From: Candidatus Marinacidobacterales bacterium
GTDB taxonomy: Bacteria > Acidobacteriota > Vicinamibacteria > Marinacidobacterales > SMYC01
DNA length: 64,000 nucleotides
Reading direction: 5' to 3'
Assembly (NCBI GenBank): GCA_965237955.1
Contig: OZ250169.1
Coordinates: 1,728,001-1,792,000 of the forward strand
Shown here: piece by piece, positions 1-64,000 of the stretch
How the letters are laid out: the number at the start of each line of letters is the position of its first letter
How positions within the stretch are numbered: position 1 is the stretch's first letter
Notes under the pieces: generated by a model
What the model saw: the letters and a program-made list of their open reading frames with translations, nothing else
Database searches by the model: none
What the model was told of the DNA's origin: nothing
Translations under genes and position numbers: made by a program

Positions 1-258
1 GTAGAGGTTGAGCGTTACCATGGGATGACCCATGTGGGCCGGAGGCCTACGTTCGGTCTCGACGAGCGCATGGTGGAAACGCATCTTTTCGACTTCAATC
101 GAGAGATTTACGGAGCGGTAACTCGCCTTTACTTTCACCGACGGATCCGGGGGACGGTGGCGTTCGACTCGGCAGAGGCGCTCAAGGCTCGTCTCGAGGA
201 GGACGAGGACGAGGCGCGGAGCTTCTTTCGCGGGCGCGGCCGGAACCTTGTGTTGTAA
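1..258 (+). CDS. ribF: Riboflavin kinase/FAD synthetase, C-terminal part (truncated by window start)
   Basis: GMTHVGRRPTF...VETHLFDFNREIYG...IRGTVAFDS is the typical riboflavin kinase domain; frame open from base 1. Confidence 0.9.
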   Translation, partial: VEVERYHGMTHVGRRPTFGLDERMVETHLFDFNREIYGAVTRLYFHRRIRGTVAFDSAEALKARLEEDEDEARSFFRGRGRNLVL

Positions 259-336
259 AATGCGTACCCATAAGTAGGACGGTTTTGCGGTGGGGTCCCG
301 GTGGTCCTAGGAGATTTCTGTTTGGCTGATCTAACA

Positions 337-681
337 ATGGAGAGCCGGCAAGTGGGTGATGTGACCGTGATCTGCCCCCAGGGTTTCATCAACGCACACA
401 CCGTCCGTCAATTCGAGCAGGCGCTGAGCCAGGCTCTCGAGGACGGTCACGACAAGATCCTCATCAACGGCTCGGGGCTGGCGTACATCGCGAGTGCCGG
501 GCTCGGCGTGATCATGGGTCTGATCGAGGATACGCGGGCCAAAGGCGGGGACATCCGCCTCGCGGAGCTCAACGACACGGTGCGCAACATTTTCGAGGTG
601 CTCGGCTTCAACCACCTCTGCAAGATATTGAGCTCGGAACAAGAGGGGGTGGAGAGCTACCAGGCGGGCACCGCGGGCTAA
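337..681 (+). CDS. STAS-domain anti-anti-sigma factor (RsbV/SpoIIAA-like)
   Basis: YIASAGLG phospho-Ser motif, GGDIRLAEL, IFEVLGF; ATG at 337. Confidence 0.9.
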   Translation: MESRQVGDVTVICPQGFINAHTVRQFEQALSQALEDGHDKILINGSGLAYIASAGLGVIMGLIEDTRAKGGDIRLAELNDTVRNIFEVLGFNHLCKILSSEQEGVESYQAGTAG

Positions 682-688
682 CGTCGAC

Positions 689-1147
689 ATGTCGACCAAG
701 TCTTCCGGCACGCGCGCGCTGATGGAGCTTTGCTTCCCCAGCGACAGCAAATACCTCCATATGGTGCACGAGATGACGCGGCTCCTGGCAGAGACGACGG
801 GCTTCGAGACCGCGGAAGCGGAGAAGATTGCGCTCGCAGTCGACGAAGCAACCACGAACGTCGTGCAGCATGCCTACGGGGGGGAAGCGGGTCACGAGAT
901 AGAAGTGCACTTCGATCCCGAGGGGGACAGCCTCGATATCGTCATCTTCCACGAGGGAAAGCCGCTCGAGTCCATGCCGGTGCCCGCGTTCGATCTCGAC
1001 GAGCTTGTTGCCGAGCACAAGACCGGCGGGCTCGGCCTCACGATCATGCGGCAGATGATGGACAAGGTGGAGCACACGAAAGCCGGGACCGGCAAGAACA
1101 TGTGCGTCATGGTCCGCTACAAGCAGCGTGATCCGGCCGAGAGCTAA
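689..1147 (+). CDS. Anti-sigma factor Ser/Thr kinase (RsbW-like, HATPase_c_2)
   Basis: LAVDEATTNVVQHAY N-box, GGLGLTIMRQMMDKV G-box. Confidence 0.9.
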   Translation: MSTKSSGTRALMELCFPSDSKYLHMVHEMTRLLAETTGFETAEAEKIALAVDEATTNVVQHAYGGEAGHEIEVHFDPEGDSLDIVIFHEGKPLESMPVPAFDLDELVAEHKTGGLGLTIMRQMMDKVEHTKAGTGKNMCVMVRYKQRDPAES

Positions 1148-1174
1148 GCGCCGGGACAAGATCGAATTTGGCCC

Positions 1175-2975
1175 ATGTCGTCCGATGAAACGCCTGCATC
1201 CTACCGTTATCAACAAGCCCTCGGACCACTCGCTCGGTGCATCGAGGACCCCAAAGCGCAGAAAAAACTCTCGGAGGTTCTGGCACTTCTCGACTTCAAC
1301 TCCACGCTGAACCGCTCGCTCGAGCTTTCCGAGATCCTCGATCTCGTTCTGTTCGTCGCCATGGGCGAGACACGAGCGAGCTGGGCGGGAGTGTTGTTGC
1401 GGGAGAACGAGGGGCCACTGAGAACGCCAACGCCAACGCCAATGCCAACGGCCACGCGTCGCGGTCGAAGCGATGACCGATGGAGTGCGCTCGAGATTCC
1501 CGGGCCGGCAAGCCCGCCCGCGATCGCGGGCGTCGGTGACGAAGACGTGAGCGTTTGGGCGCGCGACGTCTTGACCGCATCAGGTGCCGCGCTCCTGGTG
1601 CCGCTCGTGAAAGCCGAACGCCTCGTAGGTGTGCTGCTCCTGGGCGATAGAGGCGAGCCGTACGGAGCCGAGGAGCGTTTGTTCGCGGAATCGGCTTTGC
1701 GTTTCCGCGGCAGCCGCGATCGACAACGGCCGCGTTTACGAGGAGGTTCAGCGCCTCAACCAGCGTTTGTCGCTGAAGGTCTATCAGCTCGACTCTCTGT
1801 TCGATATCACCCGCGAGCTCAATCGCAGTCCCGATGTCTCCAGAGTTCGCGAAGTGCTCCTCACCAACGCGATGGGTCACGTCCTCACGACGCGCGCGTT
1901 GATGTTGCACGATGGTCGTGTCGTGGAGCAAAGAGGGTGCACGTTGACGCCCGAGGACCGAGCGCGCCTCGAAGCCGGCAGCCACAAGCTCGCGGAGCTC
2001 GCGGACGAGAGCTCTCTCGCCGAGCTTCCCGAGGGAGAAGTGCGCGATATCCTGCGCCGTCTCGGCATCGATACCGTGACCCCGCTGCGATCGGGCGAGA
2101 GCTCCCATGGAGCGCTTCTTCTCGGGCCCCGAGCTTCTGGAAAACCGTCGGCTGACGACGATCGCGATTTTCTGCGTTCGCTCGTATCGCAAGCGGCAGC
2201 GGCGCTCGATAATTTGAGGCTTACTCGCGAGTTCGTCGAAAAGCAGAAGATCGAAAAGGAAATGGCCATCGCGCGCCGCATCCAGCGAACGCTCCTACCC
2301 CAAAGCGAGCCCGGGATCGACGGCTGGGACATCGGCCGGGATCAACATCCCGTGTCTCACCGTCGGCGGAGACTACTTCGACTACGTCGACCGTGGTGGC
2401 GGCAAGCATTGGTTGGTGATCGCGGACGTTTCCGGCAAAGGAACAGGCGCAGCTCTTCTGATGGCATCGGTTCAGGCGGCGCTCCACGCGCTCGCGGGGC
2501 TCGGGGAGATTTCGCTCGAGGCGCTGGCCGAGCGGTTGAACGAGATCGTTTATTCGAGCACCGAGGGCAATCGCTACGTGACCGCGTTTTTTGCCATGGT
2601 GGATGCGCCCACGGAGAAACGACGTTCGTCAACGCCGGCCATTGTTTTCCGGTGTTGTTGCGCGGCAACGGCACCGTGGAGCGCCTCGAGGAAGGCGGCC
2701 CCGTGATTGGGCTCCTTCCGAAGATATCGCTGACGTCGGGACGGACGCGCCTCGATTCCGGAGATCTACTCGTTCTCTACACCGACGGCCTGTCGGAAAC
2801 GAGCAGTCCCGATGGCGAAGAGTTCGAGGAGGAGCGCATTATCGAGATCATGCGCGAGAGCGTTTCTAAGCCCTCACGTGAGATCATGGCGACGCTCCTG
2901 TCCCGCGTTCGTGTTTTTGCGGCGGAGGCGGGTTTGGCAGATGATTTGACGTTGATGGTCGTGCAGAGAACCTAG
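1175..2975 (+). CDS. GAF-domain PP2C/SpoIIE phosphatase (RsbU-like), with about three frameshifts (~1694, ~2335, ~2615)
   Basis: Pieces in different frames: GAF-like segments, ARRIQRTLLP, VGGDYFD, IADVSGKG, FVNAGH, LYTDGLSE, DDLTL. Confidence 0.85.
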
Positions 2976-4379
2976 ATGACACAGTTGAAGCTCACGAACA
3001 CTCTTGGGGGAAAGCTCGAGCCGTTCGAGCCGATCGAAGACGGATACGTCCGCATGTACACCTGCGGGCTCACCGTCTACAACCGCGGGCACATCGGAAA
3101 TTTTCGAACCTTCGTCTCCCAGGACATCTTGAGGCGCTATCTCCAGTACAAAGGTTTCAACGTCACCCAGGCGATGAACTTCACCGACGTGGACGACAAG
3201 ACGATTGCCGGAGCGAGGGAGGCCGGCGTCGGACTTCGCGAGTACACCCAGACCTACATCGACTACTTCTTCGAGGATTGCAAGACCCTCAACATTCAAA
3301 AGGCGGAGCACTACCCGCGCGCGACCGACCAGAAGTACCTCGATGCGATGGTCGCGCTCGTCCAAAAGCTCGAAGAGCGCGGGCACACGTATCGAAGCGA
3401 CGGCTCGGTTTACTTCAAAGTGGACTCGTTGCCGGACTACGGAAAACTCTCGCGCGTCGACGTCCGTGGCATGAAGGCCGGCGCTCGCGTCGATTCCGAC
3501 GAGTACGAGAAAGAGAACGCGCGGGACTTCGTCTTATGGAAAAGCCCGAAAGACGGCGAAGTTTCCTGGGATACGGCGATTGGTCCCGGGCGTCCGGGGT
3601 GGCATCTCGAATGTTCGGCGATTAGCATGATGATTCTCGGCGAGACCTTCGACCTTCACGCCGGGGGTGTCGATCTCATCTTCCCGCACCACGAAAACGA
3701 GATCGCACAAAGTGAAGGTGCCACCGGAAAGCCGTTCGTCCGGCACTGGATGCACTCCGAGTTTCTTCTCGTCGAAGGCGAGAAGATGTCCAAGTCCAAA
3801 GGAAATCAGTTCACGGTGAAAGACCTTTTGGACGAAGGCTACTCGGCGATGGCGATCCGTTACTTGTTGCTCTCGGTCTACTATCGCCAGCAGCTCAACT
3901 TCACCCGTGACGGGCTCGCGCAGGCGGCGACCGCCATCCGGCGCGTGGACGACTTCCTCGACCGCCTCGGCGAGGTGAAACGCGATGGCGAGGCGTCGGA
4001 TGAGACCAAAGAGGCGGTGGCGAGCGGTCTCGAGCGGTTCGAGGCCGCGATGGACGACGACTTGAATACGTCTGCCGCACTCGCCGCACTTTTCGACCTC
4101 GTCAAGGGAGGGAACACCGCACTTTCTTCGTCTAATGTAACCAAGGGGGATGCGGAAGCGTTCCGCGAGGCCGTCGAGCGCATGAACTCGGTCTTCGGTG
4201 TTTTCGGCCGTAGCGAGAGGCTCACCCTGGACGAAGAAGTCGAAAAGCTAATCCAGGAGCGCAGAGACGCCCGAGCGAACCGCGATTTCGCCCGATCCGA
4301 CGAGATCCGCGACGAGCTCGATGCGCGCAATATCGTCCTGGAGGACACCCCCTCGGGGACACGTTGGCGACGAAAGTAA
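2976..4379 (+). CDS. cysS: Cysteine--tRNA ligase
   Basis: MYTCGLTVY, HIGN, GRPGWHLECS, FPHHENE, KMSKS. Confidence 0.98.
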   Translation: MTQLKLTNTLGGKLEPFEPIEDGYVRMYTCGLTVYNRGHIGNFRTFVSQDILRRYLQYKGFNVTQAMNFTDVDDKTIAGAREAGVGLREYTQTYIDYFFEDCKTLNIQKAEHYPRATDQKYLDAMVALVQKLEERGHTYRSDGSVYFKVDSLPDYGKLSRVDVRGMKAGARVDSDEYEKENARDFVLWKSPKDGEVSWDTAIGPGRPGWHLECSAISMMILGETFDLHAGGVDLIFPHHENEIAQSEGATGKPFVRHWMHSEFLLVEGEKMSKSKGNQFTVKDLLDEGYSAMAIRYLLLSVYYRQQLNFTRDGLAQAATAIRRVDDFLDRLGEVKRDGEASDETKEAVASGLERFEAAMDDDLNTSAALAALFDLVKGGNTALSSSNVTKGDAEAFREAVERMNSVFGVFGRSERLTLDEEVEKLIQERRDARANRDFARSDEIRDELDARNIVLEDTPSGTRWRRK

Positions 4380-4762
4380 TCGACGACCTGATTTGCAGGT
4401 GGCGCGCCCGGAGCAATCTTGGCCAGCGCGGCGAAGCTCTCGCCGCCAAAGAGCGGAAACGACGCGGCTACGAGATTCTCGAGCGGCGCTGGCGTTGCCG
4501 CTTTGGCGAAATCGATATCGTGGCCCGGGATGGCGATACCGTCGTGGTCGTCGAGGTCAAAACCCGTACCCGCAATGACCATTTCCGCTCAGTGGATGCG
4601 GTCGACGCCAAGAAGCAACGGAAGCTGATCCAGCTCGCGAAAGCCTATGTTCGAGCCCACCTCGAAGGCGACGTCACCGTCCGGTTCGATGTCGTGGGCA
4701 TCACGAAGGCTCCCCAAAAACGTCCGAAAATAGAGCACATCCGCAATGCGTTCGAAGCGTGA
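4364..4762 (+). CDS. YraN family protein (UPF0102)
   Basis: GEIDIVARDG..VVVEVKTR, RFDVV, HIRNAF. Confidence 0.9.
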   Translation: MATKVIDDLICRWRARSNLGQRGEALAAKERKRRGYEILERRWRCRFGEIDIVARDGDTVVVVEVKTRTRNDHFRSVDAVDAKKQRKLIQLAKAYVRAHLEGDVTVRFDVVGITKAPQKRPKIEHIRNAFEA

Positions 4763-4766
4763 CATT

Positions 4767-4795
4767 TTGACAAACCTTTATCCACGTGCTACATA
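4767..4795 (+). promoter_or_regulatory. Putative sigma70 promoter of the tRNA-Gly/Cys pair
   Basis: TTGACA (4767-4772), 17 nt spacer, TACATA preceded by TG. Confidence 0.55.
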
Positions 4796-4817
4796 TAGCG
4801 TTTGCCCGTTGGTCTGG

Positions 4818-4892
4818 GCGGGACTAACTCAGTGGTAGAGTGCGACCTTGCCAAGGTCGAAGTCGCGGGTTCGAATCCCGTGTCCCGCTCCA
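4818..4892 (+). tRNA. tRNA-Gly (GCC)
   Basis: GCGGGAC/GTCCCGC acceptor stem, anticodon loop TTGCCAA, GGTTCGAATCC, CCA end. Confidence 0.97.
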
Positions 4893-4928
4893 ACTAACGT
4901 CTTCCAGAACGCTCACCGACACGGTTCC

Positions 4929-5004
4929 GGCGGCGTAGCCAAGTGGCCAAGGCGGAGGTCTGCAAAACCTCTATTCGGCGGTTCGAATCCGCCCGCCGCC
5001 TCCA
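4929..5004 (+). tRNA. tRNA-Cys (GCA)
   Basis: GGCGGCG acceptor, anticodon loop CTGCAAA, GGTTCGAATCC, TCCA end. Confidence 0.97.
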
Positions 5005-5034
5005 ATTTTCACCGAGCGAAGCTCGGTGAAATTT
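5004..5034 (+). terminator. Hairpin after tRNA-Cys (terminator-like)
   Basis: TTTCACCGAGC-GAA-GCTCGGTGAAA inverted repeat. Confidence 0.55.
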
Positions 5035-5179
5035 GCCCGCCGTAGCCTAGAAATCCAAACGAATAGATGAGTGCAATGACTTCGTAAACGCCAAGCTTTC
5101 CTGTTTCCAGCGACATGGTCCCAGGCCGTGATTGTAGTTCGCTATGACTCGAAGGTTCAAAGGCGAGAACGGTCGGTCG

Positions 5180-5572
5180 TCACGACTCGCGAGCGGCGAT
5201 CCGTTGACGAAACCAGATCGTGAGCGGCTCGATGTCGATGTTCCCGCGAGCGACCTCCATGGTGACGTCCTCGAGCTCCTTCGGTGTGATGTTGGCGGTC
5301 CAATCATTCAGTTCGATGAACACGAGAGCCGCGTGTGCGCCGACGCGTTTGTTTCCGTCAACGAACGGATGATTGGCGACGAGCGCGTGCATCAGGGCAG
5401 CCGCCTTCGCCGCCACGTCGGCATACAAGTCCTCGCCGCCGAATGTCATCGCTGGTCGCGCGATCGCGGCGTCGAGCGCCCTTGAATCCCGGCATCCCGC
5501 GCTTCCGCCGTAGTATTCGATCTGAACTCTGTGGAGCTCCTCGATCTGCTCGATCGAGAGACAGAGGATCAC
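5180..5572 (-). CDS. Doc/Fic-family toxin (death-on-curing)
   Basis: HPFVDGNKR Fic motif; GTG start overlaps the antitoxin stop. Confidence 0.92.
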   Translation of the reverse strand: MILCLSIEQIEELHRVQIEYYGGSAGCRDSRALDAAIARPAMTFGGEDLYADVAAKAAALMHALVANHPFVDGNKRVGAHAALVFIELNDWTANITPKELEDVTMEVARGNIDIEPLTIWFRQRIAARES

Positions 5573-5817
5573 TATTTCGCCAGTTTCTCGAACGCCTTGT
5601 CGTATTTCTTTCGAACCCTTTCTGCGACCCGCTCGAATCGGTTCGTGACCTTGCCATCTTCGAAGTACTTCACGCCGGCTCGGATGATGACCGCGCCCGT
5701 TGTCGGATGGATGGCGACGTCGACCGATTCTCCCTTTTGGAGCTCGAACTCCTTGACGATTTCGGCGGGCAATGTCACGGCGAGTGACTGGCCGATCTGC
5801 ACCAGTTTTCGCTTCAT
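5572..5817 (-). CDS. AbrB/MazE-type antitoxin
   Basis: MKRKLVQIGQSLAVTLP...KYDKAFEKLAK; coupled to doc. Confidence 0.9.
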   Translation of the reverse strand: MKRKLVQIGQSLAVTLPAEIVKEFELQKGESVDVAIHPTTGAVIIRAGVKYFEDGKVTNRFERVAERVRKKYDKAFEKLAK

Positions 5818-5830
5818 ATATATTTAATAC

Positions 5831-7546
5831 GGTTCTCCTGTCGTTTCGGGGGATCTGATTTGTGTTGGAGGGCATGGCCTATGGACGCTGCCGCGATTGT
5901 GGAAAACGCCGGAAACTCCGGGCGAGAGAGGCGTTTAGGGAAAGGTTGTGAGCACGTACAAACGTGGAGCGGCGTTTTCCACAATCGCTTGGAAAACGCT
6001 TCGCGTTTTCCACGAGCGCCCACAGGCCCCTCCTGATATATATACAAGAAAGATTAATTCATATGGAATAAGGAAGGGGGGGCTCGATTAGTGGAGGCTA
6101 TGGAAAACGCCCTTCCAGGCTTCGAAGAGAACTCAGTCGTGAGCAAGGTCTGAACGACCAGAACCGTGGGGGCGTTTCCCACAGCCTTGTCTCCCGCTGA
6201 GGGGCAGTGGCATTTGGTGAGGCCCGTGGGTTGAGAGGGTAAGCCATGTGTAGATGCGCATCGGCGAGAACGCTAGAATCTTTTTTTCCGAAAGAGAAAA
6301 GAGCGTTCCCGCGATGCGCGTTACTACGTTAGTCAACAAGCTCATCGGATTGCAAGGCCTGTGGGTCCGAGGTTTCCACTTCCAGGCGGACAAAGCCAGA
6401 GTGGTGGTGGATGTAGTACCACGGAGGAGGAAGCCTCTGTGCGGGATTTGCGGACGAAAGGTCCGCAAGAACAAAGATCGCTACAATCGCTACTGGCGGC
6501 ACTTGGACCTGTTCGGAGTCCGGACCTATCTTCGCTACTCGATCCGACGAGTGGTATGTCGGCGGTGTGGAGTGGTCAGAGAAAAGGTGCCTTGGGCCGA
6601 CAAGGGAAGCCGCTTTACCAAAAGCTTCGAACAAGAGGTAGCGTGGCTGGCACAGAGGACGGACGTCAGCGCCGTAGCGAACTATTTCCGAGTGACGTGG
6701 CGTTCGGTGCGACGGATCATCCAGCGAGTGGTTGCCGAGCAGCGGGATGAGCGGCGCGAGCTCGATGGATTGCGGGTGATTGGGATGGACGAGATCAGCT
6801 ACCGCAAACGCCACAAGTACTTAACAGTGGTAATAGACCATCTCAGCGGCCGGGTCGTCTGGGCGGGAAAGGAGCGCAAGGCCAAGACGCTGCTGCGGTT
6901 TTTCCGCAAGCTCGGACCACAAAGAGCCGCGGAGCTCGAAGCGGTCAGCATGGACATGTGGGAGCCGTACATAACTGTCGTCGGCAAAAAGGCTCCTCAG
7001 GCACGGGTGATCTTTGACCGCTTCCACATCGTCAAGCATCTGAACGAGGCCGTGGATAAGACCCGGCGCGAGCTGGTGCGCGAGCTCAAAGGGACTGCCC
7101 GGCGCAACCTCAAGAACACCAAGTTTCCCCTTCTCAAGGCCAAACACAACCGCAGCGCGAAAGACAAACGGGTGCTCCGCGAGCAGGTGCGAGCTAATCG
7201 TCGCCTCTACCGCGCCATGCTTCTGCGCGACGACTTCATGGACCTCTACACCTACAAAACCGAGACATGGGCCAAGAAGTTTCTCCGAGGATGGCTGCGG
7301 CGCGCTATGAGCTCGAGGATAGAGCCCGTCAAACGCGCGGCGAAGATGAGCAGCCACTTCGATGGCGTCATCGCGTGGGTCACGTGGAGACTCAGCAACG
7401 GCCGACTCGAAGGAATGAACAACAAAATCAGGCTGCTGAGCCACCGCAGCTTTGGACTCCACTCTGCCGAAGCTCTCATCAGTCTCGTCTACCTAAACTG
7501 TGGCGGTCTCACCCTCGAGAGGATCCACTGAAATGGCAGGAGAGGC
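5831..7546 (+). mobile_element. ISL3-family insertion sequence, copy 1
   Basis: Imperfect TIRs GGTTCTCCTGTCGTTTC.../...GAAATGGCAGGAGAGGC; 8-bp TSD TTTAATAC (5823-5830, 7547-7554). Confidence 0.96.
6314..7531 (+). CDS. ISL3-family transposase
   Basis: CGICG/CRRCG zinc finger, IGMDE, SMDMW, DRFHIVK, SNGRLEGMNNKIR. Confidence 0.96.
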   Translation: MRVTTLVNKLIGLQGLWVRGFHFQADKARVVVDVVPRRRKPLCGICGRKVRKNKDRYNRYWRHLDLFGVRTYLRYSIRRVVCRRCGVVREKVPWADKGSRFTKSFEQEVAWLAQRTDVSAVANYFRVTWRSVRRIIQRVVAEQRDERRELDGLRVIGMDEISYRKRHKYLTVVIDHLSGRVVWAGKERKAKTLLRFFRKLGPQRAAELEAVSMDMWEPYITVVGKKAPQARVIFDRFHIVKHLNEAVDKTRRELVRELKGTARRNLKNTKFPLLKAKHNRSAKDKRVLREQVRANRRLYRAMLLRDDFMDLYTYKTETWAKKFLRGWLRRAMSSRIEPVKRAAKMSSHFDGVIAWVTWRLSNGRLEGMNNKIRLLSHRSFGLHSAEALISLVYLNCGGLTLERIH

Positions 7547-7724
7547 TTTAATACTAACTATCTGGCTGAAGCGCAAGTGCGGAGGGCTGGAAGTGTCCAG
7601 GCCAGCGTGGCGAAAACAGGGCGTCTGGTGTGGTGAAAGCCCCTCATTGCGGCGCACATCGAAAGTCGGGCTCCGGCGCTAGGATTGGGGCGGAATCGAA
7701 TCCAACCAGAACCGGGGGGAAGTC

Positions 7725-10700
7725 GTGAATCGCCGTGAATCGAAGCGTTCGGCTGTGTTCGGCGCCGCTCTCTTGGGTGCCCTAACGATGTTGACGGTCT
7801 CGGGAGTTAGCTCGGCTCAGACGTTCTACATTGCGACGGACGGAGACGATGGGTCCGGAGACGGTTCCATGGGCGCTCCGTGGGCGACGATCACCCATGC
7901 GCTCGACTCGGTATCCGACGACAGCACGATTCTGGTGCGACCCGGCACCTACTTCGGACGTGTCAATCTCCGTGGCACGTTTGCGAACGGTGTCACCGTG
8001 CGCTCGGAGATTCCCTACGACGCGCGCCTTCGCTACGACGCCACCGTGGTCATCTGCTTCTACGGTCAAGGCATCACGCTCGAGGGATTCGATATTGCCC
8101 ATGACGGCCCGGGTGCCGGCGGTCTCGTGATCCAAGTTCAGGATCTGATCGGCGAACCTGGTGGGGCCGACTTCGTCAGCCGCATCACGTTTCGCAACAA
8201 CGTGCTCCACGGCAGCTTCAATAACGACATCCTCAAGATCAATAACGGCGCGGGCAACGTCACCGTCGAGGGAAACATCTTCTACAACCAGACGGGGAGT
8301 GACGAGCACATCGACGTCAATAGCGTTACCGATGTCGTTATTCAAGACAATGTGTTCTTTAACTATTTTTCGGGAAGCGGGCGCGTCAACGACAACAACA
8401 CCAGCGGCTACATCGTCATCAAGGACAGCAATGCCGGTGACGACACGAACCTCGGGAGCGAGCGCATCACCGTCAGGCGCAACGTCTTCCTCAACTGGGA
8501 AGGCTCGACCGGCTCCAACTTCGTGCTGGTGGGCGAGGACGGCCAACCCTTCTACGAAGCTCGAGAAGTCCTGGTCGAGAACAATCTCATGATCGGGAAC
8601 TCGTCCAACGTGATGCGATCGTCGTTCGGGGTCAAGGGGGGCACCGAGATCACGTTCCGGTACAACACGGTCGTAGGCGATCTTCCTTCCCTCGCTTACG
8701 CCATGCGCTTGAACACCGAGGGCTCGAATCTTCCCAACGACGACATCTTTTTCGAGAACAACATCTGGTCGGATCCGACAGGTATGATGGGCGCAGAAAA
8801 TTCGGATCGCCCCAACGATTTTTCCGACACTCCTCCGGACGAAACCATCGACTATCTGCTCGATAGCAATCTGTATTGGAACGGAGGCGCCGCCATTCCG
8901 TCGAATCTGGCCGAGCTCGTGAACTATACGGATGACGTGCGTCGTACGGTTGCCGACCCGCTCGTGCGCGACCCCGCCGGCGTCGTGTTGCCTCGCTACA
9001 TTCCGTTGGCGCAAGATTTCGCCGACGGCTCGACGACGATTCGAGAGGTCTTTGTCAACCTCGTCGATCTCTACGCGGCGGTGGATCCGGCGAGCCCTGT
9101 CATCGATGCCGCCGTCGGAGCGAGCCCGCCAACCGACATTCTCGGCAATCCTCGACCCGTCGGCGCCCGCGCCGATATCGGGGCGTGGGAGCGCCAAAGC
9201 GCGGCGCCGGTGTTCTCGCTCGACGTCACTCGATCCGGAACCGGCGCCGGCTCTGTCTCGAGCGTTCCATCAGGAATCAGCTGCAGCGGAGACTGCTCGC
9301 ACGACTTTACGGCCGACACCTCGGTAACGTTGACCGCGACGCCCGCCCCCGGCTCGGTGTTTGCGGGATGGAGCGGTGACTGTAGCGGTACGGACGTTTG
9401 TGTCGTCTCGATGACAGCGGATCGATCGGTCGACGCCAACTTCACCAGCCTGGGTACTCGAACACTGACGGTCACCACGTCCGGCAGCGGCACGGGGATG
9501 ATCGTGAGTGATCTTCCCGGCATCAGCTGCGGCGGCGACTGCTCGGAGAGTTATCTTCACAGCACCGCGGTGACACTGACAGCGATCTCCACGGGTGGCT
9601 CCACGTTCGTCGAATGGACCGGAGCGTGCAGTGGTAGCGGCGCATGTGTCGTGACCATGACGGATGATCTGGCCGTGGACGCGAGCTTCATCGCAGGCGA
9701 AGCCTACGACTACTCCTATCGCGTCACCGTCGAGAACCTCACCGGAGCTCAGGCGCTCACAGCGCCGGTGGTGGCGACCCACACCGGCCGCGTACGGCTC
9801 TACCGACCGCGACGATCCGCAAGCGCCGAGATCCAGGCGCTCGCCGAGAACGGTGACACGACTCCGCTTTTGACACTGCTTGGCGATGATGCCGGCGTCT
9901 CCGATATCGCCACCGGAGCGACGGGTGCGCTCGTGCCCGCGAGCGATCCAGGGGGGACACTTCTTGACAGCTCGACCAACATTCTCATCGGAGCCGACCG
10001 GCGTGCCAAGTTCCTTTCGGTGGTGTCCATGGTGGTGTGCACGAACGACGGGTTTACCGGACTCAATCGGGTGAGATTGCCGAAGAGCGGCGTCAGCGTG
10101 TATTTCCCCCGTGTCAGCGACGCCGGCACCGAGACTAACACCGAGGACTTCGCCGACCTCGTACCGGCTTGTCAATCCCTCCTTGGGATCGGGTCCGCCG
10201 ACGCGGGCACGCTCGTGAGCAATCCCGCCCTCGCAGAAGGCGGGCGTATCTTTCCGCATGCCGGCGTTGTCGGCGGAGACGACTTGATTCCATCGACCCA
10301 TGGCTGGCTCGACCCGATGGTCCGCGTCACGGTGACGCCTCTCCGCTCGGGCGCGCGTAGGCTCAGAGCCCGGCTGAACGGCAAGCAAGTCGTCGCCCAA
10401 GACGTTGATGGAAACAATACGTTCGTCGACACCCTTGCCAAGGGTACGCTGAATTTGCGATTGCTCGGAGGTGATACGCAGCTCAAGCACACGCTCGTCG
10501 TCCGCCGCATCGATGATGTGACCGAAGCGCACATTCGCGCCGGCCTCCCGAACGAGAACGGCCCGATCGTCGCGACGCTCTACGGGCCGCCCCCCCCCGA
10601 TGGGCGCTTCAACGGTCGATTAGCTCGAAGGAACCTCACCGAAGCCGATCTCGTGGGCCCGTTCGCGGGAGATTTCCCCGGCTTCCTCGCCGCACTCGGA

Positions 10701-10778
10701 AACGGCGAGCTCTACGTGAGTGTCCACACCACCGCGAATCCGGGAGGAGAAATCCGCGGCCAGATCGGCGCTCGGTAG
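7725..10778 (+). CDS. Large secreted multidomain protein: right-handed beta-helix, two InlB-B-like Cys repeats, spondin-like domain, C-terminal CHRD domain
   Basis: Signal peptide; FYIATDGDD..GS..APWATI; NN-ladder repeats; DILGNPRP..ADIGAWE; two GSVSS.P.GISC..DCS..F..WSGDC repeats; CTNDGFTGL; YVSVHT..NPGGEIRGQI. Confidence 0.8.
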   Translation: MNRRESKRSAVFGAALLGALTMLTVSGVSSAQTFYIATDGDDGSGDGSMGAPWATITHALDSVSDDSTILVRPGTYFGRVNLRGTFANGVTVRSEIPYDARLRYDATVVICFYGQGITLEGFDIAHDGPGAGGLVIQVQDLIGEPGGADFVSRITFRNNVLHGSFNNDILKINNGAGNVTVEGNIFYNQTGSDEHIDVNSVTDVVIQDNVFFNYFSGSGRVNDNNTSGYIVIKDSNAGDDTNLGSERITVRRNVFLNWEGSTGSNFVLVGEDGQPFYEAREVLVENNLMIGNSSNVMRSSFGVKGGTEITFRYNTVVGDLPSLAYAMRLNTEGSNLPNDDIFFENNIWSDPTGMMGAENSDRPNDFSDTPPDETIDYLLDSNLYWNGGAAIPSNLAELVNYTDDVRRTVADPLVRDPAGVVLPRYIPLAQDFADGSTTIREVFVNLVDLYAAVDPASPVIDAAVGASPPTDILGNPRPVGARADIGAWERQSAAPVFSLDVTRSGTGAGSVSSVPSGISCSGDCSHDFTADTSVTLTATPAPGSVFAGWSGDCSGTDVCVVSMTADRSVDANFTSLGTRTLTVTTSGSGTGMIVSDLPGISCGGDCSESYLHSTAVTLTAISTGGSTFVEWTGACSGSGACVVTMTDDLAVDASFIAGEAYDYSYRVTVENLTGAQALTAPVVATHTGRVRLYRPRRSASAEIQALAENGDTTPLLTLLGDDAGVSDIATGATGALVPASDPGGTLLDSSTNILIGADRRAKFLSVVSMVVCTNDGFTGLNRVRLPKSGVSVYFPRVSDAGTETNTEDFADLVPACQSLLGIGSADAGTLVSNPALAEGGRIFPHAGVVGGDDLIPSTHGWLDPMVRVTVTPLRSGARRLRARLNGKQVVAQDVDGNNTFVDTLAKGTLNLRLLGGDTQLKHTLVVRRIDDVTEAHIRAGLPNENGPIVATLYGPPPPDGRFNGRLARRNLTEADLVGPFAGDFPGFLAALGNGELYVSVHTTANPGGEIRGQIGAR

Positions 10779-10857
10779 TGCTTAGATTGAGTCACTTCCC
10801 CAAGGAGATTTGTCGTACTCGGTCGTTGTAGGATGTTCCGGCTTTTGGAGGGACCCT

Positions 10858-11550
10858 GTGACCGAGGAATCCGATACGAGAAAAAGCCTGTGGCAAAGCA
10901 AAACAATTTCGCTGATTCTCGTTTGTTCGGCGCTCGGCGTCGCCGTGTTGGTGCCGGGGGTCGGTGTCAACGGAGCGTTTTTGATTGCCCTTGTTGCCGC
11001 GGTCCTGGGCCGCAAGGCTGGCAGCTTTCGCGAGATGGGGATGCGCTCCCCGGTCTCGTGGCCGAAATTGCTGGGCACGACGTTCTTGTATGGCGTGGTG
11101 ATTCAGTTCGCCTTTGCGATACTCATCGAACCGATTCTGGAGAAAATCACCGGCAGTGCGGTGGATATCAGCGTGCTCGACGGGATACGAGGCAACTTCG
11201 TCAAGTGTATGACGATGATTGCCGTCGGTTGGATCATGGGCGGGTTCCTCGAAGAGTTCACCTTCAGAGGATTCGTCGTGACCCGCGTTCACAAATTGTT
11301 GGGCTCCGGTCCTGCTGCGATCTGGATTGCCATTCTGGTCGCGGCCGTTCCATTCGGTATCGCCCACATGTACCAGGGTCCCGCCGGCATGATTGGTACC
11401 GGACTCATCGGGTTCTTGTTCGGAGTTATCTTCGTCGTCCACGGTTACAATTTGTGGTATCCGGTGTTCGCGCACGGATTCATCAACACGGTTGCCATGA
11501 TCTTGATTTATCTCGATGTCGACCGCGGATTGAGCGGTTTCTTGTTCTAG
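10858..11550 (+). CDS. CPBP (CAAX/Abi) intramembrane metalloprotease
   Basis: EEFTFRG, FGIAH, AHGFIN motifs; GGAGG upstream of GTG 10858. Confidence 0.9.
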   Translation: MTEESDTRKSLWQSKTISLILVCSALGVAVLVPGVGVNGAFLIALVAAVLGRKAGSFREMGMRSPVSWPKLLGTTFLYGVVIQFAFAILIEPILEKITGSAVDISVLDGIRGNFVKCMTMIAVGWIMGGFLEEFTFRGFVVTRVHKLLGSGPAAIWIAILVAAVPFGIAHMYQGPAGMIGTGLIGFLFGVIFVVHGYNLWYPVFAHGFINTVAMILIYLDVDRGLSGFLF

Positions 11551-11559
11551 CTACAACAG

Positions 11560-12073
11560 TGGACCCATCGTCGTGGACGATGTAGAACTCGACGAGCACA
11601 TAGTCCTCTGCTCGCACGATGCCATCGATGATGCTGTCGAAAGTTTCCTCTCCGTCGACGAGGAGCTCTACCGCGTTGCGGCGAAGAAACGGCGTCCCCG
11701 ACAACGCCATCAGGCCATCGTAGTCGGGAACTCTGTCGGCGGTTACGAGAGCGAATGGCTCGAGCTTCGGCTCGAGCGCGTCCACGAACTCTTCGATGTC
11801 CACTTCGTGATCGCGGCGCACCTCGACCCAGCCTTCGAACTTCTGGCGGCCGAACACGGCGTCGATCGGCACCATGACGTACGGGAATGCGTTCAAACTC
11901 ACCGCCCAGGCGATGGCGCCTTGGGCGGTCCGATTCCTCATGACGGCATCGACCGAGGCCAGGAGTCCGAGCACGTGAGCGAAGACGATCAGGATTCCGA
12001 GTACTCGCTTCACTCTTGGATTGGCAAAAATCCAGGGCCTGCGCTCTTTCGATGTGTCAGCTCTCGTGGACAT
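11560..12073 (-). pseudogene. cls: Cardiolipin synthase, 5' fragment only
   Basis: PLDc_N-like RTAQGAIAW..PY and NAVELLVDGEETF..AEDYVLVEFYIVHDD, then homology stops; no HKD motifs. Confidence 0.8.
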
Positions 12074-12215
12074 GAGCCCTCCCGGCTCGAAGTGTAATGC
12101 ATGACGACTGACCCGTTCTTTCGGCTCGTCCCTTTGAGATGTGTGGCTGCCTCGAGACCACGCCGTCGATAGCCGCACGTGCTAGAGTTTCGGTGGCATC
12201 TACGGCGTTATTGTT

Positions 12216-12299
12216 GCCGGGGTGGCGGAACGGCAGACGCGGGGGACTTAAAATCCCCTGAGGTAACTCGTGAGGGTTCGATTCCCTCCCCCGGCACCA
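12216..12299 (+). tRNA. tRNA-Leu (TAA)
   Basis: GCCGGGG/CCCCGGC acceptor stem, anticodon loop CTTAAAA, variable arm, GGTTCGATTCC, ACCA end. Confidence 0.96.
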
Positions 12300-12539
12300 A
12301 TTGAAAGTTACTGACCCGCTTCAACTTCAAAGGCTGCCGTGACTCAGCGTTGGACGCCGTCACTCTAGACTTGTGCTCAACTTGTGCTGTTCCCAGAACC
12401 GCCTAGGCAGGGAGTGACTGGCTCAATCAGATTAGCGTCGTCATAGAGTGCGATGGCCCGACGCGCAACATAGTAATGAATGTTATGTTTCCTGGGCTCT
12501 GGGATCTGGGTGAGGACGCGGACGGGAAACTCGAAGACA

Positions 12540-14726
12540 TCACGGTCTAAGCTTCGCTGCACGCCGCTTCAGATGAAGCACAGGCTCCGTATAGCCGTTC
12601 TCGGCAACGCGACCCTTGAATACCAAATCCAACGCTGCTTGGAATTCGACGCTGCCGTCGAAATCAGGCGCCATGTTCCTGTACAGAGGATCCCCCGAGT
12701 TCTGATCGTCGACAATGGCCGCCATTCTTTTCATGCTTTCTATGACTTGCCGCTTGGTCGTAACACCGTGATGCAGCCAGTTTGCGACATGTTGGCTTGA
12801 GATGCGCAAAGTAGCGCGGTCCTCCATCAACGCAGTGTCGTTGATATCGGGCACCTTGGAACACCCCACACCCTGACCGACCCATCGCACGACGTATCCA
12901 AGAATACCCTGGAGATTGTTATCGAGCTCTTTCTGAATCTCATCCTCGTCAAGTTCTCGATCAACTAGCAAAGGCATCGTCAAGATGTCATCGAGGCTCG
13001 CCCGGCCACGATTCTTGAGCTCTTCCTGACGAGCAAGCACGTCCACTCGGTGATAGTGAATAGCGTGTAGCGTGGCCGCTGTCGGCGAAGGCACCCACGC
13101 TGTATTCGCGCCGGATGTAGGATGCTCAATCTTGGCACGCATCATGGCCGCCATCTCATCGGGCATGGCCCACATGCCTTTTCCGATCTGCGCAGAACCA
13201 GGTAATCCAGTCTCTATGCCGATGTCTACGTTCCAATTTTCGTAAGCCGCAATCCAGGGTGCGCCCTTGATCTCGGCCTTCGGCAACATTGGACCTGCCT
13301 CCATGCCGGTGTGTATTTCATCGGCCGTGCGATCGAGGAAACCCGTGTTGATGAAGATCACTCTATTCTTGGCAGCGCGAATGCTTTCTTTGAGGTTCAC
13401 CGTCGTTCGCCGCTCCTCGTCCATGATTCCAAGCTTCACCGTGTTGCGTGACAACCAGAGCGCATCTTCCACCATTGAGAAAAGCTCAGCCGTAAATTCG
13501 ACTTCTTGAGGACCATGCAATTTTGGCTTGACGATGTAGATACTTCCCTTGGTTCTGCTGTTGTCCACGTTGCCGGTTCTCTCGATATCATGTTTCGCTA
13601 TAAGCGCCGACACAATGGCGTCGAGAATTCCCTCGGGAATCTCTGCACCATCCGAGGTGGTGACCGCATCCGTATACATATGGAGGCCGACATTTCGCAC
13701 CAGCAGCAAACTTCTCCCCGGCACCGTCATTACCTCGCCGGTAGGTGCAACAAACTGCCTGTCCGGATTCATGCTGCGTGTCACACGAGAGCCGGCTTTC
13801 TCGAAGCTGGCTTCCAAATCGCCCTTCATCAAACCGAGCCAGTTTCTGTAGACCAAGACCTTGTCCGGCGCATCGACGGCCGCGATGGAATCTTCGAAGT
13901 CCTGAATCGTGGTGATGGCGGCTTCGAGCAGGACATCCTTGATGTCGGCCGGATCGGTTCTGCCGACGGGATGCGCGGGATCGAGCTGAATCTCGATGTG
14001 GAGGCCGTTGTTCTTCAACAATATGGCGGAGAGTGAGCCCTCGTCTTCGCTGTAGCCCACGAACTGCGATGGATCCTCGAGCCCCGTGGTGCCGCCATTT
14101 CGCAACGACGCGCACAACACTTTCCTCGCCGCCGAGCCGTTCAATGAGAAGCCCGTCACGTCGGCGTACTTTGCGCCCCTGAGCCCGACGGACTCGTCGA
14201 GGAACTCTTTGGTGTAGGCAATGACTTTGTTGCCACGGACCGGATTGAACGCGGTTCCTCGTTCAGCTCCACCCGTATCGGGAATCGCGTCGGTGCCATA
14301 CAGCGCGTCATACAAACTGCCCCAGCGGGCATTGGCGGCATTCAGGGCGTAGCGTGCGATTTGTACGGGAACGACGAGTTGCGGCCCTGGGATTCTGGTG
14401 ATCTCTTCATCCACATTGTCGACGCTCACCTTGAAATCCGGACCTTCAGGGACCAGGTATCCAATCTTCTCTAGGAAACGCTTTTGCTCCTCGACATCGA
14501 TAGGCTGCCCTCGGCGCTCGCGGTTCCAAGCGTCGATTTCCTGCTGCAGCGCGTCACGGCGGTCCAACAGGGCTCGGTTCTTCGGGGCGAGGCGATCTAT
14601 GATGGCGGCAAGGGATTGCCAGAATTGATCCGCGACAATTCCGGTTCCTGGGGCTATCTCGTTCTCGACCAACCCGAACAGCGATGCGTCGATTTTCAAG
14701 CCCGCTTTGTCGACGGTGGCGGTCAT
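12540..14726 (-). CDS. glcB: Malate synthase G
   Basis: [51 protein letters not shown]; 728 aa. Confidence 0.97.
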
Positions 14727-15030
14727 TGGTCGCTGTAAAGGTTCACTGTCGTTGCGGTTCGGATTCGGGGCGCAAAAGCGCTTCTATATCGAGGGCTGGC
14801 CGCGATGGTCACACCTGAAACGAAGGGTAGGCAATGAGATCGGTCGTGCCGCCGAGCCTGTATAAGGATAGGAAAATTCATACGTGTCCGGCCCCGGTCC
14901 GCACGAAATTTCCCCACTGGGATGGGACTGTGCAGTCCGATTGAGTCCTGGTGAGGGTAGCAGAACTCGAGCAAACAGGGCAAGGCGGTTGAGGAGTGTC
15001 TCCCGCCGGGAGGATGGGTGTGAAGGGTAC

Positions 15031-15138
15031 TTTCAAGTTGGCGAATCGCGCCCCAATATCGTGGGGGCTCGAGGATGCGCCGTCAACCATATCTTGGGGT
15101 CGAATCGGCCTTGAAGCTCTCAACTTGACAATACCCTC
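15031..15138. repeat. ~105-bp dispersed repeat, copy 1 (MITE-like, TCAAGTTG/CAACTTGA ends)
   Basis: Closely similar to the reverse complement of 57320-57427. Confidence 0.8.
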
Positions 15139-15176
15139 TCGACAGATACGCGACACGGCAGTATTCTCAGGCTACG

Positions 15177-15722
15177 GTGGAGGTTGGGGCTGGCTTGACA
15201 TCGCTGCCGCGGCGGGCGATCCTGTGGCGCTGTGTCGCGTTGCTCGGCGTGGCCCGGCCGATGTGGGCGGCGGCGACGTCGCGCGTGACCACGTTTCGCG
15301 AGCTGACGCGTCCGGTGGCGATTCCGCTCCGTCAGGTCGCCGAGCCGTGGCAGCCGCTGGCATTCGACGCCTGGGCGGTCGACGCGTCCGGTAGTGATGT
15401 GCGGCTCAAGGGAACGCTGGTGCGGACTGCACGCGCACCGGATCCGGCCGACGGCCTGACGTCGGTCTGTCTGACCTGCCCGCACGAGATCTGTTATGTC
15501 AATCTGGTCGAGGAACCCGGTGCGGCTGAGCTGGACGCGGGTGCGCCCGACCATCCGGTGTTCGTCTGCCCATGCCACTTCAGCTCGTTCGATCCCCGCG
15601 CGGATGGCGCCCGCCTGGGCGGTCCGACGACACGCGGTCTGTTCCGCTTTCGTTTCGAGGTCAGAGGAGAGGTAGTCCGAATTGTAGAGATCGAAGAGGA
15701 AATACTCCGGTTTTTGGCATGA
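15177..15722 (+). CDS. Rieske [2Fe-2S] domain protein, possible Tat signal
   Basis: CPHEIC and CPCHFSSFD motifs; LPRRAIL near N-terminus. Confidence 0.85.
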   Translation: MEVGAGLTSLPRRAILWRCVALLGVARPMWAAATSRVTTFRELTRPVAIPLRQVAEPWQPLAFDAWAVDASGSDVRLKGTLVRTARAPDPADGLTSVCLTCPHEICYVNLVEEPGAAELDAGAPDHPVFVCPCHFSSFDPRADGARLGGPTTRGLFRFRFEVRGEVVRIVEIEEEILRFLA

Positions 15723-15742
15723 CGCAGTTTGACCTAGGAGGC

Positions 15743-16783
15743 ATGATGAACGCGCGAACTCTTTTCACTCTCGTCGTCGTCCTGTTCGTGTCGTCGTTCG
15801 TGACCGTCGTAAGCGCGCAAGAGGGACGCCAGCAGAAGCTGTATGTCCTGAGTAGCGCGGACAACGACGCCACCATCATCGACGTCGCAACGAATCAGAT
15901 CATCGGCGCGATCGAGGTTGGCGGACTGCCGCACGGCCTCGCCGTGCCCGCGACCAACGACATCCTGTACGTATCGACCGAACGCGACAACAAGTTGGTC
16001 GTCGTGGATCCAGTCACCGACGAGATCGTCAAGAAGTATCCGGTGGGTGACACACCGAACGAGATCGACATCACCCCCGACGGCCGGTTCGTATACCTAC
16101 CAATCCGCCGCGGCGGTGTCTTCGAAGTCTTCGACACCGTCAAGGAGGAGGTCGTTGCCCGGATTCCGACGGACGGGGACCCGCACAATGCGGTGGTTTC
16201 GCCCGACGGCCGATTCATGTATCTCGCACCGATGGGCGACAACGACAAGATCTATGTCGCCGATACACGCACCCACACGATCGCAGCGACGATCCCAACC
16301 GAACATGCGCCGCGGCCGATTGCAGTCAGCCCCGACGGCAAGTGGCTCTACGTGAACACCGACGAGCTCCTCGGCTTCAAGGTGCTCGACCTCGAGAAGC
16401 GCAAAGTGGTGTCGACGGCCCACTATGAGCTGACGGCCGACGAGAAGGCCGAGCGGAGCCGCTCGCACGGCGTCGTCGTGACACCGGACGGCAAGGAAGT
16501 CTGGGCGTCGGACGTGAATCACGAGTTGGTGTTCGTCTTCGACGCGACGCAGAACCCGCCGAAGCAGATTGCCAGGTTCGAGAACCCGGGCGATCCGTAC
16601 TGGTTGACCGTCACGCCCGACGGGAAAACGGTGTACGTCGCAAGCGCCACCGACGACACTGTTACGGCGTACGATGTCGCAGCCAAGAAAAAGGTGGCGG
16701 TCATTCAGCTGCCGAAGGGCAAGGCGCCCAAGCGGATGCAGGTCGTGAGCGTCTCGGGGAGGCGCACGAGCGATCAACATTAA
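15743..16783 (+). CDS. Secreted YVTN/YncE beta-propeller protein
   Basis: Repeated P...SPDG..LYV blades; signal peptide; AGGAGG RBS. Confidence 0.9.
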   Translation: MMNARTLFTLVVVLFVSSFVTVVSAQEGRQQKLYVLSSADNDATIIDVATNQIIGAIEVGGLPHGLAVPATNDILYVSTERDNKLVVVDPVTDEIVKKYPVGDTPNEIDITPDGRFVYLPIRRGGVFEVFDTVKEEVVARIPTDGDPHNAVVSPDGRFMYLAPMGDNDKIYVADTRTHTIAATIPTEHAPRPIAVSPDGKWLYVNTDELLGFKVLDLEKRKVVSTAHYELTADEKAERSRSHGVVVTPDGKEVWASDVNHELVFVFDATQNPPKQIARFENPGDPYWLTVTPDGKTVYVASATDDTVTAYDVAAKKKVAVIQLPKGKAPKRMQVVSVSGRRTSDQH

Positions 16784-16899
16784 GTTGACGATCGGAGAAC
16801 GATCTCCCGCTCGCGACCGTTTGAGCCACGTTCTAGGAGCCTGTCTCGTCCTACTGTTTGAAGCCCACTGATTGCGTGGGAAGACACGAGGAGGATGAC

Positions 16900-17816
16900 A
16901 TGACAGCAAAACGAAGAAAGCGCATTTTCCTGACCGGCGCGACCGGCGCGATGGGACTCGCCGGCGTTCGCGCATTGATCGCGGCTGGCCACGAAGTGGT
17001 CGGCACCACTCATTCGCGACGCAGTGCAGCCGCTCTGGACGAGCTCGGGGCAACGGCCATCTATGTCAACATGTTCGACGAAGGCGCCCTACGAGAGGCG
17101 TTGGTCGGCATCGACGTGCTCGCTCACTTCGCGACGAGCATACCGCTGGGGTTCGCATCCGTCCGGCTGAGCGCATGGCGCACGAACGATCGGTTGCGTC
17201 GCGAGGGCACGGCGACGCTCATCGCTGCCGCCGGTTCATCTTCGAATCGATAGCGCTCGCCTACCCCGACCGCGGTGACGCTTGGATCGACGAGTCGGAA
17301 GATTTGCGTCCGCCCTCAGTCGTTATGGGTACGGCGATCGAAGCGGAGGCGATGCTGGCTGGGTTCGCCGCGCGCGGCGGCGAGGCGGTGAGCCTACGCT
17401 TCGGCCGGCTCTACGGACTTGGGAGAGCCTCGGGCGACGTGATTGATGCAGTACGTAAGCGGTGGATGCCGATCGTCGGCAGTGGCGGCAACTACGTGTC
17501 CAGCATCCACGTTGCGGATGCTGGAAGTGCCATCGCAGCAGCGGTGGATGTTGCGCCAGGGACCTACAACGTCGTCGACGATGAGCCCCTGACCCAGCGC
17601 GTGTTGCTCGAGACGATCGCTCGGAGTCTGGATGCGCCGTCACCGAGAAGGATGCCGGAGATGCTCGCTCGTGTGATGATGGGCCATGCTGCGAAGGTGC
17701 TCACGGTGTCACAACGTGTCTCGAACCGTCGCTTTCGTGAGGCAAGCGGGTGGCGTCCGCGGTACCGGTCCGCCGCTCACGGGTGGCCGGAGATAGCGGA
17801 GGCCGTTGCGGCATAG
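16900..17816 (+). CDS. NAD-dependent epimerase/dehydratase, frameshifted near 17230
   Basis: IFLTGATGAMG; LRFGRLYG; SSIHVADA; YNVVDDEP split over two frames. Confidence 0.85.
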
Positions 17817-17852
17817 TCGTGAGAAACAACGAGGGTCGATAGTCGAACGGCG

Positions 17853-18706
17853 GTGTTCGCCGAACACCGGTCGTACTTGTTTGCCGTCGCCTACCGGCTG
17901 CTCGGTATCGCGGAGGACGCGGAAGACGTGATCCAGGACGCCTGGATCCGTTTCTCCGATGTTCGCATCAAGGAGATCGAGCTCGACCATCCGCGCGCCT
18001 ACCTGCTCACGATCGTGACGCGTCTATCGATCGATCTCCTTCGCTCGGCACGCCACCGTCGCGAAGAGTACGTCGGCGTATGGCTACCGGAACCGGTGTC
18101 GACGCGCGAGGCACTTCCGCGCGATCTCGTGGAGCAAGCCGAATCTGCATCGTTCGCCTTTTTGTTGCTGCTCGAACGCTCGAACCCGGTGGAGCGCGCG
18201 GTCCTCGTCCTGCATGATGTGTTCGAGTACTCGCACAAGGAGATCGCCGCGGCGATCGGACGCGAACCCCCGCCAGCCGCCAGGCGCTCAGACGAGCCCG
18301 TCTGAAGCTCGGTGATGCGTCGAGCCGGTTACCTCCCTCCACAGAGCACGGGCGTACGCTCGTTGGACAATTCCTCGAGGCGGCGCGCTCCGGCGACCTA
18401 GAGCAACTCGCCGGCACCCTCGCGTCGGATGTCGTCCTGATGAGTGATGGCGGTGGGAAAGTGCTGGCGGCGGCTCGCCCTCTGGCCGGGAGCGGTTGTG
18501 TGGGACGGTTCCTGATCGCAGTGAGCAAGTCGGCCGGATGGAGTGGTCTCGAAATCACAGAGCTCAACGGCCAACCGGCGTTGCTCGTTTTCGGAAATCA
18601 CGTTCTGGCGAACGCGTTCCTCTTCGACGCCACCGCACAAGGAGTCACCGCGATCTATGTGGTGCGGAATCCCGACAAGCTACGACGCCTGGGCGACCAT
18701 AACTGA
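17853..18706 (+). CDS. ECF41/SigJ-type sigma factor with SnoaL-like extension, frameshifted near 18275
   Basis: YVGVWLPEP, SDGGGKV and RNPDKL motifs characteristic of ECF41. Confidence 0.88.
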
Positions 18707-18723
18707 GCGGAGCGTTTTCCACG

Positions 18724-18921
18724 TCATCGTTCGCAATAAGCTTTCACGGCGTCCATATCTTTTCCGACAGCTTTTTGAACCATGCCCTTGATGAGCGGAT
18801 TCATCAGCTTGGGAAGAGGTTTGTAAGCCCGCGCATCCAAGAAGTTATTGATGTCGGATACGGTCTTGAAGACGAGTTCTACGGGCGCATCGATCGTCCG
18901 CTGGATCGTCATCCGGCTCAT
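18724..18921 (-). pseudogene. SRPBCC/polyketide cyclase-like gene with internal deletion
   Basis: N-terminus TIQRTIDAPVELVFKTVSD joined directly to C-terminus KDMDAVKAYCE; only 65 aa. Confidence 0.65.
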
Positions 18922-18931
18922 GTCGCCGCCT

Positions 18932-19198
18932 TTAGCGGTCGCCTGATTTCCGGAAGCTGGACTTGGCGTGGCCGTGGGTCGCATCGTGAGGTGCAGGTGC
19001 CTCCCCCGTGGCCCCTCTTTGGCTGTCTCCGCCGTCGAAGATCTCGATCTTGCCGGAGTCGACGAGCTTCTTGAGGGCCGCGTGCTCCTCAGCACTATCG
19101 GCGATCTGTCCGGTCTTGTTCGGACCGAGGTGAAGTGATTTGCCGCGAGGTAGCGGTACCCTCAACGGAGCTCGAGTTTTGTTGACGACTGTCTTCAT
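18932..19198 (-). CDS. Hypothetical protein
   Basis: MKTVVNKTRAPLRVPLPRGKSLHLGP...; GAGGG upstream. Confidence 0.6.
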   Translation of the reverse strand: MKTVVNKTRAPLRVPLPRGKSLHLGPNKTGQIADSAEEHAALKKLVDSGKIEIFDGGDSQRGATGEAPAPHDATHGHAKSSFRKSGDR

Positions 19199-19301
19199 GG
19201 AGCGCCCTCTCGAAAAGTATCGAGGGGCATTGTACATCGAGTCGGGGCCGACTTGGCGGGCTGAAGGTCTTGCCTTCAGCCCGCCGATACGGAGAATGAG
19301 C

Positions 19302-20069
19302 TCAGAAGCGTGATGACGTCAAGACAACGTCGGCGAGAGCCCAGGATTTGCGAAATCGTGCTTCGACCGCGCGTGCCTCTCGTGTTTTGCCTTGCGCTCG
19401 GAGAGACTCCAATAAACCAAAGAGCGCCCAGCCGTTCTCGCGGAACTTCTCGAGAGCTTTCACGTACATCGCCTCGGCTTCTTCGGCTCGACCGGCCTGA
19501 AGCAGAAGCGCCCCGAGCGACAGCCTCACCTGGTAGTGCCACGCGGGAGGCTCCATGTAGCCGAGTGTGTCCTGGTGGCGCACCGCGATCTCCATGACGC
19601 GGATGGCTTCGTCGAGATTGCCTTCGGTCGCGAGAATCTCGGCAAGCAAGACGTTCGACGCGACCGCAACGACGCCCTCTGCGGTGTACTTCGGTGCGAA
19701 GACCATCTCCATCATGTTCCGGAGCTCTTCGCTTTCCGCGATACGATTGAGCTCGGCGCGCGCGGCGCGCGCGTTGCCGAACTCTTCGAGAGCGTCGTAG
19801 GCGATTCCGCGCGCGTAGTGCTTCCGGCCCAACGAGCCTTGTCGGTGGATGACGAAGACGTGGTCCCTGGAATCGATCGAGATCCCGATGGTCGATCCCA
19901 TCACCCAATGATTGGGCAGCGGCTTCGGCCAAAACGGATCCACTTCGAACTTCGGTGCTTCGACACTGCCCTGGGCGGCTACCGACGCTCCAACGCAAAC
20001 TGACCGACGCCGAGCGCGACGAAGGCGACGAGCAAACCGGCACCGATGACCACGTTTTTCTTCGTGCAT
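19302..20069 (-). pseudogene. Chimeric ORF: NHL-repeat protein N-terminus fused to TPR protein C-terminus
   Basis: PKFEVDPFWPKPLPNHW..IDSRDHVFVIHR followed by HYARGIA..YMEPPAWHY..ENGWALFGL..SSRF. Confidence 0.7.
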
Positions 20070-20107
20070 AGACGCATCATGCTTCCCACCCTTGATACCA
20101 TGGCTCC

Positions 20108-20240
20108 CTAGTCCCCTGTATCAGAACAAACTAGATAAAGCAGAGCTTGCCGAAACCATTCTAAGTGCATGAATCTTATGAATATTATGGGCTGGCGAAA
20201 AGCCTAACTTTGTATAGTAATCAAAGATCCAGGGGACTAG
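20108..20240 (+). mobile_element. 133-bp IS630-type MITE, copy A
   Basis: CTAGTCCCCTG...CAGGGGACTAG termini; five copies in window. Confidence 0.93.
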
Positions 20241-20369
20241 TCCCCTGTATCAGAACAAACTAGATAAAGCAGAGCTTGCCGAAACCCTTCTAAGTGCATG
20301 AATCTTATGAATCTTATGGGCTGGCGAAAAGCCTAACTTTGTATACTAATCAAAGATCCAGGGGACTAG
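20237..20369 (+). mobile_element. 133-bp IS630-type MITE, copy B (tandem, shares a CTAG with copy A)
   Basis: Junction ...GGGGACTAGTCCCC... Confidence 0.93.
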
Positions 20370-20484
20370 CGAGCCGGGGCCGAGTTTACGCTCTTCTCTT
20401 CAGGGAGTCCGCAGAGGCCTATGAGGCTCGGACCGGGCCAGGCAGCGCCGGCAGCGTCCGAAGAGTGGACAGCGCTGCGATCTT

Positions 20485-20727
20485 TTAGGGAATCCTTGCG
20501 GGCCAAAGCCCTCGAATGTAGATCGTGTCATCAGATACCCGGTAGTACACGATCCAGTTCTGCGCCAAGAACCAACGGTGATTTCGAAACCGGCCTTTCA
20601 TCCGGACCGGAAACATCCGCGGAAACTGCATGAGAAGCGATACCTTCTCCAGAATGATTTCGCGTTCCCGCTCCGATAACTCCAACAGGACCTCGAGAAC
20701 GCTCTCCGGCCAAAGGACCTCCGCCAT
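20485..20727 (-). CDS. RelE/ParE-family toxin
   Basis: 80 aa, LLMQFPRMFP..NWIVYYRV; coupled to upstream antitoxin. Confidence 0.75.
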   Translation of the reverse strand: MAEVLWPESVLEVLLELSEREREIILEKVSLLMQFPRMFPVRMKGRFRNHRWFLAQNWIVYYRVSDDTIYIRGLWPARIP

Positions 20728-20993
20728 CAGCGCTCGTGATTCTTGTCGCGGGACCGCCTCATGGCTTCCTTGTGGGACACCAATCGCCCTGAGCGAATGT
20801 CATCCTCTGAGCGCTCCATCATGCGTTGGAACTCTGGATCCTGCTCGATTTGGTCGAGTCGTGAATCCATATCCGCGTACAACTGAATCGCTTCGCGGAC
20901 TACGAAGCTGAGATTTCCCGCCCGATCGGCGGCTAGCTTCTCGAGCACTTCATTGGTTCGGTCATCCAGGACGAATTGGCGACGCTTCGACAT
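20727..20993 (-). CDS. RHH/CopG-type antitoxin
   Basis: RQFVLDD..LEKLA..NLSFVVREAI; DIRSGRLVSH. Confidence 0.8.
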   Translation of the reverse strand: MSKRRQFVLDDRTNEVLEKLAADRAGNLSFVVREAIQLYADMDSRLDQIEQDPEFQRMMERSEDDIRSGRLVSHKEAMRRSRDKNHER

Positions 20994-21014
20994 TGTGTTT
21001 TCCTCGCGCCTACC

Positions 21015-21058
21015 AGTTTAGCGAGATAATCATGCATAGTCAATACTATTCATGAATA
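21015..21058 (-). promoter_or_regulatory. sigma70 promoter of the TA operon with adjacent palindrome
   Basis: Minus strand TTGACT-17 nt-TAAACT; TATTCATGAATA palindrome at 21047-21058. Confidence 0.6.
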
Positions 21059-21211
21059 TTGTGCAAACATACTGAAATCCGGATACGCCGTGACCATACT
21101 GTTACTTCAGCTCGACGTGGTCGGCGCCGAGCAGGAGGCGGTTTCCCAGCTCGATGACGCCCCGCGTGGGTCGACGCGCGTACACGGAGACGATTCGAAG
21201 ACTGACGAACT

Positions 21212-21856
21212 CTAATTAATCGCGAAGCAGTAGAACAAGCCGTCGCCGCCCGTGTCCTGGAGGTTCTCCTGGCTGCAACCGCTGCTCGGGTGCGACGAGT
21301 TCCACGACGTCGGGTTCGAGCCACCGCCTTGGCGGTCGTGGTGGCCAACGAGTGCGCTACCGTTTTCTGCGTTGGTCGTCCAGTTCTGGCAGTTGGTGTC
21401 GACACTGTCCGAGCTCGCGGTGCCGTCCATCTGCGACCCCGTCAAAATATCGTGACGGTTGGGATCATCTCCACGGCCGTTGATCTTCTTGCCTTCGGCG
21501 CTGATGGAGTTTTCCTTGGAGAGCTTGTTGTTGTCGCTGTGGAGGTCCGAGACGCTCGACGCCACCTGGACGCCGTTCGCGCTGTGCCATGGGCCGGTGC
21601 CGATGCGATCCTTGGCGTTGACGCCGCCGCTACCGGTCGTGCTCAAGTAGGCGCGCCACGTTTTGCCGGTCACACCCGCGGCTTCCGCCAACGCGGTGCA
21701 ATGCGCGTCGGCGCCTTCGAGCCCGCCGAGGTTCGCGCCGTCGCCGGGTCCTTTGCCCGTGAGAAAGAAGCTCATGTCCGCGTCTTGCGCCATCATCGAA
21801 TGCGCCGCAAACGCAAACAGAGCGATCACCACCATGAAAATGAGTGCCTTCTTCAT
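21212..21856 (-). CDS. Secreted lectin-like protein (C-type lectin/endostatin-like fold)
   Basis: NLGGLEGADAHC, WRAYLS, RIGTGPW, HDILTGS, GDGLFYCFA. Confidence 0.8.
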   Translation of the reverse strand: MKKALIFMVVIALFAFAAHSMMAQDADMSFFLTGKGPGDGANLGGLEGADAHCTALAEAAGVTGKTWRAYLSTTGSGGVNAKDRIGTGPWHSANGVQVASSVSDLHSDNNKLSKENSISAEGKKINGRGDDPNRHDILTGSQMDGTASSDSVDTNCQNWTTNAENGSALVGHHDRQGGGSNPTSWNSSHPSSGCSQENLQDTGGDGLFYCFAIN

Positions 21857-21879
21857 TGAGAAACTCCTTGTTACTGACT

Positions 21880-22480
21880 GATATTACCGGAAGAGATCGT
21901 GTGACTTGGACGTGGGCGTTGGTCCAGCAGCATTGCGAGCCGCCCCCGCCGTTACCAGAATTATCGTTGGCTTGAAGTCGAAGGATGTAGTCGCCGGGCT
22001 CGCTGAAAGTTGCAGTCGTCACTGCTGTGCCGTCTTCTTTGCTGACCTCCGGCTCAGCATTCTCGAACGTCACCTCGCTCGGGCCGCGATACTTGCTCCA
22101 CGATAGCTTCACGGGCGGATCGATAGCGCGTTCAGGCCGGAAAGGGTCGACGATGACGCCGTCGTCGCTCGCCGATACTTTGAGCGTCATCGGCGCGGAC
22201 GTCGTGCCCTCGAACGACGCGGTGAAACCCATGGGCGGGCCTTGTTGGGCGGAACCCTCGAGTGCGAACCGAACCGTGGGAGGCGTGTTGTCCTGCGCCT
22301 TCTCTTGGTAGGGTTCCACTTCCCAATCCTTCTTCAAGGCCATCGGTATCTCGGTCGGCTTGTTGTTAGCGTTCAAATACCAGGTCAGCTTCTTGTTGCC
22401 GAAATCTGCCGGTACCTTGATCGTGAAGATACCCCAATTTCGCCTCGGGAGGAAGTGCGTTGGTTGTCCCTGATCGGGCC
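21880..22480 (-). pseudogene. 5'-truncated fragment of a secreted hypothetical protein with Ig/PKD-like C-terminus
   Basis: GPDQGQPTHFLPRR..WSKYRGP..PGDYILRLQAND..CCWTN; no start region or signal peptide. Confidence 0.6.
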
Positions 22481-22540
22481 CGCCCGATTGTTTGCGCCTC
22501 GCGCGGGCTTCGAGGATGATGACGCGACGCTCATACAGCC

Positions 22541-23585
22541 ATGGATCCTATCGTACACACGCTCGTCGGAGCTTCTCTCGCACAGACCGGATTACGACGC
22601 ACGACGCCGTACGCCGCCGCGGCCCTCATCGCCGGCGCGAACCTTCCCGACATCGACGTGCTCGCCACGTTCGGCGGCTCCGATTTCTCGCTTTGGTTCC
22701 GACGCGGTTGGTCGCATGGCGTGCCCGCGCTCGTGCTGCTCCCGATTCTGCTGACCGGCCTTCTCGTGTTCCTGGTCTTACCTTGCTATCTTGACCCATC
22801 CGACGCTCGACTGGATGAACAACTACGGCATGCGGTGGCTCATGCCGATCGAAGAGCGTTGGTTCTACGGCGACACGCTCTTCATCGTCGATCTTTGGAT
22901 ATGGACGACGCTCGGGGGCGTGGTGTTTCTCGCACGGGAAAGACGTCTTCCGAGCTTCGCGATGTGGGGACTCTTTGCCACGTTTGCTGGGTACATGCTC
23001 TTCACCGTTGTCCCGGGACTCCTGCCAGCGAAGATCTTCTGGTGCGCAGCGCTCGCCGGCATCCTCTTCCTTCGCTGGCGACGTGTCGGGCGGGAGGAAA
23101 CCCCATCCCGGCGACTGGCCATCGGTGCCGTAGCCGCCGTCACCATTTACGTTCTCGTCTTGAGCGCGGCGACTCGATACACACGGCGAAGCGTCGTGGA
23201 CGCGATGACAGCAACAGGAGCCACGGTCGAAACGATCATGGTGGGGCCCGTTCCCGTCACCCCGTTCGTTCGCGACGTCGTCGTGCAAACGCCGGAGGGC
23301 TACTACTACGGCCGCGCCAACCTGTGGCCGGAGTTCGAGCTCGAGCTCGCACCGCGAACGGTACCGCTTCTCGAAGACTCGCCCATCGTGCGCGCGGCGA
23401 CCGCCTCTCCTACCGTGCGCGGTTTCATGAACTGGGCGCGGTTTCCGTTCGCCGAAGTCGAGGAAACTTCGTCGGGCTACGCGGTCTATTTGAGCGACGC
23501 CCGGTATACGCGCACGCGCGGCGCGGGATTCGGGTCGGCTCGCGTCGAGATCCCGAAAGAGCGCGTCGACACCGACGGGCGATAG
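22541..23585 (+). pseudogene. Metal-dependent hydrolase (YdjM-like), broken or internally deleted near 22790
   Basis: MDPIVHTLVG, ANLPDID, RRGWSH, then THPTLDWMNNYG in another frame. Confidence 0.8.
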
Positions 23586-23589
23586 TTCG

Positions 23590-23910
23590 AAAATTGCTGG
23601 TGCTGGGTTATGGTCGCGACGCTCTCGGGGATCGGCCTCGGGTTTCTCGCGCTCGGGTTCTTGTTTCAAACCTACGCGCGTCCCATCGTCGGTCTGACGA
23701 CGTTGACTCTCGTGTTCATCGTCTACCTGGGCAGGATGCGGTTCCTGTGGCGGCTGCCGGGGAGCTTCGTCGTTCTTCTCATCGGTGGGATCCTGTCCTG
23801 GGTCTCCGGGATCGCGCCCATTGGCGACGATCCGTTGGCCCCGTTGGAGTCTATGCACCCCGCCTTGCGCTTGGCGAGACGTGGCAAGCGCTCCGCGGAG
23901 GTCAGCTCTT
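23590..23910 (+). pseudogene. Internal fragment of an NCS2-like permease
   Basis: ATLSGIGLGFLALGF..YARPIVGL..YLGRMRF..LPG; no termini. Confidence 0.5.
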
Positions 23911-23919
23911 GCCGTACCT

Positions 23920-24105
23920 ATCGATCAAATCACACGTCGCCAGCGCATCGAGCTCGGTGGTTTTCGTAAGGCGAGGAGCGGGCGGCACGTTGTCGAGCTT
24001 GTCTTTCGATATGTCGACGAGTGTCGTGTCGTAACCGTGGGCGCACCAGTGTGCGGCGATACCGGACCCCATGACGCCGGCGACGACGACTCCCAAACGT
24101 CCGAG
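23920..24105 (-). pseudogene. 3-hydroxyacyl-CoA dehydrogenase NAD-binding fragment
   Basis: GVVVAGVMGSGIA..LVDIS..LDALATCDLI. Confidence 0.6.
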
Positions 24106-24114
24106 CCGGCAGCA

Positions 24115-25527
24115 AAGAAGCACTCGTCGCACGCGCCGCGTCGTTCGAGCTCGACACGCCGTATGAGTCGCCGCCGGGCGATCCGCTCGAGCACCATGCG
24201 GCGGGGTTCGCGAAGATCCTGTGCTCGGCCGTTTTCATCACCGGTCTCGACGTCGATTTTGCGGCCGAAGCCATCGGCTACTTTTCCGCCCCGTACGAGC
24301 TGCGGAAGGAGCTCACCGATCGCAAAGTCGACCACGAGAACAAAGCCGTGCATGTCACGCTACCCAACGGCGTCGTCCGTACCGCGAAGTACTACGGGGA
24401 CCAGGGATGCGTCGCGCTTCCCGAAGGCGAAGACAGCGTCTACTTCACCCCGGTCGAGATCGAACCCAACCTTCCCGATCCGGCGGTGACGCCATGGCCG
24501 ATGGGAGACGTCCTTCCCGATGACCCCCTCCCGCCCGAGCTCGACGCGGAGAAAGTGCAGGCGGCGGTCGACGCGGCGTTCGAGCCCGCGGAAGGCCTCA
24601 CCGCCGCATTCGTGGTGACGTGGAAAGGGCGTCTCATCGGCGAACGCTACCGGGAAGGCATTACCGTGCATACGCCGCTCGAAAGCTGGTCGATGGGGAA
24701 GAGTCTCACCGCGACGCTCATGGGCATTCTCATCCATCAAGGCGAGTACGAGCTCTATCAGCCTGCGCCCGTTCCCGAATGGCAAGAGGAAGGCGATCCA
24801 CGTGGCGAGATCCGTATCGCCGACATCATGAGCATGTCGAGCGGCCTGCGATTCAGGAACATGGGTGACCCCGAGTGGGATCCTGCACTCGGCTATCCCG
24901 ATCATCTTTACGTCTACACCGGCACCGTGAACTCGTTCGAATACGCCGCGACGAGACCTCAGCAATGGCCTCCGAACACGATCGGTCGTTACCGCAACTC
25001 CGACCCCGTGCTCACGAACTATCTGGTTCGCCTCGCCGTGGAGCGTCGCGGTGACGAGTATCTGTCGTTTCCGCAACGAGAGCTCTTCAACAAGATCGGC
25101 ATCCGAAACCTCGTTGCCGAGACCGATCCCTACGGAGATTTCCTGCTTCAAGGCTACGAATTCGGCACCGGACGCGACTGGGCACGGCTGGGCAATCTTT
25201 ACGTGCAAGACGGCGTCTGGGACGGCGAGCGGATCCTGCCTGAAGGGTTCGTGGAGTTCGTGGGTACGGTTGCGCCCGCTTGGGAAGCCGACGGTCGTCC
25301 TATCTACGGAGCCCTTCTGGATCAACGGGACGGGTACTTATCCCATCCCGAAGGAGTCGTACTACATGGCCGGCGCCGGGAACCAGAAGACGATCATCAT
25401 ACCGTCCCACGACCTCGTGGTCGTTCGCCTCGGCCACTACCAGGGAGCGCAGCCGGGCGACGAAGGGCTTTCGAATGCCCTCGCGCTGTTGATGGAGGCG
25501 GTGCCGGAGAGCGCAACGTCCAGTTGA
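24115..25527 (+). CDS. Serine hydrolase (beta-lactamase/class C-like), 5'-truncated, frameshift near 25310
   Basis: SWSMGKS (SxxK), MSSGL, DWARLG.LY, FWIN..YYMAGAGNQ..IIPSHDLVVVRLG. Confidence 0.8.
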
Positions 25528-25551
25528 AGTTCTGGCCTCACGTTTCAAGGA

Positions 25552-26160
25552 GTGTTCATGACATTGAGAGTTTCGCGCCTCGCGCTCTGCGCCGCCGTCG
25601 CGTTCGTGAGCGTCGAGTGTGCGTCCACCAAGATGACCAAGAACTGGGTCTATCCGGAGCATGGGCCACTCGATTTCGAGAACATCCTCGCGATCGTGCT
25701 CGTCCAGGACTCGCTCGTGCGCCGCTCCGGCGAAGACGAGCTCGTCCGGCAAATCCGCAAAGCGAAAGCGATCGCGTCCTACACGCTCATACCGGATCAG
25801 GACATGCAGCATGAGAACCGTGTCCGGCAGGCGGTGACCGATACCGGCGTCGACGCGATCATCGTCATGCGCCCCGTCTTCGATGAGCAAGAGCTTCGCT
25901 ACGTTCCTGGCAGCTACCCGGCGGCGTACAACAGCTTCTACGGGTACTACGGGTGGGCCTATCCGGTAGTTTATTCGCCCGGCTATTTTCGCAACGACCG
26001 CATCGTCGGGGTCGAGACCAACGTTTACGACACCAGCGACGGCAAGCTGGTGTGGTCCGGTGTGAGCCAGACGACGAACCCGAAGGATACACAGAAGCTG
26101 GTCGCGGATACCGCCAAAGCGGTCCGAAGCGTGATGCGAAAGTACGGCTTTATCTCGTAG
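25552..26160 (+). CDS. Putative lipoprotein (DUF4136-like)
   Basis: Signal-like N-terminus with Cys; YYG-rich segment; ETNVYD...KLVWSG. Confidence 0.7.
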   Translation: MFMTLRVSRLALCAAVAFVSVECASTKMTKNWVYPEHGPLDFENILAIVLVQDSLVRRSGEDELVRQIRKAKAIASYTLIPDQDMQHENRVRQAVTDTGVDAIIVMRPVFDEQELRYVPGSYPAAYNSFYGYYGWAYPVVYSPGYFRNDRIVGVETNVYDTSDGKLVWSGVSQTTNPKDTQKLVADTAKAVRSVMRKYGFIS

Positions 26161-26169
26161 CGCGTCGCC

Positions 26170-28728
26170 TCACTGCAACAGCGCGTTGAACAGAAGCTTG
26201 AAAGTTCCGTGCGTCTGGGCACGGTGCTGCGTGCGAAAGCCAATAAGGACGACACTTCCATCGCCTAGCTTCGCCGACACCATCGCCGCCTTGTTGGCCA
26301 GATGCTTCTCGCCGATGAGCCAGCCGCTCTGCAAGATGTCGCGGTCGATGTAGCGCACGATCGTCTCGTAGCGATCGTTACCGCGTGACGGTGTGATCTC
26401 GAAAGCGGAGTTTTCCCAAAAGAGTGCGAGACCTTTCGAAGGCATCCCATACGCCAAGGGATGGCTGTTGTCGATGGTCACTTTGAGCGTCGAGCCGGGG
26501 CTGTAGAACTCTTTGTGGTCGATGCCGTCGACGACGTTACGCACGTTGAGCTCGAACTTGTCGATTGCGAAGTTGGTAGCGCCTCCGAGAGCGATGAGAG
26601 TCCCACCGTTCTCGACGAAATCTTTGAGCGCCTCGGTTCCTTCGTCACCGATGCCGCTCATGTACTCGGGAGGGTAGGCAGTGGGAGGACGGCCCGGTCG
26701 CGGTTCTTCGTCTTCGCCGGTGATCATGGCCGTCGTGTCGTGCGGCAGGATGATGACATCGAAGTTGGCGTTCAATCCACCGCTTTGGATCTCGGCGTCC
26801 TTGACCGATTTGTAGGGAAACGCGAACTGCTCCAATAAGAAGCGGGTCCAGCCTTCATCCATGTTGCCGCCGCGGTAACGGTGGTACATGCCGACGCGCA
26901 TGCGTTTCAGATCGTGGATCCCGGACGAAGGCTCCCGACCCAAAGCTCGAAAGTCCACTCCGGTCGCCTCGGCAACGTCGGCCAACCCGGAGCCCCCCGA
27001 CACGATGAAATCACCGGGCTCGAGGCCGGCGGAAGCCTGGTCGACACGGCGCACGGTCGCGCCGTTATCGAGCAATAGATTCGCCGCCTTGTAGCTCGCG
27101 TTGAGTTTTCCATCGAGCACGAACCGTGAGCTTCCCGATGCCACGCTTCCTGACACCAGCACTGCGCTCGACAGTTTTTCGAAGTCGTCGACGGCCTCGT
27201 CGACGGCATGGACGCGCACGCCCATGAACTCGGCCATGGTGTGGGTGGCGGTGTCATACGGCCGAAGAGGTGTGCCGTCCCGCCCGCGGGTCCACTCGTT
27301 ATCGGGATAGAACGTTTGTCCGAGAAGGTTCCGGACCAGCCCCATCTTGGGCTGCGCGAGCGACACGATGTACGAACCTTCCTCAAAGCTCATGCCGTCG
27401 ACCGAGAACGCTTGGTCCGCTTTCTGGATCTCGATGTCGGACATCAACAGTGTGTTGATCATCTTCGTCGCGGTCAGCGGATCGTGTTGCGTCGTCGGGA
27501 TCACATAGGCTTTCGGGCTGCCGGAAGCGCCGCGCTCCGTTTGCCGCTTCGCCTTCAAGTAGCCGTTCCAAAGGACCGTTTCTTTGTTGCGGGCCGCCAG
27601 GTCTTGAATGGCCCACGCCGCGACCTTCTGCTGCTCGACGATGTCCCGGAGCCTCCACCAGCCACCCGGCCACGGGTTCGGCATATTCGACTGTGCGTCG
27701 TATTCGGGGAGCCCGCGTGCTCCGCCGCGGAGTTGATCGGGATGGAGGTAGAGCGGTGTCGCGAGGCTCGCGCTCGCGGCCTCGGTCAACATCCCGGCCA
27801 TGTTGTGGAACGGCGTAATCCAGTGCCATCCGAAATGACCCCAGCCTGGATACTGCCCCGCATTGAGAACGCCAGCCTGGCCAGCTTCTTCCAGCTTGTA
27901 GGCGATGTGGGCGCCGTACCAGGAGATCTCGCGCCACATCAAGGGATCGGCGTAGGGCCGGATGGGCTCGCTGTACGGCGGTACGTAGAACCGAGCGCCG
28001 TAGCTTCCCATCTGGTGATGGTCGACGTAGGCCTCGGGCTTCCAATCGACGTACATGACCTTTGCGGTGTAGACCGCCTCGACCATGTTGAGAAAATCGG
28101 CATCGCGGTTGTTATCGTGGCCGACGTACTTGTGGTAGAGCCACGGAAGGCCGACGCCTTCGTACTCGGTGTCTTTGTTCTGGTAGTACCAGTCGGTGAC
28201 CATGATCTGGCCATCGGGGTTGAAGCAGGGGAACATCAGCAGGATCGTGTTGTCGAGGATCCGCCTCGTCTCCGCGTCGTCGCGGGAAAGCAGATCGTAG
28301 GCGAGCTCGGGAGCCGTTTGCGCAGCGGCGACCTCGGTCGCGTGAAGACCGAACGACTGGCTCACCACCGCCACGCCTTCGCCGATAAGCTCTTTCACTT
28401 CGGCCTCGGGCGTGCGGGGATCCTGGATACTGACGTTCACTTCCCGGAGGCGCTCGAGGTTCGCCATGTTCGCGGGCGACGAGATGATCACGAGAAGGTA
28501 GGGATGGCCTTCGGTCGATGGGCCGAGGTCGGTGACTTGGATCCGATCGCTCTCCCCTTCGAGAAGCTCGAAGTATTCGACGATCTTGTCCCATCGAGCT
28601 AGCTCACGGTCGGTGCCTAGCTGGAAGCCGAAAAACGCGTCGGGCGGAGTGATGTCGTTCGCCGCGCCGGCGGTCGAGGCCAAGCTCGCGAGTGCGAGAC
28701 AAACGCCGAGAACCATTTTGAGCTTCAT
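26170..28728 (-). CDS. Secreted M14 zinc carboxypeptidase with C-terminal GATase-like domain
   Basis: HATE zinc motif, NPDG, GHDNNRD, DHHQMG; MDEGWTRF. Confidence 0.9.
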   Translation of the reverse strand: MKLKMVLGVCLALASLASTAGAANDITPPDAFFGFQLGTDRELARWDKIVEYFELLEGESDRIQVTDLGPSTEGHPYLLVIISSPANMANLERLREVNVSIQDPRTPEAEVKELIGEGVAVVSQSFGLHATEVAAAQTAPELAYDLLSRDDAETRRILDNTILLMFPCFNPDGQIMVTDWYYQNKDTEYEGVGLPWLYHKYVGHDNNRDADFLNMVEAVYTAKVMYVDWKPEAYVDHHQMGSYGARFYVPPYSEPIRPYADPLMWREISWYGAHIAYKLEEAGQAGVLNAGQYPGWGHFGWHWITPFHNMAGMLTEAASASLATPLYLHPDQLRGGARGLPEYDAQSNMPNPWPGGWWRLRDIVEQQKVAAWAIQDLAARNKETVLWNGYLKAKRQTERGASGSPKAYVIPTTQHDPLTATKMINTLLMSDIEIQKADQAFSVDGMSFEEGSYIVSLAQPKMGLVRNLLGQTFYPDNEWTRGRDGTPLRPYDTATHTMAEFMGVRVHAVDEAVDDFEKLSSAVLVSGSVASGSSRFVLDGKLNASYKAANLLLDNGATVRRVDQASAGLEPGDFIVSGGSGLADVAEATGVDFRALGREPSSGIHDLKRMRVGMYHRYRGGNMDEGWTRFLLEQFAFPYKSVKDAEIQSGGLNANFDVIILPHDTTAMITGEDEEPRPGRPPTAYPPEYMSGIGDEGTEALKDFVENGGTLIALGGATNFAIDKFELNVRNVVDGIDHKEFYSPGSTLKVTIDNSHPLAYGMPSKGLALFWENSAFEITPSRGNDRYETIVRYIDRDILQSGWLIGEKHLANKAAMVSAKLGDGSVVLIGFRTQHRAQTHGTFKLLFNALLQ

Positions 28729-28781
28729 GAGCGCACCTCTCTCGTTGGCGGATTCTACTGGTTTGAGTGGTGCTGCGCGAA

Positions 28782-29768
28782 CTAGCGGCCGTCGGGCCAG
28801 ATGCCGATGTCGCGGTAGTATCGGATGGCGCCGGGGTGGAACGGTGTGCCGTTATCGCGCACGACGTTGTCGGCCCTGATGAACTGGCCCGCGGGGTGTT
28901 TTTCGGCGATGCGATCCCCGTTCTCGTAAATGGTTCGCGTGATCTCGTAGGCGAGCTCGTCGTCCATATCTTCATGAACGATCACGTGCATCGAGCCGCA
29001 GTTGAGACCGGTGAACTCTTCGTCCTGCCCGCGGTACGTTCCGGCGGGGATAGGAACGTCGAAGTAGAACGGATATTGCTCGACGAGCGCGGCGCGGCGG
29101 TCATCGTCGAAGGGTACGAGAAGAATGTCGGAAGACGTCGTTGCTTGCACAATCGACGCCGTGGGAACGGCGCCGCCGAGAAACGCGGCAGCGGCGGATC
29201 CGTCGGCGAGCATGTCGACCGATCCGGCTTGAGTATTGTTGAGCGGCGTGAAGTCGTCGTAGCTGAGCCCGTGGGCTGCGAGGATCGGCCGCATGAAAAA
29301 CTCCCACCCCGCGCCCGCTACCCCGACGACGACGCGCTTTCCGGCGAGATCGGCGATGGATTCGATCCCGGAGCCGCGAGGCGTCACGAACACGAGCACG
29401 TTGTGCGCCATCGTCATGAGGCTTCGCATGCGGTACGGTTTGTCCCAGCTGCCTTCGCCACGCACCGCGAAGTATGTGATCGACGAGTTGGCAAGACCGA
29501 TCTCGAGCTCGCCCCGGTCGATGCGGCGGATGCTCTCGAGTGTACCCTTCGTCGCTTCCGACGTGACGTCCCAACGGTTGTCGCCGTGCTCGGTGAGCAC
29601 TTCGGCGAGAGCGCCGCCAACGATGAAAAACGCCCCCCCGGGAGGAGCAGAACCGATGCTGAGGAATTGCTTGGAAGGCGCGTCGCCGTCGGAGCACGCC
29701 GCGTTGGCTGCTACGACGAGTCCGAGCGCGAGGACCCAGCGTCGACGAGGCGAATGATGGATGGCCAC
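28782..29768 (-). CDS. TAXI-family TRAP solute-binding protein
   Basis: IGSAPPGGAFF, ATKGTLES, DLAGKRVVVG..G, PFHPGA.RYY. Confidence 0.9.
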   Translation of the reverse strand: MAIHHSPRRRWVLALGLVVAANAACSDGDAPSKQFLSIGSAPPGGAFFIVGGALAEVLTEHGDNRWDVTSEATKGTLESIRRIDRGELEIGLANSSITYFAVRGEGSWDKPYRMRSLMTMAHNVLVFVTPRGSGIESIADLAGKRVVVGVAGAGWEFFMRPILAAHGLSYDDFTPLNNTQAGSVDMLADGSAAAAFLGGAVPTASIVQATTSSDILLVPFDDDRRAALVEQYPFYFDVPIPAGTYRGQDEEFTGLNCGSMHVIVHEDMDDELAYEITRTIYENGDRIAEKHPAGQFIRADNVVRDNGTPFHPGAIRYYRDIGIWPDGR

Positions 29769-29769
29769 G

Positions 29770-30492
29770 TCAGGGAAACTTGACCGGCTCGGTCGAAGTG
29801 AAGAGCTCGTCCGGCATCGAGGCGCCGACGAATATGTCTTCGAAGCGGATGCGCTCGTCGTTTCCAATGCGCTCGGTGGCGACGCGTATGCCGCCATAGC
29901 GGTGCCACCGCGTCCAGCGATAGTCTCCTTCGATTCCGCTTTCTAACTTGAACTTCCAGCGCTCCATCAGGTGGGTGTCGCGGTTGACGTAGGCCCAATA
30001 CTGGTCGCCCGGCGAGCGCCCCACATTATCGAACGTGAGATGCACTTTGTCGTAGACAACGCCGTCGATTTCTTCTTCGCCGTCATAGGAGAGATTGACT
30101 CCCGGGTCTCTCCATTTGAACGGCATGAGAAACCAATAGGTCGCGCCTGTCCACATCCGCGTTGCCTGCTTGAGGTAGTCTAAGAGCTCTTTGTGCCGGA
30201 GAGGTCGGCCTTCGACGTAGACTTTCCCCTGTCGCGTGTTGAGGTTCATCAAAACGACATAGGGAATGCCGGCATCGTTTCGCGATTCGATGCGGAGGCG
30301 ACCGAGCCAACGATCCCAAGTGAACGTGGGTTTGCGGTTTCGACGGACGTTGGTGAATCGAATGAACCGAGCTTGCTCCCAGTTCTCGCGGCCGCCCATG
30401 GCTTCGATCATCTCGTCGGCAACGCGGATTGCCTGCTGATCCTGTTCGTCGGGTGCGGCGAGCAGCGCAGCGAGGATGAGTGCTTGGAGCAT
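29770..30492 (-). CDS. Secreted hypothetical protein
   Basis: Signal peptide, MIEAMGG..W, YWFLMPFKW.DPGV, PGDQYW. Confidence 0.75.
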   Translation of the reverse strand: MLQALILAALLAAPDEQDQQAIRVADEMIEAMGGRENWEQARFIRFTNVRRNRKPTFTWDRWLGRLRIESRNDAGIPYVVLMNLNTRQGKVYVEGRPLRHKELLDYLKQATRMWTGATYWFLMPFKWRDPGVNLSYDGEEEIDGVVYDKVHLTFDNVGRSPGDQYWAYVNRDTHLMERWKFKLESGIEGDYRWTRWHRYGGIRVATERIGNDERIRFEDIFVGASMPDELFTSTEPVKFP

Positions 30493-30563
30493 GCGCGGGA
30501 TGATACCAGTTGGCCGAGAATCTTACGAGGTGCCTCGCGGCGCGATATTCTGCTGAACCCGGA

Positions 30564-30705
30564 ATGACAGACCACGGCGAAGTTACCGAGCTACACCATG
30601 CTTATGCGGGAGGGGATCGAGGCGCGTTCGATCGTGTCGTCCCCATGGTGTACAACGAGCTTCGTCGCATTGCCCGAAACCATCTTCGCCGCACCAAACC
30701 AAAGA
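30564..30705 (+). pseudogene. 5' fragment of an ECF sigma factor (TIGR02999-like) cut by ISL3
   Basis: EVTEL..Y.GGDRGAFDRVVPMVYNELRRIA; no continuation after the IS. Confidence 0.75.
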
Positions 30706-32424
30706 GGTTCTCCTGTCGTTTCGGGGGATCTGATTTGTGTTGGAGGGCATGGCCTATGGACGCTGCCGCGATTGTGGAAAACGCCGGAAACTCCGGGCGA
30801 GAGAGGCGTTTAGGGAAAGGTTGTGAGCACGTACAAACGTGGAGCGGCGTTTTCCACAATCGCTTGGAAAACGCTTCGCGTTTCCCACGAGCGCCCACAG
30901 GCCCCTCCTGATATATATACAAGAAAGATTAATTCATATGGGATAAGGAAGGGGGGGCTCGATTAGTGGAGGCTATGGAAAACGCCCTTCCAGGCTTCGA
31001 AGAGAACTCAGTCGTGAGCAAGGTCTGAACGACCAGAACCGTGGGGGCGTTTCCCACAGCCTCGTCTCCCGCTGAGGGGCAGTGGCATTTGGTGAGGCCC
31101 GTGGGTTGAGAGGGTAAGCCATGTGTAGATGCGCATCGGCGAGAACGCTAGAATCTTTTTTTCCGAAAGAGAAAAGAGCGTTCCCGCGATGCGCGTTACT
31201 ACGTTAGTCAACAAGCTCATCGGATTGCAAGGCCTGTGGGTCCGAGGTTTCCACTTCCAGGCGGACAAAGCCAGAGTGGTGGTGGATGTAGTACCACGGA
31301 GGAGGAAGCCTCTGTGCGGGATTTGCGGACGAAAGGTCCGCAAGAACAAAGATCGCTACAATCGCTACTGGCGGCACTTGGACCTGTTCGGAGTCCGGAC
31401 CTATCTTCGCTACTCGATCCGACGAGTGCTATGTCGGCGGTGTGGAGTGGTCAGAGAAAAGGTGCCTTGGGCAGACAAGGGAAGCCGCTTTACCAAAAGC
31501 TTCGAACAAGAGGTAGCGTGGCTGGCACAGAGGACGGACGTCAGCGCCGTAGCGAACTATTTCCGAGTGACGTGGCGTTCGGTGCGACGGATCATCCAGC
31601 GAGTGGTTGCCGAGCAGCGGGATGAGCGGCGCGAGCTCGATGGATTGCGGGTGATTGGGATGGACGAGATCAGCTACCGCAAACGCCACAAGTACTTAAC
31701 AGTGGTAATAGACCATCTCAGCGGCCGGGTCGTCTGGGCGGGAAAGGAGCGCAAGGCCAAGACGCTGCTGCGGTTTTTCCGCAAGCTCGGACCACAAAGA
31801 GCCGCGGAGCTCGAAGCGGTCAGCATGGACATGTGGGAGCCGTACATAACTGTCGTCGGCAAAAAGGCTCCTCAGGCACGGGTGATCTTTGACCGCTTCC
31901 ACATCGTCAAGCATCTGAACGAGGCCGTGGATAAGACCCGGCGCGAGCTGGTGCGCGAGCTCAAAGGGACTGCCCGGCGCAACCTCAAGAACACCAAGTT
32001 TCCCCTTCTCAAGGCCAAACACAACCGCAGCGCGAAAGACAAACGGGTGCTCCGCGAGCAGGTGCGAGCTAATCGTCGCCTCTACCGCGCCATGCTTCTG
32101 CGCGACGACTTCATGGACCTCTACACCTACAAAACCGAGACATGGGCCAAGAAGTTTCTCCGAGGATGGCTGCGGCGCGCTATGAGCTCGAGGATAGAGC
32201 CCGTCAAACGCGCGGCGAAGATGATCCGCAGCCACTTCGATGGCGTCATCGCGTGGGTCACGTGGAGACTCAGCAACGGCCGACTCGAAGGAATGAACAA
32301 CAAAATCCGGCTGCTGAGCCACCGCAGCTTTGGACTCCACTCTGCCGAAGCTCTCATCAGTCTCGTCTACCTAAACTGTGGCGGTCTCACCCTCGAGAGG
32401 ATCCACTGAAATGGCAGGAGAGGC
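30706..32424 (+). mobile_element. ISL3-family insertion sequence, copy 2
   Basis: Same TIRs as copy 1; 8-bp TSD ACCAAAGA (30698-30705, 32425-32432). Confidence 0.96.
31189..32409 (+). CDS. ISL3-family transposase
   Basis: Nearly identical to 6314-7531, one codon longer. Confidence 0.96.
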   Translation: MRVTTLVNKLIGLQGLWVRGFHFQADKARVVVDVVPRRRKPLCGICGRKVRKNKDRYNRYWRHLDLFGVRTYLRYSIRRVLCRRCGVVREKVPWADKGSRFTKSFEQEVAWLAQRTDVSAVANYFRVTWRSVRRIIQRVVAEQRDERRELDGLRVIGMDEISYRKRHKYLTVVIDHLSGRVVWAGKERKAKTLLRFFRKLGPQRAAELEAVSMDMWEPYITVVGKKAPQARVIFDRFHIVKHLNEAVDKTRRELVRELKGTARRNLKNTKFPLLKAKHNRSAKDKRVLREQVRANRRLYRAMLLRDDFMDLYTYKTETWAKKFLRGWLRRAMSSRIEPVKRAAKMIRSHFDGVIAWVTWRLSNGRLEGMNNKIRLLSHRSFGLHSAEALISLVYLNCGGLTLERIH

Positions 32425-32465
32425 ACCAAAGATAAGAGTTGACACACGCACCGTCGACAGACACG

Positions 32466-32966
32466 ATGTCCCGGGGGGGATCTAAGGTGTCAACGCTCGC
32501 ACCAGGCGACAAACGCGTTCTGCACCGGCTGCGCCCGCGCGGTGTGGTGTCGCTCGCGATCTACCAAGGGGAGAGGATCCCACCCGCGTACGGGATCTTG
32601 AACGACATCTCGGAGGGCGGCGTCCGTATCCACTCCGACCGCATCCTCCCTCAGGGGCAGAACTTACGGCTTCGTATCCAGTTCGAGTCCGAAAAAGATC
32701 TGTTCGAAGCAGGTGGCCGGGTCGCGTGGACCAAACCCGCGAAAGGTGACGACAGCCTGCTCGGGGGCTCGTTGTCCGGCATCTCGCTCGAGTTGCCGTC
32801 GCAAGAATCCGAGTATTGGCTCAGGCGTCTTCTGGTGTCACCGGAGTTCGAGGAACCGGATACCGCGAGTCGCGATTACGACGATTTTCTCGCGGCCCTT
32901 CGACCCCATCTAGAGCGGCTCGGAGACTATCTCGTCGCCCTCGGTCTTCGTGCGCGCAAGCGATAG
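32466..32966 (+). CDS. PilZ domain protein
   Basis: KRVLHR (RxxxR) and NDISEGG (DxSxxG) motifs, GRVAW. Confidence 0.8.
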   Translation: MSRGGSKVSTLAPGDKRVLHRLRPRGVVSLAIYQGERIPPAYGILNDISEGGVRIHSDRILPQGQNLRLRIQFESEKDLFEAGGRVAWTKPAKGDDSLLGGSLSGISLELPSQESEYWLRRLLVSPEFEEPDTASRDYDDFLAALRPHLERLGDYLVALGLRARKR

Positions 32967-33140
32967 CGATTCCTGAAGCTGCGACATCCCGTCGTTCAAG
33001 ACACCGTAGTCCCAATTCTGGCAATAAATTGCAAGAATCTTGCTCTGCCCACGCAATTCCTGAAATAAAAACGGACCTTGAGACGTCTGAATAGTGCGGG
33101 TCACGCACGTCGAAGGACGGCGCGATATGCTGGGTCGTCC

Positions 33141-33674
33141 ATGGATGCGGACCGCGACGCGCTGGCCCGATTTCTCGACGGTGATGAAAGGGCATTCGAA
33201 GAGTTGGTCATCCGTTATGAAGCGAAGGTACGCAGAATCGCGTTCGGCGTGTTGCGCGACGCCGCTCTTGCCGAGGATGTGGCGCAAGAGACCTTTCTCA
33301 CCGCTTACCGCAAGGCGGATAGCTTCCGCGCCGAAGGCTCGGTGCGGGCCTGGCTGTTCCGTATCGCCGTTCGCCGGGCGTTGGACCAGCTCAAAAAACG
33401 CGTCCGGAAAGCAGAAGTTGCACTGCTCGATGACGGGCGCTGCGGCGTCGAACCGCACGAGCAGCTCGACGCCGGTTGGGATCTAGAGCGTGCGCTCGAG
33501 CGTCTCACCCCGGAGCACCGTGCAGCAATAATATTGAAGGAAGTCGAAGGATTGACCTATCAGGAGATCGCAGAGTCGCTGGGCTGGCCCATGGGTACGG
33601 TGGCGACTCGTATCCATCGCGCAAGGCTCGAGCTCAGAGCCAGGTGGCAGGAGAAAACGAATGTCGTGTCCTGA
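33141..33674 (+). CDS. ECF sigma-70 factor
   Basis: GDERAFEEL, AEDVAQETF, WLFRIA, TYQEIA..GTVATRIHRAR. Confidence 0.93.
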   Translation: MDADRDALARFLDGDERAFEELVIRYEAKVRRIAFGVLRDAALAEDVAQETFLTAYRKADSFRAEGSVRAWLFRIAVRRALDQLKKRVRKAEVALLDDGRCGVEPHEQLDAGWDLERALERLTPEHRAAIILKEVEGLTYQEIAESLGWPMGTVATRIHRARLELRARWQEKTNVVS

Positions 33675-34092
33675 AGATCGAATTTCGGCATGGATTGACG
33701 GCGAGCTGCTGCAACAAGACGCGAACGCTGTCGAAACACACGTCGCGGGCTGCGCTATCTGTCAGGAATTGGTGGCGTCTCTCCGCAACCTGTCCCAATA
33801 CTTCGAGACGGATGTTGCACCGGATCCCGGCTTCGTCGTTCGCTTCCGCGGGCGACGCGACGAGGTTTCGGTCGCGCCGTGGTGGACGTGGCGCGAGCTC
33901 GCGCTCCGGCTCGTGCCGCTCGCGGCCGCGGTACTCGTTGCCGCGATCGCGGTGTGGTGGATGTCGGCGGCTCCCGCCGGTTCACTTCAAGAGCTCGAGC
34001 GCGAAGCGCTGGGAGCTCCGGTCGCGTTCGATAACGGCCCCGAAGCGGTTTTGAGTATTGCCTTCGAACCTTTTCCTGGGGATATCGAGTAG
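33661..34092 (+). CDS. zf-HC2 anti-sigma factor
   Basis: SAWIDGEL..HVAGCAIC (HxxxCxxC) plus one TM segment. Confidence 0.88.
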   Translation: MSCPEDRISAWIDGELLQQDANAVETHVAGCAICQELVASLRNLSQYFETDVAPDPGFVVRFRGRRDEVSVAPWWTWRELALRLVPLAAAVLVAAIAVWWMSAAPAGSLQELEREALGAPVAFDNGPEAVLSIAFEPFPGDIE

Positions 34093-34101
34093 GAGGCGCG
34101 C

Positions 34102-34539
34102 ATGATGGCTTCAGCGAAGAAATGGATGGGGGTCACGCTCCTGGCGACCCTGGTGATCGGCATGGGCGCCGGCGTTCTCGTCGATCGCTTCTTGCTCGCG
34201 TCAACATCAATGGTGCATTCACGCGCGCGCGACGTCGATCGCCGCGGAACCGGTGAGCACAGTGAGCGTGGCCGGCACATGGTGGAGCGATTGCGTTCAG
34301 GCCTCGATTTGACCGACGACCAAGCGGCACGTCTCGAAGAGGTCATGAACCGGAACCACGAGACCGCGCATCAGTATTGGAAAGACTCACGACAAGAGTA
34401 CGAGGCGATACGGCAGCAGTTCCGCGCCGACATCCGCGAGCTCTTGAACGAAGAGCAGCAAGTGAAGTTCGACCAGATGGTCGCTGAATACGAAGCCAAG
34501 AGCCATAGAGATCGAGAGGCACGCCGCAGTGCCCGATAA
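34102..34539 (+). CDS. Periplasmic Spy/CpxP-like (heavy-metal sensor-like) protein
   Basis: LDLTDDQ and LNEEQQVKF (LTxxQ-like) motifs after a TM segment. Confidence 0.7.
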   Translation: MMASAKKWMGVTLLATLVIGMGAGVLVDRFLLASTSMVHSRARDVDRRGTGEHSERGRHMVERLRSGLDLTDDQAARLEEVMNRNHETAHQYWKDSRQEYEAIRQQFRADIRELLNEEQQVKFDQMVAEYEAKSHRDREARRSAR

Positions 34540-37500
34540 AACTGTCAACGAGCGGCAAGAACACATCAACCCCATCGCCAAGTTCGCGGTTGAACGACGG
34601 GTGACGATGACGATGGCCGTCATCGGTATTTTCGTCCTCGGCTATCTGTCGCTCATGCGGCTGCCCCTCGAGTTCATGCCGAGCTTTTCGTCGAACAGCA
34701 TGTGGATACGCGCGCCGTACAACTCCTCGTCACCCGAGGAGGTCGAGCGCGAGATCGTCCGGCCGCTCGAGGATATTCTCGGCACGATCAACGGTATCGA
34801 CACGCTGACCGCGAATGCATCTGCCAATGAAGGCAGCGTCAGTATCACGTTCAAAGACGACGTCGACATGGACCTTGCCGCCGTCGAAGTGCGCGATCGT
34901 ATCGACCGTGTGCGGCACCTTCTGCCCGACGATCTTCGTCAGATTCGCATCCGACGCTGGCAAAGCACCGACATGCCGGTGTATCGCTTCCACCTGAGCG
35001 CGGACTGGGGCAAGGACCGCCTCTACGATTTCACCGAGCACGTCATCCAGCGCCGTCTCGAGCGACTCGAGGGCGTGGCTTCGGTCGAAGTATGGGGTAT
35101 CAGGAAGCGGGAGCTCCAGGTGCAGCTCCACCCTGCGAGAATGCAGGCGGCCGGGGTCGACTCCCGTGACGTGAACTCGGTGCTCCGCAACAACCACATC
35201 AACGTTTCCGGCGGCTACATCAAAGAAGGGCCGCGAAAGCTCACCGTGCGGTCCGTCGGTGAGTTTCAAACCGTCGAGGAGATCGAAAAGCTTCCGATTG
35301 GAACCCGCGGCGTTCGTGGCATTCGTATCAGGGACATCGCCGACGTCGCCTATACCTACCCGCGGCAGGAAAGCTTCAACTTCCTCAATGACAAAGAGGC
35401 GGTCACGCTCAGCGTCTTCAAGTCTTCGACCGCCAATCTCCTCCACGTCGTGGACGCTGCCAAGGCCGAGCTCGCGCGCATCGAGGCCATGCCCCAAGCC
35501 GCGGGCCTTTCGACGCGGGTGTTGCACGACGTGTCGGTGGACGTTCGCCAGGGCCTGGGACAGCTTCGCAATGCCGGTCTACTCGGAGGCCTTCTCGCGG
35601 TCGTCTTTCTGTTCCTGTTCCTGAGAAAGGTACGAACCACGGCGCTGGTGGCGCTCGCGATCCCCATCTCGATCGTTTTGACGTTCGTCATCCTGTATTT
35701 CTTACGAGAGCTCGGCGTGGTGACCACCACGATCAACGTCGTGAGCCTCATGGGCCTGATGCTCGCGGTCGGGATGCTGGTCGACAACTCGGTCGTGGTC
35801 ATCGAATCGATTTCGCGGCATCTCACCGACCTCCGCGAAGACGCGAAGACCGCCGCGCTTCGTGGCACATCGGCGGTAGCGATGCCGATCATCGCGTCCA
35901 CGCTGACGACGATGTGCGTCTTCATCCCCATGATCTTTCTCGCGAACACCGGCGGCGGGTTCATGCGCTTCATGCTCGACATCGGCATCACCATTTGCAT
36001 CGTGATGGTGTCGTCGCTCTTGGTCGCGCTCACCGTCGTGCCCATGGTGGCCGCGGTCTTGCTCCGAGGCGAGAACACGAACGAGTCGAAGCTCACCGTG
36101 GCGCTCTCGGCGGGCTACGGTCACGTCATCGGGTTCACGCTGAAGCACCGCTTCGTGTTTTTCGTCGGCATTCTGGGGATGCTGTACGGATCCTACAAAT
36201 TGCTCGGGACGATCGAGCGGACGTTCACACCGAGGACGATGGAACGACAAATCTCCATCAACGTTGACACGCCGCGCTCGTACTCGCTCGAACAGACACA
36301 GGCGCTCTACGCCGAGGTCACCAGTCTCCTCAACGAGCACCGGGTCGAGCTCGATATCTCCGACGTCGTCTATAGATACAGCCGTACCGGCGGCCGTTCA
36401 CGAGGTGGCTTTCGAGGCAGGCGCAGATTCGACATCTATCTCGTCGACGAAGAACAGTCGAAGCGGTCCGTGCGGGAGGTCCGCGACGAGATCCGAGAGC
36501 TGTTGCCCGCGAAAGCGGGCGTCGACTTCAAGATCGCGCAGAGCACCGGCCATGGAGGCAGAGGCGGCGGCTTCGGTATCAATCTCGATCTCAAAGGCGA
36601 TGATATGGCGGTGCTCGAGCTCGTGGCCCAGCGCGTAGTGGCAACCCTCGAGGGGACCTCGTGGGCGCGCGATGTGGATAGCTCGCTCGATAGCGGTACT
36701 GACGAGATCCACGTGAGCGTCGACCGCGAGCGTGCTCTCCAATCGGGGCTCTCGACTCAGGCGGTCGCGTTTTCGATCTCGAACGCGCTCTCGTCCCGCC
36801 CTATCGGCCGCATTGCCGCCGACGATCGGGAAGTCGATATCGTGGTGCAGTTCCGCGAAGAAGACCGCTCGACGCTCGATCAGCTCAAGAAAATGCCGAT
36901 CATGGCGAGCGACGCCCGACTGCCTATCGGCGCCATGGCAGCTTTCGAAGTCAAACAGGGACCGCGCCGGATCGAGCGCGAGAACAAACGACCCAAGCTC
37001 AGAATTACTGCAAACACCAACACCGCGGGCGCATCGTTCCGCATGATGGGGCAGGTCACCGAGATCATGAACGGCATCAGCCTGCCACCGGGCTACGAGT
37101 GGGGTTTCGGTCGAAGTTGGCGTCATGCGCAACAGGATTGGAGTAGCGCGCTGTTCGCGTTCATCTTTGCGTTGGGTTTGATCTACTTGATCATGTCGGC
37201 TCTGTTCGAGAGCTTCGTCCAGCCGTTCACGATCATGTTCTCGATTCCGTTCGCGTTCATCGGCGTCGGAATCGTGCTCAAGCTCACCAGCCAGCCGCTC
37301 GATAACATGGCAAACATGGGGCTCATCATTCTCGTGGGCGTGGTGGTCAATAACGCCATCGTGCTAATTGCGCACATCAATCACTTGAGATGGCAAGGTG
37401 TGCCGCGCGACGAAGCGATCGTCGTCGGAGGCAGGCATCGGTTGCGGCCGATCCTGATGACGGCGATGACCACCGTCCTCGGGTTGCTACCGATGGTCGC

Positions 37501-37687
37501 GCCTCTGATTTTCCCGGGTGTGCTGGGGACAACGGAAGGGCGAGCCGGGAACTGGGCGCCCGTCGGGCTGGTCATTCTTGCGGGGCTGACCACGTCGACG
37601 TTCTTGACGCTGGTCATCATTCCCACGATTTACTCACTCGTGGACGATTGCACGCGCTTTGCCGGAAAGATTGTTCGAGCAGCGTAG
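34529..37687 (+). CDS. RND efflux permease (AcrB/AcrD/AcrF family)
   Basis: GMLVDNSVVVIE, ASTLTT, RLRPILMT; 1052 aa. Confidence 0.95.
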   Translation: MPDKTVNERQEHINPIAKFAVERRVTMTMAVIGIFVLGYLSLMRLPLEFMPSFSSNSMWIRAPYNSSSPEEVEREIVRPLEDILGTINGIDTLTANASANEGSVSITFKDDVDMDLAAVEVRDRIDRVRHLLPDDLRQIRIRRWQSTDMPVYRFHLSADWGKDRLYDFTEHVIQRRLERLEGVASVEVWGIRKRELQVQLHPARMQAAGVDSRDVNSVLRNNHINVSGGYIKEGPRKLTVRSVGEFQTVEEIEKLPIGTRGVRGIRIRDIADVAYTYPRQESFNFLNDKEAVTLSVFKSSTANLLHVVDAAKAELARIEAMPQAAGLSTRVLHDVSVDVRQGLGQLRNAGLLGGLLAVVFLFLFLRKVRTTALVALAIPISIVLTFVILYFLRELGVVTTTINVVSLMGLMLAVGMLVDNSVVVIESISRHLTDLREDAKTAALRGTSAVAMPIIASTLTTMCVFIPMIFLANTGGGFMRFMLDIGITICIVMVSSLLVALTVVPMVAAVLLRGENTNESKLTVALSAGYGHVIGFTLKHRFVFFVGILGMLYGSYKLLGTIERTFTPRTMERQISINVDTPRSYSLEQTQALYAEVTSLLNEHRVELDISDVVYRYSRTGGRSRGGFRGRRRFDIYLVDEEQSKRSVREVRDEIRELLPAKAGVDFKIAQSTGHGGRGGGFGINLDLKGDDMAVLELVAQRVVATLEGTSWARDVDSSLDSGTDEIHVSVDRERALQSGLSTQAVAFSISNALSSRPIGRIAADDREVDIVVQFREEDRSTLDQLKKMPIMASDARLPIGAMAAFEVKQGPRRIERENKRPKLRITANTNTAGASFRMMGQVTEIMNGISLPPGYEWGFGRSWRHAQQDWSSALFAFIFALGLIYLIMSALFESFVQPFTIMFSIPFAFIGVGIVLKLTSQPLDNMANMGLIILVGVVVNNAIVLIAHINHLRWQGVPRDEAIVVGGRHRLRPILMTAMTTVLGLLPMVAPLIFPGVLGTTEGRAGNWAPVGLVILAGLTTSTFLTLVIIPTIYSLVDDCTRFAGKIVRAA

Positions 37688-37706
37688 TGGGAGTAGTGAA
37701 GCGGTT

Positions 37707-39107
37707 ATGAAGACGAGAAGCACAACGCAGTTTGCCGTCGCGCTCGTGGCGGGGCTCTTCTTATTGAGTGGGCTGAGTGGGCTGAGTGGCTGTGGCGGCT
37801 CCGACGAAGGGGCCGCGCCTCAAGATAAAGGGGGCAAAGGTGGCCAAGGCGGCCAGCGCGGTGGTCACGGCGGCCAGCGCGGTGGTCACGGCGGCGGACC
37901 TCCGGGGATGGGCGGCGGCCCTGCTGCGGCCGCGGTGCCGGTTGAGGTCGTTGCTATCTCGCGGCGTTCGGTGTCGTCGTTTCTGCAGACGAACGGAAGC
38001 CTCGAAGCCGAGAACGACGTACAAATCGTCGCTCGTATTCAAGGACCCATCGTCGAGCTCGTCGCCGAGGAGGGCATGCGCCTCGAGAAGGGCGACCTCA
38101 TGCTCAAGATCGACGAGACCGAGACACTCGCTCAGGTCGAGATCGCCAAGGTTGGTTTGAAAGAAGGGACGCGCGCCCACGAGCGCGCCAAAGCGGCCCG
38201 CGACAGCGAGATCATCAGCCAGGAAGTTTATGACGCCGCGCTTGCGCAGCTCGAGTCTGCCGAAGCGCAGCTGATGAGCGCCGAGATCAACTACAGCTAC
38301 ACGTCAGTGAAGGCGCCGTTCGACGGTATCGTCGTCGAGCGTCTTGTGAAACTCGCAGAGAACGTGACCGCGAATCAGGAGCTTTTTCGCTTCTCCGAGT
38401 TCGATCCGCTGCTGTGCAAGATCCAGGTGCCGGAGAAAGAGCTCTCCCGACTACGCAAAGGGCAGACGGCTTACCTGAACGTCGAAGCGTGGCCGGACGA
38501 GCGTTTTCAGGCGTCGGTGTTGAGGATCAGCCCGGTCGTCGACCCGGCGACGGGAACGATCCGGGTCACGCTCCAAGTGCGCGCCCGTTCTAAGCTCAGC
38601 CCGGGAATGTTCGCGCGTGTCTTTCTGGTCACCGACACGCATGAAAGCGCCGTGGTGATGCCGAAGCGAGCGCTTTCGATTGAGAGTTTGAGCGATACCG
38701 TTTTCGTCGTGAACGACGAAGGTCAAGCAGTGCGTCGCGATATCGAGCTCGGCTACGAGGAGACCGATGTCGTCGAAGTGCTCGCGGGGCTCGAAGTGGG
38801 AGAGCGCGTCATCGTCGTCGGCCAGGACGGCCTCACCAACGGAACACCGATTCAAGTGCTCAAAGGTCCAAGTGCCGACGAAGCGCCGCGCCCAGCCCGC
38901 GCCGCGAACTTCGAGCGCCCGCCCGGCGGAGGAGATCACGCTGGCAACGGCCCCGGGCCAGGCATGGGAGGCCCGCCAGGCGGCCGCATGGATCTCTCGA
39001 ACGCCACGCCCGAACAACTCGAGCGCATCAAAAAACGCATGCGCGAGCGCGGCATGACCGACGAACAAATCGAGCAGGCCCTAGCCCGCCGCCGCCAACA
39101 ACAATAG
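37707..39107 (+). CDS. RND periplasmic adaptor (MFP) with Gly-rich extensions
   Basis: APFDGIV, SPVVDPATGT, LSPGMF; lipobox-like LSGC. Confidence 0.93.
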   Translation: MKTRSTTQFAVALVAGLFLLSGLSGLSGCGGSDEGAAPQDKGGKGGQGGQRGGHGGQRGGHGGGPPGMGGGPAAAAVPVEVVAISRRSVSSFLQTNGSLEAENDVQIVARIQGPIVELVAEEGMRLEKGDLMLKIDETETLAQVEIAKVGLKEGTRAHERAKAARDSEIISQEVYDAALAQLESAEAQLMSAEINYSYTSVKAPFDGIVVERLVKLAENVTANQELFRFSEFDPLLCKIQVPEKELSRLRKGQTAYLNVEAWPDERFQASVLRISPVVDPATGTIRVTLQVRARSKLSPGMFARVFLVTDTHESAVVMPKRALSIESLSDTVFVVNDEGQAVRRDIELGYEETDVVEVLAGLEVGERVIVVGQDGLTNGTPIQVLKGPSADEAPRPARAANFERPPGGGDHAGNGPGPGMGGPPGGRMDLSNATPEQLERIKKRMRERGMTDEQIEQALARRRQQQ

Positions 39108-39254
39108 CAATGCCGATGGCCGGCGGCCGACGGCCGATGGCGCCGCTATGAAGATTGTCAACTTCTCCGCTCGAGCGCATCGAGCGTGCTCCAGTCCGCA
39201 ACGTACAACGACAGTCATGCCGATGGCTGATGGCCGACGGCCGATGGCGCCGCA

Positions 39255-42200
39255 ATGAAAATAGTAAACTTCTCCACCCGCCGCCCCGTCACCATCCTCG
39301 TCTTTTTCATCGCAGCGGTGGTTTTCGGCGTGGTCGCATTCCGTGATCTAACCGTCGACCTGTTGCCCGAGATCACATACCCATCACTGACGGTAAAAAC
39401 AGAGTTCGAAGGCACGGCGCCGTCGGAAGTCGAAAGCCTCATCACCAAACCCATCGAGAACGCCGTCGGCGTCGTCAATAACGTCGTCCGCGTCATCTCG
39501 AGTTCGCGCTCCGACACCAGCGAAGTGACGCTCGAGTTCGGTTGGGATACCAACATGGACATGGCCGCTCTCGACGTGCGCGAGCGGTTGGATCTGGTGG
39601 TGCTGCCTGACGACGCCGAGCGTCCAGTGCTTCTCCGCTACGACCCGTCACTCGATCCGATCATGCGGCTGGGTCTTTACGGCGACGAAGATCTCATTCG
39701 CCTGCGATTGATCGGTGAGCAAGACGTGAAACGTCTTCTCGAGCGCGTGGAAGGCGTGGCTGCGGTTCTCGTGAGCGGTGGCCTCGAAGAGGAGATCCAC
39801 GTTGAGCTCGACGAACGCCGCATTGCGAATCTGGGTCTCAGCGCGAGCCAGGTCGTTTCCCGTCTTGCCGCCGAGAACGTCAACCTCACCGGCGGCCGGC
39901 TGCAAGATGGCCAGACGGAGTACCTTGTCCGCACCATCAACGAGTTCGAGCGACCCTCGGATATGCGGCACATCGTGATCGACCCCACCCGCCGCGATAT
40001 CCGTCTCGAGGACGTGGCGCGGATCAGCCGCGGTCATAAAGAACGCGAGGTCGTAAGCCGCATCGATGGGCGTGAAGCGGTGGAGATCGCTATTTACAAA
40101 GAAGGTGGGACGAACACCGTCACCGTCGCCCAGGCGGTGCAGGAGCGGGTCGTCACGCTCGAGGAGCGGCTCGAGCGGCTCGGCGAGGGACTCGAGCTGC
40201 AGTTGATCACGGACCAGTCGCGTTACATTCGCCAGTCCGTATCCGAAGTGCTGTCCACGGCGTTCATCGGTGGGAGCCTCGCGATCCTCGTTCTGATGCT
40301 CTTCCTGCGCAACATCAAGTCGACGCTCATCATCGGCGTCTCGATTCCGGTGTCGGTAATAGCGACGTTTTTCTTGATGTTCGTCTCCGGTATCTCGTTG
40401 AACATCATGTCGCTCGGCGGCATCACTCTCGGCATCGGCCTCGTCGTCGACAACTCCATCGTCGTACTGGAGGCCATCCAACGAAAACGTGAAGAAGGTC
40501 TCGGCGCCGTCGAAGCCGCTCGGAAGGGCGGTGGTGAAGTGGGTCAAGCAGTCATCGCATCCACCTTGACCACGGTGTGCGTGTTCGTTCCTATCGTCTT
40601 CGTCGAAGGCGTTGCCGGACAGCTCTTCGGCGATCAGGCGTTGACGGTGACGTTCTCGTTGACGGTGTCGCTCATCGTCGCCCTCACGTTGATCCCGATG
40701 CTGGCGTCGCGGCAGTTCGCACGGCCGCCGAAAGACGACGTGCCGGACCACCAGCGCTCTCCCGTCGGCCAGGCCGCGATTGCCGTGGTGGGTTTTATCG
40801 GTTTGTGGATTGCCAGGGTGGTGAAGTGGTCCGCGCGGGGTTTGGTCTACGTCGTGCTCGGCATTCTCTACTTCCCTTCAAAGCTTTTTCACGTCGTCTA
40901 CGGCGCTATCACCGATTTCTACCCTCGCGTGCAGGGGGCGGTGTTGAAGCGACCCGTCCCGGTGATCGGCGCGACGCTGGTCGCTTTTCTTGCCTCACTC
41001 CTTCTGGTTGGACAACTCGGAAGCGAGCTCGTCCCCGAGCTCATCCAGGGCGAATTCTTCGTGAACACAGAGCTTCCTCCCGGAACGCATCTCGAGCTCA
41101 ATGAAAAGCGCATGGCGATTCTGGAGCGGGAAGCGATGAATCTCCCCGGGGTGACGTCGGTGTATACCGTCGTCGGGTCCAGCAACGAACAGGGCGGCAC
41201 CGCCGGCGAGCTTCGCGAGAATATCGGTCAGCTCACGATGACTCTCGAGCCGCCGTCGAGTCTCGAAAGAGAGGACGCCCTGATGGAGGCGTTTCGCCCG
41301 TTGCTCGAATCGGAAGAGGACCTCCTATACCGATTCGGACGGCCGACATACTTCAGCTTCAAGACGCCCATCGAAGTCGAGATCCGCGGATTCAACTTGA
41401 GTCTTCTGAAACGTCTCGCCGAGGAGCTCATGGCACGCATGGGGCAAATCGACGGTCTCGTCGACATCAAGTCATCGACGGAAGGTGGCAACCCCGAGCT
41501 TCAGATTCGCTTCGACCGCGATCGCCTGGCGACATTGGGCTACAACGTCAACGAAGTTGCGTCGCTGGTGCGCTCGAAGGTTCTCGGCGACGTGGCCACC
41601 GACATCACCCGGGAAGATCGCACCATCGATATTCGATTGCGCGCGCAGGAACAGTTCCGCGACAGCGTTGCAGATTTGAGAAACCTCAACATCGCGCAGA
41701 CGGGCACGACGCCAATCCCGCTCGCGGCGGTGGCGTCGGTGGTGGAGACCCAGGGTCCTGCCGAAATCCGCCGCTCGGACGGCGAGCGCGCCGCGCTGAT
41801 CACGGCGAACCTCGTTGCCCGCGATCTGGCATCGGCGTCGGCAGCCATCCAAGCCGAGCTCGAAGACATGACGCTTCCGGTGGAATTCGATTGGCGGATG
41901 GGTGGCCAACAGCAGGAAATGGAAACGTCGTTCGCGAGCATGCGCTTCGCCATCCTCCTGGCGGTGTTCCTGGTCTATCTCGTCATGGCCTCACAGTTCG
42001 AATCGCTCCTGCACCCGTTCGTGATCTTGTTCAGCGTTCCGTTCTCGTTGATCGGGGTTCTCGTCACCCTCTACCTCCTGAACGTCACCGTGAGCGTCGT
42101 CGTTCTCATCGGCGTCATCATGCTCGCCGGCATCGTCGTCAACAACGCGATCATTCTCGTCGATACCACGAACCGGTTACGGCGCGAGGGCAGAGCGAAA

Positions 42201-42422
42201 ATCGAAGCGTTGAAAGAGGCCGGAAGGCTTCGGTTGCGACCGATTCTGATGACGACGTCGACGACCGTGCTCGGACTCCTGCCGATGGCGCTCGGACTGG
42301 GCGAGGGGAGCGAGCTTCGGGCACCGATGGCGATCACCGTGATTGGCGGCCTTCTCGTAGCGACGCTGCTGACGCTTCTCATCATCCCAGCCGTTTACTC
42401 AGTTGTGGACCGAACGGCCTAA
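39255..42422 (+). CDS. RND efflux permease (second subunit)
   Basis: GLVVDNSIVVLE, ASQFES, RLRPILMT; 1055 aa. Confidence 0.95.
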   Translation: MKIVNFSTRRPVTILVFFIAAVVFGVVAFRDLTVDLLPEITYPSLTVKTEFEGTAPSEVESLITKPIENAVGVVNNVVRVISSSRSDTSEVTLEFGWDTNMDMAALDVRERLDLVVLPDDAERPVLLRYDPSLDPIMRLGLYGDEDLIRLRLIGEQDVKRLLERVEGVAAVLVSGGLEEEIHVELDERRIANLGLSASQVVSRLAAENVNLTGGRLQDGQTEYLVRTINEFERPSDMRHIVIDPTRRDIRLEDVARISRGHKEREVVSRIDGREAVEIAIYKEGGTNTVTVAQAVQERVVTLEERLERLGEGLELQLITDQSRYIRQSVSEVLSTAFIGGSLAILVLMLFLRNIKSTLIIGVSIPVSVIATFFLMFVSGISLNIMSLGGITLGIGLVVDNSIVVLEAIQRKREEGLGAVEAARKGGGEVGQAVIASTLTTVCVFVPIVFVEGVAGQLFGDQALTVTFSLTVSLIVALTLIPMLASRQFARPPKDDVPDHQRSPVGQAAIAVVGFIGLWIARVVKWSARGLVYVVLGILYFPSKLFHVVYGAITDFYPRVQGAVLKRPVPVIGATLVAFLASLLLVGQLGSELVPELIQGEFFVNTELPPGTHLELNEKRMAILEREAMNLPGVTSVYTVVGSSNEQGGTAGELRENIGQLTMTLEPPSSLEREDALMEAFRPLLESEEDLLYRFGRPTYFSFKTPIEVEIRGFNLSLLKRLAEELMARMGQIDGLVDIKSSTEGGNPELQIRFDRDRLATLGYNVNEVASLVRSKVLGDVATDITREDRTIDIRLRAQEQFRDSVADLRNLNIAQTGTTPIPLAAVASVVETQGPAEIRRSDGERAALITANLVARDLASASAAIQAELEDMTLPVEFDWRMGGQQQEMETSFASMRFAILLAVFLVYLVMASQFESLLHPFVILFSVPFSLIGVLVTLYLLNVTVSVVVLIGVIMLAGIVVNNAIILVDTTNRLRREGRAKIEALKEAGRLRLRPILMTTSTTVLGLLPMALGLGEGSELRAPMAITVIGGLLVATLLTLLIIPAVYSVVDRTA

Positions 42423-42447
42423 TCTGCCATCGGCCAGAAGAAAAAGC

Positions 42448-42558
42448 TCAACGCAAAGGCGCAGAGTCGCAAAGGCGCAAAGTGAGCGCCCGCGTCATCA
42501 ACGATGCCCCTTTCCCCGCCGACCTTTGCGTCTTCGCGCCTTTGCGTCTTTGCGTTGA
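42448..42558. repeat. Palindromic REP-like element built from 8-mer repeats (CGCAAAGG / CTTTGCG)
   Basis: Arms 42448-42482 and 42524-42558 are imperfect reverse complements. Confidence 0.75.
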
Positions 42559-42655
42559 AAGAATTGGGTTGCGGCGCTGCCGCGCTGTGCGTCAGTGCCT
42601 CCGTGGTTATAATTGATTATCGAGGGTTGCATGGTTGGAACGGAGCTGACTTCAC

Positions 42656-44068
42656 ATGGCGCAGGACGAAATCGGAACGGAAGCGAATCCTCTTCGAGTT
42701 GCCATCATTGGCGCGGGGCCGACGGGCTTTTATACGGCCGGGCACCTGTTCAAACAGAAAGATTACGTCGTCGAGGTCGATGTTTACGATCGGCTACCCA
42801 CGCCTTTCGGACTGGTGCGCGGCGGAGTGGCGCCGGACCATCAGAAGATCAAGTCGGTCACGAAGGCGTACGATCGCATTGCTTCGAACCCACGTTTCCG
42901 CTACTACGGCTTCGTCGAGTTCGGAATCGACGTGCACCTCGAGGATTTGAAAAAGCACTACCATCAGATCATCTTCACCGTCGGTGCTCAGATCGATCGC
43001 AGCATGGGGATTCCCGGTGAAGACTTGAAGCGGAGCCATGCGGCGACCGAGTTCGTCGCCTGGTACAACGGTCATCCCGACTATCGCGATCGCGAGTTCG
43101 ATCTTTCCCAGGAAGCTTGCGCGGTGGTCGGTGTCGGCAACGTCGCTGTGGACGTTTGCCGCATTCTCTGTCGCAGCCGGGGCGAGCTCGAGCAAACCGA
43201 CATTGCGGATTACGCGCTCGAAGCGATCGCCAATAGCAACGTGAAAACGGTCTATATGCTCGGACGCCGCGGTCCGGCGCAGGCAGCATTCACCAACCCC
43301 GAGATCAAAGAGCTAGGAGAAATGGAGGGCGCGGACATCCGGGTGCCGGAAAAAGATGCCGCTCTCGACGATGCCACCAGGAAGTTCATGGAGCAAAACC
43401 CCGACAAGGGTACCGATCGTAAAATCGAGATTCTTCAGCGCTACGCTTCCGAGAAGCGCACGGGAAAACCCAAGACGCTGGTGCTCCGCTTCTCGGTTTC
43501 CCCGGTCGAGCTCATCGCTCGAGAGGACGGTGGCGTGGGAGCCTTGAAACTCGTCGAGAACGATCTTTACTTGAACGAGCGCGGGACGATCCGTCCGCGC
43601 GCGAGCGATCGATACGAGGAAATTCCGGTGGGGCTCGTCTTTCGCTCCGTCGGCTACTACGGCGTCGCACTTCCGGGCGTTCCGTTCCGCGAGGACTGGG
43701 GTGTCGTTCCCAACGAGAAAGGGCGCGTGCTCGAGCGTCCTGATGAGCCCGAGAGCGCCGTCAAAGGCCTCTACTGCGCCGGCTGGATCAAGCGCGGGCC
43801 TTCCGGTGTCATTGGCACCAACAAGCCGGACGCACTCGAAACGGTCGAATGCATGCTGGAAGACGTCGGCAGGAGCGAGGTTTTCGATCCGGTCGCACCC
43901 GGCGTCGACGCGGCCCGAAACCTGGTCCGAGAGCGCAAACCGAACTATTTTTCCTACGATGATTGGAGAAAGCTCGACGCGCTCGAAATCGAGCGAGCCG
44001 GAGGCACGGGAGCTCCGAGAGTGAAGTTTACGTTGGTCGAAGAGATGCAGGCGGCGCTCGGACGTTGA
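42656..44068 (+). CDS. Ferredoxin/adrenodoxin--NADP+ reductase (FprA-like)
   Basis: IIGAGPTG, PFGLVRGGVAPDH, GNVAVD, GRRGP, GWIKRGPSGVIGTN. Confidence 0.92.
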   Translation: MAQDEIGTEANPLRVAIIGAGPTGFYTAGHLFKQKDYVVEVDVYDRLPTPFGLVRGGVAPDHQKIKSVTKAYDRIASNPRFRYYGFVEFGIDVHLEDLKKHYHQIIFTVGAQIDRSMGIPGEDLKRSHAATEFVAWYNGHPDYRDREFDLSQEACAVVGVGNVAVDVCRILCRSRGELEQTDIADYALEAIANSNVKTVYMLGRRGPAQAAFTNPEIKELGEMEGADIRVPEKDAALDDATRKFMEQNPDKGTDRKIEILQRYASEKRTGKPKTLVLRFSVSPVELIAREDGGVGALKLVENDLYLNERGTIRPRASDRYEEIPVGLVFRSVGYYGVALPGVPFREDWGVVPNEKGRVLERPDEPESAVKGLYCAGWIKRGPSGVIGTNKPDALETVECMLEDVGRSEVFDPVAPGVDAARNLVRERKPNYFSYDDWRKLDALEIERAGGTGAPRVKFTLVEEMQAALGR

Positions 44069-45171
44069 TGCCGATACGAATGCTCACCAAGCCAACGTTC
44101 GTCGCTTTGCTGGTTGTTCTGGTGGTGATTGCATCTGCGTCGTGCTCGACGGAGACGAAGGCGCCGCCGAGTTATGGCGAGCTCGTCGAACAGCTGTCCG
44201 AAGAAGGCGGCTACTTCGATACCGACAACCTCATCTCGAACGAGACCGCGTACGTCCAAGTTGTCGAAGACCTCGAGCCCGCAGGTGGGCTCTACATCGG
44301 TGTCGGACCCGAACAGAACTTTCACTATATCGGCCGGCTGCGACCGTCGTGGGCGTTCATCGTGGACGTTCGCCGCGACAACATGCTGCACCACCTGCTG
44401 CTCAACGCGCTTCTCGCAAAGGCGGAGACGCCGCCGGACTACCTGTGTGAGCTGTTCTCTCGGAGCTGCGATATTCCTCTGGTGTTCGAGGACTTCGATG
44501 CGCTGGTCGCGGCAGTCGACGCCGCCACGCCCGACGAAAATCTCTATCGTAGGAACTTGAAGACCGTTTTCGACCACGTGGAGAATCACTTGGAGTTCCC
44601 TCTCAGCGACGACGACCGCCACGTTATCGAGCTCATCTACCGCGCGTACTTCGAAGAACAACTCGGCCTGCGGTTTCGAAGTCATGGTCGACGGCCGATG
44701 CCGCACCATCCGACGTACCGGCGCTTACTCACAGCCGAGGCCTCTGATGGCACTCTCGGCCACTTTCTCTCGCGCCCCGACGACTACGCGTTCGTGCGCG
44801 AGCTTGCCGACTCAGGCCGACTCGTGCCAGTAATAGGGGACTTTGCCGGCGAGCACGCGCTCCGTAGCATCGGACGTTTCGTCGAGGAGCAAGGCGAGAC
44901 GGTGACTGCGTTCTACGTTTCGAATGTGGAGTTCTATTTGATCAGACGCGGTGTCTTTCCAACCTACGTCGAGAACGTCCGGGCATTGCCGCTCACGAAT
45001 TCGGCCCAGTTCATTCGAGCCTACTTCAGTTACGGGTACCCTCACCCCGAAGCCCTTCCTGGACATCGCAGCACGCTCGTTCGCCAGAAAATGAATCGGT
45101 TCTTGGAGTTGTTCGACGATGGTGCTTTCCTCAACTATTGGGATGTGAGTACCTTGGACTACGAACCATGA
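44068..45171 (+). CDS. Conserved hypothetical exported protein
   Basis: GYFDTDNLISNE, YIGVGPEQNF.YI, FYVSNVEFYL. Confidence 0.75.
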   Translation: MPIRMLTKPTFVALLVVLVVIASASCSTETKAPPSYGELVEQLSEEGGYFDTDNLISNETAYVQVVEDLEPAGGLYIGVGPEQNFHYIGRLRPSWAFIVDVRRDNMLHHLLLNALLAKAETPPDYLCELFSRSCDIPLVFEDFDALVAAVDAATPDENLYRRNLKTVFDHVENHLEFPLSDDDRHVIELIYRAYFEEQLGLRFRSHGRRPMPHHPTYRRLLTAEASDGTLGHFLSRPDDYAFVRELADSGRLVPVIGDFAGEHALRSIGRFVEEQGETVTAFYVSNVEFYLIRRGVFPTYVENVRALPLTNSAQFIRAYFSYGYPHPEALPGHRSTLVRQKMNRFLELFDDGAFLNYWDVSTLDYEP

Positions 45172-45605
45172 GCTCGCTCGAGTGGAAACGCATCCGCGTC
45201 GACTGGCAAGAGCTCCTCGATGCCTTCGACGATGGGTCTGCCGAACATCGTTATTACCTCGATCGCGAGACCGGTGCCGTCCACTTCTTTTCGGAGTATC
45301 TGGACAACGAAGATGAGGAGGAAGACGAGCGCGCCATCACCTCCGAGAAGCGCTATGTGCAAATCCCGCAAGCACGCCGCACGGTTTCGACCGACGAGCT
45401 CCGAGAGTTCATCGCGTCGCTTCAAGATGGGAGCGAGCGGAGGGTGTTGACGACGGCTCTCCGGGCTTCAGGTGGGTACCGACATTTCCGAGAGGCGGTC
45501 GATGCGTTGCCTGCGGTTCGCGAAGAATGGCAACAGTTTACCCACGAAAGCTTGAAGGAGCGCATCGAACAGTGGCTATCCGAGGTGAGCGTCGAGCCGC
45601 TCTAG
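45168..45605 (+). CDS. UPF0158 family protein
   Basis: YYLDRETG.V, RYVQIP, GYRHFRE..W. Confidence 0.8.
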   Translation: MSSLEWKRIRVDWQELLDAFDDGSAEHRYYLDRETGAVHFFSEYLDNEDEEEDERAITSEKRYVQIPQARRTVSTDELREFIASLQDGSERRVLTTALRASGGYRHFREAVDALPAVREEWQQFTHESLKERIEQWLSEVSVEPL

Positions 45606-46715
45606 CGCCCACGCTAGCTCTTCCCGGACACTTTCCGTTTCCTCGCGCTCGAGTCGCGACGCCAAGGGCTTTTTCGCGCGCGCGTCTCCGAGTTGCCCGA
45701 GCGCCCAGCCGGCGTGAGCTCGCACCAGAGGCTCTCCGTGAGCGAGCGCTTCGATGAGAGGCGGCACCGCGACAGGGTCGTCGCTATTGCCGAGCGCCAC
45801 CGCGACGTTGCGCAGAAATCCCGGATAGCGCGCTCTTCGAATCGCACTTCCTTTGGTGGCTGCGGTGAAGCTTTCATGGCTCATGCGAAGCATCGCGATG
45901 AGATCCATCGAGCCCAGCGGCTCCCTTGGGAAGAATGTCGCTTCTTCGCTTTTTTTCGCGAATCGATTCCATGGACAAACGTCCTGGCAATCGTCACAGC
46001 CATAAATGCGATCTCCGATGAGAGGCCGGAGCTCGCGCGGGATAGATCCTCGAAGCTCGATCGTCAGATACGATATGCACAGTCGGCTGTCGACCACGTA
46101 GGGCTCGACGATCGCCCGTGTCGGGCAGACGTCGATGCAGCGTGTGCACGTACCGCAGTGATCGCCTGTAGGTGCATCGACGGGAAGCTCGAGCGGTATC
46201 AGAATCTCACCGAGGAAGAACCACGAGCTCCCGTCTTGAGACAGCAAGTTCGAGTGCTTTCCCATCCATCCGAGGCCCGCGGCCACCGCGTACGATTTCT
46301 CGAGCACCGGCCCGGTATCGACGTAGAGTTTCGTCGTCACCTCGCACGTCGTTTCGATGAAATCAGCGACTTCTTTCAGCTTTGATTGCAGGACGAGATG
46401 GTAGTCGTCGCCCCTGGCGTAGCTCGAGATGACACCGTGCAGCGGGCGCGAGGGCGAGGGCGAGCTTGGTGGTCCTTGATAGTAGTTGAGGGCACAGCAC
46501 ACGAGCGTGTGGGCGTTCGCGAGGCTTCGGGCCGCATCCGTGCGGCGGCCGGGATCGCGATCCATCCAGCGCATCTCGCCGTGGTAGCCGCGACGAAGCC
46601 ATTCCTCGAGATGGGGAGCTTCCTCGTCCAAGCGTGCGCGGGTGAAGCCCACTTTTTCGAAACCCGCTGCATGCGCTTTGGCGGTGATAGCCTGTTTGAG
46701 CTCGGTGTCCGTCAT
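45576..46715 (-). CDS. queG: Epoxyqueuosine reductase
   Basis: YARGDDYH, VDTGPVLEK, CGTCTRCIDVCPT, YGCDDCQDVCPWN, HEAT tail. Confidence 0.95.
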   Translation of the reverse strand: MTDTELKQAITAKAHAAGFEKVGFTRARLDEEAPHLEEWLRRGYHGEMRWMDRDPGRRTDAARSLANAHTLVCCALNYYQGPPSSPSPSRPLHGVISSYARGDDYHLVLQSKLKEVADFIETTCEVTTKLYVDTGPVLEKSYAVAAGLGWMGKHSNLLSQDGSSWFFLGEILIPLELPVDAPTGDHCGTCTRCIDVCPTRAIVEPYVVDSRLCISYLTIELRGSIPRELRPLIGDRIYGCDDCQDVCPWNRFAKKSEEATFFPREPLGSMDLIAMLRMSHESFTAATKGSAIRRARYPGFLRNVAVALGNSDDPVAVPPLIEALAHGEPLVRAHAGWALGQLGDARAKKPLASRLEREETESVREELAWALERLDAHLG

Positions 46716-46746
46716 CGCTTCAGGTTAGAATAGCGCGCTCATACCG

Positions 46747-46986
46747 ATGTTCAAGCTCGATAGCACCATCGCGACGCTGAACACGCTCGAGGTCGGCTCG
46801 CTCGACAAGATCGGCGAGCAGCTCGTCGCGGTGCGAGAGGAACTTGGCCGCCACAACCTCGAGGATTTGGTCGAGAAGGTGGACGCGTGCCGCACCGCGC
46901 TCGAAAGTGGCGAGCTCGAAGAGTTTCGACGCCTGCGCGAGACCATCGTAAGCCGCCTGGGGCATCTCCGCGTCAAGTTGCAATAA
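46747..46986 (+). CDS. Small hypothetical protein
   Basis: 79-aa helical ORF with host-like codon usage. Confidence 0.6.
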   Translation: MFKLDSTIATLNTLEVGSLDKIGEQLVAVREELGRHNLEDLVEKVDACRTALESGELEEFRRLRETIVSRLGHLRVKLQ

Positions 46987-47005
46987 CCGGTAGGCCTGCC
47001 TGCTT

Positions 47006-47035
47006 TTGACACGTCGCCTCCGGGATTGGTATAGT
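47006..47035 (+). promoter_or_regulatory. Putative sigma70 promoter
   Basis: TTGACA-18 nt-TATAGT with TG extension. Confidence 0.55.
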
Positions 47036-47081
47036 GCGCAGCTCCGGCGTTACTCCCGACCGCGTCGAAGAAGCTGACGGC

Positions 47082-48125
47082 ATGGGCTTTCAACTCCCGA
47101 ATCGACCGGCACCGTTGTCGGCGCGCGCGGAACCGCGCAACCCTCGCACCACCGCGGGCGATCTCTTCAAGACGGGACAGCTGTGCCAGCCCTTGCTGGA
47201 GCGGGTGAATCACGGTCGTGACCAGGTGGCGTTCGATTACCTTGCCAGAGAGACTTCGCTCGAAGTTCTCAACGACTGCATCCGGCGCATTCCAGATCAG
47301 CAGCTGACGGACTTCCTGATTGAGCACCTCCTGATGACGGCGTCGCTCCTGTCGTCGGAAGCGTTCACCGGAGTCGACGAGATTCGTGAAGAATTGAAAG
47401 AGCTGAGTCTCGGGGTCTCGGCGGACCCGAAGCAGGCGCGCGCGCTACGACCGTCGGGTCGAAAAGCTCGGGCAGTACTTTTTCGCCCTCGGGAGGCGGC
47501 TCCACCAACTCGAAGGGTCGATGGCCAATTGCCCGCTCACGGGAAGCGCGGAGCAGCTTCGAGGACTCTATGGCCAGCGCGTACGGGATCTCGCGGGCGA
47601 CGTTTCCCGTTGAAACGTGACGAGGCGCGAGCCGACGATGACGCCGAGTTTCTCGAAGGGCGTCTCGACGCCGTCGTAGACGAGCTCGGGCTCCGCTTGC
47701 GGGAAGTGCAGGACACGTTGAACGCGACTCTGTTCGAGCAGCTTGTCCTGATCGATGCGTCGCTGACGAGAAAGAAGCTTTTCCGGCGAGACCCGGGGAA
47801 CGTCGTCGACGTTGGGCGTCTTCTGGACTGGCTCGGCAACGCGTTGGATCGCGCCAAGGAGTTCGACGAGGGTCGACGTAGCGACCAGCTCGAGCGCGTC
47901 AAGACGCTTCTGCGCGAATTCACGCCCAAAGAATACCTGTCCTTTTCCGGGCTTCGAGATTCGGACCAGGCGCTGTTTTTGCGGTGCATCGAAGACCTGG
48001 AACGCTACCAGCTGAGCGCGGAGCCCGGCCAAGACGATCCCATCAAAGTGTTCTTGCTCTTGACCGGAGATTTCATCGCTGGGTTGCGTCGGCAGCACCG
48101 AGACTCCGAATCGGATATCGATTAG
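47082..48125 (+). CDS. Hypothetical protein, probably with compensating frameshifts around 47435-47600
   Basis: Helical, host-like composition at both ends; Arg/Pro-rich off-frame-looking middle. Confidence 0.55.
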
Positions 48126-48144
48126 AAACGAGCTACGGCCTCCC

Positions 48145-49332
48145 ATGTTCGATCAGCCTCGTGAGCTCTTCCGCGCCTCGCTGAGGGAAATCGAAGAGGC
48201 CGGCCTCGAAAAAAGCGAGCGGGTCATCGGCTCACGTCAAGGCGCGAGCATTTCGGTGGCCAGCGGCGAAGTCTTGAACTTCTGCGCCAACAACTACCTC
48301 GGCCTCTCGAGCGACCCCCAGATCCTCGAGGCGGCGCACCACGGTCTGGACGAGCGTGGGTTCGGGTTGTCATCGGTGCGATTCATCTGCGGTACGCAAG
48401 ATATTCATAAAGAGCTCGAAGGCAATATCTCGCGTTTCCTCGGCACCGACGACACCATCCTCTATAGCTCTTGCTTCGACGCCAACGGGGGTCTCTTCGA
48501 GACCATCCTTTCCGAGGACGACGCGATCATCAGTGATTCCCTCAACCACGCGAGCATCATCGACGGCGTACGCCTTTGTAAGGCGAAGCGTTTCCGCTAC
48601 CAAAACCGGGATATGAAGGACCTCGAAGCGAAGCTCGAGGAAGCGACCAGCGCCCGGCAGCGGATGATCGCGACCGATGGCGTCTTCAGTATGGACGGTA
48701 CCTACGCAACCCTCGCAGAAATTTGCGATTTGGCGGAGCGGTACAACGCGATGGTCATGGTCGACGACTCCCACGCAACCGGTTTCGTCGGCGAGACCGG
48801 ACGGGGTACTCCGGAGCTTTTCGGTGTGCAGGAGCGCGTCGACGTCGTCACGTCCACCCTTGGCAAAGCCCTCGGCGGTGCCGCGGGCGGATTCACATCG
48901 GGCCGCCAAGAGATCGTCGATTTGTTGCGGCAACGATCACGCCCTTATTTGTTCTCGAACTCTCTTGCTCCGGTCATCGTGTCCGCTGCCAACAAGGCTC
49001 TCACGATCCTCGAAACGAGCTCGGACCACCGAAAACGTTTGATGGACAACACCGAACACTTCCGAAGCGCGATGAAAGAGCGCGGCTTCGACGTCGTCGA
49101 GGGCACCCACCCTATTGTCCCCATCATGCTCGGCGACGCCCGCCTCGCCCGGGACATCGCCAAAGACATGCTCGACGAAGGGATCTACGTGATCGGCTTC
49201 AGTTTTCCGGTGGTTCCGAAAGGCCAGGCACGTATCCGGGTCCAGCTATCCGCTGCGCATACCCGCGAACACGTCGATCGTGCGATCGAGGCATTCACGA
49301 AGATCGGCAAGAAGCGCGGCGTGATCCGCTGA
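48145..49332 (+). CDS. kbl: Glycine C-acetyltransferase (2-amino-3-ketobutyrate CoA ligase)
   Basis: [39 protein letters not shown]. Confidence 0.96.
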
Positions 49333-49446
49333 GTCGTCAATCGTCGCGAACGCTCGTTCCGTCGAGGGACCAGCGTGGGAAGCTGGCTGGTCCTTCCGTG
49401 AGCGGTGCCGTCCGGCAAGGAAAGCTGATGGCCGATGGCCGGATCG

Positions 49447-49488
49447 AAAAACGCCCCCTCCCCGCTGATGCAAGAAGGGGGCGTTTTT
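49447..49488. terminator. Bidirectional intrinsic terminator between kbl and dnaK
   Basis: AAAAACGCCCCCT...GGGGGCGTTTTT. Confidence 0.75.
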
Positions 49489-49489
49489 C

Positions 49490-51400
49490 TTAATTGTTCA
49501 CTTCAGTATATTCGGCATCCACCACATCTTCATCATCAGTGGGCGAGCCGTTCGGCGCTTCCGCCGTCGTCTCGCTGGCCGCTTGCGTGTTCTGGTAGAG
49601 CTTTTCGGCCATGGCGTGGGACGCCTTGGTGAGGCGCTCTTCCGCCGCCTTCATGGCACTGAGGTCGCCGTCGCCGCTGTCGAGCTTCTCTTTGGCTTCG
49701 ACGAGAGCAGCTTCGACGTCGCTTACGATCGACGCATCCAAGTTGGACTTGTTCTCGTCGAGGCTCCGCTCGGTCGTGAAGATCGCGGTGTCGAGGTGGT
49801 TCTTGGCTTCCACCGCTTGGCGAAGCTTCTGATCCTCGACCCGGTTCGCTTCGGACTCCTTGACCATCCCGTCGATCTCTTCCTTGCTGAGACCGCTCGA
49901 GCTGGTGATGGTGATGCTCTGTTCTTTCCCGGTAGCCCGGTCCTTCGCGCTGACGTTCACGATGCCGTTGGCATCGATGTCGAAGGTGACCTCGATTTGA
50001 GGGACACCGCGCTGGGCGGGCGGGATTCCGACGAGCTCGAACTGCCCGAGGGTCCGGTTGTCTTTGGCCATCTCGCGCTCGCCCTGAAGGACGTGCACGC
50101 CGACGCTCGGCTGATTATCGGCCGCTGTCGAAAAGACCTCGCTCTTTTGAACGGGGATCGTGGTGTTGCGGTCGATCAGCTTCGTGAAGACGCCACCGAG
50201 GGTCTCGATCCCGAGCGACAGAGGTGTTACGTCGAGCAACAAGACGTTCTTGACGTCGCCCTGCAGGACGCCGGCCTGAATCGCCGCGCCGATCGAAACG
50301 ACCTCGTCCGGGTTGACGCCCTTGTGGGGTTCCTTCCCGAAGAGCTCTTGGACCATTTCCTGGACCTTTGGGATACGCGTCGAGCCACCGACGAGAACGA
50401 CTTCGTCGATTTTCGACGTGTCGATGTCGGCGTCCTTTAGCGCTCGCTTGCAAGGCTCGAGCGCCCGGTCGAACAAGTCGGCAACCAGTTGCTCGAATTT
50501 CGCTCGCGAGAGCTTCAGCTGTAGATGCTTCGGACCCGAGGCGTCTGCGGTCACGAACGGCAAGTTGATCTCGGTCTCGACGGACGTCGAGAGCTCGATC
50601 TTCGCGCGCTCTGCAGCTTCTTTCAGCCGCTGCAACGCCATCTTGTCGGCCGCGAGGTCGATGCCCTGGTCTTTCTTGAATTCCTGCACCATCCAATCGA
50701 TCACACGCTGGTCGAGATCGTCGCCACCGAGGTGGGTATCGCCACCCGTGGCCATGACCTCGATGACACCATCGCCGACTTCGAGGATGGAGATATCGAA
50801 CGTACCACCGCCGAAATCGAACACCGCGATGGTCTCTTCTTCTTTCTTGTCGAGCCCGTAGGCCAGTGCTGCGGCCGTCGGCTCGTTGATGATGCGCTGC
50901 ACGTTGAGCCCGGCGATCTTGCCGGCGTCTTTGGTCGCCTGTCGCTGAGCGTCGTTGAAGTACGCCGGGACCGTGATCACGGCGTCGGTCACTTTCTCGC
51001 CGAGATAGTCCTCGGCCGCCTGCTTGAGCTTTTCCAGCACGAGCGCGGAAATCTCAGGAGGCGAATAGCTCTTGGCCCCCGCCTTCACTCGGACATCGCC
51101 GTTTTTGCCGTTTTCGACCTCGAACGGCACCATCGAGATCTCGCCTTTGACCTCGTCGTAACGCCGTCCCATGAATCGCTTGATGGAGTACACGGTGTTC
51201 TCGGGGTTGGTGATCGCCTGGCGGCGAGCCACCTGTCCTATTAGTCGCTGTCCGTCCTTATTGAAGGCGACGACACTCGGAGTCACACGATCGCCCTCCG
51301 AGTTCACGATGACCTTCGGCTCGCCACCCTCGATAACTGAGACCACCGAGTTGGTGGTGCCGAGGTCGATTCCAATTGACTTGCCATTGTTCTGGCCCAT
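49490..51400 (-). CDS. dnaK: Chaperone DnaK
   Basis: [35 protein letters not shown]. Confidence 0.98.
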
Positions 51401-51528
51401 GTGTCGCCACTCCTCTCTAAACTGTTGTTAAATCGTGGGTTGAGCAAACTCAGCACCACGCTACGGAAGTAGTATACAGGAACCACGGGCACGAGTCAAC
51501 AAAAACGAGTGCTACAGCATTAAATAAC

Positions 51529-51557
51529 TTGACATATCTAGACTAACATATTAGTCT
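51529..51557 (+). promoter_or_regulatory. clpB promoter with overlapping palindromic operator candidate
   Basis: TTGACA-17 nt-TAGTCT; AGACTAA-CATA-TTAGTCT at 51540-51557. Confidence 0.65.
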
Positions 51558-51592
51558 TACTCGACCTCGATTAGGGAGAGATCGTAGAACCT

Positions 51593-54199
51593 ATGGATGT
51601 CAACAAATTCACAGAAAAATCGCAGGAAGCCGTGGCCCAGGCTCTGGCGACACGCCACGGCCATCAGCAAGTGGAGCTCGAGCATCTCTTCCTGGCGCTC
51701 CTCGAGCAAGAGGGTGGCTTGGCAGGGAAGATTTTGTCCCGTCTCGACGTAGACGCCGGGCAGCTGAAACAAAAAGTAGAACAAGAAATCGCGTCGCTTC
51801 CGTCCGTGCAAGGTCCGGGAGCGGGTCAACTCTATTTGGGCACGCGCTTGCGCGAGGTCCTCGACCGTGCGCAGCAAGAGGCATCCCAGCTCAAGGACGA
51901 CTACGTCAGCATCGAGCACCTGCTGCTCGGAATCACCAAAGACGATGGTCCGTCGGGAAAGCTCCTCAAGGAGCACGGTGTCAGTCGGGAATCGCTTCTC
52001 TTGGCGCTCAAGGACGTGCGCGGCTCGCAGCGGGTGACGTCCCAGAATCCGGAAAACACTTATGAGGCCCTGGAGCAATACGGGCGCGATTTGACCGAGC
52101 TCGCGTCGTCGGGAAAGCTCGATCCCGTGATCGGTCGCGACGACGAGATCCGTCGTGTCATCCAGATCCTTTCGCGCCGCACGAAGAACAACCCCGTGCT
52201 CATCGGCGAGCCCGGTGTCGGCAAGACCGCCATCGCCGAAGGCTTGGCCCAGCGCATCGTGCGCGGTGACGTACCGGAAAGCTTGAAGGAAAAGCGGGTC
52301 GTGTCTCTCGATATGGGTGCGCTCATCGCCGGTGCCAAGTACCGCGGCGAGTTCGAAGAGCGTCTCAAGGCGGTTCTCAAAGCAGTGCAGGAATCGGAAG
52401 GCCGCATTATTCTTTTCATCGACGAGCTCCATAACGTCGTCGGTGCCGGTAAAGCCGAGGGTGCGCCCATGGATGCCGGCAACCTCCTGAAGCCCATGCT
52501 CGCTCGCGGCGAGCTCCACTGTATCGGCGCGACCACGCTCGACGAGTACCGGAAGCACATCGAGAAGGACGCCGCACTGGAGAGGCGTTTCCAGACCGTG
52601 CTCGTCGACGAGCCGAGCGCCGAAGACACGATTTCGATCCTGCGCGGACTCAAAGAGCGTTACGAAGTTCACCATGGTGTACGCATCAAGGACGCCGCGC
52701 TCGTCGCCGCCGCGCTTCTATCGCACCGCTACATCTCGGATCGTTTCCTGCCCGACAAAGCTATCGATTTGGTCGACGAGTCGGCCGCGCGTCTCCGGAC
52801 GGAGATCGAAAGCGTTCCCACCCATCTCGACGAAGTGGATCGTCGTGTCATGCAGCTCGAGATCGAGCGGCAAGCTCTCAAGAATGAGAAGGACAAGGCT
52901 TCGAAGCAACGTCTGAAAGCGCTCGAGAGAGAGCTCGCCGACGGAAAGACGCTGGCGGACGCTCTGAGAGCGCAATGGCAGGAGGAGAAAGATCAGATCA
53001 GCTCGGTGCGCAAGCTGCGGGTCGCGATCGAAGAGACCAAGCAGGAGATCGAGAAAGCGGAACGCGCCTACGAGCTGAGCAAGGTTGCCGAGCTTCGATA
53101 CGGCCGTCTCAACGAGCTCGAAGCCCAGCTCAAGGAAGCGGCAGCCGTCCTCGAGAGCAACAAGAGCACGCTCCTGAAAGAAGAAGTCGACGACGAAGAC
53201 ATCGCGGAAGTCGTCGCCCGGTGGACGGGTATCCCAGTGGCGAAGCTTCTCGAAGGCGAAGTCGACAAGCTTCTGAAGCTCGGGGCGCATCTGCACCAAC
53301 GTGTCGTCGGACAGGACGAGGCCGTTGACGCTATCGCCGACGCGGTCGTACGCGCCCGCGCTGGCATCCAGGATCCAGAGCGGCCGATCGGAAGCTTCAT
53401 CTTCCTCGGCCCTACCGGGGTCGGCAAGACCGAGCTCGCACGGACGCTCGCGGCTTATCTGTTCAACGACGAGAAGGCGCTCATCCGGATCGACATGAGC
53501 GAGTATCTGGAAAAACACGCGGTGGCCCGCCTCATTGGAGCGCCCCCGGGCTACGTTGGGTACGAGGAAGGCGGCCAGCTCACCGAAGCGGTGCGCCGGA
53601 AGCCGTTCTCGGTCGTGCTCTTCGACGAAGTCGAGAAAGCGCATCCCGACGTCTTCAACTTGCTGTTGCAGATCCTCGACGAGGGCCGTTTGACGGACTC
53701 GCAGGGACGCACCGTCGACTTCCGTAACACCGTGCTTATCATGACATCCAACATCGGTAGCGCCGAGATCCTCGAATTCGAAGGAGCAACCGATAGCGAG
53801 CACTACCAGAGCATGAAGAGCCAGGTGCTCGAGTTGATGAAGCATCACTTCCGTCCCGAGTTCTTGAATCGGGTCGATGAGACCGTGGTATTCCATGCGC
53901 TCGACCGGGAGCAGCTCGTGGCCATCGTCGACATCCAGCTCGAACGCCTGCGCCGCCGGCTCGCCGAAAAACGCATCGAGCTCGAGCTCACCGACGAAGC
54001 CAAGCGCTTTATCGCCGAGGCGGGCTACGACCCCGTCTACGGTGCGCGCCCCATCAAACGGACGATTCAGAAGTCGGTCGAGACCGAGATTGCAAGAAAG
54101 CTTCTCTCTGGAGAGATCCGGGAAGGGACGAAGCTCACGGTCAATGTGCAGGATGGACGGTTGAGCTTTAGCAGCCAGTCTGCAGTTCCTGCTTCTTAG
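51593..54199 (+). CDS. clpB: ATP-dependent chaperone ClpB
   Basis: Two Walker A motifs ([16 protein letters not shown]) and coiled-coil M domain. Confidence 0.98.
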
Positions 54200-54345
54200 G
54201 GGCTTTGGTGCACGAATAGCTCTTGACTCCGGCAACCGCTTCGACTGAACTTCTCGATACATCGAATATCGAGGAGATGAACCCATGGCCGCGCGCAAGT
54301 CCAGCCGAGTGAACAGCAAATACACGACGAAGTACCGCGTGACCA
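54199..54345 (+). mobile_element. Remnant left end of an IS5-family (IS903-like) element
   Basis: GGCTTTGGTGCACGAAT TIR-like end followed by MAARKSSRVNSKYTTKYRVTN, then truncated. Confidence 0.6.
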
Positions 54346-54567
54346 ATCCGACGTTTCACAGCCGATGGGCCTACGATACTTTGAGAAAAGGTGGGCGATA
54401 CTACTAGTGCCGGTCCAACTATATGGACCGAAAACCGGTGTCGCTCCGGAACGACACGCCGTTCCATTGGGCGTCGACGTTCTTAGGCGGAACAAGTTGG
54501 AACGGCACTAGTCCCATGGAACAGAAAAAGATAGACAACACCGGCCCTTCTGTGATCTGCTAAATGC

Positions 54568-55809
54568 ATGAAACACAAGGGCCGGCGAAAAGCCGAATTG
54601 AAGCTGTCGTCTCAAGAAAGCGAAGCGCTGACGCGACTGGCGCGACGCAGCCGTAGTTCGCCGCACCAAGCCTTCCGAGCGAAGATCGTGCTGGATTGCG
54701 CGGCGGGTCTGACGAATATGGAAGTTGCTAGCCCCCTGGATCTTTGATTACTATACAAAGTTAGGCTTTTCGCCAGCCCATAAGATTCATAAGATTCATG
54801 CACTTAGAATGGTTTCGGCAAGCTCTGCTTTATCTAGTTTGTTCTGATACAGGGGACTAGGAAGATGCACACCATGAGGAGCACGGTGGGCAAGTGGCGA
54901 AGACGCTTTGTAGAACAACGAATGGAAGGGTTGTACGACGAACCTCGGCCGGGAGCGGCTCGCAAAATCGGCGATGACCAGATCGAGGAAGTCCTGACCA
55001 AGACGCTGGAGACGACTCCAAAGGGGAGAACCCATTGGAGTACGCGCTCGATGGCCAAGCATCTTGGGCTGAGTCATTCGACGATTGGACGTATTTGGCG
55101 AACGTTCGGGCTTCAACCGCACCGCTCGGAATCGTTTCGTCTCTCGCAAGACCCACAACTGGTCGAAAAAGTACGCGACGTTGTTGGCCTGTATATGAAC
55201 CCACCGGATAACGCGGTCGTCCTGTGCGTCGACGAGAAATCGCAGATTCAAGCGCTCGAGCGTGCTCAACCTGTCCTGCCCATGAGCTTGGGCCAGCCCG
55301 AGCGACAAACCCACGACTACATTCGGCATGGAACGACTGACCTGTTTGCCGCACTCGACGCCGCAACAGGTGAAGTCTTCGGAAAGTGCTACGCGCGACA
55401 TCGAGCGCTAGAGTTCAAGAAGTTCCTCGCTGAGATCGAAGCAGCCGTTCCCAGCGAGTTGGACATCCACGTCGTGCTCGACAATCTCGCCACGCACAAG
55501 ACACCGGCGATCAAACGCTGGCTTTCCAAGCGACCTCGGTTCCACTTTCACTTCACACCGACACACGCCTCTTGGCTCAACTTCGCTGAGCGCTTCTTTG
55601 GCTTGCTCACCGAACACGCCTTGCGACGAGGCTCGCACACGAGCGTGCCTCAGCTCCGCGCTGCGATACAAGACTATCTCGATGCTCACAACGAGAACCC
55701 AAAGCCGTTCAAGTGGACGAAATCCGCCGACCAAATCCTCGAAACCATCGCTCGGTTCGCCCAGCGAACGCTCGATACACATGGCAAATCGAATTTGGAC
55801 AGTAATTAA
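54568..55809 (+). pseudogene. IS630 transposase split by MITE copy C
   Basis: MKHKGRRKAELKLS..RAKIVL..NMEVA|[37 protein letters not shown]; TGA inside the MITE. Confidence 0.92.
54728..54860 (-). mobile_element. 133-bp IS630-type MITE, copy C (inside the IS630 transposase)
   Basis: Reverse complement of copies A/B, flanked by CTAG. Confidence 0.93.
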
Positions 55810-55856
55810 AGATCAAGGGGACTAGGCTCCTAATGATCTCGGATCGGGGTTAGAGC

Positions 55857-57266
55857 GTGCGAAAGCCGACCCGACGTGAGTTTCTGCGTGCAGCGCTAGG
55901 GGCGAGTCTAGCGCTGCCGGCGGCGTCCGGCCTCGGCGGAGGACAAACCAACCAACGGACGGCCGCCCCGGACCTATGGGGGCTGGGGTTTCCCGATCCG
56001 GCGGTGGGATGGCGCGGAGACTCCTCGGTCGCTGCGGCTCTCCGGGCCGGGCAGAGCCTTCAGTCGTTCTCCGCACCCTTTCCGCAAGTCGAAGCGAAAC
56101 CTGCCACGTCCTTGAGGGAGCGCTTTGCCGATCTCGACCGGCACTTCATTTTCGACTACTACCCGTGGTACGGGGCCGACCCCTGGAGGCACTGGAACAA
56201 CCGGGACCGCTTTCCGCCCGATGACATTGCTGCTACCAGCGTCCCTCACCTGGGGCCCTATGATTCCAAGTCCACTGCGGTACTGGAACGGCACGCACGC
56301 TGGATTGCCGAGTCCGGTGTAGGTGCGATCGCACTCTCCTGGTGGGGGCGGGGAAGCTACGAGGATGCCGCGGTCCCCCTGGTCATGGATGTCATGAAGG
56401 CTCATGACATCAAAGTTACTTTTGGTCTCGAACCTTATGCCAACGATCGCGGAAGCCGATACGCCCAGGACATCCTTTACTTGCTTCGGGAGTTCGGTGA
56501 GAAACGCGGTTGGGATGCCTTCCTCGTATTGAAGAACGAAGACGGCGCGGAGCGGCCGGTATTCAAAGGATTCCGACTCATTCTCCCGCGGGCGATCGTC
56601 GACTGTCACGGCATCACACATCGGGTACCTGATTTCACGCCGGACGGGGTTTGGCGGCGTCAGACAGACCGCCTTCGGGAGACCCTCAGGCGAGACTTCG
56701 ATCACATCACGCTCCTCGCGGACTCGCTCGATTTCGTGAGGACCCCGGCGTCCGGCTTCGATGGTGTTGGCATCTACGACAATTTCATCGAGCCGGATCG
56801 TTACGCAGGGTTCGCTGCCGGTGCTTCGCGGCAAGACCTCCTCTTCTCTTTCAACACGAATCCCGGCTTCGATGGTATCGAGCCGGGACAGGTCGATCCC
56901 GATAGCTGCTATGAGCCGCTCCCGTTTGCGCCCCCGACTGAAGGCCTCGACTGGGATTTGCTGCATGAGCGGGATCGAGCAGCGCGGTTGTCGGCGGAGA
57001 GGATCAAAGAGTCACTACAAGCTACGATTCGCGTTCAGAGTTTTGCGACTCTCACGAACTCTCAGCGCGGCTTTTTTCTCGTCTACCTCAACTCGTTCAA
57101 CGAATGGCACGAAGGCCACGCCTTCGAGCCCATGAAGGACTGGACGGAGCTTCGCGCCGAAGAAAAGGCTCTTGGTTACCATAACCCCACCTGGGGCGAC
57201 TACAGGCTGGCCACTTTGAGCGCGGAGCTCCGCGACGTCGGAGCGCTCAGCTCGTCGGCACCTTGA
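55857..57266 (+). CDS. Tat-exported GH99-like glycoside hydrolase (endo-alpha-mannosidase/mannanase-like)
   Basis: TRREFL Tat motif; YYPWYG, LGPYDS, SWWG, LEPY, NSFNEWHEG. Confidence 0.8.
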   Translation: MRKPTRREFLRAALGASLALPAASGLGGGQTNQRTAAPDLWGLGFPDPAVGWRGDSSVAAALRAGQSLQSFSAPFPQVEAKPATSLRERFADLDRHFIFDYYPWYGADPWRHWNNRDRFPPDDIAATSVPHLGPYDSKSTAVLERHARWIAESGVGAIALSWWGRGSYEDAAVPLVMDVMKAHDIKVTFGLEPYANDRGSRYAQDILYLLREFGEKRGWDAFLVLKNEDGAERPVFKGFRLILPRAIVDCHGITHRVPDFTPDGVWRRQTDRLRETLRRDFDHITLLADSLDFVRTPASGFDGVGIYDNFIEPDRYAGFAAGASRQDLLFSFNTNPGFDGIEPGQVDPDSCYEPLPFAPPTEGLDWDLLHERDRAARLSAERIKESLQATIRVQSFATLTNSQRGFFLVYLNSFNEWHEGHAFEPMKDWTELRAEEKALGYHNPTWGDYRLATLSAELRDVGALSSSAP

Positions 57267-57319
57267 CCTCGTTTCTCGCCTCGATCTTTTGAATGACCGC
57301 TTGCATCTTCTGGCGGCCC

Positions 57320-57427
57320 GAGGGTGTTGTCAAGTTGAGGGCTTCAAGGCCGATTCGACCCCAAGATATGGTCGACGGCGCATCCTCGTGCCCCCACGAT
57401 ATTGGGGCGCGATTCGGCAACTTGACA
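57320..57427. repeat. ~105-bp dispersed repeat, copy 2 (inverted relative to 15031-15138)
   Basis: TGTCAAGTTG...CAACTTGACA inverted ends; same internal motifs as copy 1. Confidence 0.8.
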
Positions 57428-57542
57428 GCAATGGCACCGCCCGTGTGGGCGGAGGTCATCGGGGAATGAACGAAATCCGTTCGTTCACTCGAAAGTACCT
57501 CGGCGGATCTACGAGTTATTCGAAGAGAACCTGAAGCCAAAA

Positions 57543-57663
57543 CGAAAAATGGGGGGCAGGCTGACTGCCTGCCCCCCAGATTTCTATCCCCGGGAGGCGG
57601 TGCGGGGGGCACCCCCCGGGGCTGGCGTCGAGATTGAGGAGCGACGCCAAATGCGTTCTCGGA
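57543..57663 (-). ncRNA. Candidate sigma54-dependent small RNA
   Basis: Consensus -24/-12 promoter upstream, stem-loop with CUCCUC loop, G/C hairpin, strong terminal hairpin plus U-tract; no credible ORF. Confidence 0.6.
57545..57578 (-). terminator. Intrinsic terminator
   Basis: Minus strand GGGGGGCAGGC-AGTCA-GCCTGCCCCCC followed by ATTTTTCGTTTT. Confidence 0.8.
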
Positions 57664-57673
57664 CACCCTTTCA

Positions 57674-57689
57674 AGCAATTGGCGTGCCA
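57674..57689 (-). promoter_or_regulatory. sigma54 (RpoN) promoter
   Basis: Minus strand TGGCACGCCAATTGCT matches TGGCACG-N4-TTGCW. Confidence 0.75.
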
Positions 57690-58017
57690 GTAACGGGTCT
57701 TCGGTGTAACTGTATATATAGCAATGGGTTATCGATGTATTGCCAAAGTCCGCCACGAGCTTCGGATTCAAATTTGAAACTGGACGTAAACTTATTACAT
57801 TTAAAAATTTAACACTTGGCGAGCTTGTGCGCGGGCTAGATCTACTTGAAGGCCCTTTATTGGGCAGGCTTGGGCGTGGCCGGGCAGTCAACGTTTAGTC
57901 GGCAAGGCCGATCGGGCACGGGCACGGGCGGTCGGGCACGACTGGAGGCTGAGCTGTCTGGTAGAATTGAGGTACACCACAACTACGTCACACGTCCTGA
58001 ACGCTGGGCGCTCCCCG

Positions 58018-59594
58018 ATGAACCAGCAGGTCGCAGAAGCTTTCAAGAAGCTCTACTTCGGCAAGCGCACCGGTGTGCTTACGTGTGAGGCGGACGCGGC
58101 GCGCCGCGCGGTCTACTTTCAGTCCGGGTTCGTCGTGAGCGCTTCCTCGAGCCTGGAGCAGGATCGGCTTGGCGAAGTCATGATCCGCCACGGTCGCATC
58201 ACTCAACAGCAGTTCGAAGATGCATCGCACTTCATCAAGAGCGGTTGGAAGCTGGGCGAGATCCTGGCCGAGCTGAGCGTTATCGATGAGGAAGAGATCG
58301 AGTCTTTCGTGCGGCTCCAGCTTCTCGACATCGCGTGCACGCAACTCATTCGCCCGCCCAAGCGGCTGTCGTTTGCGGCTCTTAGCGGAGTCGACGCCTA
58401 CCTCGAGGCGCCGCTTTCGGTCGCCGACATTCTCATGGAGGCGGCGCGCCGCACTCCCAAGCTCGGGTCGAAGCTCAGAGCGCTCAAGGGGGGAAAACGC
58501 AAGCTCGGGTTCCCGAGCGACCCCCTCAAACGTTTCCAGGACGTCAACCTGCAACCCGAAGAAGCGTTCGTACTGTCACGAGTGGACGGAACGCAGACCC
58601 CGAGGGACATTTTCGCGGTGAGCCCGCTGTCCGAGGAGCAGACCGCTCGTACTTTGCTGGGCCTGCTCGAAGCTCAGCTCATCGAGCCCGAAGGCACCGA
58701 TGTCGTCGAGCCCAAAGTGACCGAAGTCGAGGCAGCCGAACCAGAAGATGACGTCGACACCAGCCAAACGCTGAGGCGGGGCGAGCAGCGTGACCGCGAG
58801 CGTGCGTCCGTCGAGCGGCTCTACCAGGAAGTCCAATTCCAAGATCATTGGCAGGTCCTTTCGATCGATCGGGGAGCGTCTTCGGAGATGATCAAGGAAG
58901 CTTTTTTTAGCGGTGCGAAGGCCTACCATCCCGACATGTTTCGCCATATTACGGAGCCCGAGTTCCAAGAGAAGCTGTCGTTCATCTTTCAACGGATCAA
59001 CGAGGCGTACGAAACGCTTTCTTCGAACGATCCATGGAGCGTTACGAGTCGCTTCGAGCGAAAGAAGAGCTCTACGCCCAATCCCAGCAGGGTCCCCCGT
59101 CGCCCGCATCGAGGGCAGCGTCGCGAGGGAAACCAAGCGATGTCGCCAGCCTGTTCCACCGCGCACATCTGGCGTTCGATAGCGAGGACTTCTGGAGGTG
59201 CATCGAGCTCTCGCGCGAAGCCGTCGACCTCGCACCCGATTGCGCCGCCTACTACAACCTACTCGGCCTGGCTCTAGCCAAGAACCCGAAGTGGCGTCAG
59301 GACGCCGAGAAAAATCTGAAGATCGCGGCGAACCTGGATCCCTTCAAAGCGTCCTACGTCTTAGAGCTAGTCCCCTGTATCAGAACAAACTAGATAAAGC
59401 ATAGCTTGCCGAAACCATTCTAAGTGCATGAATCTTATGAATCTTATGGGCTGGCGAAAAGCCTAACTTTGTATAGTAATCAAAGATCCAGGGGACTAGC
59501 GAAACTCTACGAGAGAGCTGGCCTGCACCTGAGAGCCCAAAAAACGCTCGAGAAGGCCCAAGCGATCGATCCGACGGTAGAAGGGCCGGAGTAG
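58018..59594 (+). pseudogene. DUF4388-like + DnaJ-like (HPD) + TPR protein; frameshift near 59030 and MITE insertion at 59367
   Basis: RTGVL..RAVYF..G.VV.ASS..DRLGEV; KAYHPD..FQRINEAYETLS; YYNLLGLAL; C-terminal AKLYERAG resumes after the MITE. Confidence 0.8.
59367..59499 (+). mobile_element. 133-bp IS630-type MITE, copy D
   Basis: CTAG-flanked, near-identical to copy A. Confidence 0.93.
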
Positions 59595-59607
59595 GCCGCT
59601 GCTGCAA

Positions 59608-61020
59608 CTAGCCTTCTTTCTCATACTGCTTTAGCTTCCGCCAAAGCGTCGCCGTCGTAATACCGAGTCGTCGCGCGGTGTTCTTGCGGCTGCCACTACA
59701 CTCCGCGAGCACTTCGAGGATGTACTCCTTTTCGAGCTCGGACAGCGTGAGCGAGCTCTGTCGGGCGTGGTCGATGACCCGATCTTCGTTGCGATCGGAC
59801 TCGCCAAAAGGTAGGTCGTCCATCCCGAGGATGCCGTCTCGATCGAGAGCCGCGGCCCGTTCGATAATGTTCTCGAGCTCGCGCACGTTGCCCCGCCACG
59901 TCTGCTTCAACAGAAGGTCCATGGCTTGCGGTGAGATCGCGGGCGGCTGCGCTTTGCCCATCCGCTCGGCGATGCGCCGCACGAAGTGTTGCGCGAGAGG
60001 CGGAATATCGTCGCGTCGTGCGCGTAGCGGAGGGAGCTCGATGGGAATGACGTTGAGGCGATAGAAGAGATCCTCGCGGAAGTCGCGGTCCGCGACGCTT
60101 TTCTCTAGGTCGCGATTCGTCGCGGCGATGATGCGAACGTCGAGGTTGCGACTCGCGGTCGTTCCCACGCGGCGGACTTCGCCGTTTTGCAGGAAGCGCA
60201 ACATCTTGACTTGCGCCATCTGAGTCAGCTCGCCCACCTCGTCGAGAAACGCGGTGCCGCCGTGGGCTTCGTCGAAGAGCCCGCGTTTGTCGGCGTAGGC
60301 TCCGGTGAACGCGCCTTTCGTGTGGCCGAAAAGTTCACTTTCCTGCAGGTTCTCCGGAATCGCACCGCAGTTCACGATAACGAGGGGCTTGTCTTTCCTC
60401 GGTGAGAGCTGGTGGAGCGCTCGCGCGACGAGCTCCTTTCCGGTGCCGCTTTCTCCGGTGATGAGCACGGTGGATTCGAGTCGAGCCACCTGGTCGACCA
60501 TCTTCAATACGTCGTTCATCGCCTGTGACGTGCACACGATTTCCTCGAATGGGTGTTGACCGCGAACGGCTTGCTCGAGCAGTCGAACGCGTTGCGTCAA
60601 TCCCTTGCGTTCGAGCGCGCGCCCCGCGACGAGGGTAAGCTCCTCTGGCTGGAACGGCTTGGTGAGGTAGTCGTAGGCGCCGGACTTGATAGCTTCGACG
60701 GCTCCTTCGATCGTCCCGTAGGCCGTCATCACCACGACTTCGGTGTCGGGAAAGAGCTCCTTGCTGCGGGTGAGCACGTCCATGCCGCTCATACCGGTGA
60801 GGCGCATATCGGTGATGACGAGGTCGAAGGGCTTCTTGTACAGGTACTCGAGCGCCTGCTCGCCGCTTTCCGCAGACTCCACCGTGTAGCCTTCACGGCG
60901 GAACGTGATGACCATCGACTCGCGGATGGGCGCCTGGTCGTCGACGACGAGGACAGACACACTTTGGACCGATTCCTCGGACGTGTCCTCAGCGACGGAT
61001 CTCGATCGGTTGGTGCTCAT
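59608..61020 (-). CDS. sigma54-dependent response regulator (NtrC/AtoC family)
   Basis: REC domain; GESGTGKE; GAFTGA; WRGNVREL; Fis-type HTH. Confidence 0.95.
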   Translation of the reverse strand: MSTNRSRSVAEDTSEESVQSVSVLVVDDQAPIRESMVITFRREGYTVESAESGEQALEYLYKKPFDLVITDMRLTGMSGMDVLTRSKELFPDTEVVVMTAYGTIEGAVEAIKSGAYDYLTKPFQPEELTLVAGRALERKGLTQRVRLLEQAVRGQHPFEEIVCTSQAMNDVLKMVDQVARLESTVLITGESGTGKELVARALHQLSPRKDKPLVIVNCGAIPENLQESELFGHTKGAFTGAYADKRGLFDEAHGGTAFLDEVGELTQMAQVKMLRFLQNGEVRRVGTTASRNLDVRIIAATNRDLEKSVADRDFREDLFYRLNVIPIELPPLRARRDDIPPLAQHFVRRIAERMGKAQPPAISPQAMDLLLKQTWRGNVRELENIIERAAALDRDGILGMDDLPFGESDRNEDRVIDHARQSSLTLSELEKEYILEVLAECSGSRKNTARRLGITTATLWRKLKQYEKEG

Positions 61021-62244
61021 CGGAACTCGATTCTGAACTCATGGGAAATCTCAATCGGAACGCGCTTCCTCGTCCCTCTTCGCTTTCTACTTCGACCTCG
61101 CCGGCATGTGCTTCGACGACGCGGTGCACGATCGCGAGGCCCAGCCCGGTGCCATCGGCCTTCGTCGTGTGGAAAGGCTGAAAAATTTTGTCTCGCTCGC
61201 TCGCGAGAATACCTTTGCCGGTATCAGCGACGACGATTTCGAGAAAATCGCCACCCTTCGTCGAGCGACTCACTTCCACCCGAATCTCGCCGCCCTTGGG
61301 CATGGCTTCGACCGCGTTCACGAGTAGGTTCCAAAGCGCTTCGCGGGTCTGCGCCGAGTCGAGCGGGACTTTCGGCAAACCGGGCTCGTACTCTTTTTCG
61401 ATTCGGATCTCGCTTTTGCCCGTTTGTTCTTGGGACAGCAGAAGGAGCAGGTCGTCGAGGACGTCGGTCACGTGCTCCGGCATCTTGTGAATGGGCCGCG
61501 GTCGTGCGAACCGGAGAAAATCGGCGACGATATCTTCGAGGCGTTGCGATTCATCGTTGACGACTTCGAGGCGGCGGCGATCGTCGCCGTGTAGATCTAA
61601 ATCGCGCCGGAGAACGCCCACCGAGTTCGAGATTGCGCCTAGTGGGTTTCGAATCTCGTGCGCGATCTGCGCTGCCAACTCACCGATCGCAGCGAGCCGC
61701 TCCGAACGGATCAGTTTCTCCTGCGTCTCCTTCAGCTCCTCGTACGCGCGCCGAGTCTCCTGGAAGAGCTCGCGATAGCGTTTTTCGGATTCCCGCAGTC
61801 GCGCCGTCCGCTCACGCACTTTCCTTTCGAGTGAGCGCTGGTAGTCTTCGTTTTCGGCCTCGAGTCGACCTTTTTCACGTAGAAGCGCGTTCCGCTCGCC
61901 CGCTCGACGACGGCAAGGAGCACCGGACGAGTGACGGGCTTGGTGATGTAGTCGTAAGCGCCTTCTTTGAGAGCCTCGACCGCGGTGGATAAGTCTGGAT
62001 GGCCGGTGACCATGACCACGCTCATGGTCTCGTCGTGTTCGGCTGCAAAACGAAGCAGCGATAATCCGCTCTCTTGCGGGAGCATGAGGTCGGTAAGCGC
62101 GACGTCGAATCGCTTCTCCGCGAGATGTGTCTTGGCCTCGTTGAAGCTCGACGCGGCAACGACCTCATGGCCCTCCAGTTCGAGGACGTCCTGAAAGGTT
62201 GCTCGGACGGTCTCTTCGTCGTCGACGATCAGTATCGATGGCAC
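60989..62244 (-). CDS. Receiver-fused histidine kinase, frameshift near 61890
   Basis: N-terminal REC (ILIVDD..TDL..KP); IAHEIRNPL, NLLVNA, DTGKGI, GTGLGL. Confidence 0.88.
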
Positions 62245-62324
62245 GGAGTTGCTCGGTTAGACTTGGTAGGAAGAGATTAGCATTTCGACGTCTGGCGGTG
62301 CAAAAAAAGAGGAGGTAGCTGACC

Positions 62325-62663
62325 GTGGCCTGGATCCGTCCGATTTCGGAAGACGAGGCAACCGGGGATCTCCGTCAGGTTTCCGAAGATGACCAGCTCG
62401 TCGAGCGAGTCAAAAAGGATCCGACCACCGCCGAGCTGACGCCGCGTCAGCGCGCTATCGTCGACTTTGCGATCAAGCTCACCGTAGCGCCAAAGGACGC
62501 ACGCCGTGAGGATTTGGATCCACTGAGAGCGCACGGCCTGGCCGACGATGACATCTTCATGCTCGTCCACGTCATCGGCTACTTCAACCACATCAACCGC
62601 GTGGCCGACGGACTAGGTATCGACTTGGAACCGGGTATGGGACCCTCTCCGTATCTGGAATGA
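62325..62663 (+). pseudogene. Peroxidase-related / CMD (AhpD-like) protein with probable internal deletion
   Basis: MAWIRPISEDEATGDL joined directly to the C-terminal half (FAIKLT..YFNHINRVADGLG); central Cys motif absent. Confidence 0.65.
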
Positions 62664-62671
62664 TTTTGAAG

Positions 62672-62777
62672 GCCATCTGCCGTCAGCCGTCAGCCAGAAA
62701 AGCGCTTTGCCGAACGCCCGAAGGCCGACTCAAGACTCGGCACGGCGTTCAGCTGCTGATGGCCGATGGCCGATGGC
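62672..62777. repeat. Palindromic REP-like element of 7-mer repeats (GCCGTCA / GATGGCC)
   Basis: Arms 62672-62694 and 62755-62777; related arms at 39111-39250 and 49423-49440. Confidence 0.7.
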
Positions 62778-62815
62778 GGATCAATCCCCATGTAGCTACG
62801 CTCTCATAATAGACG

Positions 62816-62948
62816 CTAGTCCCCTGTATCAGAACAAACTAGATAAAGCAGAGCTTGCCGGAACCCTTCTAAGTGCATGAATCTTATGAATATTATGGGC
62901 TGGCGAAAAGCCTAACTTTGTATAGTAATCAAAGATCCAGGGGACTAG
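62816..62948 (+). mobile_element. 133-bp IS630-type MITE, copy E
   Basis: CTAG-flanked; inserted in the last codons of the HAD gene. Confidence 0.93.
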
Positions 62949-63563
62949 CTCACGCAGATCGTCTACCCAAAAGTCGGGCTCGAGCGCGACCGTTTCCTGT
63001 CGGATGCCGTAGGTCACGAGACAACAGCGGACGCCGGCGCTTCTCGCCGTTTCGAGATCAATGGCGGAATCGCCCACGAATAGAGTTTCGTGCGTCCCCG
63101 CGCCGGCTTCGTCGAGCAGACAGCGTACCCCCGTGGGATCGGGTTTCTTGTGCTCGAACGAGTCCCCGCCGTAGACCTGAGCGAAGTGCCGGCGGAGCCC
63201 GAGCCCTTCGAGAATCATGATGCTTTCGAGCCGGGGTTTGTTGGTCAGGATCGTGAGGGTGCATCCACGAACGTCGAGCTTCTCGAGCGCAGGGACCACT
63301 CCAGGGTAAGCTCTGGTGTTGTCGAGAAGACGGCGCCGGTAGATCGGCAGATAGATTTCGTGAGCGCGTTCGACGACCTCACGCGCGGAGCCGGGAAGCG
63401 CTCGTTCGAGGAGCTTCTTAACCCCGTTCCCGATATAGCTTTCGATCTCGTCCAGTGGGAGCGGCGCGAGCTCGAATTGGTCGCGCATCTCGTTCACCGC
63501 GTGAGCAATATCTTCCGCCGAGTCGACGAGGGTGCCATCGAGGTCGAAGATGACGAGTTTCAC
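62829..63563 (-). CDS. gph: HAD phosphatase (phosphoglycolate phosphatase-like) with MITE-derived C-terminal tail
   Basis: FDLDGTLVDS, LTNKP, KKPDP, FVGDS..D. Confidence 0.85.
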   Translation of the reverse strand: MKLVIFDLDGTLVDSAEDIAHAVNEMRDQFELAPLPLDEIESYIGNGVKKLLERALPGSAREVVERAHEIYLPIYRRRLLDNTRAYPGVVPALEKLDVRGCTLTILTNKPRLESIMILEGLGLRRHFAQVYGGDSFEHKKPDPTGVRCLLDEAGAGTHETLFVGDSAIDLETARSAGVRCCLVTYGIRQETVALEPDFWVDDLRELVPWIFDYYTKLGFSPAHNIHKIHALRRVPASSALSSLF

Positions 63564-63633
63564 GCCGGCATTCTACTGCCCGTTGGTCCTCATCGTCGGC
63601 TGAGATATAATTGGGTGGGGTCAGGTACGGTTC

Positions 63634-64000
63634 ATGTTGGAGCTCTCTCGCAAGAGTGACTACGCGCTGCGCGCCGTCATCTATCTCGCCCGGCTCTCCG
63701 ACGATCGCTTTGGACGCGTCAGCGAGATCGCCAAGGCGAAGGACATCCCCCAGGCGTTCTTGGCGCAGATTCTTCCTCTGTTGGCGAATCACGGCTTCAT
63801 CAAATCGCAACAAGGTGCTCATGGTGGCTATGCGCTCGCGCGATCGCCGGAAGCGATCTCGTTTCTCAATATCATCGAGTCCATCGAAGGCCCGCTACGT
63901 CTCAACAAGTGTGTCGAGGGGCACCACGACGATTGCACCATCCTCGACAACTGCGAGATGCAACACGTGTGGAATCAGGCTCAAACCCAGATGGTGGATT
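63634..64000 (+). CDS. Rrf2-family transcriptional regulator (runs off the window end)
   Basis: MLELSRKSDYALRA..SQQGAHGGYALAR..IEG..three Cys (CVEGHHDDCTILDNC); not in the ORF track. Confidence 0.9.
   Translation, partial: MLELSRKSDYALRAVIYLARLSDDRFGRVSEIAKAKDIPQAFLAQILPLLANHGFIKSQQGAHGGYALARSPEAISFLNIIESIEGPLRLNKCVEGHHDDCTILDNCEMQHVWNQAQTQMVD

Follow-up and report, generated by a model that had tools for sequence, protein, structure and literature searches.

A 133-bp MITE at CTAG sites and its likely IS630 partner in a Candidatus Marinacidobacterales genome

Five MITE copies in the window

The window, i.e., the whole stretch of 64,000 nucleotides analysed here, carries five copies of a 133-bp repeat at the places given in an earlier sequence-only reading, with a likeness of 96–100% and with CTAG at both ends of all five. 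The first two copies (20108..20240, including both CTAG, and 20237..20369, both on the plus strand) form a tandem pair, abutting each other with the middle CTAG common to both, 7 bp upstream of the ATG of a 40-aa ORF. On the plus strand of copy 2, the left end (20237..20269) is formed by CTAG and an imperfect terminal inverted repeat, the duplicated 9-mer (20298..20315) lies at a relic transposase start codon in the alignment to the IS630 left end, and the right end (20336..20369) shows 30 of 34 bases to be the same between the MITE and IS630 consensus sequences. If TA is the target duplication, the element proper of copy 2 is 20240–20366 (127 bp).

The third copy (54728..54860, minus strand) sits at a CTAG at position 221 of an IS630 element (54508..55825, plus strand), i.e., within the transposase gene. 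The stretch at 54865–55806 scores 266.6 bits against NF033545. The sequence-only reading missed an autonomous IS630 partner, the likely transposase source in trans, a broken copy of which surrounds the MITE at 54728. The fourth copy (59367..59499, plus strand) is intergenic, between convergent genes for a DnaJ-domain protein and a sigma-54 response regulator. The fifth (62816..62948, plus strand) lies at the 3' end of a minus-strand gene for a HAD-family phosphatase (62829..63563), whose last ~39 codons are supplied by the MITE. Thus two of the five copies (54728 and 62816) hit coding DNA, rather than three as previously proposed.

The repeat is indeed AT-rich in a GC-rich host (G+C ~41% vs 60% in both the window and the genome), and its internal 9-mer duplication is recovered by alignment. 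The net insertion is 129 bp as proposed, with a read joint skipping exactly 129 letters and 4 letters shared. This length is a multiple of 3, as was pointed out earlier, but the consequence drawn from it does not hold: all six frames of the MITE consensus carry stops, and therefore a kept reading frame is irrelevant. For the same reason, the MITE is without a transposase of its own.

A large and uniform family

We have counted 118 MITE copies genome-wide, and the family extends far beyond the window. CTAG is found on both sides of 113/118 copies, which supports the proposed CTAG specificity; three copies have CTGG on the left, and for two one end was not recovered. Of the 118, 105 are exactly 133 bp long (flanks included), and 21/105 are identical to the consensus; the mean divergence from it, taken over 106 copies of 133 bp, is 1.17%. 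Five copies of 124 bp hold a single 9-mer unit. The terminal inverted repeat is perfect over 8 bp inside the TA and matches at 20/30 positions overall (counted by eye). The copies are divided between the strands as 56/62, showing no bias.

The family is therefore large, as was expected from the window, whereas its density in the window does not hold for the genome. Extrapolation from five copies in 43 kb gives ~950 copies by arithmetic, ~8-fold too high; actually, none of the other bins is as dense as this window, the sole one among 127 bins of 64 kb with five copies, where 0.93 are expected. With a fixed 4-mer as the target, it is possible to count how many sites are filled, a check that the sequence-only reading had suggested: the MITE occupies 115/7709 CTAG sites (1.5%), and 164/7709 (2.1%) are occupied when IS630 and a second MITE family of 166 bp are included. 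CTAG is used by all 15 full copies of this second family, and by IS630 likewise. Seven of the 118 MITE copies adjoin another catalogued end.

We have also considered methylation-type sequencing error as a source of the differences among copies, and it is not supported (CCWGG sites vary in 2/65 cases vs 206/7027 for other sites). In the same check, over six repeat families, GATC sites vary more (13/148).

The likely partner IS630

The same chromosome holds 38 full copies of an IS630 (1189 bp including both CTAG) at 99.3–100% identity, and 34 of them carry an intact 370-aa ORF of a DD35E transposase. This protein scores 282 bits against NF033545 (cut-off 100) and contains DDE_3 (PF13358) and an N-terminal HTH, with the D-D35-E spacing counted from sequence. 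Outside the order, its best relatives are 46–71% identical.

The MITE is made up of the left ~100 bp and the right ~34 bp of an IS630 relative. Compared with the resident IS630, 66/93 bases are identical at the left end (~71%, counted from the alignment) and 30/34 at the right end. Besides the resident IS630, we have found a single IS630-like family in the genome (4 copies, 26% identity), whose ends do not match. The resident IS630 is the likely mobiliser in trans, a role assigned by end similarity and co-occurrence. It is not the direct parent of the MITE, since the left ends are only ~71% alike. In addition, the per-base diversity of the MITE is ~6-fold that of the IS630 (1.17% vs 0.19%). 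The difference could mean that the MITE had spread in part before this IS lineage arose; alternatively, coding constraint may hide the age of the IS630.

Empty sites and the target duplication

For 34/118 MITE copies, a paralogous site spanning the junction exists in the genome. The paralogue is at least 97% identical for 17 of these 34, and by our own tally it holds a single CTAG in 16/17 cases and CCAG in 1/17. Among close strains, the 20108 site is empty in runs X2, X4, and X5, which come from three studies, and filled in X1, and the 62816 site is empty in X6. At 59367, X6 has 250 other letters in place of 59367–59597. Since single-CTAG empty sites occur both in paralogous DNA and in close strains, the MITE copies are insertions. 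Overall, the near-consensus copies and the empty sites in close strains support the proposed recent spread, and the assignment as a MITE is supported by the short length, the missing transposase, the terminal inverted repeats, the empty sites, and the many uniform copies.

The true target duplication is probably the TA inside CTAG, as in IS630-family elements, and not the whole CTAG, a point absent from the sequence-only reading. The flanks are nearly all CTAG, here and for related IS630s of other taxa, which fits a 2-bp and a 4-bp duplication equally. A transposase of another family, with the habits of IS5/IS4/IS701-like elements, would instead leave the whole CTAG as a 4-bp duplication and an element of 125 bp. 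The 113/118 copies with CTAG on both sides and the empty sites with one CTAG agree with this possibility as well as with TA. We regard it as hardly credible, because the transposase of the element with matching ends is of the IS630 family, because one copy of the 166-bp family is flanked by TTAG on one side and CTAG on the other, which favours TA, and because the target of IS630 is said to be TA in CTAG, judging from the title of Tenzen and Ohtsubo 1991. Furthermore, TA duplication and cut-and-paste have been shown in vitro for ISY100, a member of the IS630 family (PMC2170065). A longer target consensus has been set aside, since the bases beside CTAG show no more than a mild preference for G/C (G at −1: 0.51 vs 0.34).

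Insertion sites relative to genes and other features

About 43 of the 115 MITE sites are inside predicted genes, some of which are split. The first 80% of genes contain 24/115 insertions vs 40% of CTAGs, i.e., this part is depleted. For mid-gene insertions, a Pfam scan of both halves has found compatible domains on each side in 5/12 cases, and domains on one side or none in the rest. MITE copies are slightly enriched at TAG stop codons (16/115 vs 621/7547, p=0.04). A preference for mobile DNA within this genome is not supported, as no enrichment of MITE sites in repeated DNA was found (25/115 vs 1858/7547, p=0.51). An in-frame coding repeat of the RPE-like type is rejected, given the stops in six frames; with read-in reaching 39 codons at most, the MITE could supply no more than a C-terminal tail.

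That the host keeps the MITE as a regulatory element (structured RNA, promoter, or terminator), rather than it being mainly a parasite, appears very improbable to us. For both strands the fold is indeed better than that of shuffled sequences (z −4.5 and −3.5), but it is mostly due to the terminal repeats. The leader region of the IS630 is kept and there is one weak terminator-like hairpin, whereas the Rfam search on the window matches nothing but three tRNAs, and an outward promoter finds no support, a scan of one copy having given no sigma-70-like promoter. The slight enrichment at TAG stop codons might be read in favour of a regulatory role; however, enrichment at stop codons and 3' ends is also what surviving harmless insertions predict. 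In addition, the copies show no orientation bias within genes (23/44), none relative to nearby starts (16 vs 11, p=0.44), and none between the strands, and the MITE sites are strain-specific.

Occurrence across the order

The same MITE occurs at 86–98% identity in 7 of 54 other genomes of the order, and two of them, with the MITE at 95%, belong to another family, for which dnaK shows 74% identity. The spread covers six genera and two families, mostly inside shared insertion sequences. Each relative has given 2–16 scored matches (from at most 40 first-look candidates, vs 202 here), and the MITE is abundant only in this genome. Of the seven MITE-bearing relatives, only G012 has yielded a close IS630 (88% DNA identity with one stop, plus a fragment); for the others, absence means not found among those scored, because only 7 candidates per genome were scored. 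The relatives without a close IS630 still hold a few MITE copies, at different sites. The MITE was found in none of 400 genomes drawn from the phylum with 2 candidates scored per genome, plasmid and phage blastn searches have given no match, and an exact-pattern scan, which misses variants, has found 0 in viral and 0 in metagenome contigs.

The sharing across genera and families could be thought to come from mis-binned or chimeric metagenome assemblies, which would bear on the spread and not on the burst. The genomes have an estimated contamination of 2–6%, and long-read assemblies can misjoin at repeats. We consider this explanation unlikely, because the copies are embedded in contigs of megabase size (one contig each for G015 and G018, three for G021) and are found with their own substitutions at many different sites. 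Furthermore, G018 and G023 share a piece of only ~1.4 kb (99.7%), which is bordered by IS-like repeats and followed by unrelated DNA. We are slightly inclined to the view that the MITE moves between bacterial families as a passenger, after landing repeatedly at CTAG just upstream of the transposase genes of other insertion sequences or in IS-bounded cargo. It would remain at few copies where the matching transposase is missing and burst to more than 100 where an intact IS630 is abundant, with the bursting lineage being a derived variant (T14/C20/T29 at its left end).

A proposed mechanism

Taking these results together, the 133-bp non-coding CTAG repeat is probably a MITE that the resident IS630 transposase mobilises in trans through cut-and-paste, likely duplicating TA. 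An IS630 relative with a left end ~70% like that of the resident element would have given rise to the MITE through an internal deletion. The resident transposase would bind the ~30-bp MITE ends, excise the element, and insert it at TA within CTAG. The copy number may have risen in one of the ways known for cut-and-paste elements, through donor-site repair or through jumps to positions that the replication fork has yet to reach. Each insertion would regenerate CTAG on each side, leading to tandem pairs and to MITE–IS630 abutments, and selection would clear most copies that truncate genes early. Other insertion sequences would carry the element across genera, with a burst only where the matching transposase is abundant.

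The burst might instead have been driven by the true parent, a different IS630 since lost, with the resident IS630 being a bystander. A likeness of no more than ~71% between its left end and that of the resident IS, the greater diversity of the MITE, and the few copies in relatives without a close IS630 all agree with such a history. So does an IS630-like join at window position 20207 in one X1 contig, which suggests the presence, in that community, of an IS630 variant whose last ~34 bp equal those of the MITE. Nevertheless, no such parent was found in G000, the right end is 30/34 identical to that of the resident IS, and the consensus-identical copies (21/105) and the two window sites empty in close strains speak against it. 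High MITE copy number also coincides with the one genome that holds many intact IS630 copies. We therefore judge a lost parent to be rather improbable. A caution on the partner role of the resident IS630 comes from the RUP element, for which Croucher et al. saw no clear sign of greater mobility through its proposed IS630 partner (PMC3049150).

Relation to known systems and implications

The novelty here is limited to the sequence of the MITE, since this kind of element is already known, like RUP/IS630-Spn1. Among the papers in print, screened mostly by titles and abstract starts, no published description of this MITE was recognised. RUP, as described in its reports (PMC2229807, PMC3049150), is AT-rich with ~110 copies per genome, has ends like those of a co-resident IS630, targets TA, inserts into IS elements, and inactivates transposases, and the MITE resembles it in composition, copy number, ends, and insertion into IS elements. 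Compared by description, they differ in host phylum, in length (107 vs 133 bp), and in the strict use of CTAG by the MITE. RUP is described there as largely intergenic and slow-moving, whereas the MITE has ~43/115 sites in predicted genes and its sites differ among close strains. IS630 (Shigella) and ISY100 (Synechocystis) (PMC2170065) are like the partner in belonging to the IS630/Tc1/mariner family with a DDE transposase and inverted repeats, and they duplicate TA, as is probable here; they are autonomous, whereas the MITE is a non-autonomous derivative.

MITEAba12/ISAba12 of Moraxellaceae (PMC6382973) shares with the MITE a co-resident IS with matching ends, stops in six frames, and hitchhiking in larger mobile DNA. 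The IS concerned belongs to another family, which duplicates 9 bp and is not tied to a fixed target, and MITEAba12 has spread over two genera of one family with few copies per genome, whereas the MITE here reaches six genera, two families, and 118 copies in one genome. A prokaryotic MITE census (bioRxiv 10.1101/2024.01.18.576219) reports hundreds of copies per genome, IS630-derived MITEs including MITEEc1, 97.4% of MITEs within a genus, and about 90% of them intergenic. In contrast, the present MITE crosses a family boundary at 95% identity and is often in genes.

As a MITE with an IS630 partner the system is ordinary, and its value is that of a clean natural case with both partners present and intact. 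With filled and empty alleles segregating in close strains, selection against insertions could be estimated directly, and mobilisation in trans, for RUP no more than an inference, could be put to a simple test. Should the sharing across families be true, it would depart from the reported restriction of MITEs to single genera, would call for caution when MITEs are used to assign viruses or contigs to hosts, and would provide an example of spread through a community without genes for transfer or transposition.

Copy number and insertion sites of the MITE

The sequence-only reading had placed five copies of a 133-bp CTAG-flanked MITE in the window, and we have recovered all of them, at 20108 and 20237 (a tandem pair with one CTAG in common), 54728 (reverse), 59367 and 62816. 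As it also described, the element is AT-rich in a GC-rich host (~41% G+C, versus 60% for the genome). A genome-wide BLAST count gives 118 copies in the 8.13-Mb source genome. Among them, 105 align at exactly 133 bp (21 of these are the consensus itself), 113 are flanked by CTAG on both sides, and the mean distance to the consensus is 1.2%. The extrapolation of the window's density to the whole genome, which implied ~950 copies, was eightfold too high because the window is unusually MITE-rich: it is the sole one of 127 bins of 64 kb with five copies, against an expectation of 0.93. Overall, this is a real, young, IS630-family MITE with a likely mobiliser in the same chromosome.

The MITE copies are insertions. 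A paralogous stretch spanning the junction is available for 34 of the 118 copies, and in the 17 paralogues of at least 97% identity the empty site reads as a single CTAG in 16 cases and as CCAG in one. Public assemblies of close strains lack the MITE at the 20108 site in X2, X4 and X5 (runs of three studies) and at the 62816 site in run X6, while the 20108 site is filled in run X1; being contigs, these show that the empty form exists but not how common it is. CTAG is under-represented in the source genome (observed/expected 0.64), so the target pool is limited to ~7700 sites.

The probable IS630 partner and the origin of the MITE

By searching the genome for the terminal motif of the MITE, we have detected a resident element of 1189 bp (both CTAG included), with 38 full copies at 99.3–100% identity. 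In 34 of these there is a 370-aa ORF, whose protein is an IS630 transposase (NF033545, 282 bits; DDE_3 and HTH domains; D-D35-E spacing). The left part of the MITE matches 66 of the first 93 bases of this IS630, in an alignment that runs past the transposase start codon, where the duplicated 9-mer of the MITE is located; its right part matches 30 of the last 34. These alignments argue that the MITE derives by internal deletion from a relative of the resident IS630 and not from any resident copy. A closer parent may exist in the community of run X1, to which one loose contig end points as a lead only. A single further IS630-like family was detected in the genome, and its ends do not match; the resident IS630 is likely the mobiliser. 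The 54728 copy lies inside its transposase gene, and the same CTAG is occupied elsewhere by a copy in the opposite orientation; these two insertions are therefore independent.

The TA within CTAG is reportedly the target of IS630, going by a title cited in the paper on ISY100, an IS630-family element. Because of its family membership, the MITE likely duplicates TA and measures 127 bp; TA and CTAG duplication fit our data equally, except for one 166-bp-family copy flanked by TTAG and CTAG. As described in the excerpt of that paper (PMC2170065), ISY100 moves in vitro by cut-and-paste with TA duplication, and 30-bp ends suffice. We infer both the route of copy gain and mobilisation in trans, which the IS630 transposase would provide. 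Since both flanks read CTAG again after insertion, the MITE creates its own targets, and 7 of the 118 copies lie directly against the end of a MITE or an IS630.

A second MITE of the source genome, of 166 bp and in 15 copies, has termini in common with the first. Its ends (G000:C1, e.g. L004:93-258) are CTAG-flanked and form long inverted repeats, and one copy has a TTAG flank and an inserted element inside, which we take to be IS256-like. Further small elements with related termini occur at G000:C1:7466461, 4099904, 7122708 and 2559500; three copies have a right-end-like sequence in common, and another element, of ~220 bp, matches at 92% one that lies next to an IS630 in G021, another genome of the order.

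Genome-wide, both the MITE and IS630 are more variable in terminal bases 5–12 of their ends than in their interiors (variable IS630 positions: 6 of 16 terminal sites versus 23 of 1165 others; MITE p = 0.04). Individual changes are found repeatedly: they occur at the left and the right end, in the MITE as well as in IS630, and on different backgrounds. One of them makes the MITE right end identical to the IS630 left end. Such changes could stem from conversion between the ends, from the trapping of copies with damaged ends or from sequencing error; as for the last, CCWGG-type error is not supported.

Effect on genes

Sites were classified with a simple hexamer gene model of the source genome with elements removed, which is crude and calls the 54728 site, in the IS630 transposase gene, intergenic. 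With one truncated copy omitted and two tandem pairs merged, there are 115 distinct MITE sites: 43 coding, 16 that coincide with a TAG stop codon, and 56 intergenic. Compared with the unoccupied CTAG sites (3897, 621 and 3029, respectively), coding DNA is depleted of MITE sites (p = 0.003). The first 80% of the gene holds 24/115 MITE sites versus 3034/7547 unoccupied ones (p = 2e-5); of the 43 in coding DNA, 19 fall in the last fifth. Such depletion from gene bodies is what purifying selection produces.

Real gene disruptions do exist. Compatible domains were found on both sides of the MITE in 5 of 12 mid-gene insertions scanned; for example, one splits a SpoIIM-family domain (profile positions 88/92), and another separates the receiver of a sigma-54 response regulator from its ATPase. 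In the window, two of the five copies lie in coding DNA, where three had been counted. The 129-bp net insertion had been read as keeping the downstream frame; the MITE has stops in all six frames, and therefore 129 = 3 x 43 rescues nothing. Its maximal coding effect is an added tail of at most 39 residues, and the HAD phosphatase at 62829-63563 has a tail read from the MITE copy. Neither an orientation bias among the copies nor, in a scan of one MITE copy, a sigma-70-like promoter was found.

The gene adjoining the tandem pair (19302-20101, minus strand) appears decayed: a signal-peptide-like 40-aa ORF lies in another frame than the remainder, and one indel of 2 bp and one of 9 bp distinguish close strains. 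Nearby is a toxin-antitoxin-like pair of type II look (20485-20993, minus strand; adjacent ORFs of 88 and 80 aa), in which the 80-aa ORF has a weak ParE match below the cut-off (E 0.003).

Distribution across the order

Elsewhere in the order, 7 of 54 genomes contain the MITE (five other genera, two families), with full-length matches 86–98% identical and 2–16 scored matches per genome; searches of 28 genomes from the third family and of 400 drawn from the phylum gave no copy. Both genomes of the other family have best copies of 95% identity, compared with 74% for the best dnaK match, and the 166-bp MITE there is only 84–85% identical. The 166-bp MITE is the older of the two; relatives 74–94% identical to it occur in 17 of the 54 genomes. 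A close IS630 was found in G012 only, as one copy with a stop and one fragment.

Among 25 fetched copies, a subset of the matches in relatives, 15 adjoin DNA at least 90% identical to the source genome, and by our tally nine lie, in both orientations, at two CTAG sites directly 5' of rve_3-type transposase genes; both sites also hold a MITE copy in the source genome. G018 and G023, from different families, carry identical copies in a 1.4-kb sulfatase-gene segment (99.7% identical) with IS-like repeats at its edges and unrelated DNA beyond. Within the source genome, there are two pairs of copies in which the partners have both the site and private substitutions in common and lie in larger repeated units, as expected if they moved as passengers.

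Copies in relatives mostly carry A20 (16/19) and C29 (15/19), both IS630 states, which are rare in the source genome (4/106 and 6/106). This contrast points to a burst from a derived MITE variant. A link between burst and IS630 partner is suggestive only, because the kin are not independent and one genome shows a burst. The host appears likely, if weakly so, to be an acidobacterium; for one window protein, Acidobacteriota is the commonest phylum in 7 of 10 Atlas rows.

The source genome is very repeat-rich, with 19% of bases in 25-mers occurring at least three times even after element removal. Several IS families have 13–77 near-identical copies, and many recur at 95–100% identity in genomes from other genera and families. 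In the window, an ISL3-family element has two copies (~5831-7546 and 30706-32424; 53 near-full copies genome-wide), and there is a 109-bp inverted repeat pair (94%; 15030-15138 and 57320-57428); several runs show a high contig depth around 57370-57686. A direct repeat of 85 bp occurs locally at 39089-39280.

Relation to known systems

The MITE had no match in Rfam, plasmids or phages, and an exact-pattern search gave none in viral or metagenome contigs. As far as excerpts of the papers describe, the nearest system is RUP with IS630-Spn1 (PMC2229807, PMC3049150), and both hitchhiking and spread between genera have been described before for MITEAba12 (PMC6382973). A census, likewise in excerpt, puts the share of MITEs restricted to one genus at 97.4% and the intergenic share at ~90% (bioRxiv 2024.01.18.576219); its supplementary sequence list may include the 133-bp MITE. 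The kind of element is already known; the sharing across families raises this MITE slightly above routine.

Follow-up and report, generated by a model that had tools for sequence, protein, structure and literature searches.

The standard layout of a sigma54-dependent promoter with its enhancer consists of a -24/-12 element, activator sites upstream of it and often an IHF site. In Vibrio, the Qrr/LuxO system runs from a phosphorelay through a sigma54 activator to Hfq-associated sRNAs, one copy of which adjoins the activator gene. Decoy RNAs of the CsrB/RsmY type carry repeated GGA loops, and their usual partner is CsrA. For the Acidobacteriota, which are abundant in soils and sediments, we found no description in the open-access literature of an RNA like the one analyzed here.

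Three reports on Myxococcus xanthus describe a kinase and an NtrC-like regulator (PxrK/PxrR) upstream of the sigma54 promoter of Pxr (PMC5684412, PMC10217877, PMC11928866), and two of these describe an sRNA of three hairpins, with the first two conserved and the third variable (PMC5684412, PMC10217877). A C-run in the 5′ part of Pxr is shown by published primers (PMC5568312), and a preprint reports that Pxr contacts mRNAs near the SD (bioRxiv 10.1101/2025.09.11.675593). The C-rich loops of the 6C RNA of Actinobacteria (RF01066) pair with the G-rich ribosome-binding regions of many mRNAs (PMC6486639), and in the Cuckoo RNAs of Alphaproteobacteria every loop carries CCUCCUCCC, on stems that are variable (PMC4615179).

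Comparison of the locus with described sRNA systems

The window, i.e., the whole stretch of 64,000 nucleotides that we analyzed, contains on its minus strand a predicted RNA gene (Table 1). As with Pxr, genes for a kinase and an NtrC-like regulator lie upstream of a sigma54 promoter, although here one gene on the opposite strand (DUF4388/J-domain) intervenes. The third hairpin, which is required in Pxr, is absent here in over half of the alleles, and Hfq, which M. xanthus lacks, is encoded here, the phyla also being different. Searched with the Pxr model (RF01812), the genome gave no hit at E ≤ 1, with 150 of 1,104 candidates scored, and positions 57400–57900 gave none at E ≤ 10. The likeness to Qrr lies in the order of phosphorelay, sigma54 activator and sRNA, which we infer here from sequence; the Qrr model had no match here at its gathering score or at E ≤ 10, and in contrast to Qrr there is a single RNA copy per genome in 17 of the 18 positive family genomes, this one included, the two matches in G007 being identical contig ends.

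With 6C the RNA shares adjacent hairpins, C-rich loops and high sequence conservation (PMC6486639), and the two conserved, single-stranded C-rich loops of 6C have counterparts here, with loop 2 only partly open. The differences are that a run of six C occurs here in hairpin 2 only, and that the RNA here is predicted to be under sigma54 enhancer control; the 6C model had no match at E ≤ 1 in the genome, a search of limited sensitivity, since even in Corynebacterium the control fell short of the cut-off. The Cuckoo, ar14 and CcsR RNAs of Alphaproteobacteria also have C-rich loops on hairpins in series. Rfam scores for this group were weak and sub-threshold (22.7 bits for ar14, where the cut-off is 58.8, and 19.6 for CcsR1, where it is 65.3), and unlike in Cuckoo no loop here carries CCUCCUCCC and the stems are invariant. 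The repeated GGA loops and the CsrA of the CsrB/RsmY-type decoys are both missing, with GGA loops absent from the family alignment and CsrA found in none of the five genomes tested.

Against Rfam as a whole, there was no match at the gathering score, and by E-value there were only sub-threshold hairpin look-alikes, so the novelty proposed in the initial annotation has held. On these comparisons, the predicted RNA is a new family of a kind already known from Vibrio and the myxobacteria. Our joint reading is that of a conserved, non-coding sigma54 RNA that would be switched on by the neighboring kinase and activator, and that would act as a repressor through C-rich loops; since the steps are not independent, we give all of them together about an even chance. 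If it is true, the design of a two-component system, sigma54 and a single sRNA recurs in a further phylum beside those of Vibrio and the myxobacteria. Because the locus provides a named candidate activator alongside the RNA, its promoter and the predicted enhancer sites, activation can be tested in E. coli without culturing the host.

Table 1. Features predicted at the RNA locus and in its neighboring genes (window coordinates).
Feature	Position	Strand	Remarks
Predicted small RNA	57545..57663	-	start inferred from the -12 position; ~119 nt here
Single-stranded 5′ leader motif GAGAACGC	57653..57660	-	most alignment columns ≥90% conserved
Hairpin 1	57623..57649	-	8-bp stem, open 11-nt C-rich loop; loop predicted unpaired
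Hairpin 2	57588..57621	-	G/C-rich stem, C-rich loop; deepest-conserved part of the element
Hairpin 3 and U-tract	57545..57578	-	intrinsic-terminator-like; 11 G-C pairs, 12 pairs with the closing U-A
Sigma54 -24/-12 promoter element TGGCACGCCAATTGCT	57674..57689	-	sequence pattern match
IHF-like site between enhancer and promoter	57719..57731	-	mismatch score against the IHF consensus
Proximal enhancer-like palindrome TTCAAATTTGAA	57767..57779	-	predicted activator site 2; alignment of upstream DNA
Distal enhancer-like palindrome	57800..57812	-	predicted activator site 1; alignment of upstream DNA
DUF4388 + DnaJ-domain gene	57967..59277	+	divergent from the RNA, between RNA and activator; conserved neighbor
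NtrC-type sigma54 activator (REC, AAA+, HTH_8)	59608..61020	-	phospho-Asp and GAFTGA both intact; proposed to activate the RNA gene
Soluble hybrid kinase (REC, HisKA, HATPase_c)	60989..62244	-	no sensor or membrane segment

A sigma54 promoter with enhancer-like sites upstream

The exact RpoN -24/-12 element that had been annotated on the minus strand at 57689–57674 is present there. The strict promoter pattern occurs once in the window, where 0.05 occurrences would be expected, and 5 of 100 shuffled sequences also contain it; the whole 8.1-Mb genome, in which rpoN is encoded, has 16 strict matches. Taken alone, the pattern is modest, only mildly unusual evidence. In all 33 distinct alleles that we collected, the -24/-12 motif occurs in the same place, while the spacer varies.

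Aligning the DNA upstream of the alleles revealed two palindromes that are absent from the initial annotation. Scored with a motif derived from these same alleles, the proximal palindrome has two mismatches or fewer in 32 of 32 alleles, 85–98 bp upstream of the promoter, and the distal palindrome, a further 32–35 bp upstream of the proximal one, has two mismatches or fewer to the family motif in 31 of the 32 alleles with enough upstream DNA. The tandem pair is present at only two loci in the 8.1-Mb genome, of which only the RNA locus precedes a sigma54 motif, and another perfect palindrome, elsewhere in the genome, is not followed by a sigma54 motif. Between the palindromes and the promoter, an IHF-like site lies at -40 to -42 in 28 of 32 alleles, with a mean of 2.25 mismatches against 3.60 ± 0.13 in shuffled sequences (0 of 500), a score that uses the IHF consensus and a search range that was reset after a first one, which cut off the site, had been negative (4.16 against 3.85).

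At the level of sequence, the RNA gene carries the general elements of sigma54-dependent control, i.e., the -24/-12 motif, upstream sites, an IHF-like site and RpoN in the genome. We regard it as very probable that the element is transcribed by sigma54 polymerase as an RNA of 80–120 nt.

Distribution and conservation of the element

DNA searches identified the promoter and the two-hairpin core in 17 of 18 genomes of the family (Acidobacteriota, Vicinamibacteria), with the sole miss being G003, an assembly that is 84% complete, and returned just four matches of 23–29 nt in the two other families of the order. A covariance model, searched over 55 genomes of the order, gave strong matches that were confined to the family and eight weak matches, and of the three weak matches that we inspected one (G031) is real. 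Searching 400 genomes of the phylum at the DNA level gave four short matches, with E-values of 3e-4 to 5e-4. When species genomes were scanned with a pattern, 19 loci were found, 17 of which are true homologues (Acidobacteriota, Vicinamibacteria or Candidatus Marinacidobacterales), and 120 matches to the loop pattern in metagenomes included 19 true homologues, which, together with the genome loci, make up the 33 distinct alleles. The promoter is present in all 19 metagenome matches that have hairpin 2, and in none of the other 101.

Over 14 loci, the 62-nt core has a mean identity of ~95% to the window copy, as against 42% at the four-fold degenerate sites of the activator gene. Nine substitutions are seen in the core, all of them transitions, and two alleles carry 1-nt insertions. 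Conservation in relatives puts the predicted element far beyond chance, and the loss of promoter and loop in relatives, which would have refuted the initial annotation, is contradicted by the retention of the promoter and the two-hairpin core in 17 of 18 family genomes and by a promoter in 33 of 33 alleles.

The one real weak match, G031, belongs to a sister family. Its RNA gene, located among unrelated genes, is preceded by a variant -24/-12 element, an IHF-like site and the two palindromes. The 10-bp stem of its hairpin 2 is identical to the family consensus and its hairpin 1 loop is missing, in what is a single diverged copy from a bin that is 73% complete. Used as a query, this copy identified no further relatives, and it had no match in Rfam. 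The pattern of the hairpin 2 stem, searched in 250 genomes of the class and in viral contigs, was found in 91 distinct contexts, with the palindrome in G031 only; ten of the contexts from viral contigs have a loose promoter-like match.

Predicted length and fold of the RNA

In relatives where the RNA ends after hairpin 2, its predicted length is ~80–85 nt. Since hairpin 3, which is variable in sequence, is present in 14 of the 33 alleles, and a U-tract directly follows hairpin 2 in 17 (two are unclear), the family unit would be a leader with two hairpins, of ~80–85 nt. All of the structures proposed in the initial annotation on the minus strand, i.e., hairpin 1 at 57649–57623, a G/C hairpin and an 11-bp terminator stem with a U-tract, are located where it had placed them; the terminator stem stands for this strain, and not for the majority of alleles. 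The hairpin 1 loop, which is CUCCUCAAUCU in this strain, has the family consensus CUCCCCAAUCU and reads so in 30 of 33 alleles, which leaves the proposed CUCCUC anti-SD loop as a private variant of one allele. The second GCCUCC, too, is probably not exposed, since most of it belongs to the 3′ side of hairpin 2, where base pairing is predicted. In the predicted ensemble, loop 1 is fully open, and the loop of hairpin 2 only partly so.

For the 131-nt stretch, the predicted folding energy is -74.2 kcal/mol (z -5.46), with none of 200 shuffled sequences as stable, and the core without the terminator has a z of -2.29 (5 of 200). Across the alleles, 692 of the 693 cells of the consensus fold are paired. 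Sixteen of the 21 pairs never vary; the stems have four substitutions, three of which leave a G-U pair in place and one of which is pair-breaking. The covariation check recommended earlier, which we ran on the alignment of the 33 alleles, found none of the 21 pairs changed on both sides and so lent no support, and the fold therefore rests on energy and on wobble changes.

Data from RNA-labelled runs include two contigs over the core, both of which extend past the terminator and may be DNA. Runs X1–X3 cover the stretch mainly via the repeat at 57418–57499. In X4, one contig of 151 nt ends at 57664, near the predicted start; because it overshoots the terminator by 30 nt, and because DNA may have been sequenced in this run, we do not count it as evidence of transcription. 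The repeat itself is an 80-bp sequence with ~30 copies in the genome, located just downstream of the RNA.

Proposed mode of action and candidate targets

The C-rich loops, together with the presence of hfq and the lack of CsrA in all five genomes tested, appear to fit the mode of action of 6C and that reported for Pxr. On this analogy, the balance tips somewhat towards an RNA that acts in trans on several mRNAs through short C-to-G seeds, with Hfq as a possible partner. The two loops are rich in C, and each of their four substitutions is a C/U change that a G partner tolerates, although such changes would be expected anyway given that all nine substitutions are transitions.

Our target search, which took perfect matches of 10–11 nt near an ATG with gene starts from a crude, home-made gene caller and scanned this genome as the only one in full, found its best complementary site in this genome at the SD of an amidohydrolase gene (11 of 11 pairs), a site that is absent from all 15 homologous loci checked (one of them cut by a contig end, and one further, partial locus excluded). 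Among 90 seed-match loci (drawn from 130 seed matches, of which the others were mostly self-matches or belonged to a repeat), orthologous gene pairs were shared only within a genus; the proposal that the RNA pairs with ribosome-binding sites has thus found no target conserved across genera. We made no use of the 130 matches as against 8 for a reversed control, because the order of SD and ATG is lost in that control, and because self-matches and the repeat are part of the count. The seed prefix was not enriched before SD cores (2 of 1,349 sites).

Two further matches to loop 1 are recorded here as observations. The clpB leader (51575–51590) is partially complementary to loop 1, with a 10-nt match in G017 (L326) and weaker ones in other relatives, and a multicopy repeat in G008, G012, G015 and G018 (e.g., L341–L344) has a 10-nt match to the loop 1 complement that is probably coincidental. 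A second, weak Hfq-family match (G000:C1:7684566-7684715) is also present, and each of the five genomes tested has one.

The same promoter and activator could also serve an RNA that works mainly via hairpin 2, as a protein site, a decoy or a processing signal, with loop 1 an accessory of one family. The 10-bp stem that is letter-identical in G031, where the hairpin 1 loop was lost, would be explained in this way, as would the 16 invariant pairs among 21 and the lack of a conserved mRNA target; stems here are as invariant as loops, which simple seed pairing does not require. We nevertheless consider such a role unlikely. The hairpin 1 loop is near-invariant across all 33 family alleles, G031 is one copy in an incomplete bin and could be decaying, and sequence conservation is likewise a feature of Pxr and 6C, which pair with mRNAs; a decoy role is opposed by the lack of CsrA and of GGA loops.

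Evidence for a probable link between the activator and the RNA

Proximity of the activator to the RNA proves little, because the genome contains ~21 other strong matches to sigma54 activators and because the Rrf2-HAD-activator-DUF4388-clpB-dnaK block keeps its synteny in genomes that lack the RNA as well. Kinase and RNA occur together in 18 of the 55 genomes searched in the order and are both missing from 36; one genome has the RNA only and none the kinase only. These counts are to be read with the reservation that kin are not independent, that independent events are few and that assemblies are incomplete (G031, 73%; G003, 84%). Three cases carry the weight because of this dependence among kin. 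In the sister family, kinase and intact activator are found together in G031 only, which is also the only genome there with a gene made up of enhancer, promoter and hairpin 2, this RNA gene being on a different contig from the kinase and activator. Five other sister-family activators occupy the syntenic place without kinase and without RNA, and in an alignment of these five, four have lost the phospho-Asp and three the GAFTGA, with each having lost at least one. Finally, G005 has lost the kinase and the activator from an otherwise contiguous locus and kept the RNA and promoter, and it carries the sole pair-breaking change among the 33 alleles. The comparative set is a record of module decay, in that kinase, phospho-site, GAFTGA loop and RNA are lost together and the DNA-binding helix stays.

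The recognition helix is invariant in all 99 aligned activator sequences, degenerate ones included, which were collected by similarity to the helix region itself. It is also kept at degenerate loci without the enhancer pair, and helix and palindrome are therefore not strictly tied. Activator orthologues were found only within this order among the genomes searched, and those of the C-terminal part in none of 400 other genomes of the phylum.

A different enhancer-binding protein could act on the sigma54 sRNA, with the neighboring pair linked to it by general conservation of gene order only. The many further activators in the genome, the synteny of the gene block without the RNA, the retention of RNA and promoter without the pair in G005 and the persistence of the helix without the enhancer pair all speak for such a protein. 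It remains improbable in our judgment, as none of the 55 genomes has the kinase without the RNA, G031 has both even though they are unlinked, and sister-family activators decay in the features of sigma54 activation where the RNA is missing.

The cascade from kinase to activator to sRNA put forward in the initial annotation is accordingly favored, as a prediction, by co-occurrence and co-decay, with the exception that the kinase is frameshifted in this strain; to the synteny with the two-component pair that it named as a check, G005, which is without the pair, and G031, where the pair is unlinked, are exceptions. In the proposed relay, another, unlinked kinase would pass the signal to the soluble hybrid kinase, a step that we suggest because this kinase has a receiver domain and no sensor. 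The hybrid kinase would phosphorylate the NtrC-type activator (59608–61020), which would bind the two palindromes upstream of the promoter; sigma54 polymerase would then make the 80–120-nt RNA from the -24/-12 promoter, and the C-rich loops would pair with G-rich ribosome-binding regions and repress the mRNAs. That the phosphorylated activator binds these palindromes, with the RNA probably its only sigma54 target in the genome, is in our view probable. The split of the kinase gene may impair the relay in this strain.

A far broader reading, which we offer as improbable, is that Acidobacteriota independently evolved a phosphorelay with one sRNA as its only sigma54 output, a global lifestyle switch parallel to LuxO/Qrr and PxrR/Pxr, whose oldest part would be hairpin 2, bound by a protein new as an sRNA binder, and whose RNA-less activators would have been repurposed several times as sigma54-independent regulators.

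Several activator lineages have lost GAFTGA, phospho-Asp or Walker A parts and kept the invariant HTH helix (L206–L210 and, e.g., P0051–P0053, P0058, P0059, P0062, P0066–P0068, P0075, P0079 and P0082); these degenerate activators are candidate sigma54-independent regulators. In G025 and G033, a single palindrome with two mismatches lies ~120 bp upstream of the activator gene itself.

Cis-acting and coding readings of the hairpins

The hairpins might also be cis elements, i.e., a converging clpB terminator or a structured dnaK leader, with no free RNA being made. The arrangement would allow this at some loci: clpB ends within ~160 nt on the opposite strand in 6 of the 17 genome loci, and dnaK is directly next on the same strand in 3 of 17. 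Against this stand a full promoter-enhancer architecture that points into the hairpins, a U-tract or terminator at their end, read on the strand of the promoter, in 31 of 33 alleles, a downstream gene that varies between genomes, with the G031 element in an unrelated neighborhood, and the fact that terminators are not conserved letter for letter (compare hairpin 3), which together make a purely cis-acting role highly improbable.

A short peptide starting at a UUG just before hairpin 1, where a TTG with GAGA ahead of it is present at the 5′ end, is scarcely credible, as the nine substitutions have no excess of silent changes in any of the six frames (at best five silent and four replacement), two alleles carry 1-nt insertions and the 3′ end has no conserved stop, and we rejected it, in agreement with the lack of a credible ORF noted in the initial annotation.

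Neighboring genes in this strain and in relatives

The kinase is one gene in relatives and is split in this strain by a 4-bp deletion near 61892. Contigs from three of four other runs carry the four bases, and a contig of X5 covers the place without them, which suggests that the deletion is a real strain allele, with an assembly error as the less likely explanation.

The DUF4388/DnaJ gene is also present in sister-family genomes without the RNA. In this strain it has a 1-bp deletion near 59030 relative to three of four runs, and its C-terminal part is lost. Together with the split kinase and a shortened AhpD-like gene, this gives the impression that several genes of the locus are decayed in this strain. 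Relatives of the AhpD/CMD-like gene (62325–62663) have an in-frame TGA in a C-x-x-stop motif at all six loci checked (L034, L038, L039, L040, L043 and L044), with the frame continuing past the TGA in five of the six, which suggests that they may encode a selenoprotein; the window copy is without this internal part.

Between the J-domain gene and the activator lies a multicopy miniature insertion element of 129 bp (59367–59495), which contigs of four out of four runs skip. An IS630-type transposase gene (54865–55809) and a GH99-like gene (55857–57266) separate the RNA from clpB in this strain, whereas clpB adjoins the RNA in 6 of 17 relatives. In the sister-family loci L206–L210, the place that the RNA occupies in the family, downstream of the DUF4388 gene, is taken by a short conserved ORF, which in G025 is followed by a gene for a GAF-GGDEF diguanylate cyclase.
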